Shown: positions 1 to 64,000 of the stretch, piece by piece
Layout of the letters: every line of letters begins with the position of its first letter
How positions within the stretch are numbered: the stretch's first letter is position 1
Virus record (IMG/VR): IMGVR_UViG_3300025913_000021
Location: 32,001-96,000 of that record
Reading direction: 5' to 3' (one strand)
Length of the DNA: 64,000 nucleotides
Source: a virus
Translations under genes and position numbers: made by a program
The notes under the pieces: generated by a model
What the model saw: only the letters and a program-made list of their open reading frames with translations
The model's database searches: none
Told to the model about the DNA's origin: nothing

Positions 1-558
1 AAGGCGTGCACCCTGGTCGGCACCCACGACGGCCAGCACGCCAACGGCAGCACGCGCTGGGGCAAGCGTGACCGCGTGTACGTCGAGCCGGTGGCTGAGC
101 CGGTGCTGGCCACGTGCGGCGTGGCTGGTCCGTTCGAGGGTGTCGCGTGCGAGCGCGAGGCGCACGAGGACGACCAGCACAACGGCAACGGCTACGCCTG
201 GACGGGCGTGAGCGAGCCCGTGAGCGTGCCGGAGCCGGTGGCCGAGGTCATCGCCTGCCCGTTCGAGCGGGACGAGTGCCTGGCCATGCAAGAGGGCGGC
301 GAGGGTGCGTGCGACGAGCACCCGATGCCCACGCGGCTGGAGATCCTCTCGGCTGCGATGACGGCCGGGCGCAAGTCGCCCGCACGGGCCAAGGCGAAGG
401 CTGCCAAGGCCAAGGCCAAGGAACGGACGAACGTCCAAATCGTCACCACGCCTGAGCGCGTGGCCACGGCACAGGCCGTGCCGCTGGAGGCGACCACGGA
501 CGTGGACGCGCTGCTCGCCGAGCTGCGTGAGCTGAGCATCCGATTGGAGGGCAAGTGA
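1..558 (+). CDS. 5'-truncated hypothetical protein with repeated Cys/His modules
   Basis: Frame is open from base 1; ACTLVGTHDGQHANGSTRW and ACEREAHEDDQHNGNGYAW are similar Cys/His/Trp modules. Confidence 0.7.
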   Translation, partial: KACTLVGTHDGQHANGSTRWGKRDRVYVEPVAEPVLATCGVAGPFEGVACEREAHEDDQHNGNGYAWTGVSEPVSVPEPVAEVIACPFERDECLAMQEGGEGACDEHPMPTRLEILSAAMTAGRKSPARAKAKAAKAKAKERTNVQIVTTPERVATAQAVPLEATTDVDALLAELRELSIRLEGK

Positions 559-1031
559 CTCAGCAGATGATCGACCCCGCCCTTTCGCAGACGCTGATCG
601 CGGCTGCGTGCGGGACGGGCAACCCACCCACCAGCGACACGCCGGAGGCTCCGGCGACAAACGATCATGCCGAGGCGCTCGCAGAGATCCTGCGCAAGGC
701 CAAGGGCGTGCGCAGCACGGGCGAGAAGCTCGTGGATGCGTACGTGGATCGGCTCTGGTCCGAGCGCAAGCTGAGCAAGATCGAGGCTGCGCGCATGGGC
801 CTGGTCGCGGGTGAGCACAACCCCGAGGTCTGGAAGCAACTCCAGACCCTGCGCGGCGAGCTGAAAGCAGCCGTGCGCAAGGACGCGCGTGCTCACGCGC
901 ACGTCGCACCGAAGATCGCGGCCAGCACGAAGGTGCGCAAGGACGGCCGCACGCCGGAGCTGGATGCGTTCCTGCTCCAACACGCCGATGACCAAGGCGT
1001 GCAACAGCTCGCGCAACTGCTCGGGCTCTGA
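555..1031 (+). CDS. hypothetical protein
   Basis: GTGA overlap with upstream gene, GGAGG RBS, high-GC codon bias. Confidence 0.75.
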   Translation: MTQQMIDPALSQTLIAAACGTGNPPTSDTPEAPATNDHAEALAEILRKAKGVRSTGEKLVDAYVDRLWSERKLSKIEAARMGLVAGEHNPEVWKQLQTLRGELKAAVRKDARAHAHVAPKIAASTKVRKDGRTPELDAFLLQHADDQGVQQLAQLLGL

Positions 1032-1050
1032 CACACGGGAAGGCACGCAA

Positions 1051-2415
1051 GTGAACGACACCATCGAGATCGACAACGAACTCGACGAACTCGCACGAGC
1101 GCTCGACGAGCTGGACGCGCAGGTCGCAACCGCGACTGTCGTCGAGGCTGAGGTCGAGGGCACCACCGACGACGACTACCTCGCACGGCTGGACCTGGAC
1201 GCGATCCTGGGTGGCGCGCTGCTGCTCAAGGGCGACCAGACGGCACGCACGTTCGTGAAGTCGAAGGAGATTTACCGCAACCCGGACGTGCTCGCGGCCG
1301 AGCGCGCTGCACGTGAGCGCAACCGCGACAAGCTGCGCAAGCGCATCGCTCGCCAGCGCGTGAAGCGGGCTGCGTTCGACAAGGAGCGCGAGGCCAAGCC
1401 GATCGACCAGGCGCGCATGAGCGCGTGCCTCCAGATGCTCGGCAACCTCTCGCACGTGATCGCGGACCTGACCATGCAGCGGTACAACCGGTTCCGCCGC
1501 ACGCTCGGGGACGTGATGGTCGAGGACATCGCGCAGGACGCGATCATCGCCATTGCCGAGGCCATGTCGCGCTCGGACACGGACCTGAGCGCGTACGCCG
1601 CGTGCTGCCTGTGGCTCAAGCGTGCGCCGCAACCGTTCGTGGCTGCCGACGGGCCGGAGGGCACGGGGCGACTGCTGGGCACGATCATCCGCGTGATCGG
1701 CACGACGATCATCGCGGTCTACCGCAAGTCCACGATCAAGACGTGGACGCTCGCGGTCGGACCCGAGGGCAAGGACGTGTGGGTGCGTCGCGACACGACG
1801 ATCGAGAGCCTCGACAAGCTCGCGACCATCGCGGCCAACACGTACACGGACGTGGACACGCTGATCGCCAAGCACAAGGCGAGCGGCAAGCCCAAGCAGA
1901 AGTCCACGCCCCCGGGCATGCGCGAGAAGCGCCTGTTCGCACGTGCGGTGATCGACTCGGCGATCGAGGCGCGTGGACTCGGCTGGCTGGCGACGATGCT
2001 CCTGGACGACGACCGCAGGCGCACGGACGGCAGCTTCAAGTGGACCGAGAACGCGGACACGGTGTGGGCTGGCTTCGGCTTCCCGCCGATGACCGTGGAC
2101 AGCCCGCGCCTGCGCGCTGACTTCGCACGTCAGGCGGTCAAGCTCGCGTTCGCGGACATGCCCGCGATCGTCAGCGAGGTCTACGGGCTGATCGACTCGC
2201 CCGAGCTGATGTGGTTCATCGACGTGTTCGGCGACAACGCCGCGCACGTGGTGGCGGGCAAGATCATCGCCAACCGCGCCAACCAGGAGCACCAGTGGGC
2301 GATCGACGGTGGGCGCTCGCTGGAGATGACCATGCGCATGATCGAGGACCCGGCCTACCGGCAGGACTCGCTCGCATGCATCATCGCGGCCGAGTTGGAC
2401 GATGACGACGAGTGA
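1051..2415 (+). CDS. large hypothetical protein with a sigma-70 region-2-like segment
   Basis: GTG start at 1051; RYNRFRRTLGDVMVEDIAQDAIIAIAE resembles the ECF sigma region 2 'EDxxQ(D/E)' helix; rest unassigned. Confidence 0.45.
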   Translation: MNDTIEIDNELDELARALDELDAQVATATVVEAEVEGTTDDDYLARLDLDAILGGALLLKGDQTARTFVKSKEIYRNPDVLAAERAARERNRDKLRKRIARQRVKRAAFDKEREAKPIDQARMSACLQMLGNLSHVIADLTMQRYNRFRRTLGDVMVEDIAQDAIIAIAEAMSRSDTDLSAYAACCLWLKRAPQPFVAADGPEGTGRLLGTIIRVIGTTIIAVYRKSTIKTWTLAVGPEGKDVWVRRDTTIESLDKLATIAANTYTDVDTLIAKHKASGKPKQKSTPPGMREKRLFARAVIDSAIEARGLGWLATMLLDDDRRRTDGSFKWTENADTVWAGFGFPPMTVDSPRLRADFARQAVKLAFADMPAIVSEVYGLIDSPELMWFIDVFGDNAAHVVAGKIIANRANQEHQWAIDGGRSLEMTMRMIEDPAYRQDSLACIIAAELDDDDE

Positions 2416-2591
2416 GCCCGTGGGTCGCGTCGTACCGCACGTGTGCCTGGTGTGGTCGCCAGTGCACCGTGCGGGACGACGAATGGGTGCACGTCCTGGA
2501 CAACGACCGCAGGTGTTGGCCCAACGTCCACACGACGGGCGAGTACGTGCGGTTCGCCACTCCGGAGTACCTGATCCGCGAGGAGCCTTAG
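2412..2591 (+). CDS. 59-aa Cys-rich protein ending YLIREEP (absent from ORF track)
   Basis: GTGA-coupled start; MSPWVASYRTCAWCGRQC...PEYLIREEP*. Confidence 0.75.
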   Translation: MSPWVASYRTCAWCGRQCTVRDDEWVHVLDNDRRCWPNVHTTGEYVRFATPEYLIREEP

Positions 2592-2938
2592 AGCGAGTCG
2601 TACCAGTCGAGAAACCGACGCGCGTCCGTAGCGCGTCGGTTTCCCAACCACGGAAGGAGGTCGCGAATCACATGCGCGATGTCATCACGACGACGCACGA
2701 CCCAAACCCACTGCGGCTTCCATCCCACCTGCCGACGCGGGAGCGCGTAGACGTAGCCAACCCCGGCGATCTCGTGCGCACGACGCACGGTGTCCTCGTC
2801 GGTCATCGGCAGGCGCAGGTGATAGCTCACCGAGCCATTGCGCGCGTCTGTCTGGCGATACAGGGTGCCTTCACCTTCGTACAGCCCGGCAAGCCAAGCG
2901 CACTGCGCGTCACGCGTCAGGCGTGCGGGTCGCGTCAC
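2588..2938 (-). CDS. single-motif LAGLIDADG homing endonuclease-like protein
   Basis: AWLAGLYEGEG motif followed by MTDEDTV and a beta-rich core. Confidence 0.8.
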   Translation of the reverse strand: MTRPARLTRDAQCAWLAGLYEGEGTLYRQTDARNGSVSYHLRLPMTDEDTVRRAHEIAGVGYVYALPRRQVGWKPQWVWVVRRRDDIAHVIRDLLPWLGNRRATDARRFLDWYDSL

Positions 2939-2954
2939 GCGTCACACGTTACGC

Positions 2955-3002
2955 GACGTTACGCGGCGCATCACGTGACGACTCGACGGGACAGCCGGAC
3001 AG
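2955..3002. repeat. diverged ~48-bp intergenic element, copy A
   Basis: gacgttacg...tcacgt...gccggacag shared with 16365-16410. Confidence 0.5.
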
Positions 3003-3144
3003 TTTCGCTATTACCCAGTGTCAGCCCAGCAACCCGCTGGGTACGCCGCACGCACCGTGCACGACGCACGGTGTGAGCGATCCATCCACCACGACGCGCA
3101 AGGCGCGCGTCAGGGCCTGGTGCCCATCACACGAGGAGGCGCAC

Positions 3145-3540
3145 ATGAGCGCATCGAACCCGACCAAGGCCGAACTCGCGGCGTTGGTCGCCCAGCAGGC
3201 GCAGGCCATCGCGGAGCTGCGTGGCCAGCTCGCCACGCCCGCCGCCGTCGCCGAGGTCGCCGCCGCCGCGACCGAGGTCGTCAAGCCCGAGAGCGCGAGC
3301 GACAAGCTCAAGGCGTTCGTCGAGAGCAACGGCCACCTGTTCGCGCGGGGCGGTCGCACGATCTGGACCATCGCGAACCTCAAGGCCGCGACCAAGGTGC
3401 TCCAGACCGGCGAGCCCACGATCCTGCCCGTCGAGGGCCTCGGCTCGCTCGCCAAGCGCGGCGTGTCCGGCATCGCGGTCGGCCGCGCGGACGACGGCAA
3501 GTCGATCATCACGCAGAACGTCTACACGCCCGAGGTCTGA
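3145..3540 (+). CDS. hypothetical protein
   Basis: GAGGAGG RBS before ATG 3145; coiled-coil-like N-terminus. Confidence 0.8.
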   Translation: MSASNPTKAELAALVAQQAQAIAELRGQLATPAAVAEVAAAATEVVKPESASDKLKAFVESNGHLFARGGRTIWTIANLKAATKVLQTGEPTILPVEGLGSLAKRGVSGIAVGRADDGKSIITQNVYTPEV

Positions 3541-3962
3541 GCGTGTACGTGCTGCTCTCGTGGTGGTACCAGATGCGCGGCCGCAACGCCGACTGGTAGC
3601 CACCACGGCGCGCAGGTGACCCATGTGGCTGCGCACAACCGGACCGGGTGACCGTCACTAGCCCGTGTCCACCTCAACGCAACGCGCGCACGCGCGTACG
3701 GCACGAACTGCTTTTCCCGCCCAGGTACGAACTACGCGGCCCTGAGCGGTGATGGACGTTCGTCCAAATCTGTGCTGGCCGTGGTCGGTCTGTCGGGATC
3801 ACCACGGCCAGCGCGTAGGCCGGAGAGTGCACGCTTCGCGCGTGTGCTTTCCGGCCTTTTTTTTGTGCCTTTTTCCGGGCGCGCGAACGCGTCCGGGAGG
3901 TCGTTCCCAAAATGCCCTATAGGCGATTTTCCTAGGGGCCCGACCCGACCGGAGGAGATCCT

Positions 3963-4166
3963 ATGGCCTTCTATCAGACGCTCGGCGAGTTGGTCGAGGC
4001 GATCAAGCACAAGCGCGAGGTCGAGGTCGTCGCGATGATCGACAACGACAACGTGACGTTCTACTCGCGCCAGGACGACTACTCGCGCGACCTGCTCGAA
4101 CTGCACCCGTACGACCTGCAACAGCAGGCGCTTACGCTCCTGGGCATCGAGAGCGAAAGCGTCTGA
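3963..4166 (+). CDS. hypothetical protein
   Basis: GGAGGAG RBS. Confidence 0.75.
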   Translation: MAFYQTLGELVEAIKHKREVEVVAMIDNDNVTFYSRQDDYSRDLLELHPYDLQQQALTLLGIESESV

Positions 4167-4239
4167 TGGCCGCGTGCCGCTGCTACGAGGGCGGCTACTA
4201 CACATCCTGCCCAGTGCACCGCGAACGAAAGGAACGTCC

Positions 4240-4794
4240 ATGCCCATCACGCGCATCGTCAGCTTCGAACTCAAGCCGAACGACGAGATCGAACTCGCCT
4301 TCGGTCACGGCACCACGAACGTAGTCACCCGCCAGGGCTTGAGCGACATGTACCAGCTCAAGCTGATCTTCGTGGTCACCATCGAGCCCACGGGCGGCGA
4401 GGGTGGCGTCGGCGGCTTCGAGTGGCGCACCGAGTACCGCGCTGCCGAGGAGTTCTACGTCGGGCTCGTGCAGGATCTCCAGCGCTTGCACGACCCGAAC
4501 CTGCTCACGCTGTGGGCATGCCTGGTGCCCGACTCGCTCGTGCCCGAGGAGATCAGCAACTACGTGGACGACGGGTTCATCACCAACGACCCGGAGACCG
4601 CCGTGCCGTACGTCAAGAAGATCAACGAGACGGTCACCGAGCCTCCGCACGTGGTCATGGTCGGCAACCCGATCGACGGCATTGAGCTGTTCGGCCCGTT
4701 CGGCACGGGCGCGGAGGCGACCGAGTACGCCGAGCAGCAGCGCTTCCAGAGCGACTGGTGGGTCGCGCCGATCACCCGCCCGGCCGAGTCGTGA
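4240..4794 (+). CDS. hypothetical protein with C-terminal GPF mini-domain
   Basis: GAAAGGA RBS; LFGPFGTGAEATEYA. Confidence 0.7.
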   Translation: MPITRIVSFELKPNDEIELAFGHGTTNVVTRQGLSDMYQLKLIFVVTIEPTGGEGGVGGFEWRTEYRAAEEFYVGLVQDLQRLHDPNLLTLWACLVPDSLVPEEISNYVDDGFITNDPETAVPYVKKINETVTEPPHVVMVGNPIDGIELFGPFGTGAEATEYAEQQRFQSDWWVAPITRPAES

Positions 4795-4941
4795 AGGCGT
4801 TCGCCTGGGGTATCGCGCTCGGATTCGTGTTCGGCGCGTCGTTCTGGCCCCTGTTCTACATCCTCGGCGGCAATGGCTCGTGAGCGACCCCAACACCCAA
4901 TAACCCACGAGAGCACCGCTCTCAGTCCCAGGAGGACAGCA

Positions 4942-5421
4942 ATGCAGATCACCGGAGTGACCCCTAGCCAGCTCGCGTTCGCCGTCAACTGGGCGAACGA
5001 GCAGCGCTACGAGGGCAACCTCGCCATCGCCGAGATCACCGACCACCACGGCGTGCGTCGGCCGCGCCTGACCGCGCGCATCGGCACGCACGAGGGCAAG
5101 GGTGAGGGTCGTGACCCCGCAATCGGCGCTCGCAAGTCGTCGTCGGGTCGCCGTGGCCCGTGGGCGTGCTGGCACGCCATCCGCGACGTGCTCAACGTGA
5201 TGTTCGAGCAGGTGCCGGACGCCGTGGTCATCGCGGGCATCCACTGGCGCGTGAAGTACGAGGGACTCGACGGCTTCCGCGAGGTCTACCCCGAGACCGC
5301 GTACAAGAACGTCGGCTCGATGATCGAGTTCACGACGATGCCGGATCTATGCGTGTGTACCGACTGGCGACGTGAGGCGCTCAGCGCGCCGCCCGCCTAC
5401 GTCATCACCTTCCCGGTCTGA
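4942..5421 (+). CDS. hypothetical protein
   Basis: CCCAGGAGG RBS. Confidence 0.75.
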   Translation: MQITGVTPSQLAFAVNWANEQRYEGNLAIAEITDHHGVRRPRLTARIGTHEGKGEGRDPAIGARKSSSGRRGPWACWHAIRDVLNVMFEQVPDAVVIAGIHWRVKYEGLDGFREVYPETAYKNVGSMIEFTTMPDLCVCTDWRREALSAPPAYVITFPV

Positions 5422-5430
5422 GGAGGAGCC

Positions 5431-6111
5431 GTGAGCTACTGGGCAGGGGTCAGTAACCGTCCACCCAACACGTTCCAGGGCCGCACGTACGCCGCTGCCA
5501 AGGAGTATTTGGACGGGGGTCTGAATCCGAAGAACCGGCGTGTCGGCAAGACGAGCTACCTGGCCATGCAGCCGGACGACTCGATCTCGCTGGTGCTGCA
5601 CCGCACGAGCGTGGTGACGTACATGCCGGACGGGACGTTCATCCTCGACCACGGCGGCTTCCGCACCGTGACCACGCAGACGTGGATCAACACGTTCTCG
5701 CCCTTCTACGTCGGCTCGACGCACGACCGCAAGAACAAGGGCTGGACGGTCGGCGACACCGACGAGCTGACTCCGCCGCGCGTGCAGAAGTGCCGCACGT
5801 GCTCGGGTACCGGCTGGGATCCCTGGTGCATGGCGCAGTCGCGCAAGACGCCAGGCGGCTGGCCCAACAGCAAGATGACCAAGTGCTACCGCTGCGACGG
5901 GGCGAAGGTCGTGGACTACGGCTCGCGACCGATCCCGATCATGTTCGAGTGGCCGATCCAGTTGGCCGAGGGCGCGGAGTGGCGCAAGCCGATCGTCATC
6001 GACGACCACGTGATCCGGCACTACCCGCCGGAGTACGAGCCGTACGAGCGCTGGCGTCCGACGTACGTGATCTCGGGCTACAGCAACTCGATGCTCAAGG
6101 CGATGGCCTGA
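5431..6111 (+). CDS. hypothetical protein with CxxCxGxG zinc-finger insert
   Basis: CRTCSGTG ... CYRCDG. Confidence 0.7.
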   Translation: MSYWAGVSNRPPNTFQGRTYAAAKEYLDGGLNPKNRRVGKTSYLAMQPDDSISLVLHRTSVVTYMPDGTFILDHGGFRTVTTQTWINTFSPFYVGSTHDRKNKGWTVGDTDELTPPRVQKCRTCSGTGWDPWCMAQSRKTPGGWPNSKMTKCYRCDGAKVVDYGSRPIPIMFEWPIQLAEGAEWRKPIVIDDHVIRHYPPEYEPYERWRPTYVISGYSNSMLKAMA

Positions 6112-6149
6112 GCATGCACGGCCCAGCGGGGTTACGCTCCGCTGGTACT

Positions 6150-6216
6150 GGCCCGGCAAGGCAGGCATTGGGGCTTTATATCCCTAAATGCGTGGGTTCG
6201 AATCCCACCTGGGCCT
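6150..6216 (+). ncRNA. tRNA-like element with degenerate D arm
   Basis: Acceptor GGCCCGG/CTGGGCC; T arm GTGGG-TTCGAAT-CCCAC; stem TTGGGG/CCCTAA around CTTTATAT; no proper D stem. Confidence 0.55.
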
Positions 6217-6393
6217 CCTAGCTCATGTTCCACGGATGTTCGCCGATCGAACATTCATGGTGCAATTGCTTCTCGCGTCCGTGATCGTTGTGGAGATCGC
6301 AGGCGTGGGAGTCCTGCTGCTGATAGGGCAGCGGCGGGACAGCACCACCTCGGCACGACATGGAGTCGAGCCGCAGACCCTCTGGAGGTCATC

Positions 6394-6699
6394 ATGTCCA
6401 ACACCCGCGTCGCCTACCGCTCCAGCACGGGCGCTCTCACCGGAGCCCAGCGTGCCGAGCAGCGCGAGAAGCGCATCCAGTTCGTGACGGCGCGCAACAC
6501 CGCGCTCATGGGCCAGCGCTCGCTGGCCGCGCACCGGCTCGCCGTGCTGCGCCACGACATCGCCAACGTGCACCGCGCGATCGTCAGCGGTGCCGAGCTG
6601 AGCGACGCGCAGATGGTCGAGCGCGTGCTGGAGCACGCCCGGGCCTCCGAGCGCAAGCTCGTGGACGAGATCACCCGCCTCAGCAGCAAGATCCGCTGA
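6394..6699 (+). CDS. hypothetical protein
   Basis: TGGAGG RBS. Confidence 0.7.
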   Translation: MSNTRVAYRSSTGALTGAQRAEQREKRIQFVTARNTALMGQRSLAAHRLAVLRHDIANVHRAIVSGAELSDAQMVERVLEHARASERKLVDEITRLSSKIR

Positions 6700-6722
6700 C
6701 CACCACCAACGAAGGGAACTAC

Positions 6723-7802
6723 ATGAAGCGAACCAGGGTCATCCCCGGCGTCATCGCGTTCGTCCTCGGCGTCCTGCTGCTGACGTTCGCGATGCCGGGC
6801 CTGTCCGACGCGCACACGCCGTCGGCCAAGGGCACGTCGTCCTGCAAGAACCCCAACGACGGGTCCTGGACGGCGAAGTTCACGGTCTACAACGACCCGA
6901 ACTCGTCCTACGGCCAGGCCACGATCAGCGGTACCGGCACCGGGCTCGACGGCCAGACCATCACGGCCGGTGGGCACATCGCGCTCGACATCGACGAGCC
7001 CAGCTCGGTCACCAGCGTGACCCTGAGCGGCACACTGACGTGGACGAAGGACAACTACTCCGCCCCGTTCAGCGCCACGGCCACGCCGCCCAACGGCTGC
7101 AAGCCGAGTGCCACCCAGACGGCCACCACGACCGTCACGGCCACGGCCACGGTGCCCGGCCCCACGGTGACGGTGCCCGGCCCGACGCAGACCGCGACGG
7201 TGGTCGTCAGCAACACGGTGACCGTGACCGACACGCCTCCGGCCAGCACCGTCACGGTGCCCGGCCCGACCTCGACGGTGATCGTGCCCGGCCCGACCGT
7301 GACGGTTACCAAGACCGACACCGCGACCGAGACCGCCACGGCGACCGAGACTCAGACGGCGACCGAGACGGCCACGGCCACGGAGACCGCCACGGAGACG
7401 GCTACCGCGACCGCGACGGAGACTGCGACCGAGACCCAGACGGCCACTGCCACGGTCACCGCCGTGCAGACCGTCACGGCCACGGAGACGGTCAACAACA
7501 CCGTCACGGCCACGGTGACCCAGACGGTCGCTGGCCCGGCCACCACGGTCACCGTGACGGCTTCGGGCGGCAAGGTCACCGAGACCAAGACGGAGACCGC
7601 CACGGTCACGCAGACGGCGACGGTGACCAAGTACCAGTGCCCGCCGAACTCGACCACGCACAACGGTCACACCACGTATCTGGCCTCCACGGGTCCGGCC
7701 AACGCTGGCTGGCTCAGCGCGGTCGGCGGTGGCCTGCTCGTGCTCGGCATGGCGCTGACGTTCTCGGGTCGTTCGCGTCGAACGAAGCCGAATCACGCCT
7801 GA
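6723..7802 (+). CDS. secreted Thr-rich cell-wall-anchored protein (LAXTG sortase signal)
   Basis: N-terminal signal peptide; TATAT/TETAT/TVTVPGP repeats; LASTG + hydrophobic helix + RSRRTK tail. Confidence 0.85.
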   Translation: MKRTRVIPGVIAFVLGVLLLTFAMPGLSDAHTPSAKGTSSCKNPNDGSWTAKFTVYNDPNSSYGQATISGTGTGLDGQTITAGGHIALDIDEPSSVTSVTLSGTLTWTKDNYSAPFSATATPPNGCKPSATQTATTTVTATATVPGPTVTVPGPTQTATVVVSNTVTVTDTPPASTVTVPGPTSTVIVPGPTVTVTKTDTATETATATETQTATETATATETATETATATATETATETQTATATVTAVQTVTATETVNNTVTATVTQTVAGPATTVTVTASGGKVTETKTETATVTQTATVTKYQCPPNSTTHNGHTTYLASTGPANAGWLSAVGGGLLVLGMALTFSGRSRRTKPNHA

Positions 7803-7832
7803 CGCGGAGCGTAAGTTCCGTGTAAGGTCCGG

Positions 7833-7870
7833 GTGGGCGGCGGTTACCTGCGGGGGGAACCGCCGCCCAC
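7833..7870 (+). terminator. GC-rich hairpin, probable terminator
   Basis: GTGGGCGGCGGTT / AACCGCCGCCCAC 13-bp inverted repeat after the gene. Confidence 0.6.
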
Positions 7871-8348
7871 TCTCGTCTTGCGAGAGAGGTCGCGCATGAC
7901 CAAGGCCAAGCTCACCGTGTGGATCAACTGGGATCCGGACGGTACGGGCGTCGGGGCAGACCTGCCCGGCCCGGACGCGATGGAGTTCGACATCGAGGTC
8001 ACCAAGCCCGAGGACACCATCACGATCACCATCGACCACGAGAAGGTGTCGATGACCACCCCTCACGAGCCCAGGTTCGTGACCTTGCCCCAGGAGGCAA
8101 CCGATGGCACCCACCAGGAATCGGACGAACATCCGTAGCGTTCCGGCGCTCACGGACGCGCCCGTCGGCACCAAGATCAGCTTCAAGGGCCTGCGCACCG
8201 AGTTCCGCTACGCCAAGCAGGACGACGGCATGTGGCGCGAGACCGCGCCGCTCATCGCCGGAGCGCAGAACGCCCGCGTGTGCGGCTCCGAGGAGCTGAA
8301 CCGGACCATCGACCGGACCACGCACGGCGGCTGGGCGCAGGTGCTCCA

Positions 8349-8660
8349 GTGACCACGCCCGCGCCTGACCCGCGCTTCCCGGATCGCCCCGACCACCCGG
8401 ACTTCTGGCGGCTCTCGCGGGCCGTCATCGCCAACGACACCCTGGCCGACAAGGGCATGCCGATCGAGGCGATCCTGGTCAGCCGAGGGCTCGACAACAT
8501 CGAGTCGCTGAGGTACATGGCCGAGCAGCGCGTCTTGCGCGCCTTCGGCCACAACTTCATCAGCACCGATGCCAAGGCGCTCATGGTCTCGCTCTACATG
8601 GACGCCTTCGCGGCTGCGCTCGGCTACGTCCAGGAGCGCGCGATCGAGGAGGGCAAGTGA
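8349..8660 (+). CDS. hypothetical protein
   Basis: GTGA-coupled; PDRPDHPDFWRLS. Confidence 0.7.
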   Translation: MTTPAPDPRFPDRPDHPDFWRLSRAVIANDTLADKGMPIEAILVSRGLDNIESLRYMAEQRVLRAFGHNFISTDAKALMVSLYMDAFAAALGYVQERAIEEGK

Positions 8661-9214
8661 AGATCGCACACACCGACTTCGACACGCAGCACCCGTGGCC
8701 CGAGGGCATGTTCATCCAGGGTGGTAGCTCGGGCCTGGTGATCCGGCCGCAGAGCAAGGGCGGCAACTACGGCACGGCGTTCGTCGAGGCGTTCCCCGAC
8801 GGCACGTTCATCCGTGGCGAGGGCGCGACCGTGCCCGAGGCGGAGACGGCGTGCTGGGAGAAGTACCAGCGCTACGAGAACTGCCCCGGCCTGAACGGGC
8901 ACGAGTATGTGCCTCACAACAAGGCCGGGCACGTCTACCGCAACGGCGCTGGCTTCTGCAAGCACTGCTGGCGGTTCGCCTCGCAGGTGTTCACGCCCGA
9001 GCAGCTCGGCTGCTTCTGCAAGACGTGCGGCACGCCGACGTTCTGGTCCCGGATCGGCGAGGACATGTTCTGCGAGGAACACGCCGACGACCCGGACACG
9101 CGGTGGCTCAAGCGTGAGCGGCTGCGTGCGGTTGAAGGTACCGAGGAGACCGTCACCGGCTCCGTGCTCGGGGACTTCTTCGAGCGCCTGGACCTGGAGA
9201 GGGAGGGCGGATGA
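8657..9214 (+). CDS. Cys-rich hypothetical protein
   Basis: Several CxxC pairs; coupled start. Confidence 0.75.
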   Translation: MKIAHTDFDTQHPWPEGMFIQGGSSGLVIRPQSKGGNYGTAFVEAFPDGTFIRGEGATVPEAETACWEKYQRYENCPGLNGHEYVPHNKAGHVYRNGAGFCKHCWRFASQVFTPEQLGCFCKTCGTPTFWSRIGEDMFCEEHADDPDTRWLKRERLRAVEGTEETVTGSVLGDFFERLDLEREGG

Positions 9215-9594
9215 CCACCTTCGACGACCTCACGCCCGGCCCGCTCATCATCGACGACAAGCTCGTCGAGGTGGCGCTCGTGGGCGACCGTGAACTCACG
9301 ATCACGTGGACCAAGGAGGACGGCTCGAAGCACACCACGTCGCTGTCCTGGCCGACCACGCAGGAGCGCGAGGCCAACTGGCGCAACGCCGTGAAGCTGT
9401 GGGCCGAGCGGCGGATCAGCGGCTGGTTCGAGGTCGCTGGCCAGGCGCAGTTCACGCGGCGGCTCGGGCACGGCTGGTACTTCGCCGTGCTGTCCGGCCC
9501 GCCGACGTGGTGGCTGCCGCGCGTGAAGGTCAAGCGCTGGCGGCTCATGGTGGGCTGGCTGCGACGGGGCTACGTTCTCAGCCGTGCCCGGTGA
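9211..9594 (+). CDS. hypothetical protein
   Basis: ATGA coupling, GGAGG RBS. Confidence 0.65.
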   Translation: MTTFDDLTPGPLIIDDKLVEVALVGDRELTITWTKEDGSKHTTSLSWPTTQEREANWRNAVKLWAERRISGWFEVAGQAQFTRRLGHGWYFAVLSGPPTWWLPRVKVKRWRLMVGWLRRGYVLSRAR

Positions 9595-10008
9595 CCCGCT
9601 CGAAGAAATACTGACGAGCATCGAAAACGGCGAGCATGCCACGACCGGCCGAGACTTCGGTCGTGGCATGGCCTACGCCGTGCGCCTGATCCGCGCCGCA
9701 CTCAATCCGAACGAGCCTGGTGCCGCTGAGGAAGTCGAACGTTCGACGACCTCGGGAGCTGGAAATGCCACTGCTCGTTCTGATGAACACGCCCTGCACG
9801 ACCTGCGGAAGCCAGGACGCCAGGCTGGTCGATGACGACCGCTGCCTGGAGCGCTACCTGGACGCCGGTGGCGAGCTGGACGACTACAACCCGGTGGAGC
9901 ACTGCGAGCACTTCGAGTGCACGAACTGCGGGAGCCGTTTCGACGGCTGACTAGCCCGCCTCTCCACTGGCATGATTCAATCCGAACAAGCCGGAGAGAG
10001 AGGCAGCC

Positions 10009-10881
10009 ATGACGATGTGGGGTGGGGGTGGATTCGACCCCGGCCTGAGCAGCAAGATCGACCAGATGCTCGCAGGGAAGCCCAGCGCGAAACAGCGTGT
10101 CGAGGAGTTCCTGGTCGATGAGCTGCACGTGGACCCGAGCAAGATCCCGCTGTCGTTCAAGGACGCCCGTGTTCTGATCAATCAGAAGATGGGCGAGCGC
10201 GACGCGGGATCTGCTCGTCTCCAGGGCAACTCGATGGGCCTGGTCTACGTCGAGTTCTTCAAGCAGGACCAGGATGAGCCCGACTCGTGCCCGAACTGCT
10301 CGGCCACGCGCATGGGCGGGGCCTACTTCTACCGATCCGGCAAGGACTGGATGTGCGACGACTGCGAGCAGTCGTTCACCTGGACGCCGACGAAGGCAGG
10401 CGGCGAGAAGGTCACCGAGCGCACCCACGCCTCGCTGTGGCCGGACCTGCTGCGCGTCTACACGTCCTTCCTCAAGCACGTCGAGCCCGAGGCCGTGGGC
10501 GATGCGCCCGACTGCGAGGGCTGCGGCGCATCCAACGCCGGTAGTCGTCGTGCACCGCACCTGTGTGACACGTGCGAGAAGCGACTCCAGGGTGGCAAGC
10601 CGATCGTACGGCCACCGGCCTTCACGAAGTTCATGGTCACGCACTCGTGGGCCGAGGCCGACGTGACCGGCGTGCCGGACAAGAAGCCCAAGTGGAAGCG
10701 GGCCGACAAGTACCCGACCGGCGCTCAGCTTCGGATCACCGACGGCACGGAGTTGATCTACGTGCGCATCGGCGGGCTGTTCTCGGATACCGATGTCGTC
10801 AACCTGGCCACGATGAAGCCGATCCAGAAGGTATCGGCCTGGACCGTCGTGGAGGTGCTCGATGACGAAGCCACTGGATGA
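10009..10881 (+). CDS. zinc-ribbon hypothetical protein
   Basis: CPNC, CDDC, CEGC, CDTC; RBS. Confidence 0.75.
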   Translation: MTMWGGGGFDPGLSSKIDQMLAGKPSAKQRVEEFLVDELHVDPSKIPLSFKDARVLINQKMGERDAGSARLQGNSMGLVYVEFFKQDQDEPDSCPNCSATRMGGAYFYRSGKDWMCDDCEQSFTWTPTKAGGEKVTERTHASLWPDLLRVYTSFLKHVEPEAVGDAPDCEGCGASNAGSRRAPHLCDTCEKRLQGGKPIVRPPAFTKFMVTHSWAEADVTGVPDKKPKWKRADKYPTGAQLRITDGTELIYVRIGGLFSDTDVVNLATMKPIQKVSAWTVVEVLDDEATG

Positions 10882-11098
10882 CAACCTGCACGAAATGGAG
10901 CCGCTCTCCACGGCCGACCGCTGCGATCGTTGCGGCGCTCAGGCGTGGGTGCGCGTCGGGATCGGCGACAGCAGCCTGCTGTTCTGCGGGCACCACTTCG
11001 CCGAGAGCGAGGACCGGCTGCGGCCGATCGCTTCCTACGTGCACGACGAGAGGGAGCACCTCCGTGCGAGCGAGAAGAAGGCTGCGACCGTCGGTTAG
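10862..11098 (+). CDS. small actinobacterial-type Zn-binding protein
   Basis: ADRCDRCGAQA...LLFCGHH signature. Confidence 0.75.
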   Translation: MTKPLDDNLHEMEPLSTADRCDRCGAQAWVRVGIGDSSLLFCGHHFAESEDRLRPIASYVHDEREHLRASEKKAATVG

Positions 11099-11164
11099 CT
11101 TCCGCATCCGCGCCTGGCTGCATCGCCGGGCTCGGGAACGGGAGATCGCGGCCCTGCGCCGCCA

Positions 11165-11533
11165 GTGACCACCTACGACCTGTCCACCGCCGTCCGTGAC
11201 GAGTGGGACGACGGATTCGAGGACTGCGACGACTGCGCAGAACCGTGGGAGCAGCCCAAGTGGGACTGCGGCTGCTCACGATGCAAGCCCGGCCTTCGCG
11301 ACTCGGAGCGCTGCATCTGTCCCGCCAATCTCGTCATCAACGACGACGGCACCCGCCAGTGGCACGGCACCCTCAAGGGCAATACGGACGGGTGTCCAAT
11401 TCACATCCAGCCTGGTTGCCCACAATGCGGCGAGACCTGGATCAAGTCTTGGCGCTGGCCGAAGTGCGACTCGTGCGGCTGGACCGCACCGATCATCGAA
11501 GAAGAACCATCCGCGCTCGACCTGAGCGCCTAG
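11165..11533 (+). CDS. Cys-rich protein with near-terminal IIEEEP
   Basis: Multiple CxxC; ...PIIEEEPSALDLSA. Confidence 0.65.
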   Translation: MTTYDLSTAVRDEWDDGFEDCDDCAEPWEQPKWDCGCSRCKPGLRDSERCICPANLVINDDGTRQWHGTLKGNTDGCPIHIQPGCPQCGETWIKSWRWPKCDSCGWTAPIIEEEPSALDLSA

Positions 11534-11550
11534 GACCCTGGAGGTCACTC

Positions 11551-12030
11551 ATGGGAATGTCCCTGTCCGTCAACCGCGAGAAGCTGCTCGCCCAGTTGAC
11601 CGAGAAACTCGACAAGATCGACAAGTTCTACGACGACGAGAAGGTCAAGCTCGAAGCGGCACTCACCGCGCTGACCACCGGCAAGGACGCCTGGGCCAAC
11701 TACCACCGCGAGATTGCCGAGGGTCTCGACAACGGCGACTACGTGTACGACAACGGCCGCATCAAGGTGGCGCGGGACCGGCACGGTCGCCAGGCGACCG
11801 GCAAGCCGTTGCCCGACAAGCCGGACAGCAAGCAGGCCAACAACTACGGCAACCGCCAGCAGATCGAGAACAACCTGGAGTGGCTGGAGCAGTACCGCCA
11901 GCGTGACCTGGAACCGGTGCGCGCCGCGATCAGCATCCTGAACCTCTCCGAGGACGAGTCGATCACCATCGAGGGCTCGGACTACGACCGGCTGCTCTCG
12001 CAGTCCGTCGGCCGCAACTTCGCCTGGTAG
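11551..12030 (+). CDS. hypothetical protein
   Basis: CCCTGGAGG RBS. Confidence 0.8.
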   Translation: MGMSLSVNREKLLAQLTEKLDKIDKFYDDEKVKLEAALTALTTGKDAWANYHREIAEGLDNGDYVYDNGRIKVARDRHGRQATGKPLPDKPDSKQANNYGNRQQIENNLEWLEQYRQRDLEPVRAAISILNLSEDESITIEGSDYDRLLSQSVGRNFAW

Positions 12031-12445
12031 ATCGTGATCTCCATCGAGGTCACCTCGCGCAACCGCATGGTGACCCTGCGTCGTAACCCGCCGAGGATGA
12101 TCTTCCTCACGGATCGGCCGATCGGCTTCTGGAAGCGCATGCAGCGCCTGCTCAACCGGTTCCCGCTCAACCCGACCCGTCGTCACCACGAGACCCTCAA
12201 GCCGCTGTTCGGCACCCAACGAGGTACGAGCAACGAGCCGGTCGCGAGCCGCAACGACCACCTGATGAAGCAGACCAACTGCTACACGTGGCTCGGCTTC
12301 GAACTCCTGATCTCCACGCGTTACCCGCTCACCGCAGAGGAGAGCGCGCAGTGGACGAGTCCGAGTCACCGAGACCGCTCGACGGCACTTCGCCACTTCT
12401 GATCCGACCCGACGGCACCTGCCGTCCTGAGTCCCTGGAGGACAC

Positions 12446-13243
12446 ATGCCCGCACCCGCACCCGGCAAGGCGACCATGAAGCTCACGCTCACCATCGGGA
12501 TGATCCCGCTGGCCCTGGACGTGTTCAGCGCGGTCGAGGAGTCCAACATCAGCCGATCCATGTACGTCAAGGACGGCGGCACCCTGCACAAGGTCGGCAT
12601 GACGACCTACGACACCGTGACCGGCAAGAACGTCGAGCGCAGCGACGTGATCAAGTGCGTCGAGACGCCCGAGGGTGACCTCGTGGAGGTCAGCGACGAC
12701 GAGTTGCAGGCCATGCTCGCCAGCGAGAACGGCACCTGCTCGTTCCTCGGCTTCCTGCCCCAGGACCAGTTCGACTACTCGACCGAGAAGCCGTACCAGG
12801 TGCGCCCGCAGCGGGCCAAGACGAAGCAGAACCCGTACGAGAAGCCGTTCGTGCTCATCATGGAAGCCATGCGCGAGACCAGCACCGTCGCGCTGCTCAG
12901 CTTCGTCAGCCGGGGCAAGACGCGCTACGCCGCGATCGACTGCGACGGCCACCTCGCCACGCTGCGCTTCGATGAGGAGGTGCGCGCCGAGCGGCCGATG
13001 CCGACCGTCACGCTCACCGCCCAGGAGAAGGCGATGGGCGTGTCGTTCATCGACAACTTCAAGGTGGACGAGGCCCCGGTGTTCCACGACGACGACTCCG
13101 AGCGCCTCATGCAGTTCGCCGTCCAGAAGGTCAAGACGCTGGCCGAGGGCGGCGAGGTCGTGATCCCGACGGTCGAGAGCGCGGCTCCGGCTGCCGGTGA
13201 CGACCTCATGGCGCTCATGGCCGCGAGCCTCCAGCAGAAGTGA
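12446..13243 (+). CDS. ku: Ku DNA end-binding protein
   Basis: LTIGMIPLALDVFSAV, DTVTGKNVERSDVIK, VSDDEL, LRFDEEVR and DLMALMAASL match the prokaryotic Ku core. Confidence 0.88.
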   Translation: MPAPAPGKATMKLTLTIGMIPLALDVFSAVEESNISRSMYVKDGGTLHKVGMTTYDTVTGKNVERSDVIKCVETPEGDLVEVSDDELQAMLASENGTCSFLGFLPQDQFDYSTEKPYQVRPQRAKTKQNPYEKPFVLIMEAMRETSTVALLSFVSRGKTRYAAIDCDGHLATLRFDEEVRAERPMPTVTLTAQEKAMGVSFIDNFKVDEAPVFHDDDSERLMQFAVQKVKTLAEGGEVVIPTVESAAPAAGDDLMALMAASLQQK

Positions 13244-13491
13244 CCGAGGAACGCAGCCCGGCCGCACTCAGGGCGTGGAAGCAGTCGCAACCACCGAGGC
13301 CAGCGAACCGATCGTTCGCGTCGCTGGCCGAGCTGGGCGCGTACCTCGACCAACTCGCGCCGGACGTGATCATCAAGTTCCACCTCGATCTCCTGGACAA
13401 CGCACGAGAGCGAGCGCTCTACACGATCGCCACGCTATTCGAGGGCACCTACACGGTCCACGTTCACGCCGAGGTCAAGGAGACACCCTGA
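13240..13491 (+). CDS. hypothetical protein ending EVKETP
   Basis: GTGA coupling. Confidence 0.6.
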   Translation: MTEERSPAALRAWKQSQPPRPANRSFASLAELGAYLDQLAPDVIIKFHLDLLDNARERALYTIATLFEGTYTVHVHAEVKETP

Positions 13492-14284
13492 TGCAGGGCG
13501 AGATCATCAGTCACTCGAAGATGCGACAGGCGAGTGACATTGCCGACCGGCTTCGGGCTCAAGCACAGCAGATCGCCGTGCTCCCGAAGCCCCTCTACGA
13601 CGCGATCCAGGAGGCCCAGCGCTTCCTGGACGAGATCGCGTGGCTAGGAGCCGAACGATGAGCGCAACACCGCTGGAGCTGCTCCAGTCGATCGTGCAGA
13701 CGGCGTACGACCTCCAGCAGGCTCCCGACGACCTGCTGGCCAACTACGCCAAGGGCCTGAGCGACGTGGACGACATGCTCGACAGCATCAGCTCGGCCGT
13801 CGAGGACGAGAAGAACGAGCGCGAGGTCCCCGGTGACCTGCTCGGGAGGGACCTGCCATGACCACCATCAAGATCACCGATCCGGTGATCGAGGAGCGAC
13901 GGGCGAAGCGACAGACGCTCGTGTTCGTAATGCTCACGATTCTGACGGCCGTCGTAATCGTCTGCGACCTGCTCAGCGACATCTTCCTCCGGCCGCGTCA
14001 CCAGACGGCCGCGTACCACGTCGTCAACATCGCCACCGACTACGACCTCCAGGCGAGCGCGTTCGTGCTCGCTTGGATCATCGTGGCCGTCCGGGTCTGG
14101 AGGCGTCGGTGACCAGCGAGGACATCGTGGAGAGCGTCCACAACCTCGCGGTCGAACTGAGCGATCTCGACGGCATGACCGCCCGGGTGTTCCAGGCTGA
14201 CGACTGGTTGAAGGAGCGCGAGGAGCTGCGCAGTCGGCTGGAGACCGTACGCAACGACATCAGCGCGATCCTGGACGAGATCTG

Positions 14285-14641
14285 ATGGCCAGTGCACGAC
14301 CCGGCCCGAAGCAGTTCAGCGCGCCGATGCCGGAGATCCTGTTCGTGCTCGACAACGACTTCGAGCAGCGGTACTACCGCTCGCCGGAGACGGCTGCGCG
14401 GGGCATGGGTTGGCTCGCCAGGGACTACGGCCAGGTCGTTGCCTACCGGCGCATCGACGAGGGTGGGCCGAACATGGCGCAGGTCCGGAAGATCATGACC
14501 GACGCCGAGGCCGACTTCGCGAAGAAGTACCCGCGCGGTTGGCAACCAGGGATCTCGCAGGCCGACTTCCAGAAGGACTCGCAAGCGATGGACAAGCGCG
14601 TCCGCGAGGAGCTGGCGAAGCTGTTCGCGCAAGTGCGCTGA
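14285..14641 (+). CDS. hypothetical protein
   Basis: TGATG coupling. Confidence 0.7.
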   Translation: MASARPGPKQFSAPMPEILFVLDNDFEQRYYRSPETAARGMGWLARDYGQVVAYRRIDEGGPNMAQVRKIMTDAEADFAKKYPRGWQPGISQADFQKDSQAMDKRVREELAKLFAQVR

Positions 14642-14653
14642 ACCTATCCACAT

Positions 14654-14689
14654 GATCGGACTCGGGGGCTAGTATTCCCGAGTCCGATC
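14654..14689. terminator. 13-bp inverted repeat
   Basis: GATCGGACTCGGG / CCCGAGTCCGATC in an intergenic gap. Confidence 0.55.
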
Positions 14690-14739
14690 GAATGTTCGTG
14701 ATCGCGAGGAAACAGCCCCGCGATCTTGGGGAGGAACCC

Positions 14740-15132
14740 GTGTCACAACCCCACATCACCGAGCTGGGGGCATTCGATCCGATCCAGGCGTTCTACGAGA
14801 CGTTCTCCAACCTGACGCGGCTGTTCGACGGCCTCAACCAGGACCCGGAGGCATTGCCTCCCGAGGAGATCATCCGCGCGACGATCGTGTCGGTGGATCT
14901 CCTGGAAGCGATCACGGAGACGACGCTGCACTCGATGCTCCTGATGCTGGCGAAGTTCGTGCCGCCCGAGGTCTACGAGGCCGCACGTACCGAGTACATG
15001 CTCGCCAAGGAGACGCGCACTCCCGACGAGGCGCGCGAGTACAAGATGACGTTGATGCGCAAGATCACGACGTTCATCCCGCACGAGGCTGCCTATCCGA
15101 AGGACGAGCCGCCTCCGGCACCCGACGCCTGA
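14740..15132 (+). CDS. hypothetical protein
   Basis: GGAGG RBS before GTG 14740. Confidence 0.7.
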   Translation: MSQPHITELGAFDPIQAFYETFSNLTRLFDGLNQDPEALPPEEIIRATIVSVDLLEAITETTLHSMLLMLAKFVPPEVYEAARTEYMLAKETRTPDEAREYKMTLMRKITTFIPHEAAYPKDEPPPAPDA

Positions 15133-15172
15133 TCCATCCACGTGCTTCGGCACCCTGACCCTGGAGGTCAAC

Positions 15173-16354
15173 TTGGGAAAGACCGCCTGGCGACCCGCAC
15201 CGTGGTTCGGACGGGGGAGCTGGCTGTTCACGGACGGAACCATCGAGCAGGCCCCCACGGTCGAGACCACGCCGTCGCAGCGGCGGTGGCGGATCAGCGG
15301 GACCGACATGTCCGTCCAGAAATACGACCTGCGCGACAAGATCGTCGCCTACATGCAGAACCGGGCGCGTGCGGCCGGGACGACGCTGTGGATGGAACTG
15401 ACGGACGACGAGGACAACGACGTGGCCCTGCACGAGAAGGTCGCGTGCGGCACCCACCAGAAGTTCTCGTTCGACAAGACGCCGCCCGTCAGCCTGGAGC
15501 GCGGGAAGATCCTCCCGATCGCCTTCGAATTCCGGCACGCCACCTACCCGCTGCGCGCGATGATCTGGGTGGTGCTCCGTACCGACGCGTACGGCGCGGC
15601 ATCGGTGTCCGCTGGCATCACCTACCGCGCCGGGGACACCATGCGCGCTGGCGATCACAGCGTGTCGCTCTACAACAAGGACCGTGGTTGGGCGCTGAAC
15701 CAGAAGTTCAAGCCCGACCTCGGATTCGAGTTGACCGAGACGCGCTTCGGTAGTCGGCCACGACAGGCGGCGGCGAAGTTCGTCGAGCTGTTGCAGCAGG
15801 CGCAGGAGGTCGATACGGTCCAGATCCCCGACGGTCGTGACCCGAAGGGACGCACGACGCTGGAGTTCCAGTTCGTGCGATCGAACTACACGCAGGACTT
15901 CTATCGCCAGTTGCTCGACATCGTGCAGTCGGGCCCGGCGATGGAGCGTTTGGCCGAGCATCTGAAAGGCATCCGCCGCGAGTTGAGCAACCTCGGCCTG
16001 GTCGCCCAGGACAAGGACGGCTTCGATCTCAACGCGCTGCTCAACGGCAAGCTCTCCGAGTTCCAGGTGCAGCTCGTCCCGCAAGAGCCGAGCGACACCG
16101 ACAAGGACGGCCACGGTCGCGACCCGCACCACAAGGTCCACCTGGACCTGGCGCACGGCGTGTTCGCCGTGAGCTGCAACCGGCACGACCTGGAGGAGGT
16201 CGCGGAGCAGTGGAACATCGCCAAGTTCAAGGCGGAGGTGACGGGCGAGACCGATGCGCTGCTGGCCTACGCTGAGGCGTACAACGACCCAGCCGAACGT
16301 GCTCGGATCAAGAAGATCGTCAACGAGCGACGGCTCCCCGCGCGTGGCGCGTGA
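15173..16354 (+). CDS. hypothetical protein (393 aa)
   Basis: CCCTGGAGG RBS, TTG start, coding-like codon bias. Confidence 0.75.
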   Translation: MGKTAWRPAPWFGRGSWLFTDGTIEQAPTVETTPSQRRWRISGTDMSVQKYDLRDKIVAYMQNRARAAGTTLWMELTDDEDNDVALHEKVACGTHQKFSFDKTPPVSLERGKILPIAFEFRHATYPLRAMIWVVLRTDAYGAASVSAGITYRAGDTMRAGDHSVSLYNKDRGWALNQKFKPDLGFELTETRFGSRPRQAAAKFVELLQQAQEVDTVQIPDGRDPKGRTTLEFQFVRSNYTQDFYRQLLDIVQSGPAMERLAEHLKGIRRELSNLGLVAQDKDGFDLNALLNGKLSEFQVQLVPQEPSDTDKDGHGRDPHHKVHLDLAHGVFAVSCNRHDLEEVAEQWNIAKFKAEVTGETDALLAYAEAYNDPAERARIKKIVNERRLPARGA

Positions 16355-16364
16355 CGCATGACGT

Positions 16365-16410
16365 GACGTTACGTGCACCTCACGTAGCGACGCGAGGCAC
16401 CGCCGGACAG
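16365..16410. repeat. diverged intergenic element, copy B
   Basis: Aligns with 2955-3002. Confidence 0.5.
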
Positions 16411-16514
16411 AAATCCCACTTTCCACTGGACCCAAATCGTCAGACCCAAGCCGTACCATCCAACCCGAACGTTCGAGACTTCACCCGTCTCCCTGAGTCC
16501 CTGGAGGACACACC

Positions 16515-17765
16515 GTGACCAGTACCGTCAAGAGCAAGCCCGTCGCCGCCGCCGCTACCCCGGCGACGGAGAACACCCAGCAGCAGATCCAGCGCATCAT
16601 CGCCGAGATGGGCGAGACGCACTTCGAGCGCCGCGAGATCATCGAGGCGATCTGGACCGCCGCCGTCAGCCAGCAGCACCTGCTCATGGTCGGCCCGGGC
16701 GGCACCGGCAAGTCGATGATCTCCCGCGACTTCGCCTCCCGCGTGGACGGCGCGGCGTACTTCGAGATCGCGATGGACGAGACCACCACGCCCGACCAGA
16801 TCCTCGGCCCGCCGGACATCAAGAGCATGGTCGAGGAGGGCAAGACCCGTCGGGTCACCGACGGCATGCTGCCGACGGCGCACTACGCCTTCCTGGACGA
16901 GTTCTTCAACGCCAACGGCCCGGCGCTGCACTGCTGCATGCCGATCCTCAACGAGCGGATCGTGCACAACAACGGCAAGCCGGTCCCGACGCCGCTGCGC
17001 TCGGCCGTCATGGGCACCAACAAGCTCAACGCCGACCAGGACCAGGCGGCGCTCTGGGACCGGGTGCACCTGCGGCACCAGATCGGCTACGTCACCGACC
17101 GCGACAACCTGAACGCGCTGCTCAACGCGGCCGTCCTGCGCTCGGTGTCCACGTTCCAGACGCCGCAGCGGACCACGGTCAGCCTCGGTGACCTGGACAT
17201 GGCGCACGACGAGGCCATGCTCCTGCCGTACAGCGACCTCGCGGCCGAGACGTTCCTCAACCTCTACGAGGAGCTGGCGCGCAAGGGCATCGTGATCTCG
17301 ACCCGGCGTGCCGTCGAGGGCCGCAAGGCCGTGCTGGCGAGCGCGTGGCTCAACGGCCACGACGAGGTGCTCGTCGGCGACCTGTCGATCCTCCGGCACC
17401 TGTTCTGGAACCGGCAGGAGGAGGTCAACGAGGTCAAGAACACGATCCTCTCGGCCTGCAACCCGGGCGAGAAGGCGGCGCTGGAGTTCCTGGAGCAGCT
17501 CGACAAGCTCAAGGTGGACTACCAGGCGGCGTGCGACCTGGACGACATCAAGCGCAACACCGCCGCGATCGACGTGTTCAAGAAGGCGCAGGGCCTGATC
17601 GACAAGGCCGCGCCGCTCCGGGACACCGCCGTCGCGGCCGGTGCGGGCACGCAGCGCATCGACGACCTGATCGAGTCCAGCAAGGCGCTGCGGCTCAAGA
17701 TCGGCGTCGAGTGCTTCGACATGGACCCGAGCGACATCGACAAGGTGCCGTCCGGCCGTCGATGA
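16515..17765 (+). CDS. MoxR/RavA-family AAA+ ATPase
   Basis: Walker A GPGGTGKS, Walker B AFLDEFF, TTPDQILGP, ALWDRV. Confidence 0.9.
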   Translation: MTSTVKSKPVAAAATPATENTQQQIQRIIAEMGETHFERREIIEAIWTAAVSQQHLLMVGPGGTGKSMISRDFASRVDGAAYFEIAMDETTTPDQILGPPDIKSMVEEGKTRRVTDGMLPTAHYAFLDEFFNANGPALHCCMPILNERIVHNNGKPVPTPLRSAVMGTNKLNADQDQAALWDRVHLRHQIGYVTDRDNLNALLNAAVLRSVSTFQTPQRTTVSLGDLDMAHDEAMLLPYSDLAAETFLNLYEELARKGIVISTRRAVEGRKAVLASAWLNGHDEVLVGDLSILRHLFWNRQEEVNEVKNTILSACNPGEKAALEFLEQLDKLKVDYQAACDLDDIKRNTAAIDVFKKAQGLIDKAAPLRDTAVAAGAGTQRIDDLIESSKALRLKIGVECFDMDPSDIDKVPSGRR

Positions 17766-17983
17766 GCAGGATGGTCATGGTCGCGCTGACGGACGAGCAG
17801 GTAGCTGTTCTCCGTCAGCGCGGCCTCACCTCCGACGAGGAGATCCGCCAGGTCATGCTCAAGGGCATGGGCACGCTGTTCGACCTCTACGACGTGACCA
17901 ACGACGGCCAGCTCGTGGTTCTTCGGCCAGGCGCGAAGGTCCGTGGCCGATTCCGCCGCATCACCCTCGACATCGACACCTGA
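17762..17983 (+). CDS. small hypothetical protein between the AAA+ and VWA genes
   Basis: ATGA coupling. Confidence 0.65.
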   Translation: MSRMVMVALTDEQVAVLRQRGLTSDEEIRQVMLKGMGTLFDLYDVTNDGQLVVLRPGAKVRGRFRRITLDIDT

Positions 17984-18023
17984 CACGACGGCGAGCACCC
18001 GTCTCTAGCCCTGGAGGCTACGC

Positions 18024-19973
18024 ATGACCAACCCCAACCTGCCCAGTCCGCTCAACTTCGCCGACAAGTTCGCGGCCAAGGCCGGGCGCGCCGGGCGGAT
18101 CCTCAACCCGTTCCGGCAGAAGGTGAAGCGCGAGTTCACCCGCCAGATCATCAAGACGACCTCCTGGGACGAGTTCGACTGGAAAACCGTCCGCAAGGAC
18201 AAGGAGATCGACAAGGCGATCACCGACCTGTACCTCGGCGACCTCAAGAACCCCGAGGAGCGGCCCGGCTACCTCAACGCGCCGGAGCTGATCCAGGACA
18301 TCTTCATGTGCTTCCTCAAGCCCGTGCCGATGCTGCACAAGAAGCACGAGGTGAAAAGGGACGCCCGCCTGAATGGCAAGTTCGTGGAGCAGCTCATGGC
18401 TCTCACGGACTACGAGCGGCTGCACGACCAGACCATGACCGACGTGATGCTGTCCCGCATGGCGACGATCGTCGTCATCGAGGCGCTCCAGGAAATGATC
18501 AAGCAGCACCGCGAGGCCGTGAAGGCTGCCAACGAGGAGCGCCGCAAGCAGGGCGACATCCCGCAGGACAAGCTGCCGCCCAGCAACGGTGGCGACTCCT
18601 GGGACGAGGAGAGTGGCCAGGGCCAGTCCAAGTCCAGCGGCTCGGGCGGCGGCGAGGGCAACGCGGAGGGCACGCCCGGCAAGAACGAGAACACCGGCCA
18701 GTCCCAGCAGCAGGGCCAGGACCCCGGCGAGCCCGGCCAGGAGAACGAGCAGCCGGAGACGCCGTGGGACAACGAGCAGGAAATGCGCGAGCAGATGCGC
18801 AAGGAGCTGGAGGAGCAGCGCAAGCGCGAGCAGGAGTCCGGCGCGTCCCAGGGCGAGTTCTCCGGTCAGAACGACGCGACCGGCGAGCACGGCGAGGGCG
18901 AGGGCGACGAGTCCGAGGGTGAGGGCGAGGGCGACGACGAGGGCAACCTCGACGACCTGGAGCGCGAGTTCGACGACATGGACCTGGACGAGATCGAGGA
19001 GACCGACTGGGAGCAGATGTTCGAGGGCGTGGACTTCGGTCGGCACGTCAACTCGGCTCTCGGCAAGGCGGCGGACTCGATCCAGGAACTCGACGACCTG
19101 CGCAAGGGCGTCGGCATCGACGACGCCGAGTGGAAGGCGATGGACCCCACCGAGCGGCTCAAGATCGCCGAGCGGCTCAACACGCCACGGATGAAGCAGA
19201 TCGCCGACATGGTGGGCCGGATGAAGCGCTTCGCGCTGTCCAAGCAGGCCACGAAGGTGATCGACGCGCCCCACGAGATCTACGACGTGGAAATGGGCAA
19301 CGACATCCGGCGCGTGCTGCGCAGCGAGTTCGCGTTCCTCGGTCACCCGGACACGAAGATCCTGTTCTACAAGAAGTACATCGACCACGAGCTGCTCCAG
19401 TACAAGGAGCGTGGGCACGAGGACGTGGGCAAGGGCCCGATGATCGTGTGCATCGACAACTCGGGCTCGATGGGTGGAGCGCCGGAGAACTGGGCGAAGG
19501 GCGTGGCCGAGGCGATGCGTCGCGTCTGCGCCGACCAGCGCCGGGACTTCTACGCGATGTACTTCGAGACCAACCGACACCGTGAGCGGTTCGACTTCCC
19601 GATGGGCCAGGGCCCGTTCGAGAAGGTGCTCTCGTTCCTGGCGGTCAGCGCGGGTGGTGGCACCGAGTTCGACGGCGTGCTCACCGAGGCGCTCCAGCGG
19701 TGCGAGACGATGTTCGAGTCCGAGGGCAAGGGCAAGGCCGACATCGTGTTCATCACCGACGGCGAGGCGTACCTCGACCAGGCGTGGATCGACAAGTTCG
19801 TGAAGCGGCGGGACGAGATCGGTGCCCGGATCTTCGGCATCTACATCAGCGCCTACGACTCCAGCCGGGGCAGCGCCACGCGCCTGCTGGAGAAGTTCTG
19901 CCAGGTGGTCGTGCCCGTCAAGGCCCTGGAGGTCAACGACGACGCCAGCGACCTGCTGTTCAGCTCGCTGTGA
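18024..19973 (+). CDS. VWA (MIDAS) domain protein, ViaA-like partner of the AAA+ ATPase
   Basis: CIDNSGSM, GGGTEF, FITDGE; long acidic Gly/Glu/Gln linker. Confidence 0.88.
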   Translation: MTNPNLPSPLNFADKFAAKAGRAGRILNPFRQKVKREFTRQIIKTTSWDEFDWKTVRKDKEIDKAITDLYLGDLKNPEERPGYLNAPELIQDIFMCFLKPVPMLHKKHEVKRDARLNGKFVEQLMALTDYERLHDQTMTDVMLSRMATIVVIEALQEMIKQHREAVKAANEERRKQGDIPQDKLPPSNGGDSWDEESGQGQSKSSGSGGGEGNAEGTPGKNENTGQSQQQGQDPGEPGQENEQPETPWDNEQEMREQMRKELEEQRKREQESGASQGEFSGQNDATGEHGEGEGDESEGEGEGDDEGNLDDLEREFDDMDLDEIEETDWEQMFEGVDFGRHVNSALGKAADSIQELDDLRKGVGIDDAEWKAMDPTERLKIAERLNTPRMKQIADMVGRMKRFALSKQATKVIDAPHEIYDVEMGNDIRRVLRSEFAFLGHPDTKILFYKKYIDHELLQYKERGHEDVGKGPMIVCIDNSGSMGGAPENWAKGVAEAMRRVCADQRRDFYAMYFETNRHRERFDFPMGQGPFEKVLSFLAVSAGGGTEFDGVLTEALQRCETMFESEGKGKADIVFITDGEAYLDQAWIDKFVKRRDEIGARIFGIYISAYDSSRGSATRLLEKFCQVVVPVKALEVNDDASDLLFSSL

Positions 19974-20199
19974 CCGAGAAGTCGCCCGCCGAGCTGCGCG
20001 CCGAGGGCCTCCAGATGATCGACGAGTCGCGTGTTCGTAACGCGGCTCATCGTCTGGAGGTCCAGCGCGCGCTCGGCAGTGCCTACATCCAGTGGAAATA
20101 CTGCCCGCGCCGCTACTGGCGCGAGCGGGGTCGTCTGCGGCGCGCCTTCCGAGCGATCGAGGCGGAGGCGCGCCGCATCTACGGCGGACGGCTGTTCCA

Positions 20200-20538
20200 G
20201 TGACCACGCGGATGACGTACGCCGAGGCGCAGCGGGCCAACCGTCTGTACTCGGTGCTACCGACCCTGCCCAAGACCAACCGGCCCGAGTGGGCCACGTT
20301 CATCTACGGTCGATCGCCGGAGTTCAAGCAGCACAGCAACATCGGACACGCCAAGAGCGCGATCCACTCGGCTGGGCACGGCGTGCTCTACCGCTGGATG
20401 ACCTGGGACCACGAGGAGCCGAATTGGACGCCCGTCGCAATCGTCGAGAAGGGCGAGGTCAAGACCCACCCGGCAATGCAGACGGGGGCGAAGCCGATGA
20501 CTCCGGCGGTCGCGCACATGATCGAGGAGGAGCCGTGA
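20200..20538 (+). CDS. hypothetical protein ending HMIEEEP
   Basis: GTGA coupling; C-terminal tag. Confidence 0.75.
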   Translation: MTTRMTYAEAQRANRLYSVLPTLPKTNRPEWATFIYGRSPEFKQHSNIGHAKSAIHSAGHGVLYRWMTWDHEEPNWTPVAIVEKGEVKTHPAMQTGAKPMTPAVAHMIEEEP

Positions 20539-20957
20539 AGCGACTAGCCCGCGCGTTTCCTCGGGCGATCTTCGCCGCTGCGTCGGTCGCGTTCGTGTTC
20601 ATGGCGGTCAGCCATGCCGTGCACCTCGTACATGACCCGACAAGGTTCTACTACAGGGACTCCGAGCGAGCATTGGCCCTGTTCACGGTCATCGTCGTTT
20701 CGTGGGTCCTGGGCCTGTTGAGCTGCTACGTGCTGTTCCAGTACCAGCTCCGGAAGCGTCGGCGGGCCAACCCGCCGATCATGACGTTGCAGTGCCCACG
20801 ATGTCGAAACCCGTTCCCGATCACCGAGATCGCTGCTCACGTCGATGAGCACATCGCCGAGGCGCGTGCACTGTCCACGCACAACGGACCACCGATCACG
20901 GCGATCGTGCGCAACCCGAGCGACTCGGAGTGGCGCATCATCCAGGAGGGAGTCTGA
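20535..20957 (+). CDS. two-TM membrane protein with C-terminal zinc finger
   Basis: Two hydrophobic helices; CPRC...H; ends RIIQEGV. Confidence 0.7.
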   Translation: MKRLARAFPRAIFAAASVAFVFMAVSHAVHLVHDPTRFYYRDSERALALFTVIVVSWVLGLLSCYVLFQYQLRKRRRANPPIMTLQCPRCRNPFPITEIAAHVDEHIAEARALSTHNGPPITAIVRNPSDSEWRIIQEGV

Positions 20958-21874
20958 TGGCGAAGGTCTATTGCCCAGGCTGCAAGCAACTGCTCGAACA
21001 CGATCGCGGCCACCTGCCGCTGCACATGACCGACATCCAGCGCGGCCTGCTCGTCACCGGCTCGAAGGTGTGCGACTACAGCAACAAGAAGATCGTCACC
21101 GAGAAGGCGACCGCCGAGTACACGTACGACTGCCCGGACTGCGGGATGGAGACCTCGCTCAAGATCACCGAGGACTACCCGGGCGCATTCACCGACGGCA
21201 TCAAGCCCTGGATCGAGATCGACTGCATCGGCTGCTCGGTGAGCCACGACGGCTACTACTGCTCGAACCCGGGCTGTGGCATCGAAGTCCTGGAGCGGAC
21301 GAACGAGTTCTACCGCGTGTCCGATTCCGAGGGCAGATACCTGCCGAAGGAAACCGGCGAGGACAAGCCGGTCATGCACCGGGACTTCGACACCGAGGCC
21401 GACGCGGGGTCCTACATCGCGTCGATCACTCAGCCGGACGACGAGCCGGATCGGTACAACCTCGACGCCATGCCCTCGGGCTGGTACGAGGTACGCAACG
21501 GCGTCGCTGGTGACAGCGACTGCCGAGCAGCGCTGCACGACCCGAAGCTGCTGCTGATGTCCGGTGGCAGCGCCTACCACGTGGGCGTGCTCAGGCCCGA
21601 GTTCCACAAGACGGTGCGCGTGACCGACGGTCACGTCATCGACGAGGAGCCCGAGCCCGGCGAGGTCATCCTGGCCACGGACGCCGAACCGGTCGCAGTG
21701 GACGGGATGCTCATCTGCGACTGCTGCAACCTTGCTCGACCCGAACTGCCCTACGAACACCAGTACGACGACGGGCGTCCCTCGCAGGTCTACTGCCAGG
21801 AGTGCTACGACGCCGGATGTGACGACGAATGCGCCGTGCGCGCCCGAGCCCGACAGGGGAGGACCCATGCCTGA
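20957..21874 (+). CDS. Cys-rich hypothetical protein
   Basis: Many CxxC pairs; internal HVIDEEP. Confidence 0.7.
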   Translation: MAKVYCPGCKQLLEHDRGHLPLHMTDIQRGLLVTGSKVCDYSNKKIVTEKATAEYTYDCPDCGMETSLKITEDYPGAFTDGIKPWIEIDCIGCSVSHDGYYCSNPGCGIEVLERTNEFYRVSDSEGRYLPKETGEDKPVMHRDFDTEADAGSYIASITQPDDEPDRYNLDAMPSGWYEVRNGVAGDSDCRAALHDPKLLLMSGGSAYHVGVLRPEFHKTVRVTDGHVIDEEPEPGEVILATDAEPVAVDGMLICDCCNLARPELPYEHQYDDGRPSQVYCQECYDAGCDDECAVRARARQGRTHA

Positions 21875-22247
21875 CAAGAGCACCCTCACGAAGATCGAAA
21901 TCCGCTACATCCCGAACGCCAAGGTCGGGCCGTTGTTCATGAAGGCGCAGCTCGGTGACCCGAGCGCGTTCCTTCCGGTCAACGAGCTGGACCTGATCGA
22001 CATGCCCGGCATGGACGCCAGCCGCCGGGCCGTCTCCCACCCGAAGAACCTGGAGACGATCTACAAGCACTACCAGCGCATCGACGACACGCCGGACGAG
22101 CGCTGCACGCAGCTCAAGGTCCGCTCGATGTCGGTCGGGGATGCGATCGTCGTGAAGGGCAAGGCGTACTACGTCGTGTCCGACGGCTTCGCCTTCAAGG
22201 ACGAGAGCGGTGCTCTCGTGCCGGTGACCCCCGAGAACTGCGGCTGA
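21867..22247 (+). CDS. YodL-like protein
   Basis: LETIY...RSMSVGDAIVV...AYYV..DGF signature. Confidence 0.7.
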   Translation: MPDKSTLTKIEIRYIPNAKVGPLFMKAQLGDPSAFLPVNELDLIDMPGMDASRRAVSHPKNLETIYKHYQRIDDTPDERCTQLKVRSMSVGDAIVVKGKAYYVVSDGFAFKDESGALVPVTPENCG

Positions 22248-22626
22248 TCGGAGACCGTCGTGTCCGCACCCACCGTCGTCGGCACCTTCCGGTGCACCTG
22301 CTGCTGTAGCGGCAACCGGATCGAGCACACCGACGAGGACTGCGAAGTTGGCTACATGCGCTGCTCTGGATGCAATTGCGTCAAGGCACGCATGGGGTCG
22401 GCCACGCAGATCACGCTGCGGGTGCAGGTGTCGGGCGCACTCACGATCGACACCGTAGAGCGGGCTGCCGAGCTGGCGCGAGCGCTCGGAGCCACGGACG
22501 ACCTGGCGATGGTCCGTGGCTCCGACAACGTGCACTACTTCGAGGTCTCCGGCCAGGGCGCGGTCAACGCGCTGGAGATCGCGAAGCTGCGTCGTGACCA
22601 CCACGGCAGGGCACACAGGAGCTGAG

Positions 22627-23013
22627 TTGCCGAAGCTGACCCTCCAGGGGTGTAAGCATCCGATCCTCCAACCGTGGGGAGCGGACTACGACCCGTGGAC
22701 GAGCGAGGGCTCGAAGCAGGTCACCTGCATGGTCTGCTACGAGCGCCTGATCGTCGAGGACGACCAGCCCGCCAACCGCATCTTTGGTCGTCGCGGCGGC
22801 GCAATGGACAACTCGAAGCTGCCTCGCGCCCAGCCAGCTCTGCCGTGCGAGCACCGAAGCAAGACGCCCATCCAGAAGCCCGAGAAGTTCACTCACGGCG
22901 ACTACACCGATGCGCTCTGCGAGACGTGCGGCGTCGTGCTGCGTCACCCCGAAGGCCCCGGCCAGTGGGAGGAGGTGATCTTCAATGGCTATGTCATCCG
23001 AGAGGAGCCCTGA
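22627..23013 (+). CDS. Cys-rich protein ending YVIREEP
   Basis: Start uncertain (TTG); C-terminal tag. Confidence 0.65.
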   Translation: MPKLTLQGCKHPILQPWGADYDPWTSEGSKQVTCMVCYERLIVEDDQPANRIFGRRGGAMDNSKLPRAQPALPCEHRSKTPIQKPEKFTHGDYTDALCETCGVVLRHPEGPGQWEEVIFNGYVIREEP

Positions 23014-23014
23014 C

Positions 23015-23323
23015 GTGCCCACCTGCATGCGCTGCGAGCGGACGTTCAGCTCGCATCGGGGTTTGGACATCCATCGAAATCGGGCTCACCCGGTCTCGGA
23101 CAACTTCGTCATCGACTTCCTCAACCTCCCGCACGCACAGCAGGAGGAGGTTCTGCGCATCGTCGCGCCGGACGGCAAGCCGATCGACCTGGACCAGATC
23201 GTGCCTCGGATGCTGGCGATCGTCAGTTCACCGCAGAGCCGTGCCGAGAACACGACACTGCGCTCGGCGCTGGCGAAGATCACCGGAGTCGAGTACCGCT
23301 ACATGATTTCGGAGGAGCCGTGA
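23015..23323 (+). CDS. C2H2 zinc-finger protein ending YMISEEP
   Basis: CMRCERTFSSHRGLDIHRNRAH. Confidence 0.75.
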   Translation: MPTCMRCERTFSSHRGLDIHRNRAHPVSDNFVIDFLNLPHAQQEEVLRIVAPDGKPIDLDQIVPRMLAIVSSPQSRAENTTLRSALAKITGVEYRYMISEEP

Positions 23324-23589
23324 CGATGACACTGCCTCCGGCGATGCCCGCCTGGCAGCCCCAGGACAAGCGCCCACTGCCTGATGCGATCGGCACGGGC
23401 ACGCAGTACGTCAAGGAGTGCGCCAACAGCCAGCGCGACAACGGCTACCACTTCCCGAAGTGCGGCGTGCTGATGTCACCGGACGAGCGCTCGGACTGGT
23501 GCGCGTCCTGCGGTCTGCGGATCTTCTTCCACCCGGCTTCGCAGAACTGGTACAGCGCCACGTGGCACCTGATCATCGAGGAACCATGA
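23320..23589 (+). CDS. small Cys protein ending HLIIEEP
   Basis: Coupled start; C-terminal tag. Confidence 0.7.
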   Translation: MTMTLPPAMPAWQPQDKRPLPDAIGTGTQYVKECANSQRDNGYHFPKCGVLMSPDERSDWCASCGLRIFFHPASQNWYSATWHLIIEEP

Positions 23590-24062
23590 GCGGCGTCGGG
23601 CACGCGGCACTCACGTGGTACTGCATCGACTGCGCGCACTACTTCGACGACCCGATGGACTCCAACGCTCACGTCCGCAAGACCGGGCACACCGCGCGCT
23701 GCGTCAACATGGCCGATCACGACACGTGGGTCCATGACGAACGCGACGACGTACCGCTCACCCGCAAGACGCAGCTCGTCAGAAAGGCTGCTCGTCAGTT
23801 TCGGACGGGCGAGGTGCTGTACCTGTTCGGGTGCGACACCGGGCCGGAACTCTACGGCGTGCTGCGCGGCGCGTTCGTCATCACCGAGAAGAAGCACCAG
23901 TCCGACACGGGCGTGAGCTTCTTCCTGCGTCACCAGTACGTCCAGCCCAACAAGCCGTGGTCGGGTCCGGGTCGCAGCTACTTGGTCGAGTTCGCACGCG
24001 ACCAGTTGCTGTACCGGCTCTCGGGCACGCCGGTCACATTCGTCATTCGGGAACTGCCGTGA
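23586..24062 (+). CDS. zinc-finger protein ending FVIRELP
   Basis: CIDC...HVRKTGH; C-terminal tag. Confidence 0.7.
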   Translation: MSGVGHAALTWYCIDCAHYFDDPMDSNAHVRKTGHTARCVNMADHDTWVHDERDDVPLTRKTQLVRKAARQFRTGEVLYLFGCDTGPELYGVLRGAFVITEKKHQSDTGVSFFLRHQYVQPNKPWSGPGRSYLVEFARDQLLYRLSGTPVTFVIRELP

Positions 24063-24262
24063 CCGCCGAACTGCCACAGCTACGCGATGCGCTCGTGGAG
24101 CTATTCAGAGAGCACGAAGATGAGATCACCGAGGAGTACGGCGACTACGGCTACGGCGGCGAATGGCACGACCTCGGTCGTCGTCTCGTTCCCGAGTCTG
24201 CTGCCGACTTGGTGATCCGATTCCTGGCTTCCAGGACGTACGTCATACAGGAGACGCCATGA
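24059..24262 (+). CDS. small protein ending YVIQETP
   Basis: Coupled start; C-terminal tag. Confidence 0.7.
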   Translation: MTAELPQLRDALVELFREHEDEITEEYGDYGYGGEWHDLGRRLVPESAADLVIRFLASRTYVIQETP

Positions 24263-24693
24263 CGAGACCAGCAAGCAAACGCGCCCGCATCCTGGTCAAG
24301 GGGACGGCGCTGCACTTCTTCGACGCGGGCCTCGGCCAGCGCGGCAGTGACAAGTTCTATCGGGCTTTCGTGTACGAGCACCCGGCGGGCCAGTGGCACG
24401 CCGTAATGTGCTGGGGCCGCGACGGCACCTACGGCCAGAGCAAGGCCGAGGACTTCCCCACCGAGTACGACGCCAACAAGGTGATCCAGCGGAAGATCGC
24501 CGAGAAGATGCGCCACGGCTACGAGATCATCGGCAACGGCGACGCGGTGCTCGACATCGCCTCGTCCATCCGGCTGGAAATGCTCGGCGTGGAGTTCATG
24601 CACGCCGTCGCGCAGCGCGACCCGGACAAGAGCCGGATGAGTGGAGGCATCATCATCCAGGAGGAACCGGACCTGATGGACTTGCTGGGCTGA
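24259..24693 (+). CDS. WGR domain protein
   Basis: SDKFY...WGRDGTYGQ...EKMRHGY. Confidence 0.85.
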   Translation: MTRPASKRARILVKGTALHFFDAGLGQRGSDKFYRAFVYEHPAGQWHAVMCWGRDGTYGQSKAEDFPTEYDANKVIQRKIAEKMRHGYEIIGNGDAVLDIASSIRLEMLGVEFMHAVAQRDPDKSRMSGGIIIQEEPDLMDLLG

Positions 24694-24758
24694 GCCCCTA
24701 GTCCAATCCGAACATCGGACTACGCTCAACCTCAACTTCACCCGTCGATAGGACTCCG

Positions 24759-25118
24759 ATGAACAAGATCGCCTCAACACGTCAGGTCGCCCAAGTCGCT
24801 CAAGGACTGAGCGACGCGTTCCTGCGGTGCCGCGACATCGGCCACCAGTGGAGGCTCTACTACCAGCACCGCGAAGGCTCCGTGATCGTGCGGAAGATGT
24901 GGTGCCCATCGTGCAAGACGAACCGCAAGACGAAGATCAACCGCTACGGCGAGGTCGTGTCCAACAGCTACGACTACGACGACGGTTACCTCATCGAGGG
25001 ACTCGGCCGCGTGCAGGGTCGCAGCAAGGCGCTGCTCCGAGCCGAAGCGATCAACCGCACACCCGAGATCGACCTCGACTACCGCATCTTCGAGGAACCC
25101 AGCACTGCCGACCTGTAG
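24759..25118 (+). CDS. hypothetical protein with near-terminal YRIFEEP
   Basis: CRDIGHQW...CPSC. Confidence 0.7.
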   Translation: MNKIASTRQVAQVAQGLSDAFLRCRDIGHQWRLYYQHREGSVIVRKMWCPSCKTNRKTKINRYGEVVSNSYDYDDGYLIEGLGRVQGRSKALLRAEAINRTPEIDLDYRIFEEPSTADL

Positions 25119-25127
25119 GAGGCCGAC

Positions 25128-26009
25128 ATGACCGAGCCCACGGCTCCCACGCCCACGGAGGCGACCCCGTACAACCCGGGTGGCGACATGACCCAGGGCG
25201 TCGCCCGAGCGCACATCGAGACGCCCGAGGAGATCGCCGCCAACCCGATCGACGACGAGCCCAACACAACCTGCATGGCCTGCCTCGGCGGCGGCTCCGA
25301 CCTGGACGAGCCCTGCCCGGCCAGTGAGTCCGGCGAGCACGTGTTCGACGCGACCGAGGACGAGCTGCCGACGCCGTACCCGACCGACGAGGACGACGAG
25401 CGCACCCGCCGCGAGTGGCAGGAGGCGCACCCGGAGGCTCGTGAGCGTCCGACCGCTCCGCCGACCACGACGACCCCGCCGACCGAACTGCCGATCAGTG
25501 ATCTCGCCGACCAGGCCAAGGGTCTCCTCAACCAGTGGAAGGACCAGCCTGCCGAGCCGTACAGCACCCAGCACGCCAAGGTGCTGCGCTTCGAGCTGAG
25601 CATCGGCAAGAACGACGACGCCCGCACGCTGGAGCGCTTCGAACAGGACATCCGCGCCGCCCTGGCGAAGATCGAGGGCGAGCCGATCCACAACGTCACG
25701 CTCCAGGGCGGCTACTACATCATCGACGGCAAGGTCTGCCTCCCGGCCGACTACGACCCGGCGACGAAGAACCGCAAGCCCGGCACGTACCCGCCCTCGT
25801 GGGCCGGTGGCCCGGAGAAGGGCAAGGAGCGCGAGTACCTCGCCGCCCAGGACGACGAGCCGGTGGCCAGTCTGCCCCCGGTGAAGGCGCAGCCCGCCAA
25901 GACCCGCAAGCCGCGTGCGAAGCGCGAGGAGCCCGCTCCGACCGACTCCGCCGAGGACGTGGTGGCGAAGCTGGCCGGGAACATGACCCGAGAGGTGCAG
26001 GCACAGTGA
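25128..26009 (+). CDS. acidic, Pro-rich hypothetical protein
   Basis: AGGAGG RBS. Confidence 0.75.
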   Translation: MTEPTAPTPTEATPYNPGGDMTQGVARAHIETPEEIAANPIDDEPNTTCMACLGGGSDLDEPCPASESGEHVFDATEDELPTPYPTDEDDERTRREWQEAHPEARERPTAPPTTTTPPTELPISDLADQAKGLLNQWKDQPAEPYSTQHAKVLRFELSIGKNDDARTLERFEQDIRAALAKIEGEPIHNVTLQGGYYIIDGKVCLPADYDPATKNRKPGTYPPSWAGGPEKGKEREYLAAQDDEPVASLPPVKAQPAKTRKPRAKREEPAPTDSAEDVVAKLAGNMTREVQAQ

Positions 26010-26596
26010 CCGAGGCGACCGCAGCGCCGGACGAGCGTCCGGTCGAGGAGCAGGACGAACCGCAGCCGTACGTCGTGCGTCTGCTGGCCACGGTGCCCGC
26101 TCACAGCCCCGAGGAGGCGGTGCTCGGCTTCATCGAGCAACTCACTGCCAACGGGCTGCGTAACTGGGTGTACGGCGTCCTGGACGCTGAGACCGGCGAG
26201 ACGGTCGCCGAACTGAACGGCTACGCCCAGGACCAGAGCGAGCTGATCGAGCGGCTCAGCGCCGAGCAGGAGGCCGCAGAGCGCGACCGAGAGCCCGACG
26301 ACGACGAGCCCGAGCCGGACGAGGCTGCCACGCCGGACAGCGACGAGGAGCTGACCCGACTCGCGGAGGGCCTCAATGCCGGACAGCAGTGATCTCGGTG
26401 CCCTGCCGGAGCCCCGGGCCAGCGAGGACGAGGAGTACGCGCGACTCCTCGCGGCCCGGCGGCAGGCGGTCGCCGCGATCATGGACGCCGAGCAGATCGA
26501 GCGCGAGGCAAGTGCGGCCCGGCGCAAAGCCGCACGACTGACGAAAACGTACGAAAGACTCCTTCTGGAGTGGCACGGCCAGCAACGGTTGCTCTA

Positions 26597-26950
26597 GTGG
26601 TCAAGACATTCAGCCGCGTGCCCATTTTCGATCGGCTCATGGCCCGATCGGAGTACCGGCCGTCTCCACCAGGCATCCCGACGCCGTGCCTCGTATGGAC
26701 GGGCGCGAGGACCAAGTTCGGATACGGCAACATCCGCTACCAGGGTCGAGTCGTGCTGATCCACCGCCTCGTCTGGGAGCTGCGCAACGGGCCGATTCCG
26801 CCCGGTATGCACGTCCTCCATCGGTGCGACAATCCGCCCTGCTGGGCGGAGGGGCATCACTGGCTGGGCACCAACGCCGAGAACACGGCGGATCGACAGC
26901 GAAAGGGTCGCTTCAAGGCTCGCGGGCCGAATAGAGTGCGGCCAAACTGA
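26597..26950 (+). CDS. HNH endonuclease
   Basis: CLVWTGA..GYG..HRLVW..GPIP..VLHRCDNPPC..GTNAEN. Confidence 0.88.
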   Translation: MVKTFSRVPIFDRLMARSEYRPSPPGIPTPCLVWTGARTKFGYGNIRYQGRVVLIHRLVWELRNGPIPPGMHVLHRCDNPPCWAEGHHWLGTNAENTADRQRKGRFKARGPNRVRPN

Positions 26951-27008
26951 ATCAATGATCGGATTGCGCGGCAGGTCCGCCGCCGATTTTCACCAGAGGG
27001 AGAAGCCG

Positions 27009-27737
27009 ATGACCGACCTCACGGCGCGCAAGAAGATGCTCGACACCCTCAGCGACGATCTCGTCTACGAGGGCTGGGACCTACCGTGCAAGCTCTGGAT
27101 GGTCCTGGGCAGCAACGAGGACCCGTACCTGGAGTTCGTCGGGAACTACAACATGGACCCGAACCACTGGTGGATGCACCGCGCCGAGGAGGGCTCCGTC
27201 AAGGACCACGTGATCGGCCTGGTGACGTGCTGGGAGTCGTGGTGCTACCCGAAGGCGCTCGGCGACTACTTCGACCAGCACCGCGAGAAGGGCGGCGTCG
27301 CGCTCCAGGCGTACAGCGCGATCATCGGCCCGCAGGGCCACCCGGACCACGGGAACCTGCGCTCGATGATGGCCGTGTTCCGCGACGGCGAGGTCATCAA
27401 GGTCGAGCACTTCGACACGGGCGAGAAGAAGTTCAACGCGATGTCCGATCACCCGCTCACCGGGTCCGTCGGCGACGAACTCGTGGACTACATGCGCTGC
27501 GTCATCGGCATCCACTCCTACGACCCGAACCCGCTGCACCGGATCTCGGAGCTGTTCACCAGCAGCGCGGAGATCCAGTCGATCATCGACACGGCGAAGC
27601 GCGAGAACTGGCCGTCGGTGCGGCTCTCGGCCGAGATCTTCAAGCACGCCCCCGAGGACGTGCAGCAGGAGCTGGCCCGCACGATGCCGGAGGAAGTGCG
27701 GAGGTACCTCGATGCCGAGTCCCACCCGCAACCCTGA
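27009..27737 (+). CDS. hypothetical protein
   Basis: GGAG RBS, coding-like codon bias. Confidence 0.75.
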   Translation: MTDLTARKKMLDTLSDDLVYEGWDLPCKLWMVLGSNEDPYLEFVGNYNMDPNHWWMHRAEEGSVKDHVIGLVTCWESWCYPKALGDYFDQHREKGGVALQAYSAIIGPQGHPDHGNLRSMMAVFRDGEVIKVEHFDTGEKKFNAMSDHPLTGSVGDELVDYMRCVIGIHSYDPNPLHRISELFTSSAEIQSIIDTAKRENWPSVRLSAEIFKHAPEDVQQELARTMPEEVRRYLDAESHPQP

Positions 27738-29422
27738 GGCGCTGAACCAGCGCTGCCTGGAGCTGCTCACGGAGCAGCCAAACGCGCAGATCATGGCGTG
27801 CCGTCCTGCCGACTGGAACGACTACCCGCCCGAATGTCAGCCGGAGGCGATGGGACTCACTCTCGCTCCACTCGACCCGGGCTGGATCGACGTGCCGTGC
27901 CAGGTCTGTGGCATCACCTGCCGGATGGGGCCACGTCAGCGCACGCAGTACGAGGCGTTCCCGAACTCCTTCCTGATCGGCGACTTCCTGTGCGCTGCCC
28001 GGATCGCAGCGATCTGCGACGCGCAACCCGGTGGCTCGGCGTCGATTCGCCACCTCGGCGGGCGCTGATGCCCGGCCGTCAGTACGAGGTCGTCGCCTAC
28101 GACCGGGAGACGCGCCAGATCACGCTGTGCTCGAAGGACACGCACGAACTGACCACGGTCACGTGCATGGACGACACCCTCATCAACGCCCTGACCGCCC
28201 TGGAGAGGACACCGCATGGCCCAGTGGGGAACGACGGAATCTGACGAGCAGCCGATTCGGGGACAGCGCATCTTCGCTCCCTGGACCGACGAGCAGGTGA
28301 CACAGCTCAACGCTTGGCAGCAGTCCGGGTACATGCATCCCTTTACGTGCGGCGGCTCCGTGCACGACGGCAACGTGCACGGCGAGCGACCCACGCTGTT
28401 CGCCGAGCGTGACGGCTGGGTCTGTCCCGACACGAACTGCGACTATCGGCAGAACTGGGCGCACTCGTTCATGGCGAGCCCGGAAGTGCTGACCAACATG
28501 GACGACCAGCACAACCGACTGCTCAGTGAGTTCTTCGACGCCCAGCGTCAGCGGGCACGGGCATCCGCCAAGCGTCTGCCGTCCCCCGAGCCGGAACCCC
28601 AGTGGGCTCCGACGGAGCAGCTCATCGAGGAAGCGTGCGAGGTCATGCACGACGCCTACGAGAAGGCCGCTCTCGGCACTGGTTGGGCCACGAATCCCGC
28701 ATCACGCAAGCCGTGGGCGGACGTGCCCGAGGCCAACAAGGAGACGATGCGTGCTGCCGTTCACGCGCTGCTCGTCTGGCTCCAGAAGGGGGCGCCATGA
28801 GGCAGGTCAAGACGAAAGAGGACTTCGCCGAGATCACGGCGATGGGCTGGTCGGGCTGCATGCACGACAGCGACTGCGCGTGCAGCGACGCCACGCAGGA
28901 GCGCGACCGCAGGATCTTGAACGATTGGGCGCAGCGTCCTCGTCGTCGTCGGCGCACTCCAGCCAAGCCGAAACCCGATCGCACCCTGCTCGACGGTGAG
29001 TCGATGATGATCCAGACACCGCACGGCCTCGTCTGGATCAGCGCGCTGGTCGGCACGAGCGTCGTTGTCTACGACAACCCGGAGCACAACCCGGTAGCGA
29101 TGATCAACCTGCCGAGCCACGCATGAGCAGCAAGATCAAGGACGTGATCAACGGCCCGTGGCCGTTCGTCGCGCCGACACCCATAGGTGAGGGCTGGGGC
29201 TGGGGCTCACGCCTCATCGAGATCGCCTTCACTCCGGTCGGCATCGTCTTTTGGACGTGCGTCTGGATCGGACGTGGCTTCATGTGGATCGGCGAACGGC
29301 TGTTCCGATGAAGGCGTATCCGTATATCCCAGGCGTTCCCGCCGCTGGTCACGTAACGTCGTCCGGCTACTGGCATCCAGGAGCGATTCACAACTGCTGC
29401 AAGTGCGAACCCAAGGAGACAC

Positions 29423-30154
29423 GTGACCGCCGTCCGACTCGACAATCCGTACTGGCGGATCGTCGAGAAGTTCCCTAACTCGGGCCTGCGCTGGAGTAAG
29501 GGCAGGTTCGAGCCTGAGAGTTACCCCATCATCAGCGACCTGATGGAAGCCCATCGCAAGGGCACGCCACTGCCGGACCTCGCGAACTTCGACGAGAACA
29601 AGAGCCCGACGCGCTCGTCGCTGGTGAAGCAGTTCGCCTGGGCGATCCCGTCGGATCAGACGCTCGCCTGGATTCGCAAGAGGCTGCTCGGCCGCGAGGT
29701 CGTGGAGATCGGCGCGGGTCGTGGCTACTGGGCGTGGATGTTGGAGCAGGTCGGCATCCCGGTCACCGCCTACGACGAGAAGCTGCTCGGCCTGGGCGAG
29801 GAGATCGGCTACTTCAAGGACGCGGGCGAGCACACGTACCACGAGATCCTGCGTGGTGGTCCGGAGAAGGCGGCGCTGCACCCGGACAAGGTGCTGTTCC
29901 TGTGCTGGCCTCCGTACGACGACGACATGGCCGTGAACTGCCTGCGCGCCTACCAGGGCGACACGCTGATGTTCGAAGGCGAGGGCGAGGGTGGCTGCAC
30001 GGCCAACGACGCCTTCTTCACCGAGCTGGCGGTCAACTGGGTGGAAGTCGATCAGCACTACCCGACGCAGTGGTCGGGCATCCACGACTTCCTGACGATC
30101 TACCGACGCAGCGAGCGCCAGATCGACCTGACGATCATCCGAGAGGAGCCCTGA
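29423..30154 (+). CDS. class I SAM-dependent methyltransferase-like protein ending TIIREEP
   Basis: VVEIGAGRGYWA motif I; LFLCWPP. Confidence 0.75.
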   Translation: MTAVRLDNPYWRIVEKFPNSGLRWSKGRFEPESYPIISDLMEAHRKGTPLPDLANFDENKSPTRSSLVKQFAWAIPSDQTLAWIRKRLLGREVVEIGAGRGYWAWMLEQVGIPVTAYDEKLLGLGEEIGYFKDAGEHTYHEILRGGPEKAALHPDKVLFLCWPPYDDDMAVNCLRAYQGDTLMFEGEGEGGCTANDAFFTELAVNWVEVDQHYPTQWSGIHDFLTIYRRSERQIDLTIIREEP

Positions 30155-30555
30155 TGAGCTTCGACAGCACCACGAGGGTGCACGTCACCGACCCGGCCTT
30201 CATGAACGCCCTGCTCGGTCGTCGCATCGTGGCCATCGACGACGAGGCGACCACGCTGATCCTGGACAACGGGGTCCGCATGGAGTTCGAGGTCGATATC
30301 TCGGACTGCTGCTCGTCGGTCGTGCTCAAGAGCCTGGCCACCGACGAGAACGTCATCACCAACGTCGAGGTCGCCGACAACGAGGACGAGACCGGTGGCG
30401 AGGGTGCGTACCGCGCGTGGATCCACGTGATCACCGAGGCGGGCGAGCTGAACATCGCCGAGGCCGAGGGCGACGCCTCGAACGGCTACTACCTGCACGG
30501 CTTCGCACTCGCCGTCACCATCACCACTCCGCACCTCATCCAGGAGCACCCATGA
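30154..30555 (+). CDS. hypothetical protein ending HLIQEHP
   Basis: SDCCS...SNGYY; C-terminal tag. Confidence 0.75.
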   Translation: MSFDSTTRVHVTDPAFMNALLGRRIVAIDDEATTLILDNGVRMEFEVDISDCCSSVVLKSLATDENVITNVEVADNEDETGGEGAYRAWIHVITEAGELNIAEAEGDASNGYYLHGFALAVTITTPHLIQEHP

Positions 30556-31184
30556 CCACACCGATCGAGACGCCCACCAAGACCCACAACGACGTGCGCC
30601 TGGAGATCCGCGCTGGCTTCGGCGGGATGCCGCTGAGCATGGCCGGGTTCCTGCTCCAGGCGATCGGCACCGCCTACCCGCACACGCAGATCGAGACCCA
30701 GCACGCGACGGGCATCAACCTGCGCATCCCGTACGAGGACTTCCTCGACTTCGAGGGCCTGCCCGAGGGCGCGCTCGACGAGGTGCTGCCCGGCAAGGAC
30801 GACCCGGAGACCATCGCGTTCACGAACGGCTTCACGAAGGGCGGCGCGGGGATCAGCCCGCCGCCGTGGCTGGCACAACTGCTGGCCACGACGGCGGGCA
30901 TGCTGGAGGAGCAGCTCACCGACGACGTGGCTCCGAACTACATGGAGCTGACGATCATGCCGCAGGACGGCGGCGAGCCCTTCAAGTGGATCATCTGCAA
31001 GCGGGGCAAGCCGTCGCCGCACGATTTCAGACGAGCAGCCGAATCCCAGGTCGAGGCTCTGCTCCAGTGCATCCGCGACGCGATGGCCGAGATCGAGATC
31101 CAGGTGAACGAGGTCGAGGCCGCTGGCCTGAACGCCCTGCACCTCAAGAAGGCGTGGGGAAACCTCAACTCGCTGATCTCGTGA
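30552..31184 (+). CDS. hypothetical protein
   Basis: ATGA coupling. Confidence 0.7.
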   Translation: MTTPIETPTKTHNDVRLEIRAGFGGMPLSMAGFLLQAIGTAYPHTQIETQHATGINLRIPYEDFLDFEGLPEGALDEVLPGKDDPETIAFTNGFTKGGAGISPPPWLAQLLATTAGMLEEQLTDDVAPNYMELTIMPQDGGEPFKWIICKRGKPSPHDFRRAAESQVEALLQCIRDAMAEIEIQVNEVEAAGLNALHLKKAWGNLNSLIS

Positions 31185-32480
31185 AGGGTCCGCCGTCCGG
31201 CGACCCAGCCGCGCTCCAGAGGTGGTGCGAGGACGTGCGCTCACGCAACGAGCGAGAGCGGCAAGACCGCTGGTGGCACGAGATCGCACTCGAACGAGCC
31301 CGTCGCTACTGGGATGACGGCACCGGCTACGGCGCGGAGGTCTGGGATCAGAACATGCCGATCCTCGTGATCGTCGAACTGCCCAGCTAGTATCCGAGCG
31401 AATGTTCCGAATGACCTGACACCCGCCCGCCGATTTTTGGTAGGCCCTGGCCCGAGGAGGCCACATGAAGAAGGACCCGCGAAACAAGAGCGGCTACGAG
31501 AAGGCCGTGCTGCTCGAACTGATCATCGCCCGCGTCTGTGCCTGGGTGCTGTACCTGGCAGTGGTCACCGTCATCGCCCTCGCCGCGAGCGGCATCGCCA
31601 AGATCAGCTTCTGGCAGGGGGTGACGACCTGCCTTGTACTCGCATGGGCTGCCGGGATGTCGGCCCGCTGCGAGTACAAGGCCGAGAAGCAGCTCAAGGA
31701 CATCTGGGAGGCCGACGGCCTGGAGCGGCTGGTGAACGGATGAGACGCCGCCGCGACGAGGCCGAGGAGAAGGTGGACCGCCGCGAGCTGTATCGCACCA
31801 TGTCAGCCGACCTGATGGACGAGGAGGTCAAGCCGTGACCGTTGCCAACGACACGATCAAGGACCTGGACGCAGCGATCAAGCGCTTCGGGACCTACCAG
31901 CTCCACGACAAGGGCGCGTCCGAGGTCATGGACGTGAAGAAGATCGAGCTGCGCCTGTCGCACGCCGGGATCGAGCCCACCATCGAGACGCTCCGTGCGC
32001 TCAGCGCGCACGAGCACGGCCAGCCGCTCGTCCACCACCTGATCATGGTGTTCATCGAGGACGAGGCGTGGCCGGAGCTGACCGACGCACTCGCTGCCGA
32101 CGAGACGCTGCGCGAGGCGTACATCCCGTGGCTCGACGAGGAGGGACAGCCGTGAGCAAGCTGAGCCCGCGCGTGCGCAAGATGTTCGACGAGCTGGACA
32201 GCAACCCACACATCATCGAGCTGGCCCGGCGCGTGCACCCGACGTGGGTCGCGGCCAACGGTCACATGAACGACCTGGGTGTCGAGAAGCTGACCCGCGA
32301 GATCGCACAGTGCATCGCCGCCATCGAGCACGCCCGCGAGGAGGGCGAGGACATGCGGCTGCGCTACGTCATCGGTCACGGCATCGTCGTGACCGCCGGG
32401 GGCCTGGCCGAGGAGAACTACCGCGTCGCCGTCGTCGCAGGCGAGGCATTCGGACTGCGCATGCAGATGGGGGTGGAGTG

Positions 32481-33491
32481 ATGTTCAACGTCATGCTGGC
32501 CGTCAGCGCCCCGGCGACCGAGGAGACCATCGAGCGTCTCCAGGGCACGCACTTCTTCGACCTCAAGATCGACGGCGTGCGCGGCATCATGGCCGTGAAC
32601 AACGGGACGGTGAAGCTCACCAACCGTAACGGCGTGGACATCACCTACCGCTACCCCGAGCTGGTCGCGGCGGCGCTGGAGAAGTTCGGAACGGACGCTC
32701 GTCTGATTCTCGATGGCGAGATCGCCGCCACCGACGAGCGCAACCTGCCCAGCTTCAAGAACACCGCCAAGCGCGACCGGCAGCAGCGCAACAACGTCAT
32801 CGCCGCCCTGGCCGTGAGCATGCCGGTAAACTTCTACGCCTTCGACCTGCTCTACAAGGACGGCGTGGACTTCCGACGGCAGCCGTGGTCGCAGCGCTCG
32901 GCGTTCCTGGACGAGGTAATCGCGGACAGCCCGCCGCACCCGAGGATCGTGCGCAACATCGGTTCGCCCGACGGTGCTCGCATGATGGAGCTGGTCCGGC
33001 AGCACAGGCTGGAGGGTCTGGTCGCCAAGCTGAGCACCGCTCCGTACGAGGCCGGTCGCCGCAGCCAGTGGATCAAGATCAAGCCCACCGAGAGCAGCTC
33101 GTTCCTGGTGACGGGCACGACGACAGGTACCGGCTCGCGCCAGGAGACCTTCGGCGCGCTCAGCTTGGCGGTCGTTCGCGCCGACGGTACGTTGCTCCCC
33201 GTCGGCGAGGTCGGCTCCGGCTTCAAGCAGCGGGACCTGACCGAGGTGCTCGACATCCTCGCGACCGGGGCTGACCTGATCGTGGAGGTCGAGTACCAGG
33301 AGGTCACCGTGGATGGCGCGCTCCGCTTCCCGGTGTTCAAGGGCATCCGCACTGACCTCACCCGTGCCGACGCCAACGAGAGCCAGCTAGGAGCCTCATG
33401 CGTGAACTCAGCGTCGTCCTCGGCGATGTCATCGACGAGCACGTCCACTGCCGCTTCTACCTCAAGAGTGACCACGGTCGCCGGGCTCTAG
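32481..33491 (+). CDS. ATP-dependent DNA ligase (LigC/LigD ligase-domain type)
   Basis: Motif I LKIDGVR, LDGEI, YAFDLL, EGLVAK, WIKIK; OB fold VGSGF...LRFPVFKGIRTD. Confidence 0.92.
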   Translation: MFNVMLAVSAPATEETIERLQGTHFFDLKIDGVRGIMAVNNGTVKLTNRNGVDITYRYPELVAAALEKFGTDARLILDGEIAATDERNLPSFKNTAKRDRQQRNNVIAALAVSMPVNFYAFDLLYKDGVDFRRQPWSQRSAFLDEVIADSPPHPRIVRNIGSPDGARMMELVRQHRLEGLVAKLSTAPYEAGRRSQWIKIKPTESSSFLVTGTTTGTGSRQETFGALSLAVVRADGTLLPVGEVGSGFKQRDLTEVLDILATGADLIVEVEYQEVTVDGALRFPVFKGIRTDLTRADANESQLGASCVNSASSSAMSSTSTSTAASTSRVTTVAGL

Positions 33492-33633
33492 GCAGCCTGG
33501 TCGTGCACTGCACCGAACTCTGGATCATCGAGAACATGATCGAGAGCGCTGCTCGCTCAGCGGAGGTCGGCGCAGTGCTCGACTCGCTCCAGCAGGACGT
33601 GACGTACCGGATCTACACCCCAGGAGGTCCCTG

Positions 33634-33798
33634 ATGTGGCTGGTCGGGCTGCCTGACTACAGCGGCACCAAGCACGCCGTGGTCGGCCCGTTCGAGTCGG
33701 TCGAGGCTGCGCGCAAGTGGGTGATCGACAACGTGATGGGACGCGCGCACTTCATCGTGCCGCTGACCTCGCCCGTCGAGTACCGGCCGCTGACGTGA
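33634..33798 (+). CDS. 54-aa GPF mini-protein (absent from ORF track)
   Basis: CCCAGGAGG RBS; VVGPFESVEAARKW. Confidence 0.65.
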   Translation: MWLVGLPDYSGTKHAVVGPFESVEAARKWVIDNVMGRAHFIVPLTSPVEYRPLT

Positions 33799-34193
33799 GC
33801 ACGGTCGCCACTCCGACTGACGTGAGCCTTGCGCACTGCTCGTGCAGCTCGTGCACTAGGAGGTGGAACGAGTTGAAGTTCACGCGCGGCCACACTCGCG
33901 TCAACGGCCAGTACCAGTGCCCGGGTTACCTCGACCAGGACCGGATGTGCCTGGCCCGCTTCAACACCCCGGGCGGTTTGCGTCGCCACATGAAGAAGCA
34001 GGGGCACGGCGAGCCGTACTTCCGCTACGCCCGTCACCTGTCGAAGGAGTCGCTCACCTGCCAGACCTGCGGCTTCGTGCCGTGGGAGCTGGCGGACAAC
34101 CCGCGCAAGGGACTCGTGGATCACCGACGCAAGCGGCACCGCCTGGAGTACATGCGCGAGCGCAGGCCCTACACGATCGAGGAGGAACCCTAG
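33795..34193 (+). CDS. C2H2 zinc-finger protein ending YTIEEEP
   Basis: C..RFNTPGGLRRHMKKQGH; CQTC..HRRKRH. Confidence 0.7.
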   Translation: MSTVATPTDVSLAHCSCSSCTRRWNELKFTRGHTRVNGQYQCPGYLDQDRMCLARFNTPGGLRRHMKKQGHGEPYFRYARHLSKESLTCQTCGFVPWELADNPRKGLVDHRRKRHRLEYMRERRPYTIEEEP

Positions 34194-34364
34194 ATGATGT
34201 CGCAGTCGCAGTACGACCACCTCAAGGCCAACGAGGAGAAGTTCTTCGAGCTGATGAACGGCGACCACAGCCGCACGCTCGACGAGTACCTGACCGAGTA
34301 CCGCTACCGGGATCGGATCTACGACGAACTGGTTGCCGACATGGGTCTGGAGCCCGTCGAGTAG
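34194..34364 (+). CDS. 56-aa hypothetical protein (absent from ORF track)
   Basis: ATG immediately after the upstream TAG, in frame. Confidence 0.6.
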   Translation: MMSQSQYDHLKANEEKFFELMNGDHSRTLDEYLTEYRYRDRIYDELVADMGLEPVE

Positions 34365-34366
34365 CC

Positions 34367-34684
34367 ATGATCGAACACGGTTCCAACCCCGAGGGTCAGC
34401 ACATCGCTCGCGTCGGGCGGCTCATCCTCATCGTGGAACAGACGCCCGTCTATAACTTCGGGATCGGAGACAAGATCGGCTGGGGTGAGGACCGCGAGCA
34501 CTGGCTCGGCACCATCGTCATCAGCGAGCGAGACACGATCAGCATGGACGGGGACCTGTCCTGGCACCTGGCCTGGGTGAAGGATGGAGACCCTGCTACG
34601 AAGTACCACTGGCGGGGACGGACCACGGTTCGGGACACCCGCTGGTTTCCCGACGACGTGTACGAGATCGAAGAAGTGCCATAA
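34367..34684 (+). CDS. hypothetical protein ending YEIEEVP
   Basis: C-terminal tag; TAA stop. Confidence 0.65.
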   Translation: MIEHGSNPEGQHIARVGRLILIVEQTPVYNFGIGDKIGWGEDREHWLGTIVISERDTISMDGDLSWHLAWVKDGDPATKYHWRGRTTVRDTRWFPDDVYEIEEVP

Positions 34685-34749
34685 CCGAACAAGCACAGCT
34701 ACACTGACTCCACTCGCGGGGAGACCCGCCCAAGCCCAGGAGGCTCAGC

Positions 34750-35775
34750 ATGACCGTGAAGAACTACGCCGACGCCGCAGCCAAGCTGCCGGACGGCTAC
34801 TTCCTCGGCCAGATCGTGTCGTTCACGATCACCGAGGCCGACGTGAACCTGGACGATCTGCGCAAGCAGATCAACGACCTGGGTCTGCGTGACGAGACCC
34901 TCAAGAAGCGGCTCCGTCCGATCGACGCCTTCAAGAAGGCGTGCAACGACGTGGCCACGAAGTTCACCAAGACGGTGGACGCGCAGCACTCCTTCATGGT
35001 CCGGCCGGTCGGCCAGGACGCACAGGAGAGCCACCGGCACATCGTGTTCGAGCGCGCGATCTTCAAGACCGGCCAGAAGCGTCGCGTCGTGCACGACACC
35101 GTGTTGAAGCTGATCTACAACCGGGGCTACCGGGACAAGGACAGCAACGTGGTGGACGACGGCATCTACGTCGAGCCGGTGTACGTGCCGGGCCTGAGCC
35201 TCACCGCCGAGGAGCAGGGCTGGCTCGACACCCAGGTCGGCGAGGAGGGCGTGCACCTCAAGGACCGCTACGAGCACTACTCGACGCATCTGGACAGCCA
35301 CGGCGTCCGGACGTTCGTGCGCGAGTACCTCTACATGCTCGGCGCGATCAACGTGAAGGGCAACGGCGGCGGGCTGTACTTCGTGCAGCAGAAGCACGTC
35401 GAGGAGCTGCGCGACCTGGCCTCGCTCGTCAAGGGGATCGGCTCGCAGATGCACCTCATCCCGTTGCTCGACATCGTGGACCAGCGTGACATGCTGGCCG
35501 AGGCGTTCATCGCCGACACGATGGACGAGATCCGGGCGCAGTCCGTCGAGATCGGCAAGATCCTCAAGGACCCGACCCGCACCATCACCGAGGCAACCTA
35601 TGACGCCTACGCGGCGAAGGCGGCTGCGCTGATCGAGAAGGCGCGCGAGTACCACCAGTTGCTCGACCGCAACCTCGACACGGCGAACTTCGAGCTGGAC
35701 ATCTTCACGAAGAAAACGCTCAAGCTCACCAAGCGCATCCGCCGCCCGAAGTCGCTGGGCGATGGAGGTAAGTAA
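34750..35775 (+). CDS. hypothetical protein, possibly DUF6744/DUF3150-like
   Basis: CCCAGGAGG RBS; LGQIVSFTI, DAFKKAC, GGLYFV; family call from memory. Confidence 0.5.
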   Translation: MTVKNYADAAAKLPDGYFLGQIVSFTITEADVNLDDLRKQINDLGLRDETLKKRLRPIDAFKKACNDVATKFTKTVDAQHSFMVRPVGQDAQESHRHIVFERAIFKTGQKRRVVHDTVLKLIYNRGYRDKDSNVVDDGIYVEPVYVPGLSLTAEEQGWLDTQVGEEGVHLKDRYEHYSTHLDSHGVRTFVREYLYMLGAINVKGNGGGLYFVQQKHVEELRDLASLVKGIGSQMHLIPLLDIVDQRDMLAEAFIADTMDEIRAQSVEIGKILKDPTRTITEATYDAYAAKAAALIEKAREYHQLLDRNLDTANFELDIFTKKTLKLTKRIRRPKSLGDGGK

Positions 35776-36063
35776 CCATGTCGAGCACCGCGTCCCGCGC
35801 GCCCGCCGATTCCGACGGGCGTGTGGGACGCCGACCTGCCCCTATCCGTAGCGACCCGCACTTGTTCCGGCGCGACAAGAACGGGATGGTCAAGCTCAAG
35901 ATCAACCTCTCGCCGGAGGAAGCAGCTCTGATCGAGGAGGCTGCCAACGGCACGCCCCTGATGGTGTACGTCCATCGCGTACTGATCGACCGCGCCCGGT
36001 TCCACGCCCGGCGCTCCATTCAAGACGCTGCTCCCGAGGAGTAGCCCCGGCCCAAGGAGGCCA

Positions 36064-36627
36064 ATGGACGACATCGAGAGACTGTTCGCCGACATCACAC
36101 CGGAGGACTTCCACCGAGACACCAGTGCCATCGGAGACCTGCGACTCGGCCCGCCGCACGACGAGCTGTTCGACCGCTTCGTGGACGACCTCGTGTTCCT
36201 GGCAAAGGAACGGGCGTCCAAAGACGGTGAGTTCAACCCGTTCGCCGTGCTGCGCAGCGAGGACCGACAGCGAGTGTTCCTCGCCGACGGCGACGAGACG
36301 CCCGACGCCTGGGCCGCTCGCCTGCACCGCGAGGCGAGTGCCATGCAGGCCGTGTGGTTCTACGTCGCCCTGCTCTCACCCGGCCGCGTGTACGAGGGCG
36401 ACCGACCCGACACGATCGAGCGCACCGAGCAGGCGATCGACGCCGCTCTGGATGACGGTCGCCTCAGTCTCGGGCTCGCATGGCTGGCCGCTCGCATCGA
36501 CGGCACGACTCGCGCTGGACTGATCGACATCATGGCCGACGGCAAGCCCGGCGACTGCACCGAGGGCGCGCTCGACGCCGACGACAACCCGTTCGTGACC
36601 GTGCTGGGAGGTGACCGTGCTCTCTGA
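36064..36627 (+). CDS. hypothetical protein
   Basis: AAGGAGG RBS. Confidence 0.7.
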   Translation: MDDIERLFADITPEDFHRDTSAIGDLRLGPPHDELFDRFVDDLVFLAKERASKDGEFNPFAVLRSEDRQRVFLADGDETPDAWAARLHREASAMQAVWFYVALLSPGRVYEGDRPDTIERTEQAIDAALDDGRLSLGLAWLAARIDGTTRAGLIDIMADGKPGDCTEGALDADDNPFVTVLGGDRAL

Positions 36628-37129
36628 GGAGCAGGTCAGAGAGATCTTCTACGAGTACCTGCCCACGTCGATCGGCGTGATGACCATCGACCGCGACACG
36701 TTCGTGGGGCAGGCACGCAACCACCCCTACGTCGGGCTCCAGATTCAGATGGGCGTCTACACCGAGGAGAACCTGGCGCAGGACTTCCTGTCCCCGGCTC
36801 GTGCCCATCCGCAGGTCCCGCTCCAGGTGATCTGCATGGAGGTGTTCGAGGCGATCCTCGAAGGCATCCCCGACGAGATCGCGGCCGACTACGTGCGGCA
36901 CGTAGCCGCGCACGAGGCGCACCACTTCCACACCCACCACGAGCCGGTCAGTGCTGCCGACCATGCACGCAACGAGCTGTCCTGCGTGACCGCGCTCAAG
37001 GAGAAGCACCCGGAGCTGGACAAGGCCGTGCAGTACGTCGAGACCAACTCGCCGGTCTACCGACGGGTGTACGGCCGTCTGGATGAGATCAAGAAGAACC
37101 TCCAGCAAGCAGGAAGGACGAAGCAATGA
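36611..37129 (+). CDS. HExxH-containing protein (possible metallopeptidase)
   Basis: HVAAHEAHHFH...E. Confidence 0.5.
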   Translation: MTVLSEEQVREIFYEYLPTSIGVMTIDRDTFVGQARNHPYVGLQIQMGVYTEENLAQDFLSPARAHPQVPLQVICMEVFEAILEGIPDEIAADYVRHVAAHEAHHFHTHHEPVSAADHARNELSCVTALKEKHPELDKAVQYVETNSPVYRRVYGRLDEIKKNLQQAGRTKQ

Positions 37130-37359
37130 GCGAACCGCATCCGCTCTACCCGGAGCGTCACGTCAAGACGATCACCGTCCGTGGCGTGGACATGCCGGGC
37201 CTGTTCACGGGCCCGGCAGCGATTTGGACGGGCGGCAGTTCTCCTCGGGTCATCGGCCCGTTCGAGGACGTGCTGGCCGCGCAGCAGTACATGGCTCGCA
37301 GCCCGCACGCCAGCACCGGCCAGGTGTTCCCCATCGACCCACCGGAGGTGACCGCGTGA
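37126..37359 (+). CDS. GPF mini-domain protein
   Basis: VIGPFEDVLAAQQY. Confidence 0.65.
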   Translation: MSEPHPLYPERHVKTITVRGVDMPGLFTGPAAIWTGGSSPRVIGPFEDVLAAQQYMARSPHASTGQVFPIDPPEVTA

Positions 37360-37679
37360 CCACGCACCGTGTCGCGGACGAGATCGAGACCGACGAGGAC
37401 ATGCCCAGCCCGCGCGAGCAGGTCGAGGCCCTGGCCAAGACCGGAGCGAGCGTGTCTGCGGCCTGGGTGCTCCAGAACCTGGAGGCGATCGTCGGGGACC
37501 GCTTCGACCTGCCACGGCTGGCGCTCTCACCGCTCGCTCCCGAGGACGAGTACCTGTCCAGGGAGGCGGACGAGATCGCGCGGAGGAAGGCGCGGGAGCA
37601 GGCGCTCAAGCCCGCGCCCGGGGCCAAGCCCGTTCGCAACGGCTCGAAGGACATCACCGTCACCTGACGGGAGGTCACC

Positions 37680-38783
37680 ATGCACACCATGCCGATCCCG
37701 GTCATCCCGCTCTCGATGTTCGAGCCCGAGCGGGATGCACCGGGCGACACCTTCAACTCGACGTTCGTCGAGGTGCCCGATCGGATCACGGTGGAGATCG
37801 CTCCGCCGCCCGTCGAGCACTTCGTCAACTCGTCCGAGGTCGCACCGCGCTACGTCGAGAACTGGGACGCCTTCATCGGCCAGGAGGCGGTCAAGGACGA
37901 GCTGAGCGTCTACATCGACGCACACTTCACCAACTGCGAGCGCCTGCCGCACATCCTGCTCGCGGCGACGACGCCCGGTACCGGCAAGACCACGCTGGCC
38001 CGATGCATCGCCGACGAGATCGAGCAGCGCATCGTCATGCTCGTGCCGCCCTTCAAGCCGGAGGCGCTGTACGAGGCGGCGATGTCGATGAAGGAGTTCG
38101 AGATCCTGTTCGTCGATGAGCTTCACCGGCTCGGCGAGCACGGTCCCGCAGCGGCCGAGAACCTCCTGCACATGCTGGAGGAGCACGTCCTGTACCTCAA
38201 CGGCCAGGTGATCGGGCTGGAGGACTTCACCTTCATCGGTGCCACCACTGACGCTGACAAGCTGCCCGAGGCGGTGCTGGATCGGTTCCCGGTGCAGCCG
38301 TTCTTCGAGCCGTACAGCCACGCCGACATGGTGCGGATCGTGCACAACTTCTGCCGCTACTACCACGTCACGCTGCTGCCCGGCACGATGGTGACCCTGG
38401 CCAAGGCGAGCAGGGGCACGCCTCGTATCGCACGTGGCCTGGTCGAGGGTGCGAAGGCACTCCAGACGGCTCGCGGTCGTGCGGTCACGGGCGAGGAAGT
38501 CCTGGCGTGGAAGCGCTACGACCCGGACGGCATGACCCGCCAGCACAAGAACTACGTGCTGGTGCTCTACCAGCTCTGCGCTCAGCCGGGCAAGAACGGC
38601 ATCGAGTACCGGGCTGGCGAGGAGACGATCGGGACGCTGCTGCGCGAGGGCAAGCGCGGCGTCGCCCGCATCGAGCGCTTCCTCATCGAGAAGGGCTTCA
38701 TCATCAAGAGCGGTCGCGGTCGGGTGCTCACCCAGCGTGGCATCATGGCCGCTCGCCGCTACGAGCAGGAGGGATTCCGATGA
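37680..38783 (+). CDS. ruvB: RuvB-like Holliday junction branch-migration ATPase
   Basis: FIGQ, PGTGKTTLA, LFVDELHRL, FIGATT, LDRF, SRGTPRIA, C-terminal IERFLIEKGFIIKSGRGR. Confidence 0.88.
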   Translation: MHTMPIPVIPLSMFEPERDAPGDTFNSTFVEVPDRITVEIAPPPVEHFVNSSEVAPRYVENWDAFIGQEAVKDELSVYIDAHFTNCERLPHILLAATTPGTGKTTLARCIADEIEQRIVMLVPPFKPEALYEAAMSMKEFEILFVDELHRLGEHGPAAAENLLHMLEEHVLYLNGQVIGLEDFTFIGATTDADKLPEAVLDRFPVQPFFEPYSHADMVRIVHNFCRYYHVTLLPGTMVTLAKASRGTPRIARGLVEGAKALQTARGRAVTGEEVLAWKRYDPDGMTRQHKNYVLVLYQLCAQPGKNGIEYRAGEETIGTLLREGKRGVARIERFLIEKGFIIKSGRGRVLTQRGIMAARRYEQEGFR

Positions 38784-39121
38784 TCGTCCAGCGCAAGGTC
38801 TGCGACCTGTGCTACCACCGCGACGGCGACGAGGGCGTGGACGCGATCGTCACGCGCACCGTGACGGTGGACAAGCGCACGGTCGAACTGGACCTGTGCG
38901 GTCCCGACGACGCCGTGCTGAGTCAGGGCGTGGCCATGTTCTTCGAGGCCGGTCGCCGGGCGCGCAGCAAGCGCCCGGCCCAGCCGAAGGAACCGCCCAC
39001 GCCGTTGCCCGTCGAGGAGCCGACCTGCTCCTGCGGACGCACCTTCGGCACGCAGCGTGGCCTGAACCGGCACATCACTGCGTGCCAGGACGGCGACGAG
39101 ATCCACCGGGTCGCTGCCTGA
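38780..39121 (+). CDS. Lsr2-like dimerisation domain fused to a zinc finger
   Basis: TVTVDKRTVELDL...FEAGRR resembles the Lsr2 N-terminal domain; CSCGRTFGTQRGLNRH. Confidence 0.65.
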   Translation: MIVQRKVCDLCYHRDGDEGVDAIVTRTVTVDKRTVELDLCGPDDAVLSQGVAMFFEAGRRARSKRPAQPKEPPTPLPVEEPTCSCGRTFGTQRGLNRHITACQDGDEIHRVAA

Positions 39122-39863
39122 TGCCCCGCATCGACGAAATGTGGGCATGGGTGTCCTCGGACGAGGGCGGCGAGGGTGTCCTCGCCGCCCCGATCCCGGG
39201 GCTCGGCAACATGCCGCTGGTCGGTGCCGACCGAGCCCGCATGCTCTCCTACGCGGGCATCGCCCGGCAGATGGCGAACATGTTCGGAGTCGAGGTCAAG
39301 CTGGTCCGCTTCACGACCCGCGTGGACGTGGAACGGATCACCCCGGAGGTCGTGACGGCGGACCTGCCGCCCATGCCGGAGGGGATGCCCGCTCGCATGG
39401 AGGAAGCGATCACCAACGCCGCCCGCGAGGCGACACGGAGGGAGCACGATGAGCGCCCAGAGTGACAAACAGATCCGGGTCGCCGTTGCCGACGCGCAGC
39501 AGCGCCTACGGACCCTGCTCGACCGCTTCGCCCCGCCCGGTGCGAGCTGGGAGGACTACCCGTCGATGAACGCGGACTTTCTCCAGCACCTCAAGTACGA
39601 CCTCGTGAACCTGTCCCTAGCGATCGAGTCCCGCATCCAGGAACTCGCGCCGTGGGAACCGATCGAGTTCGGCACGACGTACTCGCCGATCGAGACCAAC
39701 GTCCAGGCTCCCCCGTCGTGAGCATCGAGGAGGACTGGATCAAGGAGCCATGCTCGTTCTGTGGTGCCGCTCCGAACCAGCCGTGCATGGGGCCGGGCGG
39801 TCGCCGTGCACGTGAAACCCACTCCGCCCGTGTCCTGCTAGCGAAAGCCAAGAAGGGAAACCG

Positions 39864-40631
39864 ATGAGCATCAGTTTGGAAAAGCGCGTCGAGGCCGCCG
39901 CCGTCTCGCTCCAGAAGATCGCGGCCGACAGCAAGATCGACCTCGGTGACGTGTGCGCCCAGGTCGATGTCGCGATCGACTACTCCGGCTCGATGGGTGG
40001 GCGGTACCCACACGAAGTGCAGGAGGCGGTCGAGCGGATGCTCGCGCTGACCCTCACCGGCCTGGACGACGACGGCGTGGTGCCGATCTACCCGTTCAGC
40101 AACAAGCTGCACGACGCCGACGACCTGACCGCCGCGAACTACGTCGGCTGGGTCGAGCGGTTCTGCCAGCGCAACCGCATGGGCGGCACCGCCTACGTGC
40201 CATTCCTGGAGAAGATGCTCGGCAAGAAGAAGCGCTTCGGCGGCAGCAACGAGAAGGACCAGCCGCCGTTCTTCCACATCGTGTTCACCGACGGCGAGCC
40301 GACCGACTCCAAGCGGTCGATCGAGAAGCACATCGTCGAGGCGCGCGAGCGGCCGCACTTCATCCAGTTCGTGCTGCTCGGCCGCGACCCGGAGGGCCGG
40401 GCGTACCTGGAGCACCTCAACAACCACCTCACGCAGCCGGACCCGAAGAACTGCCGCACGTGCAAGGAGCTGGGCACGCAGGCGGCAACGGCGGGCATCG
40501 ACAACGTGGGTCTGACGGTCTACGCCGACCGCCCGCCGACCGACGACACCGGCTTCTTCAACGACACCATCCGGGAGTTCTTCCTGGACTGGCTGCCCGC
40601 TGCTCGCCAGAAGGGCTACACCACGCGGTGA
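39864..40631 (+). CDS. VWA domain protein (TerF-associated type)
   Basis: IDYSGSM, LDDDG, MGGTAY, VFTDGEP, FIQFV, IDNVG. Confidence 0.8.
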   Translation: MSISLEKRVEAAAVSLQKIAADSKIDLGDVCAQVDVAIDYSGSMGGRYPHEVQEAVERMLALTLTGLDDDGVVPIYPFSNKLHDADDLTAANYVGWVERFCQRNRMGGTAYVPFLEKMLGKKKRFGGSNEKDQPPFFHIVFTDGEPTDSKRSIEKHIVEARERPHFIQFVLLGRDPEGRAYLEHLNNHLTQPDPKNCRTCKELGTQAATAGIDNVGLTVYADRPPTDDTGFFNDTIREFFLDWLPAARQKGYTTR

Positions 40632-41581
40632 GCTGGACGGACGAGTACCGCGCCAAGGTGCGCGAGTTCATCGAGGGCAAGGGCCGGAAGGTGCAGGTCG
40701 AGGAGAAGCGCTTCGAGTGGGAGCGCGACGACGAGGCCAACGTCTACGGCTGGGTGGACTACGAAGCGCAGGACCACATCCGCGAGGGCTGCCGATGGAT
40801 CGTGCCCGAGGGTGCGGTCATGTACGAGCGCACCTACTCGCAGTTCCAGGACACCTTCACCGAGAACAGCGAGGACCACGGCGTCAACGTGCGAGGCGCT
40901 CGCTGCGCCTGCGGCAAGTACACCGACGTGATCCTGCGCTGGGACGGTTCCGTGACCGACATGCTGCACACGATCCTGGGACTTCCAACGAGCACGAACG
41001 TGGAGGTCGAGCTGTGACTGATCCATCCCTGCCCCCGCCCTACGTCCCGGTCGAGCTGACCGACGTGGAGCTGGCCTTCCCGGCACACGGGCTGCGGCTC
41101 ATGCCCGAGCGCGGCACCTTCGAACGCAAGCCCGACTGGGAGGCACTGGCCAAGAACTGGTTCGGCAACGAGGTCAAGGACATCAACCTGCTCGGCAGCC
41201 TGTTCATGGCCGAGCACGACTTCGATCCCGAGAAGGCGTGGCGTCACCTGCGGGCGATCATGGGCAGCTTCGAGCCCAAGCACGAGCACAAGATCGAGGC
41301 CGTCGGCTTCCTGCTGGGCACGTGGTTCCGGTGGTGTCAGTGGACCACCGAGGACGGCGTGCAGCACGAGGTCGGCGACAAGCGACTGCCGAAGCTGCCG
41401 GTGTAGCGATGCACATCGCAGGCGAGTGGGGCACGAAGATCAACCTGCACGACACCGAGCATGACGTGGAGCTGGGGTTCGTCGAACCGCAGTGCCCCAC
41501 TCGCCTGTACCGGATCTCCTACCGCGACGCGGAGCAACTGCGCGACGCGCTCGACACGATCCTCACCAACCGAAGGAAGCC

Positions 41582-41995
41582 ATGAGCAAACTGCCGCGCA
41601 AGCGGCCCTGCGCCTCGTGTCCGTACCGCCGCGACGTGCCGTCCGGCGTGTGGTCCGAGGGAGAGTACGTGAAGCTGCCGAGCTACGACGGCGAGATCAC
41701 AGACCAGATCGAGAACGGCGGGATGGCCACCTTCGGGTGCCACCAGGCCGACGGCCACCTGTGTGCAGGGTGGGTCGGTCACCGCGACCCATACGAGCTG
41801 ATCGCCCTGCGCCTCGCGGTCGGCAGCGGCCACGTGGACGAGGCGGTGTTCGACTACAAAACGGACGTGCCTCTGTTTTCCTCCGGCCAGGAGGCGTGCG
41901 ATCACGGCATGGCGGAGATCGACGCGCCCGGCGAGAAGGCCGACCGGATCATCCGCAAGCTGCTAGAGCACGTGCCGGGGACCTCCCTTGGCTAG
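41582..41995 (+). CDS. Cys-motif protein (DUF6283-like), paralogue 1
   Basis: PCASCPYRRD, FGCH, CAGW. Confidence 0.7.
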   Translation: MSKLPRKRPCASCPYRRDVPSGVWSEGEYVKLPSYDGEITDQIENGGMATFGCHQADGHLCAGWVGHRDPYELIALRLAVGSGHVDEAVFDYKTDVPLFSSGQEACDHGMAEIDAPGEKADRIIRKLLEHVPGTSLG

Positions 41996-42136
41996 GGAGC
42001 TGCTCAAGCCGACCCGGTGGATGCGGCTGCGTCACGCCGTCCATCTGTGGTGGAACAAGTCGCGCTTCAACAGCGGCTACGACCCGTTCATCAGCGACTG
42101 TCTCTGCTGCTGCTCACGATGTGAGGAGATCTACGA

Positions 42137-42568
42137 ATGACCGACCAGTGCAGCAGCGGCGCAGTGCGCTCACGCAAGCGCGGCTCACCGCTGCCCCACG
42201 CAGGCAAGCCCTGCGCGAACTGCCCCTTCCGCAAGGACTCCCCGGCCGGTGAGTTCGCCACCGAGCGCTTCGACACGCTGCGGGCCACCTCGCGTGACCC
42301 GCGCACCGGCCAGGACGCTCTGCCGGGCTCGCCGATCTTCGCCTGCCACAAGAGCCTTGACGGCCGCGAGATCGCCTGTGCCGGGTGGCTGGCGGTCGAG
42401 GGCTACGGGAACCTCGACGTACGGCTGGCGCTCGCGTACGGCGAGCTGGAGCCCGAGGCGCTGGCACCGCAGCCGGACTGGCCGGACCTGCATGAGAGCT
42501 ACAACGAGGTGGCCGTGAAGAACGGCTGCGAGGACTGGGGTGACAAGCATGCCCGCCGCAAGTCCTGA
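42137..42568 (+). CDS. Cys-motif protein (DUF6283-like), paralogue 2
   Basis: PCANCPFRKD, FACH, CAGW. Confidence 0.7.
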   Translation: MTDQCSSGAVRSRKRGSPLPHAGKPCANCPFRKDSPAGEFATERFDTLRATSRDPRTGQDALPGSPIFACHKSLDGREIACAGWLAVEGYGNLDVRLALAYGELEPEALAPQPDWPDLHESYNEVAVKNGCEDWGDKHARRKS

Positions 42569-44704
42569 CCGGCTGCGGCTCTCCGACGCGGAGTGGAAGG
42601 CCCTGGTCGGAGCCGTGGCCGAGCGCGAGACCTCCCTGGAGGACCGAGACGACTACTACGTCGGCGGCAGGACCCGTGAACTCCAGGCGCTCAACCGGGC
42701 CTTCGCCAAGATCCGAACGGCCGCGAGACGGTGACGATCCACATCACCTGGGCAGCACTCGGGCATCTGTTCGTCAGCCTGCTGTGCCTGTTCGGTGCAT
42801 TCCTCGGTGTGCTGCTCTGGGTCTGGGAGTTCGACGAGCGGTTCCCGCTGCCCGTCCGCATCTTCGGCCTGGGCATCACGGTGGCTGCGGTGGTCGGAGC
42901 CGTGGCGATATGGCTATGAGGATTCAGATGGTCGTCGATATGCGACCTCGACACGTCGTCACCACCGGCCACCTGCACACCGTGATCTACGACGGTCACA
43001 ACCGGGAGCGCGCGATCGAGATCGCGAACTTCTGGGACGAGCGTCAGGACACGTGGCTGGAGACCATCGCCCCGCCGACGAACCCGCTGGCCCGCGCCAT
43101 GTGGCGCTTCGACCGCTTGCAGGAGTTGATCGCCAATGCCTGACGAGAAGAAGATCGAGACCCCGGTGGACAAGAAGCCACCCCCGCCACCCGGCAAGCT
43201 GCGCGTGTCGATCATCGCGCAGTTGGAACCGATCGGGCGCTACCAGAATCCCGACGGCGACGCGCTGGCCGGGAGCAACCTGGAGCGGTACGCCGCCCAG
43301 CTCACCGAGTACCTCGGCAAGAACCTCAGCAGGTTCAGCGACCCGCGTGGTGGCGACGTGTTCTTGCAGGTGTTCGTCCAGCACGGCGACCAGAGCGAGG
43401 GCAACGAGTTCCGCAGCGGTCACTACGTCAAGGAGGAGAAGGCCGATGAGCCAGCCAAGCCAGCCGAGTGAGGGTCCGGTGACCATGCCGGACGGCAGCA
43501 CCCGGGACGTGGCCTACCGCAACTGCCCGAACTGCGGGAAGCGCGCCGAGGGCGAGCCCTACGACATCGGCTCCGGCCCGGAGCTGTCCTGCTCGTCCTG
43601 CGAGACGTGCTGGGGTGCGGAGGGTCAGAACCTCAACCCGATGGACCCGATGCTCGCGCTCGCCAAGGACCCCGAGGCGCGCAAGGCGATGGGCCTGGAC
43701 GACGACGCGATCCTCGCCTTCACGGCCTGCCGCGAGTGCGGCAAGCAGATCGCCTCGAAGTGGGATCCCGAGACGATGACGACCCAGCCGGTCCTCAACT
43801 GTGCGAGCCACCAGTGAGGCCGCGTCGTCACGAAGCGAGCGACGTGATCTGCCTGGCCGTGCCCGACGGCGTGGACCCGCAGGACGAGAACTTCGTCAAG
43901 ACGCTCGACGCACTGGCCTGGGAGAACGTACGCAAGCAGTTCTCCCAGCACGCACGGCTCACGCTCACCGAGCGGCACACCGAGTGGCTGATCACCAACG
44001 ACCCGGAGAAGGTCGAACAGTTCCAGCCCGCCCACGACTGCGAGGAGTGCCACGCGGGCAACGTCAAGGCCAAGGCGTTCCTGATCGCCAACCCCACCGC
44101 GACGGTGGCGATGGGCAACGTCCACTACGTCGAGGTGTGGCCCGAGTACGACCTGCCCGCCGACCTGGACGACAAGGAGCGGAACTGGGTCACCGAACTG
44201 CTCGACGCCGACGACCGGATCACCGTGCCCCAGGCGATCGAGCTGATCAACTTCGCCAAGCAGAAGGGCGACGAGCTGCGGCGACTCAACGAGGAGAAGG
44301 CGAAGGCGGGATGGAAGCAGATCTAGACGACGTGATCGGCACCGTCCGCTGGTTCGGCAAGAGCTGGGGCGCGCCGGTCTGCGATCCTCGTGCGCACATT
44401 CCGACGCCCATCGGTTCCCGCTGCGAGGGGTGCGGTCATCCGGTCACCGAGGACGACAACGGCGTGACCATGCCGTACTGGGACGGAACCTCTCGACCGG
44501 GCTTCGTCGCGTTCCACCGCGAGTGCAATCTGCGGCACGTGATGGGATGCTCGGCCAGCCTGCGCGGCGAGGGTCACGACCACGAGCGGGACTACCGCGA
44601 GGACGCCCTAGCGGTCGAGCAATGGATCATGCAGAATCCGCTACGCTAACCGAACGTTCACCATCGTCCCTCGCGTGAGGGATCCTGGCCCCAGGAGGCC
44701 GAAC

Positions 44705-45688
44705 ATGACTCAAGTCGCACGTGGTGCATTCGGCACCGCCAAGGCGAAAGCCTTGAACTTCCAGCCGATGCCCACCATGAAGGAGTACCTCGACCAGCTC
44801 GCCGCCGAGGGTCGCAGCCCCAGCCACATTCGTCTGTGCCGGGCGGCGCTGCACCACCTCAACGAGCACCTGCGCAGCCAGGGCGTGCTCGTCCCGCAGG
44901 ACATCCGCCGCGAGCACCTGATCCTGTTCCAGGGCTGGGTGAACAACCAGGCGTGGCAGCCGAGCTACCGGGTCGAGCTGCTCAAGAAGGTCAAGCACTG
45001 GCTCAAGTGGCTGGTGCAGGTCCGCTACATCCCGGACACCCCGTGGATCGCCATTCGGACGGGCGTCACTATCAAGCAGCCGAAGCCGCTCAGCAACGAC
45101 GAGCTGGAGGAGCTGTTCGCTCGCCACCGGCAGGACGCCTTCTCCGTCACGCCGTTCACTTACCACCGCCGCGAGGTCATCCTCGTCATGCTCTACGGCT
45201 GGGGCCTGCGCATCCATGAACTGTGCGCCCTGGACGTGGCCGACCTGGCGGTCGAGAAGCAGTTCGTCCGGGCGATCAACAAGGGCGGCAGCTTCAAGAC
45301 GCTGCCCTACCTCGACGAGATCAAGAACTCGTGGCGGCGCTACGAGGGCTGGCGGGTGCGCTACGCACCGAAGGACCAGGAGGCCGCGTTCATCAATCGG
45401 GGCGGCAGTCGGATGACGACCGGGGACGTGTGGGAGATCGTGCACGACCTCGGCGAGCGCTCCGGCGTGCGCGTCAACCCGCACCGCTTCCGGGACACCT
45501 GCGCGACCACGCTGCTCGACTCGGACGTGGCTGTGGAGCGCGTGGCGGTCATCCTCGGCCACAAGAACATCAAGACCACGCTCGGCTACGGCAAGGTCAA
45601 CGACCACAAGGTCGCCGAGGCGCTGGACGGTGCGATGAGCACCCAGATCAACGGACTGATCTTCGGACGAACGAAGGACATCGCATGA
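44705..45688 (+). CDS. XerC/D-like tyrosine recombinase
   Basis: GLRIHEL (R), NKGG (K), HRFR (HxxR), LGHKNIKTTLGY (H, Y); N-terminal core-binding region. Confidence 0.92.
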   Translation: MTQVARGAFGTAKAKALNFQPMPTMKEYLDQLAAEGRSPSHIRLCRAALHHLNEHLRSQGVLVPQDIRREHLILFQGWVNNQAWQPSYRVELLKKVKHWLKWLVQVRYIPDTPWIAIRTGVTIKQPKPLSNDELEELFARHRQDAFSVTPFTYHRREVILVMLYGWGLRIHELCALDVADLAVEKQFVRAINKGGSFKTLPYLDEIKNSWRRYEGWRVRYAPKDQEAAFINRGGSRMTTGDVWEIVHDLGERSGVRVNPHRFRDTCATTLLDSDVAVERVAVILGHKNIKTTLGYGKVNDHKVAEALDGAMSTQINGLIFGRTKDIA

Positions 45689-47506
45689 GCTACTGCCGCT
45701 TCGGCTGGGGACCGAACAACGAGTTCCCCGGCACACCCGAGGCCGAGGCCGCTGGTGCCTCGGACCTCTACCTGATCGGGACTTCGCGCATCTACGACCC
45801 GGAGACCGGCAAGGAGACCCACGGCATCGAGTGCTGCGGCTGCATCCTCACCCCCGTGGGCTTCCCGTTCTTCACCGAACTGCCCAAGATCCTCGCCCAT
45901 TTGGACGAGCATCGGAAAGCTGGCCACACCGTGCACCCGTGGGTGCAGCCCGACATCGAGGCCGACTTCCAGGACGGGATCTACAGTCCGCCCTGGATCG
46001 CAGGGAAGCTGGGGCGCACGTGAGCCACGTCGTCTACAAGTACCCGTTCGACGAGTTCCTGTTCAGCGTCAGCGACGGTGCGATGGTGGTTCCGGAGGGT
46101 CACGTCGTGCACGTCGGAGTGCAGCACCTCAGCGACAGCCTGCCGACGGTGTGGGTGCAGCACGACAAGGACAACCACGCGCAGATGACACTGGTGGTCA
46201 TCGGCACGGGTCGCGAGTTCGAGCCCCTGGGTATCGAGCACGTCGGCTCCGTCGTCTGCGCCAACGGCCAGCTCGTGTGGCACGTCTACCGGAGGCTCAC
46301 GTGACCGAGACCGACCGGCCCGGTTCGCAGTACCGCCACAAGCTGCCCAAGGACCAGAGGAACCTCAGCACGACGGAGCTGGCGCGCCGTGCTGGGGTCG
46401 GGGTCGGCGTGTCGATCATGCGCTGCGGGCCGTACTGGGACGTGGTGGCCCGGCTCGACGCCAAGGGCAAGTTGGAGTACATCGTCACCGACTGCTCCGT
46501 ACAGGGCCGCAAGCCGCTACTCGTGCATGGTCCGGTCTCACGCGACGCTGCGATCAAGTGGGCGAAGGAGACCGCGCTGCTGTTCATGTCGGTGCGTGGC
46601 GGTCACATCGACGACGACCTGATGGGGCACCGATGATCGTCGAGATCGTCGAGGCCGGGATGATCGTCGCGGCCGGTGCCTTGGGCAACGTCATGGGCTG
46701 GACGCGCGGCCGGGCCGAGCGCAACATCATCAACCTGTTCACGACCGGCCAGGCCGAGAACCTCTGGTGCCTGTGCGGCCACGCGATGTCCATGCACGCG
46801 AAAGGCACTGACTCGTGCAACGATCACGCCCTCAATGATCAAGGGAAGATGATCGTCACCTACAAGACCGGCGTGACCACGCAGTACATGCGCTGCCCGT
46901 GCATGAAGTTCGTCGGCGATCCCAGCAGGAATCCGACGCCCGTTCAAACCCGGAAGGACGTGCTCGACCTTGGCCAGTAGCGACATCACCGGAGACCCGA
47001 AGTTCCAGGAGTTCGCCGAGAGGGCGATCACCAAACTGGTGCCGATGGTGGACGAGTCGGCGTACTGCGTGGCGCTCGTGCCGCGCAAGCCCGAGGACTT
47101 CAACGACATCAAGTTCTGCGTCGAACTCGGCATGATGATCATGATGAACAAGCCCATCGTGTTCGTCATCGCGCCGGGCACCAAGGTCCCCGAGAAGCTG
47201 ATCAAGGTGGCCGACCGGATCATCGAGCTGGACACCAACGACGCGAAGTTCATGGCGACCCTGGAGGAGACGCTCCAGGAGCTGACCGTCGAGCTGGGGC
47301 TGTGATGGCCCGCCCGTCGGTGGACGTGCAGGCCAAGAACCTGGCCGAGTTCATGGCCGGGATCTTCGCGGGCTGGGTCGAGAGCAACTTCGTGCCGCAG
47401 TACCTGGAGGGCGAGACGAAGGTTGAACGAACGGGCATCAGTTCCTTCACCATGACCACCCGCTCCGGCACCGTGCTGCGCTTCGATGTGACGGCGGTCG
47501 AGGCTG

Positions 47507-47728
47507 GTGAGTGACGGCGGCGAGGAGCTGCTGACCGGCGTGATCGCCGGGTCGCTCTCGCAGCTCACAGGCGTCAGCTTCCCTATCAAGATCAAGGCCG
47601 TGAACGTCCTCACCGACGCGAACGGCGACTACCGACGGGTGGTCGAGGTCGAAATGGCCAGCGGGACGTACTACGTCTCAGTCACGCCATACGATCCCGA
47701 GACCCCCGTCATCGAGGAGGAACCGTGA
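47507..47728 (+). CDS. small protein ending PVIEEEP
   Basis: C-terminal tag. Confidence 0.7.
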   Translation: MSDGGEELLTGVIAGSLSQLTGVSFPIKIKAVNVLTDANGDYRRVVEVEMASGTYYVSVTPYDPETPVIEEEP

Positions 47729-47956
47729 GCAACAAGAACGATCTCTACAACGCCCGACACCGGCTGCCCACCGACGGCAGCGTGCGCGGCAACGACGGCC
47801 GCGTCTGGCACCCCAAGGGCGAGGGCAAGTGGTGGTACACCGACGAGCGCTACGTCGCCGCGATCCCGACCAGCGTGCTGAGCCAGATGCACGGCCCGCT
47901 CATCAAGGTCGAGGAGCCGAAGCCCACCCGCGAGCTGCCGGTGAAGGCGATGCCAC

Positions 47957-48601
47957 GTGGTTGATCTCCCGGATGGGATGCCCGTCGGAATCGCCAAGCT
48001 GCCGCTGAACAAGGTCGGCTACCCGGTGCCGTGGTTCGTGTGGACGAACCCGGACACCAACGAGCCCGACTTCCGCGTCGTGAAGCCCGGCGCGATCCGA
48101 GCCGCGCTCACGCAGAACCTGTGCTGGATCTGCGGCGAGTCCATGATCGGCACCCAGGCGTTCGTCATCGGCCCGATGTGCGCGGTCAACCGCACCAGCG
48201 CCGAGCCGCCCTCGCACCTGCTCTGCGCGCGGTGGGCGGCTATCGCCTGCCCGTTCCTCGCCCGGCCGGAAATGGTCCGGCGTGACCACTTCGACTTCGA
48301 GCACGTGGGCATGGCGGGTGAGGCGATCCTGCGCAACCCCGGCGTGGGCCTGGTGTGGCCGACACGGCGCGGTGAGTGGTCGGTGTTCCAGGTACCCAAC
48401 GGCATCCTGTTCCAGATCGGTGAGCCCGTCAGGGCCCCGGAGTGGTACGCCCACGGTCGGGTCGCCACCCGCGAGGAGGCCGAGCACTCCATCGACACCG
48501 GCCTGCCGTCGCTGCACAAGATCGCAGACGAGGAAGGGCCGGACGCCCTGGAGGAGCTGGACCGGCTCGTCGGCGTGGCTCGGACGTTCCTGCCGGTCTG
48601 A
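47957..48601 (+). CDS. phage-type hypothetical protein
   Basis: GYPVPWFV, CWICG, H..CA...ACPFL. Confidence 0.7.
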   Translation: MVDLPDGMPVGIAKLPLNKVGYPVPWFVWTNPDTNEPDFRVVKPGAIRAALTQNLCWICGESMIGTQAFVIGPMCAVNRTSAEPPSHLLCARWAAIACPFLARPEMVRRDHFDFEHVGMAGEAILRNPGVGLVWPTRRGEWSVFQVPNGILFQIGEPVRAPEWYAHGRVATREEAEHSIDTGLPSLHKIADEEGPDALEELDRLVGVARTFLPV

Positions 48602-48882
48602 TGACCGAGCGGAAGCGGCGGCGACTCACCGACTGGGACGCGATCCTGCGCAACCTCCGCCTCGGTGACCTGCGCTACCGCTACTACACGAACACCGATC
48701 GGATCGCGCTCTATACGACCGTCCGTCTGTATGAGGGCGGGGACTACCTGGCTGCCCTGGTCGAGCGAGACGGGACGGTCCTCATGCGAGCCGAACGGCC
48801 ACTGGCCCGCGAGGTGCGCGACCTGTGCCGCATGTGGTCGAAGGGCTTCGCTGTGGCGTACGAGATCAAGGAGGAGCCGTGA
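48601..48882 (+). CDS. hypothetical protein ending YEIKEEP
   Basis: TGATG coupling; C-terminal tag. Confidence 0.7.
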   Translation: MTERKRRRLTDWDAILRNLRLGDLRYRYYTNTDRIALYTTVRLYEGGDYLAALVERDGTVLMRAERPLAREVRDLCRMWSKGFAVAYEIKEEP

Positions 48883-49110
48883 GCCTCAACAGGGCACGCA
48901 ACGGCCTGGTCACCACCTTCCTCTCCCTGGAGGAGGTGGACACGCTCGCGCGGGGACTGGCTCGTCTGGTCGTCCCCGACTCGGACGCCGAGGATGCGCA
49001 CGACGCCTCTCGGCTGATCTACATGAACGGCGCGCAGTTCACCGGCCCGAAGGAAGAACTGATGCGCATCTATTCGATGGCAACCCACCTGGCCGAATTG
49101 AGGAACGACC

Positions 49111-49593
49111 TTGCCCGCGAAGAACCGGATGCAACTGATCCGTGAGGCCCAGACGCTCGACGAGCTGTACGCGATCGTGCCACAGCCGATCGACTGCACC
49201 GGGGAGTGCTGGGACTCCTGCGGCCCGATCGGCTACAGCGTCGAGGAGGGCGAGCGCATGGATGCGATCGGCCGACGACCACCGAACGCGCATGAGCGTC
49301 GGCACCGCCTCATGTGCTCGGCACTGACCAAGGACCACAAGTGCTCCGTCTACGAGGCACGGCCGATGATCTGTCGGCTGTGGGGCGTGAGCGAGACGAT
49401 GCCGTGCCCGCACGGCACACCGGACAAGCCGTGCTGGACGGCGTTCCCACTGACCCCCGAGGAGAGCGCTGCTCTCTTAGGTCGGGCGCAGGAGATCGGC
49501 GGCACTCCCGAGGGAGTGCGTCAGCGCTACATGATCAAGCACGACGACCTGACCGAAATCATCCGACGCAAGCCCAGCTCTTGGGATCTCTAG
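49111..49593 (+). CDS. YkgJ-like cysteine-cluster protein, paralogue 1
   Basis: CTGECWDSCGPI; CSVYEARPMICRLWG. Confidence 0.75.
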   Translation: MPAKNRMQLIREAQTLDELYAIVPQPIDCTGECWDSCGPIGYSVEEGERMDAIGRRPPNAHERRHRLMCSALTKDHKCSVYEARPMICRLWGVSETMPCPHGTPDKPCWTAFPLTPEESAALLGRAQEIGGTPEGVRQRYMIKHDDLTEIIRRKPSSWDL

Positions 49594-49601
49594 GGGGAAC
49601 C

Positions 49602-50516
49602 ATGACCACCACACCGACTGACACCGACGCCACCACCGAAACGAACGAGTGGCAGTTTCCGATCGAGGCCGTGCTGGAGTACCACAAGGCCCGCATCGCA
49701 GGCAACGAGGACCACGTGCCCGCGATGGTCGAGGCGTGGGTCGAGGGCGAGGGCCCGGTCTGGAGCGCGATGGTCGCCGACGTGGGCGAGTCCAGCCCGC
49801 GTGACTGCGCCCTGTTCGCCGCGTCGATCATGTCCAGGATCACCGGGGCCGACTACATCCTGTTCTGCGTGGACACCCACATGAGCCACTCTCAGGTGAA
49901 TCCGACGACGGGCAAGCCGTGGGCACCGGGCGAAATGCAGCGCATGTGCGACGAGGAGGGGTACTGCGACACCGGCAACATCCGCGACAACCTCATGGTC
50001 GCGATCGTGCGGCGCTCCGACGCGAAGATCTACATGACCGGCATCCCGTACCACTTCCACAAGGGCGAGGTCATGTACTTCGACCCGCAGCCGCCGATGG
50101 ACGAGTGGAACGACGAGGGCGGCGTGAAGCAGATGGGCGGCACCATCCCCGACACCCTGCGCCAGGTCATACAGCAGCCGCCGCTCAGCGAGCAGCTCAC
50201 GCAGATGGGTGCGTACGAGGCGATCGGCTTCGACGGTCCGTCGAACATCACCCGCCTGCACCAGATTCTGGCGGGCATCCGTGTCATGGGGAAGGTCGCC
50301 GTGGACACCGGGTGCGAGGGTCCGATGTTCCTGCACATGATCCCGACGAGCACCGACGAGGAGCGTCAGATCATGGACGACTTCTCCAAGCGCGACGACA
50401 TCACCAACCTGGCCGAGTACGGCGCGGAGGAGCCTGAGCCCTCGCTCGCGGAACAGATGGGCGCTGCTCCCACCACGATCGAGGAGGAGCCCGGTGACGA
50501 ACCAGCCCAGCCATGA
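49602..50516 (+). CDS. hypothetical protein with near-terminal TTIEEEP
   Basis: ATG after a G-rich RBS. Confidence 0.7.
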   Translation: MTTTPTDTDATTETNEWQFPIEAVLEYHKARIAGNEDHVPAMVEAWVEGEGPVWSAMVADVGESSPRDCALFAASIMSRITGADYILFCVDTHMSHSQVNPTTGKPWAPGEMQRMCDEEGYCDTGNIRDNLMVAIVRRSDAKIYMTGIPYHFHKGEVMYFDPQPPMDEWNDEGGVKQMGGTIPDTLRQVIQQPPLSEQLTQMGAYEAIGFDGPSNITRLHQILAGIRVMGKVAVDTGCEGPMFLHMIPTSTDEERQIMDDFSKRDDITNLAEYGAEEPEPSLAEQMGAAPTTIEEEPGDEPAQP

Positions 50517-50910
50517 CGAGTTCAAGCTCACCTACGCTCCGATCCTGACCTGGGAGAGCCAGGTCTCGCAGTACCCGGAGCGGGGTGAGCCGAACACGAT
50601 CGAGCTGTTCCTGGGTGACGAGAGCGAGAACTTCCCCGGCAAACCGCCGATCAACTGCCTGCTCTGGCGGGACGGCGACGGCCTGATCCGAGGCATCCTC
50701 AACCACTACCCGGACGACTACCCGCCGTACGAGCAGCGCGGCAACATCAACGTGTTCGTGCAGCCCGGGTGGAAGCGGCGCGGGATCGGCACCGCCTTGT
50801 GGGACAAGGCGATCGAGCTGTTCGGCGAGCCGAACTACCACCAGCAGACCTACAGCCCCGAGGGCATCCAGGCCGTGCTGCGCTACCGGAGGAAGCATGG
50901 ACTCGACTAG
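50494..50910 (+). CDS. GNAT acetyltransferase
   Basis: VFVQPGWKRRGIGTAL acetyl-CoA-binding motif A. Confidence 0.8.
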   Translation: MTNQPSHDEFKLTYAPILTWESQVSQYPERGEPNTIELFLGDESENFPGKPPINCLLWRDGDGLIRGILNHYPDDYPPYEQRGNINVFVQPGWKRRGIGTALWDKAIELFGEPNYHQQTYSPEGIQAVLRYRRKHGLD

Positions 50911-51384
50911 CCTGTCCGGGCTCAACGGCCAGTGCGCGATTTGCCACCGGGTGCTCGACTGGGAGACCGACCTGGACGGCAGCAACGGTCACTGGGTGCA
51001 CACGTTCCAGGACCGACTGGTCGAGGACCACGAGCCGGTGTGGGCACCGGAGGGCACGGACACCGAGTTCCGCTGCGACTTCTGCAACCTCAATGGCCCG
51101 ACGTTCTTTCTGCCGTGCAGCGATTTCCAGTACCCATCCCAGATGGGCGTGAGCGTCGGCGAGTGGCTGGCCTGCGGCGAGTGCGCTCCGCTGATCTCCC
51201 AGGACCAGTGGCTCGCAGTGGGCGAGCGGGCGATCACCGTCAGCCCGACCATCGCCTACCAGATCCGCGAGAACCTGATGAGCCGACACCAGGCACGCGA
51301 ACTGATCAACAAGATCTACCGACTCGTGCGAGAGCACGCCACCGGGCCGTTGCAGCCCTGGACACCAGGGCGGGAGGGATAGCC

Positions 51385-52443
51385 ATGCCCGCTACCGACG
51401 CACTTCACGTCCGCACGCAGGTTGCGGAGCAGCTACAGGGTCAGACCTTCCGCACGATCATCGACGCCTTCGTGGGTGATGACTTCAATCGGATGCGCGG
51501 CCAGAAGCAGAACGTCCACGACACCAGAAGCACGGCCGGGGCGATCAATGCGAACCAGGCCCCGGCGTTCCGCGCGGAGGCGTTCGCCAACGCGATGTCC
51601 ATCGCCGAGACCTTCTACCTCAGCCCGGAAATGCACGCGATCTGCCAGGACGCCAGCCAGGCCGAGGACTTCCCCGAGGACGAGACGATCCTGCGCGAGG
51701 ACCCGCCGAGCGAGGCCGGGTTCCTGTTCCTGCCCGCGCGCTTCCGCATGATGGAACTGCGCGGCCGACTGATGATCGCGCACGCCGTGGTGTGGATCAA
51801 CAACAAGGTCTGGTGGCTCTGCGACCGGCGTGACCCGGACGACGAAATGAACGTTGAGCTGAATGCGGCGTACGGCGGACACGGTCAGGTTGGCCTGCCA
51901 CGCTACGACCTCATGGCGGTGAGCAGCTTCAAGTGGGGTGAGCCCATGCCGAAGATGATCACCTTCGAGAAGGGCGTGCTGCCGACCGATGCCAAGGTCG
52001 AGTTCAAGGACGTGCCGTTCGAGGGTGGCACCCGGCGCATCCTGTTCACCGACGCGCTCGTCCATCCCGGCCTGAGCAAGCCGCAGGCCACGGTGTCGCC
52101 CGAGCTGCGGTTCCTGCTCACCGTCTGGCGCATGATGCAGCAGACGATCACCGACGTGGTGGACGAGTACCCGGACAACAAGGCCGTCCGTCGCTACGCC
52201 GACCGCGCCGGGATCAAGGACCAGCGCATCCGCGTGATTCAGCTCCGTCGCCGCGAGAGCCACCAGACCGGCCAGGGCTCGCCGCTGACCGTGCGCTTCG
52301 TCGTGCGTGGCCACTGGCGACGCATCTGGTGCGGCCCGGCCGAGAACCGCTACCAGCGCGCGATCTGGATCCACCCGCACCTCAAGGGTCCGGAGGGTGC
52401 CCCGCTGATCCACCGCGAGAAGATCAACGCCCTGGTGCGATGA
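51385..52443 (+). CDS. hypothetical protein with C-terminal VRGHWR motif
   Basis: GGAGG RBS; FVVRGHWRRIWCG...WIHPHLKGP. Confidence 0.75.
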   Translation: MPATDALHVRTQVAEQLQGQTFRTIIDAFVGDDFNRMRGQKQNVHDTRSTAGAINANQAPAFRAEAFANAMSIAETFYLSPEMHAICQDASQAEDFPEDETILREDPPSEAGFLFLPARFRMMELRGRLMIAHAVVWINNKVWWLCDRRDPDDEMNVELNAAYGGHGQVGLPRYDLMAVSSFKWGEPMPKMITFEKGVLPTDAKVEFKDVPFEGGTRRILFTDALVHPGLSKPQATVSPELRFLLTVWRMMQQTITDVVDEYPDNKAVRRYADRAGIKDQRIRVIQLRRRESHQTGQGSPLTVRFVVRGHWRRIWCGPAENRYQRAIWIHPHLKGPEGAPLIHREKINALVR

Positions 52444-52655
52444 ACGGACACGTGGTCGTTTTGATCGTGGCCGTCGTGGGACTCGTGACGGTCTGTGTGT
52501 TCATGTTCCTCATGGTGCGCGCGAGCAGGAACCTACGGATCTCGGCCGAGAACCTCCAGCATGCGGCCGAGGACTATCGCGACTCGATGGACGACCTGAA
52601 CACCTTCCTGTTCCGGTCGGTCAACGGCGAGCACACCGTGGAGGAGGAGCCCTAG
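52440..52655 (+). CDS. single-TM protein ending HTVEEEP
   Basis: N-terminal TM helix; C-terminal tag. Confidence 0.7.
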   Translation: MNGHVVVLIVAVVGLVTVCVFMFLMVRASRNLRISAENLQHAAEDYRDSMDDLNTFLFRSVNGEHTVEEEP

Positions 52656-52871
52656 GTGGACTACTCGGTGGCGCTGTTCGAGGCTGCTCACGACCCGCAC
52701 GTATGCCTAAGGCGATTCGCCAACGGTGACATCGTGACGCAGCACTGGCCGAAGAAACGAACCGACGAGCGGCCGACCTGCCGGTACTGCCTGATGCTGA
52801 TCAAGAAGGTCGAAACGCATGCGGCGTCTCGGTGGGCCGCTGTCGAGTACATCGTGGAGGAGGAGCCCTGA
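52656..52871 (+). CDS. small Cys protein ending YIVEEEP
   Basis: C-terminal tag. Confidence 0.7.
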   Translation: MDYSVALFEAAHDPHVCLRRFANGDIVTQHWPKKRTDERPTCRYCLMLIKKVETHAASRWAAVEYIVEEEP

Positions 52872-53407
52872 TGGGCATGCTCGCGCGCCTGGAGGCGCTG
52901 TACGCCGAACTGCCCGAGGTGGCCTGCCAGGGCAAGTGCCAGACCTGCTGCGGACCCATCGACATGAGCCCGGGAGAACGACTGCGCATCCGTTCCCAAG
53001 GCGTCGAGATCCAGCCGATGACCAGCGCGCGAGTGCGAGCCTGGGAACGCCAGCAGAAGTACGACGACGACGGCGAGCCGCTGTGGTGCAACGCGCTGAA
53101 CCTGGACACCGGGCTGTGCGAGGTCTACGAGATCCGTCCGATGATCTGCCGCCTCTGGGGTACGGGCAGCGGGGAAATGGCCTGTCCGCACGGCTGTAAG
53201 CCCACCAGACGGCTCTCGGACATCGAGACGATGCAGTTCCTGCTCCGGGCTATGGCGGCGGGTGGTGGCTTCACTGAGGCCGAGTACGCCCGCATGCAGG
53301 CACTGTTCGACGACCCGGAAATGGCCCGGCGCACGACCGAGTACATGGAAGCTGACCCCGAGACCCGACAGCGGATGCGCGACGAAATGGATGGGCGGCT
53401 GAACTGA
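52871..53407 (+). CDS. YkgJ-like cysteine-cluster protein, paralogue 2
   Basis: CQGKCQTCCGPI; CEVYEIRPMICRLWG. Confidence 0.8.
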   Translation: MGMLARLEALYAELPEVACQGKCQTCCGPIDMSPGERLRIRSQGVEIQPMTSARVRAWERQQKYDDDGEPLWCNALNLDTGLCEVYEIRPMICRLWGTGSGEMACPHGCKPTRRLSDIETMQFLLRAMAAGGGFTEAEYARMQALFDDPEMARRTTEYMEADPETRQRMRDEMDGRLN

Positions 53408-53602
53408 ATGTTCTACTGCAAGGACTGCGCCGACATCACCGGCTGGCCCGAGCTCGGCTTCTCGGTCGGCCGGTGCGAAATGTGCGAGCGGGGCAGCATG
53501 CTGTGCTCCGACGTGCCGAGCAAGTACCTCTCCATCCCGACCCAGGAAATGCACACGCGCATCCAAGGTCTCAACCCACATCGGATCCAGGAGGAGCCGT
53601 GA
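53408..53602 (+). CDS. small Zn-binding protein ending HRIQEEP
   Basis: CKDC...CEMC; C-terminal tag. Confidence 0.7.
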   Translation: MFYCKDCADITGWPELGFSVGRCEMCERGSMLCSDVPSKYLSIPTQEMHTRIQGLNPHRIQEEP

Positions 53603-54187
53603 CCGACGAACTGCTGCCAGTCAGGTCGAGAGGTAGCTATCCGAGCCACAACGGTCACGTCATGGGCAGCACCCGGCACAACGCGATCTTCTGCATCACG
53701 TGCATGAACGACCTCGGTCTGGAGCAAGGCCCCGCCGAGATCCTGGACCGATGGATTCACCTGGAGATCGAGGAGGACGAGGTTCCTCGCGCTGACGTGG
53801 AGTACGTCGTCTATCGCGCGCGGGACTTCATCGAGCGAGGTCAGGAAATGGACGCGTGGCGATTGCTGGATGAAATGACCCGCCGCATCGGTCGCAGCAA
53901 GGCCGGTCCCAACATGAAGCCGGGCGAGTAGTGGACGCCTACGAGCGCGGCCTACGTGCGGAGATCGCCAACGTCCAACTGGAGCGCGAGCGCGACGAGG
54001 CCCTGGCCGAGAACGAGTACATGCTGCGCATGCTGTGCGAGGCACTGGGTGAGCAGTACGAGTTCCCGTCGGACAACCCGAGTGAGCCGCCCTACCGGAT
54101 GGACTGGCCTCGGATTCTCGGTACGGTGCGTGGTCGAACACGGGTCTGGTCGGACCTGATGAAGCGAGCAGAGGAGGTGGATGCAGA

Positions 54188-54991
54188 GTGGCTACGCGAG
54201 TACCGGGGCCGGTCCTCACGGACCCGACGGGACTGATCATCGCTGGGGATATTCACTCCGACCCACGGCACCTGGCGTACCTGTACGAGGTCGCCGTGCA
54301 GACGCGCTGCGAGGCGATCGTGGTGGTCGGGGACTTCGGTTACGTCGAGCACTACGACCAAGGCGCTTTCCTGGCAGTCGCCGAGGAAGGATTCCGACTG
54401 ACCACGGAGCACGGGTGGCCGGTCGAATTGCTGTGGCTGGACGGGAACCACGAGAACCATCCGCTGCTGCACGAGAAGTACGGCCCCAACTCACCCATCC
54501 ACGAAGCCAGCGAAGAAGGCTTCTGGAAGATGCGAGAAGGCGTTCACTACATCCCACGGGCCACCCGCTGGAATTGGGCGGGCATCAGTTTCCTCGCCCT
54601 CGGTGGGGCGTACTCGATCGACAAGATGCACCTGTTGAAGTTGCAGCGTCAGGACGGTGGTGAACGGTGGTGGCCCACCGAGGAGATCACCGACGATGAC
54701 GTGGCGAAGTGCCTGTCGGATCGGTCCCCCGTGGACGTGATGCTCACGCACGATAAACCACGCGACGTACAAGTACCGTGGTCCCGCCGCGACATTCCGT
54801 TAGCACTGCCCAACCAGGACAAGATCCAACGGGTGGTGAATGCTCTGCACCCGAAGTTGCTGGTGCACGGGCACCTGCACATCCGCTACCAAAGCAAGGT
54901 AGACCGCACCATCGTGGAGGGATTGGGATGCAACCCGCACAAGGACTCCGACGACCCGGCGGATTCCTGGATAAGGCTGTCGCTCGTCTGA
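54188..54991 (+). CDS. calcineurin-like metallophosphoesterase
   Basis: GDIH, GDFG, GNHE, THD and HGHLH motifs. Confidence 0.9.
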   Translation: MATRVPGPVLTDPTGLIIAGDIHSDPRHLAYLYEVAVQTRCEAIVVVGDFGYVEHYDQGAFLAVAEEGFRLTTEHGWPVELLWLDGNHENHPLLHEKYGPNSPIHEASEEGFWKMREGVHYIPRATRWNWAGISFLALGGAYSIDKMHLLKLQRQDGGERWWPTEEITDDDVAKCLSDRSPVDVMLTHDKPRDVQVPWSRRDIPLALPNQDKIQRVVNALHPKLLVHGHLHIRYQSKVDRTIVEGLGCNPHKDSDDPADSWIRLSLV

Positions 54992-56297
54992 CCCGCTGCC
55001 AGTGCGGCTGCGAGAAGGCCGAGCACGAGAACCGAGGCTCGTGCGCCACGTGCGGCCCGAAGCGCTGCCCTGAGTTCCGAGGAAGGTGGTTGCCATGACA
55101 CTGCCTGACAAGCTGCTCGGCCCCGAGGGCTACGACCCGATGTGGGACGACGTGCGCAAGGTCGGCGACACCGCGCTGTACTTCGACCGCCAGGGCCAGC
55201 CGATGACCCTGCGCCAGTGGGTGACCGGCATCGAAACGGACGAGTATCGCTTTCTCAAGCGCACCCGCGTGGGCGAGAGCATGATCGTCACCGCCTGGAA
55301 CGGCGTCAACGACGGCTGGCCCGACCCCGAGGCGCAGATCTTCGGCACGATCGAAATCCGTGGCCAGGGCGAGAACGTGACCTATCACGACGAGGAGACC
55401 GACAGCACCGAGGCTGCGGCCCTCGCCACCCATGATCGCCGGGTGGAGGAACTGAGGAAGGAACTGAACCCGTGAACGACGCGACCGAACATCCGAACTG
55501 GACCCCGCAGGACGACACCACCGCCTGCCCGTACTGCGGCAAGCCCAACAACGCCTGGTCGTCCACCGACGGCGCGGCCGTGGAGCGTCCGCAGGCTGGT
55601 TCGCTGAGCCTGTGCTTCATGTGCGGCGGGCTGTGCGTCTACGAGGAGACCGACGGCAAGCTCTCGCTGCGCAAGACCACCGCCGAGGAGGCGAAGGCAT
55701 GGGAGAGCGACCCGTTGGTCGTGCGCACCCGCAAGATCATCAGCTACACGGAGAGCCCGAACCTGGCTAGCAGCTTCCTGCTGATGGACCAGTGATCGAC
55801 CCGAACATCACGACGGCCGACGGCAAGCCGGTCGCCTTCCACGACTTCAAGCCCGAGCAGTTCCCGTTCCGCGTCCAGTTCATCGACAACGACACCGAGG
55901 AACTGCTGCACGAGGTCATCGTGCGCGGGATCAGCCACATGGAGGTCCCCGGCTTCGCACCGCGTCGGGTGCGGGTCGAGATCACCTACCCGAACGGGTT
56001 GCAGTACGTCGAGGGACCACCAGGATCGGGACTGAGCGAAATGCGCCAGGTCCCACCGCCGCGCCTGTGAGCTATCGCGACACCGAGTGCGATGCGTGCG
56101 GCAAGCCGTGGGACATCCACCTGATCATGGGCTGTGTGCACGAGCACTCCGGTCACGTGCGGTTCTGTCGAGAGCACCGCTCTCGGTTGGTCGCCACTGC
56201 CGATCAGTACCTGTGCTGCACCCCCTGCATCAACGATCACCCGTGCCGCACGCACGTCGTGCGCGTCATTGAAGATCGGTCCCAGGCCGCGTGACCC

Positions 56298-56325
56298 TTG
56301 CGCTGTTCGGCTGCGCGTCTATATT
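56298..56325 (+). promoter_or_regulatory. putative sigma-A promoter, possibly giving a leaderless mRNA
   Basis: TTGCGC-N16-TATATT, 7 nt before ATG 56333; spacer contains TGTTCGG. Confidence 0.5.
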
Positions 56326-56332
56326 CCGTGTT

Positions 56333-57112
56333 ATGGCGGTGGGAAAGCATCAGCTAACGGACGGTGAACTCGACGAGCAGTGGGCCCTCCTCAAGGCCGG
56401 AGGACCACGCGCTTCGACCGCCAGGGACCGTCTCGTGCTGCACTGGCGTCCGTTCGTCTGCTCGATCGCCAACCACATCGGCACCCGACTCCCGGCCCAC
56501 GTGGACAACGAGGACCTGATCAGCTACGGGATGATCGGGCTCCTGGACGCCATCGAGAAGTTCGACCCCGGCCGTGGCCTCCGCTTCAAGACCTACGCCG
56601 GGAAACGGATCAGCGGCCAAATCTACGACGAGCTGCGCAAGCTCGACTGGGTTCCGCGCTCGGTGCACAGCCAGGTCAAGGAGGTCACCGAGACGGTGAT
56701 CGACCTGGAGCGCAGGCTCCAGCGTCCCGTCTCCGATGCCGAGGTGGCCAAGGCTGCCGGACTGAGCCGCGAACAGGTCGCTGACGCCCGCAGCGAGCAG
56801 TCCTACATCAGCGTCATGGCGCTGGACGCCCTGCTGGACAACAACGTCGGGGACGAGACCCTCTCGCTGGCCAGCCAGCTCTACGACCGCACGCAGTCAC
56901 CCGACCAGGACTTCGAGGTCGAGGGCATCAAGGCTCTGATCGCCGGGGCTATGGCCAACCTGGGTGAGCGCGAGGCGCTGGTGCTGGCGCTGTACTACAT
57001 CGAGGGGCTGACGCTCTCCGACATCGGTGGGCTGCTCGGCGTCACTGAGTCTCGCGTGTGCCAGATGCATACCCGCGCGATGGTCGCAGTCCGCGAACGT
57101 CTCGCCGCCTGA
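56333..57112 (+). CDS. RNA polymerase sigma factor, FliA/WhiG family
   Basis: EDLISYGMIGLLDAIEKFDP, RISGQIYDELRKLDWVPRSV, region 4 LGVTESRVCQMHTRA. Confidence 0.92.
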   Translation: MAVGKHQLTDGELDEQWALLKAGGPRASTARDRLVLHWRPFVCSIANHIGTRLPAHVDNEDLISYGMIGLLDAIEKFDPGRGLRFKTYAGKRISGQIYDELRKLDWVPRSVHSQVKEVTETVIDLERRLQRPVSDAEVAKAAGLSREQVADARSEQSYISVMALDALLDNNVGDETLSLASQLYDRTQSPDQDFEVEGIKALIAGAMANLGEREALVLALYYIEGLTLSDIGGLLGVTESRVCQMHTRAMVAVRERLAA

Positions 57113-57232
57113 ACCGGATTTGGCTGCTCGTCCGTCCGCACTTCACGCACGCGGGCGGCATCGCGTGGTAGGCGTCCCAGGCGTGATCGCAAGGCACGAC
57201 GGTCTGCCAGAGCCGTCGCAGGGCGTGCTTGA

Positions 57233-57658
57233 TCACTTCGCTTCGGGGCTGAGGTACTTCGCCAGGCGCGGATCCGGTGGCGGTAGCAGGCCGTGCTTCT
57301 TCTCGCAGTCGTAGGCGAAGTAGGAGTTGCGGAAATCGGCGATCAGATGCAAACCGACGGCCGTCGTATTCGGCGCGAGCGGGATCGTCCCCACGTCGTG
57401 ATAGAGGTTGCAGTTCGCCTGGTCCCCGTGCTGCACGGTGCTCTTGACCCGGGAAGCCTCGGTGGCGTTGCGGAACACGAGGATCGCCACGATCACCACC
57501 AGCACGAGGATCGCCCCGTCGCGGACCTGGCTGCGGATGCGCTCGCGGCGCACCCTGATCTGAGCCTCCTCGCGGGCCACCTTCGAGGAGACCAGCGCGG
57601 TCGCCTCCAGGCGTGCCTTCTCGGTGACCTGGGGCACTCCGATGTCGTCCGGGCTCAT
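57233..57658 (-). CDS. single-TM membrane protein
   Basis: GAGGAGG RBS; AILVLVVIVAILVF. Confidence 0.7.
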   Translation of the reverse strand: MSPDDIGVPQVTEKARLEATALVSSKVAREEAQIRVRRERIRSQVRDGAILVLVVIVAILVFRNATEASRVKSTVQHGDQANCNLYHDVGTIPLAPNTTAVGLHLIADFRNSYFAYDCEKKHGLLPPPDPRLAKYLSPEAK

Positions 57659-57931
57659 GGCGACCTCCTCTGGTAGTCCCATCGGCCGTTGCCCCTTCGC
57701 GTCTGACGAGCTAATGTTCGGCTTGTGATAAGTCGCTAACCTGAACCCCAGGTGGTGCCGCGCTGAATGCCGCCGCACCCACACGCATCAGTACCCGCAG
57801 GATCGCAACCGTATCGGTGAGCGCGCCTGGTGCTACGTGATCAGCGAGGAACCCGAGACCCCCGATGAGTGGTCGGCGTTCCGAGATCAGGTCTACCGAG
57901 TCGGCTGTCGAGGCCCGCGCGAGCGTGCAGC

Positions 57932-58231
57932 ATGAGCGAGCCGACCGAGGTCGAGAAGCTCCAGCGCGAGATCGACTCACTGCGCGACCAGCTCGCCGAC
58001 GCCAACGCCAGAGTGCAAACGCTGAGGTGGCAGAACCAAGCACTGGAATCGGTTCACCTCTCGCCCGAGCAGAAGGCACGCTCGCACCAGAACGCCGAGG
58101 TCTACTACTGGATCGCCAAGTGCCAGCGGCAGCGACGGGCGATCAACCACATCCAGCGCAAGGGTTGGTACCCACCGGAGTACGTGATCCGCGAGGAGGA
58201 GACTCCGTGGGAGCTGGATCAGACCGCGTAG
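57932..58231 (+). CDS. coiled-coil protein with near-terminal YVIREEE
   Basis: Heptad pattern; tag-like segment. Confidence 0.65.
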   Translation: MSEPTEVEKLQREIDSLRDQLADANARVQTLRWQNQALESVHLSPEQKARSHQNAEVYYWIAKCQRQRRAINHIQRKGWYPPEYVIREEETPWELDQTA

Positions 58232-58305
58232 ATCGCCACGACCAGCAGGGACATGCCGAGCACGACTAGGACGACCCCGAGCTTCTGATCATGTCCGAGC
58301 GCCAT
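58219..58305 (-). CDS. 28-aa hydrophobic peptide
   Basis: MALGHDQKLGVVLVVLGMSLLVVAIYAV fills the intergenic gap. Confidence 0.45.
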   Translation of the reverse strand: MALGHDQKLGVVLVVLGMSLLVVAIYAV

Positions 58306-58387
58306 CGGGCGAGCCGATCACGGATTCGGCCGCTCGTCCAATCGGAACGTCTTTCGGCTCAGCTCAAGGTCGCCTAGGTTGTTCGGC

Positions 58388-58774
58388 ATGCCCGCGCCCG
58401 AGGAGCCCGATCCGCTCGACGACATCAGCACTGCTGCGCTCAGGGCGGCGCTGGAGCGTCGGGGGTATGTCACCCTCACGGCGAAGTCCTACAAGGCCGC
58501 ACAGCGCCGCCAGGGGATCGCGCAGAGCCGCATGGCGTGGGCCGAACGAGAGGCCGAGAGCGCTCGGAGCTGGGCCTACGACTGCCTGGCCGAGGAGCGT
58601 CGTCTGCACGCCCGACTGAACGAGATCATCGCCCTGGCGACGCAGCACGGGATGACCACGGAGGATCTCGTCCGCTTCAACGAGCAGCTCGGACTTCGGG
58701 GCGCTCTGCCACCGACCACCGTCGTGCCCGAACTCCCAGGGGCCGTCACTCATCGCATCCCGGAGCAGCCGTGA
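58388..58774 (+). CDS. hypothetical protein ending HRIPEQP
   Basis: C-terminal tag. Confidence 0.7.
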   Translation: MPAPEEPDPLDDISTAALRAALERRGYVTLTAKSYKAAQRRQGIAQSRMAWAEREAESARSWAYDCLAEERRLHARLNEIIALATQHGMTTEDLVRFNEQLGLRGALPPTTVVPELPGAVTHRIPEQP

Positions 58775-59028
58775 CCCTGCCACAGGACGACGCCGACCTG
58801 TCCCCGCAAGTGCTGCGGGAGTACGCGATCCAATGCCTGCGCCAGGCTGGGACCTTCTCGTACCTGCCGTACACCCCCGCAGCGCCGGTCGCGCAGCCGG
58901 GCTTCACTGCACCGCAGCCGCTCCCGACACCGGATGCGCGCCCGAGCGGCATCCTGTACGCGCTCCAGGGCCTGCTGGCCATGCAGATCGCGAACTCGAT
59001 CACGCACGTCATCGAGGAGCACCCATAG
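58771..59028 (+). CDS. hypothetical protein ending HVIEEHP
   Basis: GTGA coupling; last + strand gene of the array. Confidence 0.7.
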   Translation: MTLPQDDADLSPQVLREYAIQCLRQAGTFSYLPYTPAAPVAQPGFTAPQPLPTPDARPSGILYALQGLLAMQIANSITHVIEEHP

Positions 59029-59030
59029 AT

Positions 59031-59063
59031 GAGCCCCTCCGCACGGGGGAAACGGAGGGGCTC
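59031..59063. terminator. hairpin at the strand convergence, probable bidirectional terminator
   Basis: GAGCCCCTCCG / CGGAGGGGCTC 11-bp inverted repeat. Confidence 0.7.
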
Positions 59064-59112
59064 AACGATCAGTCTGCGCCCACCGAGAAACGGACGCAAG
59101 TCCGAATATTGG

Positions 59113-59215
59113 GGCGACAGGTGCCGGTGTAACGAGCATGTGCTAGCAAGCTCGGCCTCCATGACTCGGCCAGGAGGAGTGCTTCCGGTTTAGAGCCGAC
59201 GTTTCACCTGTCGCC
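59113..59215. ncRNA. candidate structured RNA
   Basis: 11-bp outer helix enclosing CCGG/CCGG, two hairpins and a possible pseudoknot. Confidence 0.45.
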
Positions 59216-59238
59216 GCCCGAGAGCATACCGAACATCG

Positions 59239-59311
59239 TCCGGGTGGAGGGACTCGAACCCCCGATCCCTTGGTCCCAAACCAAGTGGCCTAGCCGCTGG
59301 CCTACACCCGG
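59239..59311 (-). tRNA. tRNA-Pro(UGG)
   Basis: Full cloverleaf: CCGGGTG/CACCCGG, CTTGG-TTTGGGA-CCAAG, T loop TTCGAGT. Confidence 0.93.
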
Positions 59312-59327
59312 GTGCGGGTTGCGATTG

Positions 59328-59400
59328 CAGGGGCGGTAGGACTCGAACCTACGGATGCCGGGTTTGGAAGCCGGTGCTCTTGCCGCTGAGCTACACCCCC
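59328..59400 (-). tRNA. tRNA-Trp(CCA)
   Basis: GCTC/GAGC D stem, anticodon loop TTCCAAA, T arm GTAGG-TTCGAGT-CCTAC. Confidence 0.9.
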
Positions 59401-59464
59401 TTGGGAGCGCAGCCTCGCAGCGACTGCGCTCAGTAGAGCGGTCGCGGTCGCCAGCAGCGGAAGG

Positions 59465-59941
59465 TCATGACGGAGAGGCTAGCTGGTCGTCATCGAGGAC
59501 ATCAAGCGATTTCCGAACACCGCACTCGCATCCTGGAGCGAGGCACTGGCCTCGGTGATGGCGGGCCCGAGCATGTGGGCAGCCGCAGGGTTCCGGCATG
59601 GAAAGCAACGTCCGTCCGATTCCCTGCATCGGCTCGGCCTCGACGTGCCCATGTCGCTCGATGGCCAGGCCGGTGGTGCCTGCACCCTCTGGACTCAGCA
59701 GGAAGTAGAGGATCTCCTGGGCGCGCTGCTTCGGAATCTGGTAGCTGTCGTGCACGTAGTCGTGATGCCGACGGCACAGCGTGATCAGGTTCTCGGGCAC
59801 GTCGTGCGCATAGCCGCGCCGGTAGGTGATGTGGTGCACGTCGTAGGGCGGCTGGTTGGTCGCCCCGCACCACCGGCAGCGGTAGTTGTCCCGCTCGAAG
59901 ATCGCGAGCTTGAGCTTCTTCGGCAGGCCCGTGTAGGTCAC
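59465..59941 (-). CDS. HNH endonuclease
   Basis: RDNYRCRWCG...VHHI...ENLITLCRRHH. Confidence 0.88.
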   Translation of the reverse strand: MTYTGLPKKLKLAIFERDNYRCRWCGATNQPPYDVHHITYRRGYAHDVPENLITLCRRHHDYVHDSYQIPKQRAQEILYFLLSPEGAGTTGLAIERHGHVEAEPMQGIGRTLLSMPEPCGCPHARARHHRGQCLAPGCECGVRKSLDVLDDDQLASPS

Positions 59942-60160
59942 GCCTCGGCCGCGTCCTCGTTCTCGTCCTCGACCTCGTGCTGCCCGACGAGCCACTTCTT
60001 GTTCGTGGCCAGGTGCAGCGAGATCGTGTGCTCGCCGGGCTGCTGAGCCGCACGGAAGAACTCGATCAACATGTCCTTGTTGACCTCGGCCCAGAACACC
60101 TCCTCGCCCTTCTCGTCGAACACGCGCAACGTCGGTAGGTCACCACTGCCTCGCGGGGTG

Positions 60161-60565
60161 TCACTCATGCTTCTCCGACCAATCCGGTGCATCGACGCCA
60201 CCATGCCGAGGCACGCCGAGTGGGTTGCGCGAGTTCGGCTCCTCGGCCGTATTCGGGATGCTGTTGGCATAGCTCATCGGCTGGATCTGGAAGTCGATGG
60301 GCTTGCTCAGTCCGCTCGACTGCTGGATCTGCAATGAGAGAGCAGTGTTCACAAGACGCAGCCGACGCATGTCGTCGCCACGACCGCCGAACATCTTCAT
60401 GAAGTCGTCGTCGTCCAGGATCAGACGCACGTCGATATCCCGGTAGTCGCTCGTCCTCAGCGCCGACCCGACGAGGTACGGCGTCGAGCCGAACGCCTCG
60501 CGGATCGGCTGGCAGGCCCAGTTCAGCCGCATCAGGTCCGACGGGCTCAGGCCACTGCCTCTCAT
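60161..60565 (-). CDS. Pol-beta superfamily minimal nucleotidyltransferase-like protein
   Basis: YLVGSA...YRDIDV...IDFQ. Confidence 0.7.
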   Translation of the reverse strand: MRGSGLSPSDLMRLNWACQPIREAFGSTPYLVGSALRTSDYRDIDVRLILDDDDFMKMFGGRGDDMRRLRLVNTALSLQIQQSSGLSKPIDFQIQPMSYANSIPNTAEEPNSRNPLGVPRHGGVDAPDWSEKHE

Positions 60566-60927
60566 GACGCGATGAAGAACGGGCGTCGGTAGAAGTGACC
60601 CGGGTAGCCGATGTTCATCGAGTTGAAGTTGATCATGTCGATGAACTCCTGCATCTGCTCGCGCGACAGGTGCTGGTAGTAGAACTTCCCCTCGTGCTGG
60701 CCGTCCGGGCTCTTGAGGTACGCCTTGTAGTTCTTGTCGGTCGGCGAGACCTCGTGTCCGTCACGCAGGCCCTGCATGAAGTCGTCCGGGTGCATCGAGC
60801 CGCAGTAGGAACAGCCGCGCGTCTGATTCACCAGGCCGCGACCCTCGCGCCAGTCGTCCGGCGTGCCCTGCTCGTCGCCGCCGTACGCGAACAGCTCATT
60901 GCGACGAGGGCATCGGAACTCACCCAA
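60562..60927 (-). CDS. hypothetical protein
   Basis: CSYCGSMHP. Confidence 0.7.
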   Translation of the reverse strand: MGEFRCPRRNELFAYGGDEQGTPDDWREGRGLVNQTRGCSYCGSMHPDDFMQGLRDGHEVSPTDKNYKAYLKSPDGQHEGKFYYQHLSREQMQEFIDMINFNSMNIGYPGHFYRRPFFIAS

Positions 60928-61621
60928 TCTTGAGCACCTGCCCGGCCTCGATGTGGTTGATGTCGTGGATGCCGTTGAGCCGCGCGATCGACTGCGCGGT
61001 GATCCACTTCTGCGGGTACTTGTGAGCGATCGTCGTGAGCGTGTCGCCCGGCCGGACCTTGTAGTGGTCCACGATCCCGTGACCGCTCGGGGCAGGCGGC
61101 TTCGGCGTGGGCGGGTGCGGCGTCGGCACGTTGGGGTTCACCTGCGCCCAGAGCGCCTTGCGGATCTGGATCGCCCGGGCATCGTTGCGCCGGTAGTTGC
61201 CCCCGGTTGGGTCGAACGAGCCCTGGACGGACTGCGCGGCGTCCCAGTTGGTCATGTGCAGCCAGTTGCGCTTGAACAGCTCGGTGAGGAACTTGCGCGT
61301 CGAGTAGCCCACGTCCATGCACTGCGAGGTCGTGCCCCAGTTGGCCGTCGAGTTGACCGCCCCGCCGACCTGCTGCTGGTACAGCCCGACGGAGCCGTGG
61401 TCCCAGCCCACCGCGTCGTGCGGCAGGCGCATGCTGAGCGGGTTGTTGCCGTTGGCGTACATCCGCAGGCCCGACTCGGTGAGCACGGTCCCCAGAGCAA
61501 TGTCAGCGGCGCGCTGCGCCACGGCGGGCGACAGCTTCATCCCCTTGATGATGGCGATGATCTTGTAGGCCCAGTTGAACTGCGACTTCGTGAGCCCGAG
61601 CGAGGCAGGAGTGGCGGTCAT
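60920..61621 (-). CDS. cell-wall hydrolase (lysozyme-like domain) + LysM
   Basis: AAGGAGG RBS; TES..SVGLYQQ..WG catalytic-type domain; YKVRPGDTLTTIA..IARLNGI..I.AGQVLKI LysM. Confidence 0.85.
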   Translation of the reverse strand: MTATPASLGLTKSQFNWAYKIIAIIKGMKLSPAVAQRAADIALGTVLTESGLRMYANGNNPLSMRLPHDAVGWDHGSVGLYQQQVGGAVNSTANWGTTSQCMDVGYSTRKFLTELFKRNWLHMTNWDAAQSVQGSFDPTGGNYRRNDARAIQIRKALWAQVNPNVPTPHPPTPKPPAPSGHGIVDHYKVRPGDTLTTIAHKYPQKWITAQSIARLNGIHDINHIEAGQVLKIG

Positions 61622-61665
61622 ACCTCCTTGTTCGGACTCCGACCACAGCAGTATGAACTCGGAAC

Positions 61666-62256
61666 TCACTCCCCGATCAGAAGCTGAACGATCTGCTCGT
61701 CCGTCGGCTGCTGGCCGTACCTGGATGCTGTCGCTCCGCGCTGACCCTGGTACTTCGAGTTCAGCCCCGGGTGGCCATACGGCCTCTCCGCAGGCCGGTC
61801 CAGATACGTGAAGCTCACCTGGCAGATCCGCATACCGACAGGCAGCCGAATCGGGAACGGCGAGACGTTGGATAGTTCCAACGTGATCTGACCCTCGAAG
61901 CCCGGGTCGATGAAGCCCGCCGTCGCGTGCACCAACAGACCCAGCCTGCCCAGGCTCGACTTCCCGTCCACCTGGCCAACGAGATCCCGGGGGAGTTGCA
62001 CCGACTCGATCGTCGATGCCAGGACGAAGCGTCCCGGGTACAGCACGCACCCCCCGGAGATCACTTCGGTCATATCGGTCGGTTCCATTGGGTCGATGAT
62101 CGGTGCGATCTGATCGAGCGACGGCTGCGTGAACTCGCGAAACGAATCGGCCAAACGGAGATCGACGCTGCACGGTTGGATCGCATCCTCGTCCAGGGGG
62201 TCGATGCCCAGTCGGCCGTGGTGGATCAGCTTGCGGATGGTGCCGTCACTGAGCAC
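61666..62256 (-). CDS. dcd: dCTP deaminase
   Basis: LSD..I, IQPCSVDLRL, GKSSLGRLGL, AGFIDPGFEGQITLEL, KYQGQ. Confidence 0.95.
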   Translation of the reverse strand: MLSDGTIRKLIHHGRLGIDPLDEDAIQPCSVDLRLADSFREFTQPSLDQIAPIIDPMEPTDMTEVISGGCVLYPGRFVLASTIESVQLPRDLVGQVDGKSSLGRLGLLVHATAGFIDPGFEGQITLELSNVSPFPIRLPVGMRICQVSFTYLDRPAERPYGHPGLNSKYQGQRGATASRYGQQPTDEQIVQLLIGE

Positions 62257-62842
62257 GGTAGGGCTCGCTATCGGGGATGTCGCCGGGCGCATCGCTCGGC
62301 GTGACGAGGAACGGGTCGGCCGCGAAGCAGGTGTTGAGGTGCACCAGCTCGTGCCCGAGCTGCACGTCCCAGTGGTTGCGCGCCGTTTTCGAGACTTCCA
62401 CGGCGGTCTCGATCGCGCGGCCTCGGACGATATAGGCGAGCGTCCGAAGTGGCTGCACGCAGCGAGCGGTGTTCGCACCCATCGGGATCGGCCGACGGAC
62501 GTGCTCACCGCCGAGGTAGATCGACTCCCAGAACGGAGGGAGTTCGCTGATAACCCGGCTTATCACCTGCCGGAAGTTCGGCTGCACCACGGCGTCGTCC
62601 TCCAGTACGAGGACCGTCGCGCCCTTCGGGGAGCCCTCCAGCACCGCACGGTGGCTCATCATGCAGCCGTACGCCTCGGGCGACCCGATCCAGTTCGACG
62701 GCGGGGTGAGCGTGCCACCCTCGATCGCGTCGATGATGCGGATCGGGAAGCCGAGGCGCTGGTCGAGACCGACCAGGGCAGCCCGACGATCAGTACGGCG
62801 AGCCAGCGATATGCACGCCGCGAAGTCGGGCTGCCAGGTCAT
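62246..62842 (-). CDS. glycosyltransferase family 25-like protein
   Basis: ISLARRTDRR, DAIEG, GCMMSH, LVLEDDA. Confidence 0.85.
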   Translation of the reverse strand: MTWQPDFAACISLARRTDRRAALVGLDQRLGFPIRIIDAIEGGTLTPPSNWIGSPEAYGCMMSHRAVLEGSPKGATVLVLEDDAVVQPNFRQVISRVISELPPFWESIYLGGEHVRRPIPMGANTARCVQPLRTLAYIVRGRAIETAVEVSKTARNHWDVQLGHELVHLNTCFAADPFLVTPSDAPGDIPDSEPYRAQ

Positions 62843-63363
62843 CAGAAGCCGACCCCCTCCGGGATCTCGTCGAACCGATGCTCGTCGGATTCTTCCACCG
62901 GCTCGGCCGATTCGACCTGGAGGGCGCGCTTCTCGGCGTCCTTGGCCTCCACGTCGGACCAGTCCTCGTCGGGCGCAGGGGCCAGCTCGTTGACCAGCTC
63001 GGCGGGGTCCTCACCCGGCTCCTCTGCCTGGTCCTCGCGGCCCGGCTCCTCCTCGATGACCTTGTTCTGCTTGGCCTTCTCGGCAGCCTCTGCGGCCTCG
63101 AACATGGCCTTGCGCTGCGCCGGGGTGAGCACGGACAGGATCTGCGCCTCCTCGACCACCAGCATGTGGTGCAGCGTCGAGTTGCCCTTGCGATCCTCGC
63201 CATCCGTGCGTGCCCTCACGCGCAGCGAGAGGTTGATGTTGAGGATCGTGCCCTTGGGCCAGTCCCCCTCGACCTCCAGCTTCGTGCTCGGGATCTGGGC
63301 CGTGTAGGTGACGGCCTCCTCCTGCTCCTCCGGTGGCTGTTCCACCGAATCGGGCTCGGTCAT
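62842..63363 (-). CDS. acidic hypothetical protein
   Basis: Coupled to the GT gene; internal KVIEEEP. Confidence 0.7.
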   Translation of the reverse strand: MTEPDSVEQPPEEQEEAVTYTAQIPSTKLEVEGDWPKGTILNINLSLRVRARTDGEDRKGNSTLHHMLVVEEAQILSVLTPAQRKAMFEAAEAAEKAKQNKVIEEEPGREDQAEEPGEDPAELVNELAPAPDEDWSDVEAKDAEKRALQVESAEPVEESDEHRFDEIPEGVGF

Positions 63364-63366
63364 GCG

Positions 63367-63858
63367 TCAGTCTCCGCTCTCGATGGCCGGTGGGCCGGAT
63401 GCGCCACCGGGAAGTCCGGGCAGCAGGTCGATCGCCTGCCCCAGCTTGTACGCGACCTCGATCCGCTCGCGCACCACGTCACCCACGGTGCGTCCATCAG
63501 GCAGCACGATGTGGGCCATGAACTCGTCCTCGAACGTGGTCACCCCCGTCGAGACGGCTTCGAGCTTCGCCTTGATCACCAGCACCATCGAGCGCCAGCG
63601 TCGGCGAACCTCCTGGTCGTACGCGCCCTCGGGGTTGGTGCGAGTGCGCCCGCTCGGGCCGATGTGAAACCGACGCTCGTCTGGATCGGGCAACGGCACC
63701 GTGAAGCGGACGACCCGTTCGTGTGCTCGGAACGCCACCTGGGCGAACCCGCCGTCCCAGCCGTAGGTGAAGCCGTTCGCCCCGTACTTGAGCAGGAGCT
63801 TGGCTATCTCCGCCTGCGACTTCTCCGGCGAGACCGAGGTGGACTCGGCGTACGCCAC
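63367..63858 (-). CDS. hypothetical protein
   Basis: YAESTSVS..KS..EI, WRSMVLVIKAKLEAV. Confidence 0.7.
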   Translation of the reverse strand: MAYAESTSVSPEKSQAEIAKLLLKYGANGFTYGWDGGFAQVAFRAHERVVRFTVPLPDPDERRFHIGPSGRTRTNPEGAYDQEVRRRWRSMVLVIKAKLEAVSTGVTTFEDEFMAHIVLPDGRTVGDVVRERIEVAYKLGQAIDLLPGLPGGASGPPAIESGD

Positions 63859-63862
63859 GGCA

Positions 63863-64000
63863 CTACGGCTGTCGCGCGATGGCGGCGTTGGCCCACATGA
63901 GGGCCTCCTCCAACTTCGTGATCACCAGTGCGTGCTCGCGGCCGGGCGGCAGGGCCGCGTCCAGCAGCGAGACGAACTCGATGAACAGCGCCCGCGTCTT
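63863..64000 (-). CDS. partial Acb2/Tad1-like helical hairpin protein
   Basis: ...LLDAALPPGREHALVITKLEEALMWANAAIARQP*; runs off the window. Confidence 0.6.
   Translation of the reverse strand, partial: KTRALFIEFVSLLDAALPPGREHALVITKLEEALMWANAAIARQP

Follow-up and report, generated by a model that had tools for sequence, protein, structure and literature searches.

Why should dozens of otherwise unrelated proteins of one phage end in the same few residues? The question is raised by IMG/VR record IMGVR_UViG_3300025913_000021, the 149-kb genome of an uncultured tailed phage from soil, of which a 64,000-nucleotide stretch (the window, to which the feature coordinates below refer) had been read earlier. 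The host is probably a member of the Actinomycetota, matches to sigma-28 being Actinomycetota-like. A cultured relative was not found: a megablast search with 20 kb of the genome gave no match, no prophage copy was found in GTDB genomes, and terminase and capsid reached no farther than GX15bay and Basilisk-like Bacillus phages. The head is of the HK97 type with a YonB-type major capsid protein, and the phage encodes Ku, a tRNA-Pro and a Sak4-like annealing protein. RNA-library contigs overlap parts of the tag region, an overlap that cannot demonstrate transcription.

The original prediction placed a terminal tag on 19 proteins of the window and near-terminal copies on six others. All were found at those positions with the residues described, and a recount again gave EEP endings in 12 and Y/H/F at position -7 in 16 of the 19. 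The shared tag is thus real, but about half of its carriers had been covered. Across the whole genome, [YHF]-x-I-x-E-[EL]-P occurs in 48 of the 191 genes of the accessory arm (genome 10-91 kb, both strands) and in none of the 80 other genes (Fisher P = 1e-8; P = 2e-5 if small genes only are counted). It is C-terminal in every carrier; 34 of the 48 copies have the strict form immediately 5' of the stop, and the remainder are variants or lie ≤14 residues from it. A six-frame scan of the whole genome for [YHF]-x-[IV]-x-E-x-P gave 38 matches, 29 abutting a stop and 4 more within 12 residues of one. Carriers are clustered (22 adjacent pairs versus 11.8 in shuffles), most densely at genome 15.9-18.8 kb, upstream of the window, where 11 of 12 consecutive genes are tagged. 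The copies in the window are:

2568-2591 (+), terminal tag, orphan of 40-59 aa, start uncertain
11489-11533 (+), near-terminal tag with 7-residue extension, Cys-rich orphan 11165-11533
13468-13491 (+), degenerate terminal tag, gene following Ku
20515-20538 (+), terminal tag on g113 (20200-20538), kept in close orthologues; sister-lineage homologues carry a helix tag
22990-23013 (+), terminal tag, two-CxxC protein 22627-23013, opening a run of seven consecutive carriers
23300-23323 (+), terminal tag, zinc-finger-like protein 23015-23323
23566-23589 (+), terminal tag, CxxC orphan 23320-23589
24039-24062 (+), terminal tag, zinc-finger-like protein 23586-24062
24239-24262 (+), terminal tag, 67-aa orphan 24059-24262
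24649-24693 (+), near-terminal tag with acidic D-L-x-D-L-L extension, WGR-domain protein 24259-24693
25080-25118 (+), near-terminal tag, CxxC protein 24759-25118
30131-30154 (+), terminal tag, 243-aa methyltransferase-like protein 29423-30154; linker length varies among orthologues, tag always terminal
30532-30555 (+), terminal tag, gene 30154-30555 (133 aa), probably the one that matched DUF7448
31364-31390 (+), near-terminal tag, 69-aa orphan
34170-34193 (+), terminal tag, zinc-finger-like protein 33873-34193
34661-34684 (+), terminal tag, 105-aa protein 34367-34684, without a coupled downstream start
47705-47728 (+), terminal tag, 73-aa orphan
48859-48882 (+), terminal tag, 93-aa orphan
50472-50516 (+), near-terminal tag, 304-aa protein 49602-50516
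52632-52655 (+), terminal tag, protein 52440-52655 with an N-terminal transmembrane helix
52848-52871 (+), terminal tag, 71-aa CxxC orphan
53579-53602 (+), terminal tag, 64-aa double-CxxC protein g190 (53408-53602); G003 homologue with helix tag
57834-57854 (+), high-scoring copy; the open frame around it has 68 codons and no ATG/GTG/TTG and may be what is left of a carrier gene
58181-58231 (+), near-terminal variant tag (extra E-T before P), 99-aa coiled-coil-like orphan
58751-58774 (+), terminal tag, gene 58388-58774, with a weak second copy 11 residues upstream
59005-59028 (+), terminal tag, gene 58771-59028, the final accessory-arm gene, followed by two tRNA genes

Apart from the tag, the carriers are unrelated, as had been claimed. 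With the tag removed, no two of their bodies matched at E < 0.001, and in Pfam and PHROG each family was matched by one carrier at most; the carriers do not share the C-terminal domain of a single paralogous family. Most are orphans; zinc-finger, SLOG, WGR and membrane proteins are among the carriers, and the tag is used alike on soluble and membrane-anchored proteins, three of which have an N-terminal transmembrane helix. The glycine-rich motif behind the label 'methyltransferase-like' for 29423-30154 is visible, but Pfam did not confirm the assignment. Two exact DNA patterns of the tag, both narrow, each matched only the same two related contigs among 2.9 million viral contigs, which argues against a generic high-GC effect. 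A literature search with few subscription papers within its reach found no account of unrelated phage proteins that have a C-terminal tag in common.

It is the peptide that is under selection, and not the DNA. Ile, Glu, Pro and stop codons vary among copies, as first described, and codon choice at positions -7 to -3 is the same as genome usage. Same-codon pairs among tags number 1,118 versus 1,174 expected, so the tags have not been homogenised as DNA. The Glu codon at -2 is GAA in 11 of 28 cases versus an 11% background, that is, displaced away from a GGAG site. Across 18 orthologue pairs there are 20 synonymous changes and no correctly aligned replacement at I/E/P, against 37 replacements in the six upstream linker codons; linker length varies between orthologues and the tag remains terminal. 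In a chance test conditioned on the ending E-x-P-stop (36 called genes), Ile or Val still occupies -5 in 34 (P = 6e-30) and Y/H/F occupies -7 in 29 (P = 7e-25).

Relatives of the phage confirm the tag and show that its first definition was too narrow. Judged from their gene ends, the core common to the lineage (A) is hydrophobic-x-I-x-E-[ED], and Pro-stop is a local feature of the sub-lineage containing this phage. Variants are present in G002, G005, L008, L138 and L144 and, in the deep-branching L278, on 18 of 49 genes; most copies in G002, L008, L138 and L278 have no Pro-stop and lie at variable distances from the stop. A sister lineage (B) carries, on orthologous cargo, an acidic helix, [ST]-D-E-E-[VI]-x-x-A-I-x-S-I, found on 9 genes of G003 (P = 4e-11), 11 of G004 (P = 1e-13; about 20 counting variants) and 6 of 39 in L277. 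Its invariant Ser is encoded by AGC (8), TCC (9) or TCT (1), and the helix may resemble those of FliM/CheZ or Pup. Tags are swapped between homologous cargo proteins (g113 versus G003_117 and G004_060; g190 versus G003_111), and tag type tracks the Ku and g108 trees. Against a common label, some homologous pairs (g122, g123 and g025) are tagged on one side only. Together with codon use, the orthologue substitutions and the failure of a ribosome-binding-site null, the exchange of tags upholds the original proposal of a peptide-level label; the lineage-wide core, the local Pro-stop and the sister-lineage helix are new here. An EM motif search was weak on G002 and G003, and gapped k-mer counts and PWMs were used in its place. 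G022-G024, G026, G027, G037 and G038, several of them partial genomes, yielded no C-terminal motif.

The tag probably serves as a docking label that differs between lineages and has a single reader. It would be a short linear motif, selected at the peptide level and attached to small accessory proteins of many unrelated kinds, with an extended hydrophobic-x-I-x-E-E form in lineage A (Pro-stop being added in this phage) and a putative N-capped acidic amphipathic helix in lineage B. If, as we infer, a single partner binds it, all carriers would be treated alike by that partner, whether it holds them, delivers them, remodels them or lets them go. Large phages have mostly small orphan genes without a functional handle, and such a tag would group a quarter of the accessory genes into one pathway, serve as a single bait for finding it and, through the sister-lineage tag on homologous cargo, supply a built-in specificity control. 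Short terminal motifs with a single reader are familiar from ssrA, the EEVD tails of Hsp70/90 with TPR proteins, the clamp-binding tails of T4, and the MIM1/MIM2 motifs of ESCRT-III, whose reader Vps4 recognises both helical and extended types, a pair that lineages B and A may parallel. Those tails differ in sequence and sit on functionally related proteins, whereas the phage carriers are mostly orphans, and the phage tag apparently needs no free C-terminus. The type VII secretion signal, Y-x-x-x-[DE] on a helix after a helical hairpin, has a spacing matched as Y-x-x-x-E in about half of the copies; the carriers, however, are of zinc-finger, SLOG, WGR and membrane types, that signal does not include the near-invariant Ile, and the spacing is absent in lineage B.

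The leading candidate for the reader, proposed tentatively, is a phage module at 15173-19973:

15173-16354 (+), g108, orphan 393-aa protein, candidate reader or adaptor
16515-17765 (+), MoxR AAA+ ATPase (bpMoxR, RavA-like), which may form part of the reader
18024-19973 (+), VWA protein, MIDAS residues intact, which may likewise form part of the reader

We guess that the VWA MIDAS, its metal site perhaps completed by an acidic residue of the peptide, or g108 might grip the acidic tag and the ATPase free the cargo. The phage encodes a pair of the kind known from NorQ-NorD (PMC13036017), CbbQ-CbbO (PMC4660213), ternary systems (PMC7159879) and a jumbo-phage pair (PMC7824862), plus a third, variable gene. 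Capture of a substrate peptide via the MIDAS has been proposed as a family-wide mechanism (PMC7159879), with which the acidity of both phage tags would be consistent. Known pairs, however, have one dedicated target each, and the reading of a tag shared by dozens of proteins is not known from any of them. Tag and MoxR/VWA pair occur together in G000, G003, G004, L138, L192 and L277, but G023, G024 and the complete genome G026 have the pair without a C-terminal motif, so MoxR/VWA is not sufficient. Conversely, L278 has abundant tags and g108 with no MoxR/VWA within 10 kb in the part of the contig covered, and the pair may not be necessary; no relative of L278 that could bear on MoxR loss was found in IMG/VR. 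The g108 family is fast-evolving (164 clusters at 50% identity) and usually lies immediately upstream of MoxR. It is found in the tag-bearing loci that cover its position and was undetected in three tag-less relatives, a correlation amounting to one or two evolutionary events among kin; L279, L142 and L143 have g108 and no clear tag, so g108 is not sufficient either. Its model (pLDDT 67) has no clear fold, with clamp matches at TM about 0.1 and a WGR-like match at Z about 5, and a profile search gave a weak TATA-binding-protein match (E = 0.015). The VWA loops flanking the MIDAS differ between lineages A and B, which may simply be phylogeny. It is conceivable that these phages run their own protein sorting, in which g108 and MoxR/VWA recognise the tag of their lineage on one accessory protein in four, tag and reader can be swapped together, and an ORF that is newly acquired or newly born joins by adding seven to twelve residues. 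If the reader is this module, a role would be found for an ATPase pair common in large phages and archaeal viruses, where only an assembly role has been proposed. A portable 7-12-residue tag with its cognate reader could, besides, serve as a tool for actinobacteria.

The reader may almost equally well belong to the host, as a protease or chaperone, rather than to the phage module. Docking to Clp, Lon, FtsH, a proteasome adaptor, a chaperone or another hub could time the degradation of early proteins, stabilise them or provide a bulk decoy, a possibility that fits a tag placed terminally after a variable linker on soluble and membrane-anchored carriers alike. No phage gene is both necessary and sufficient for the tag, and lineages with different tags may have different hosts. 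Acidic C-termini, however, usually oppose Clp recognition, and extensions of 0-14 residues beyond the tag are tolerated, in contrast to ssrA and other degrons that are read from the end.

Loading into or onto the virion is unlikely. The tag would then be a C-terminal counterpart of T4's capsid-targeting sequence or of an encapsulin cargo-loading peptide, and the carriers would be packed into or displayed on the HK97-type head and delivered at infection. In T4, varied internal proteins are packaged via a 10-residue peptide and the protease cuts after L/I-x-E, a step that the I-x-E of the tag recalls, and the sequence on IPI-III is likewise one short terminal peptide on divergent, poorly conserved accessory proteins (PMC9026906). 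That sequence is N-terminal, removed by gp21 and confined to few genes; the phage tag is C-terminal in all carriers rather than an N-terminal propeptide, gives way to a different tag in lineage B, and occurs on 48 cargo types, far above the T4 set. The three membrane-anchored carriers disfavour loading, and no prohead protease was recognised by Pfam among head-module genes. Encapsulin peptides (PMC7355545) are closer in form, being usually C-terminal, portable and placed after a linker on unrelated proteins, as the tag is, and they bind an HK97-fold shell to which the YonB-type capsid protein might correspond. Encapsulins, though, are cellular compartments with few enzyme cargoes and a known binding site. 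A weak lead is the post-capsid gene g262, with an internal Y-[VI]-[IV]-[QR]-E in about 60 lineage A homologues, absent in lineage B. Its model (pLDDT 82) matches uncharacterised siphovirus proteins; in that fold the segment forms an internal strand, and chance alone would give about one match of this kind.

Still less probable is a nascent-peptide device, in which Glu-Pro-stop slows termination, as in E. coli YbeL, leading to tmRNA tagging or tuned coupling to the next gene. Tunnel-acting motifs require fixed spacing, and the distance of the tag to the stop is variable. C-terminal Pro does slow termination and induce tmRNA tagging (YbeL, TnaC; PMC3082878), 34 copies end in Pro-stop, 22 of these overlap the next start, and the phage encodes its own tRNA-Pro. 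Roughly one copy in four here and the majority in G002, L008, L138 and L278 nevertheless run past Pro or lack it before the stop, and the terminal Pro is absent in lineage B. Because Pro-stop is only local, termination arrest, one of the functions first suggested, is not supported as the general one; in this sub-lineage it could have arisen secondarily.

A translated recombination junction for cassette shuffling is very improbable. Carrier clustering would fit, and the likeness of about 20 bp between tags could aid their spread via the Sak4-like protein, but identical codons are not in excess, the reading frame is strict, AGC and TCC interchange in lineage B, and orthologues drift synonymously; the reading may explain spread and not maintenance.

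The remaining possibility, a by-product of a Shine-Dalgarno site and stop/start overlap, is the least credible of all: although 22 of the 34 terminal copies overlap with the start of the following gene and Pro is CCG or CCA at all 18 four-base overlaps, so that codon choice at -1 is shaped by overlap, 40 untagged genes with overlap and a Shine-Dalgarno core have I/V(-5) in 7, aromatic/His(-7) in 3, E(-3) in 7 and P(-1) in 7, the full motif stands in 12 tagged genes without overlap, the Glu pair in L278 is often written with GAA, and the tag DNA pattern occurs at gene ends 36 times in frame and once out of frame, so that the conditioned null refutes a frame-independent junction conserved as DNA and tied to a downstream start, as the original prediction had argued. 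Gene ends in L279 are rich in E-E/Q-A, as expected from Shine-Dalgarno overlap alone.

The C-terminal peptide [YHF]-x-I-x-E-[EL]-P (tag A) is a real, strongly selected protein label and apparently an undescribed one; a literature search on such shared C-terminal phage tags found no paper. All copies listed in the original prediction are present as described, and in a six-frame scan 29 of 38 motif matches lie directly before a stop codon. The whole genome has 48 carrier genes: the strict terminal form occurs in 34, and in the others the tag is a variant or lies ≤14 residues from the end. Carriers make up 48 of the 191 genes in the two accessory arms (genome 10-91 kb, both strands) versus 0 of 80 other genes (P = 1e-8), and are clustered along the genome. 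They are small (median 93 amino acids), enriched in CxxC (20/46 versus 24/110, P = 0.01) and unrelated to one another in their bodies; three have an N-terminal transmembrane helix. Named domains are few (SLOG/YspA, WGR and DUF7448, one each), and the recognisable enzymes of the arms (Ku, ligase, RuvB-like ATPase, integrase, sigma factor, MoxR and VWA) are untagged. Proline is the commonest last residue in the genome (53/271 genes). Also noted were:

Window 57834-57935 (+): high-scoring tag copy 26 codons before the stop of a 68-codon open frame without ATG, GTG or TTG, perhaps a decayed carrier gene
Window 20957-21874 (+): g115, with an internal tag-like segment at residue 226, 73 residues before the C-terminus; three close orthologues retain it, and g115 may be a tagged gene that fused to another domain
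L006:2928-3290 (-): tagged g019, probable source of a weak CBM5/12 carbohydrate-binding match, which would be unexpected on a protein with a cytoplasmic label
Window 59238-59400 (-): tRNA-Pro(TGG) and tRNA-Trp, where two transcription directions meet

Exact DNA patterns of the tag matched only two relatives among 2.9 million viral contigs scanned. At the protein level, the relatives that form lineage A with this phage (genomes G002 and G005; contigs L008, L138, L144 and L191-193) carry hydrophobic-x-I-x-E-E, often extended by a short acidic-hydrophobic stretch and in many cases lacking proline. Contig L278, a deep lineage A member in both the Ku (support 0.87) and g108 (support 0.94) trees, bears the tag on 18 of its 49 genes, where the usual ending is I-E-E-D-hydrophobic. 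Proline-stop is therefore a local elaboration. No terminal motif of any kind was seen in the more distant relatives examined, including the complete 104-kb genome G026.

A new result is that sister lineages place two tags of different structure on homologous cargo. In lineage B, the near-complete genomes G003 and G004 (terminase identity 62-66%) have 0 and 1 terminal matches to tag A. Their tag is an N-capped acidic helix, [ST]-D-E-E-[VI]-x-x-A-I-x-S-I, placed 4-14 residues from the end; the strict pattern occurs in 9 genes of G003 (P = 4e-11) and 11 of G004 (P = 1e-13), rising to ~20 in G004 with variants, and in 6 of 39 genes on contig L277. Its serine codons are about equally AGC and TCN, so a DNA motif cannot explain it. 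Tag type switches between lineages on two cargo families, g113 and g190, and three others are tagged on one lineage's side only. Lineage B has two further flavours, T-D-E-E-V-[KR]-E-[LV]-F-G-L and E-E-x-A-x-[VI]-x-x-S-L-G-[VI]; the latter may resemble the CheY-binding tail of CheZ. Genes with these flavours are:

G004 34916-35877
G004 39044-39560
G004 45648-45992
L277:9160
L277:20595

Tag A probably serves as a docking label with a single partner as its reader. Its anatomy is that of such a label: a short terminal peptide that follows a linker of variable length, does not depend on the cargo, is specific to the lineage and can be exchanged. Within this reading, we tentatively propose a three-gene module as the best phage candidate for the reader:

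Window 15173-19973: orphan g108 + MoxR + VWA, with VWA MIDAS residues intact
Window 15173-16354 (+): g108

MoxR/VWA pairs are proposed to act in a common way, with MIDAS capturing a peptide and ATP then driving its release (PMC7159879), and the module would treat the tag peptide likewise; both tags are acidic. Usually encoded directly before MoxR, g108 adds a third, undescribed component to phage MoxR/VWA. Its family is closed and very divergent (164 clusters at 50% identity), without a Pfam match, and has invariant His320 and Cys335 and weak TBP-like and WGR-like resemblances. It was not detected in three tag-less relatives that retain MoxR and VWA. Against the module, MoxR/VWA occurs without tags in three relatives, L278 has tags and g108 but no adjacent MoxR/VWA, and g108 occurs without clear tags in contigs L279, L142 and L143; co-occurrence of tag, g108 and MoxR-VWA rests on very few independent events. 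In L279, which shows no tag, MoxR is split into two frames (6245-7509) by a frameshift or assembly error. Folded models identified no binding site on g108 or on the post-capsid protein g262 (L005:13352-13963 (-), genome 142852-143463). Only in lineage A does g262 have a Y-x-I-x-E strand in its interior, whereas every lineage has a g262 helix similar to a lineage B tag variant; the fold is common to uncharacterised siphovirus proteins.

Docking to a host protein instead is nearly as likely as the module. Docking for virion loading is improbable. A single short terminal peptide shared by dissimilar proteins is a known principle, seen in the T4 capsid-targeting sequence (PMC9026906) and the encapsulin cargo-loading peptide (PMC7355545), and different tags on homologous cargo are the new element; shell binding by the phage tag would be putative. 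Identity with the capsid-targeting sequence was rejected, as the tag is C-terminal and Pfam recognised no protease among the head-module genes.

Alternatives to docking fare worse. Termination stalling, raised in the original prediction, is very unlikely; it fails as a general function given the proline-free lineage A copies, and a general Pro-stop arrest peptide (compared with PMC3082878) was rejected. A mere cassette junction is highly improbable. Coupling shapes the proline codon at four-base overlaps, so the junction is dual-use, yet the motif is held at the protein level. In 18 pairs of orthologues, drawn from three related contigs, the tags show 20 synonymous changes at I, E and P and no correctly aligned replacement, versus 37 replacements, somewhat inflated by linker indels, in the six codons upstream; linker length varies and the tag remains terminal. 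Codons at -7 to -3 match genome usage, identity among copies is not in excess, and E(-2) is shifted to GAA. The Shine-Dalgarno (SD) by-product can be dismissed almost outright: genes ending E-x-P-stop have I/V at -5 in 34/36 and Y/H/F at -7 in 29/36, versus 7/40 and 3/40 in untagged genes with an overlap and SD core, and the 12 tagged genes without an overlapping start keep the whole motif. These enrichments, the strict frame (36 in-frame copies of the DNA pattern at gene ends versus one out of frame) and the synonymous orthologue changes support the peptide-level label originally predicted.

The virus record (149,260 bp, 66% G+C; window at 32001-96000) has 271 genes, called with our own codon-model caller in agreement with the collection's calls where both exist. 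Its genes for terminase, ribonucleotide reductase, primase-helicase, a Sak4-like protein and tail parts mark it as a tailed phage. One gene has the length of a tape-measure gene (2,427 codons), and the major capsid protein is of YonB type, related to Basilisk-like phages. No close cultured relative was found in the collection searched; phage DNA occurs in rhizosphere metagenomes from several studies. The host is probably actinobacterial, judging from the phage sigma-28, whose nearest relatives come from Acidimicrobiia and other Actinomycetota. Other genes noticed are:

Window 56291-57112 (+): sigma-28 (FliA/WhiG type), also in G003 and G004; top cellular matches Acidimicrobiia, ~46%
L277:20680-21108: Lsr2-like nucleoid protein encoded in lineage B; this fits an actinobacterial host
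Window 12446-13243 and 32481-33491 (+): Ku and an ATP-dependent DNA ligase, which form an NHEJ-like pair retained throughout the family
Window 37680-38783 (+): RuvB-like AAA+ ATPase
Window 39864-40631 (+): second VWA protein, TerF-like type
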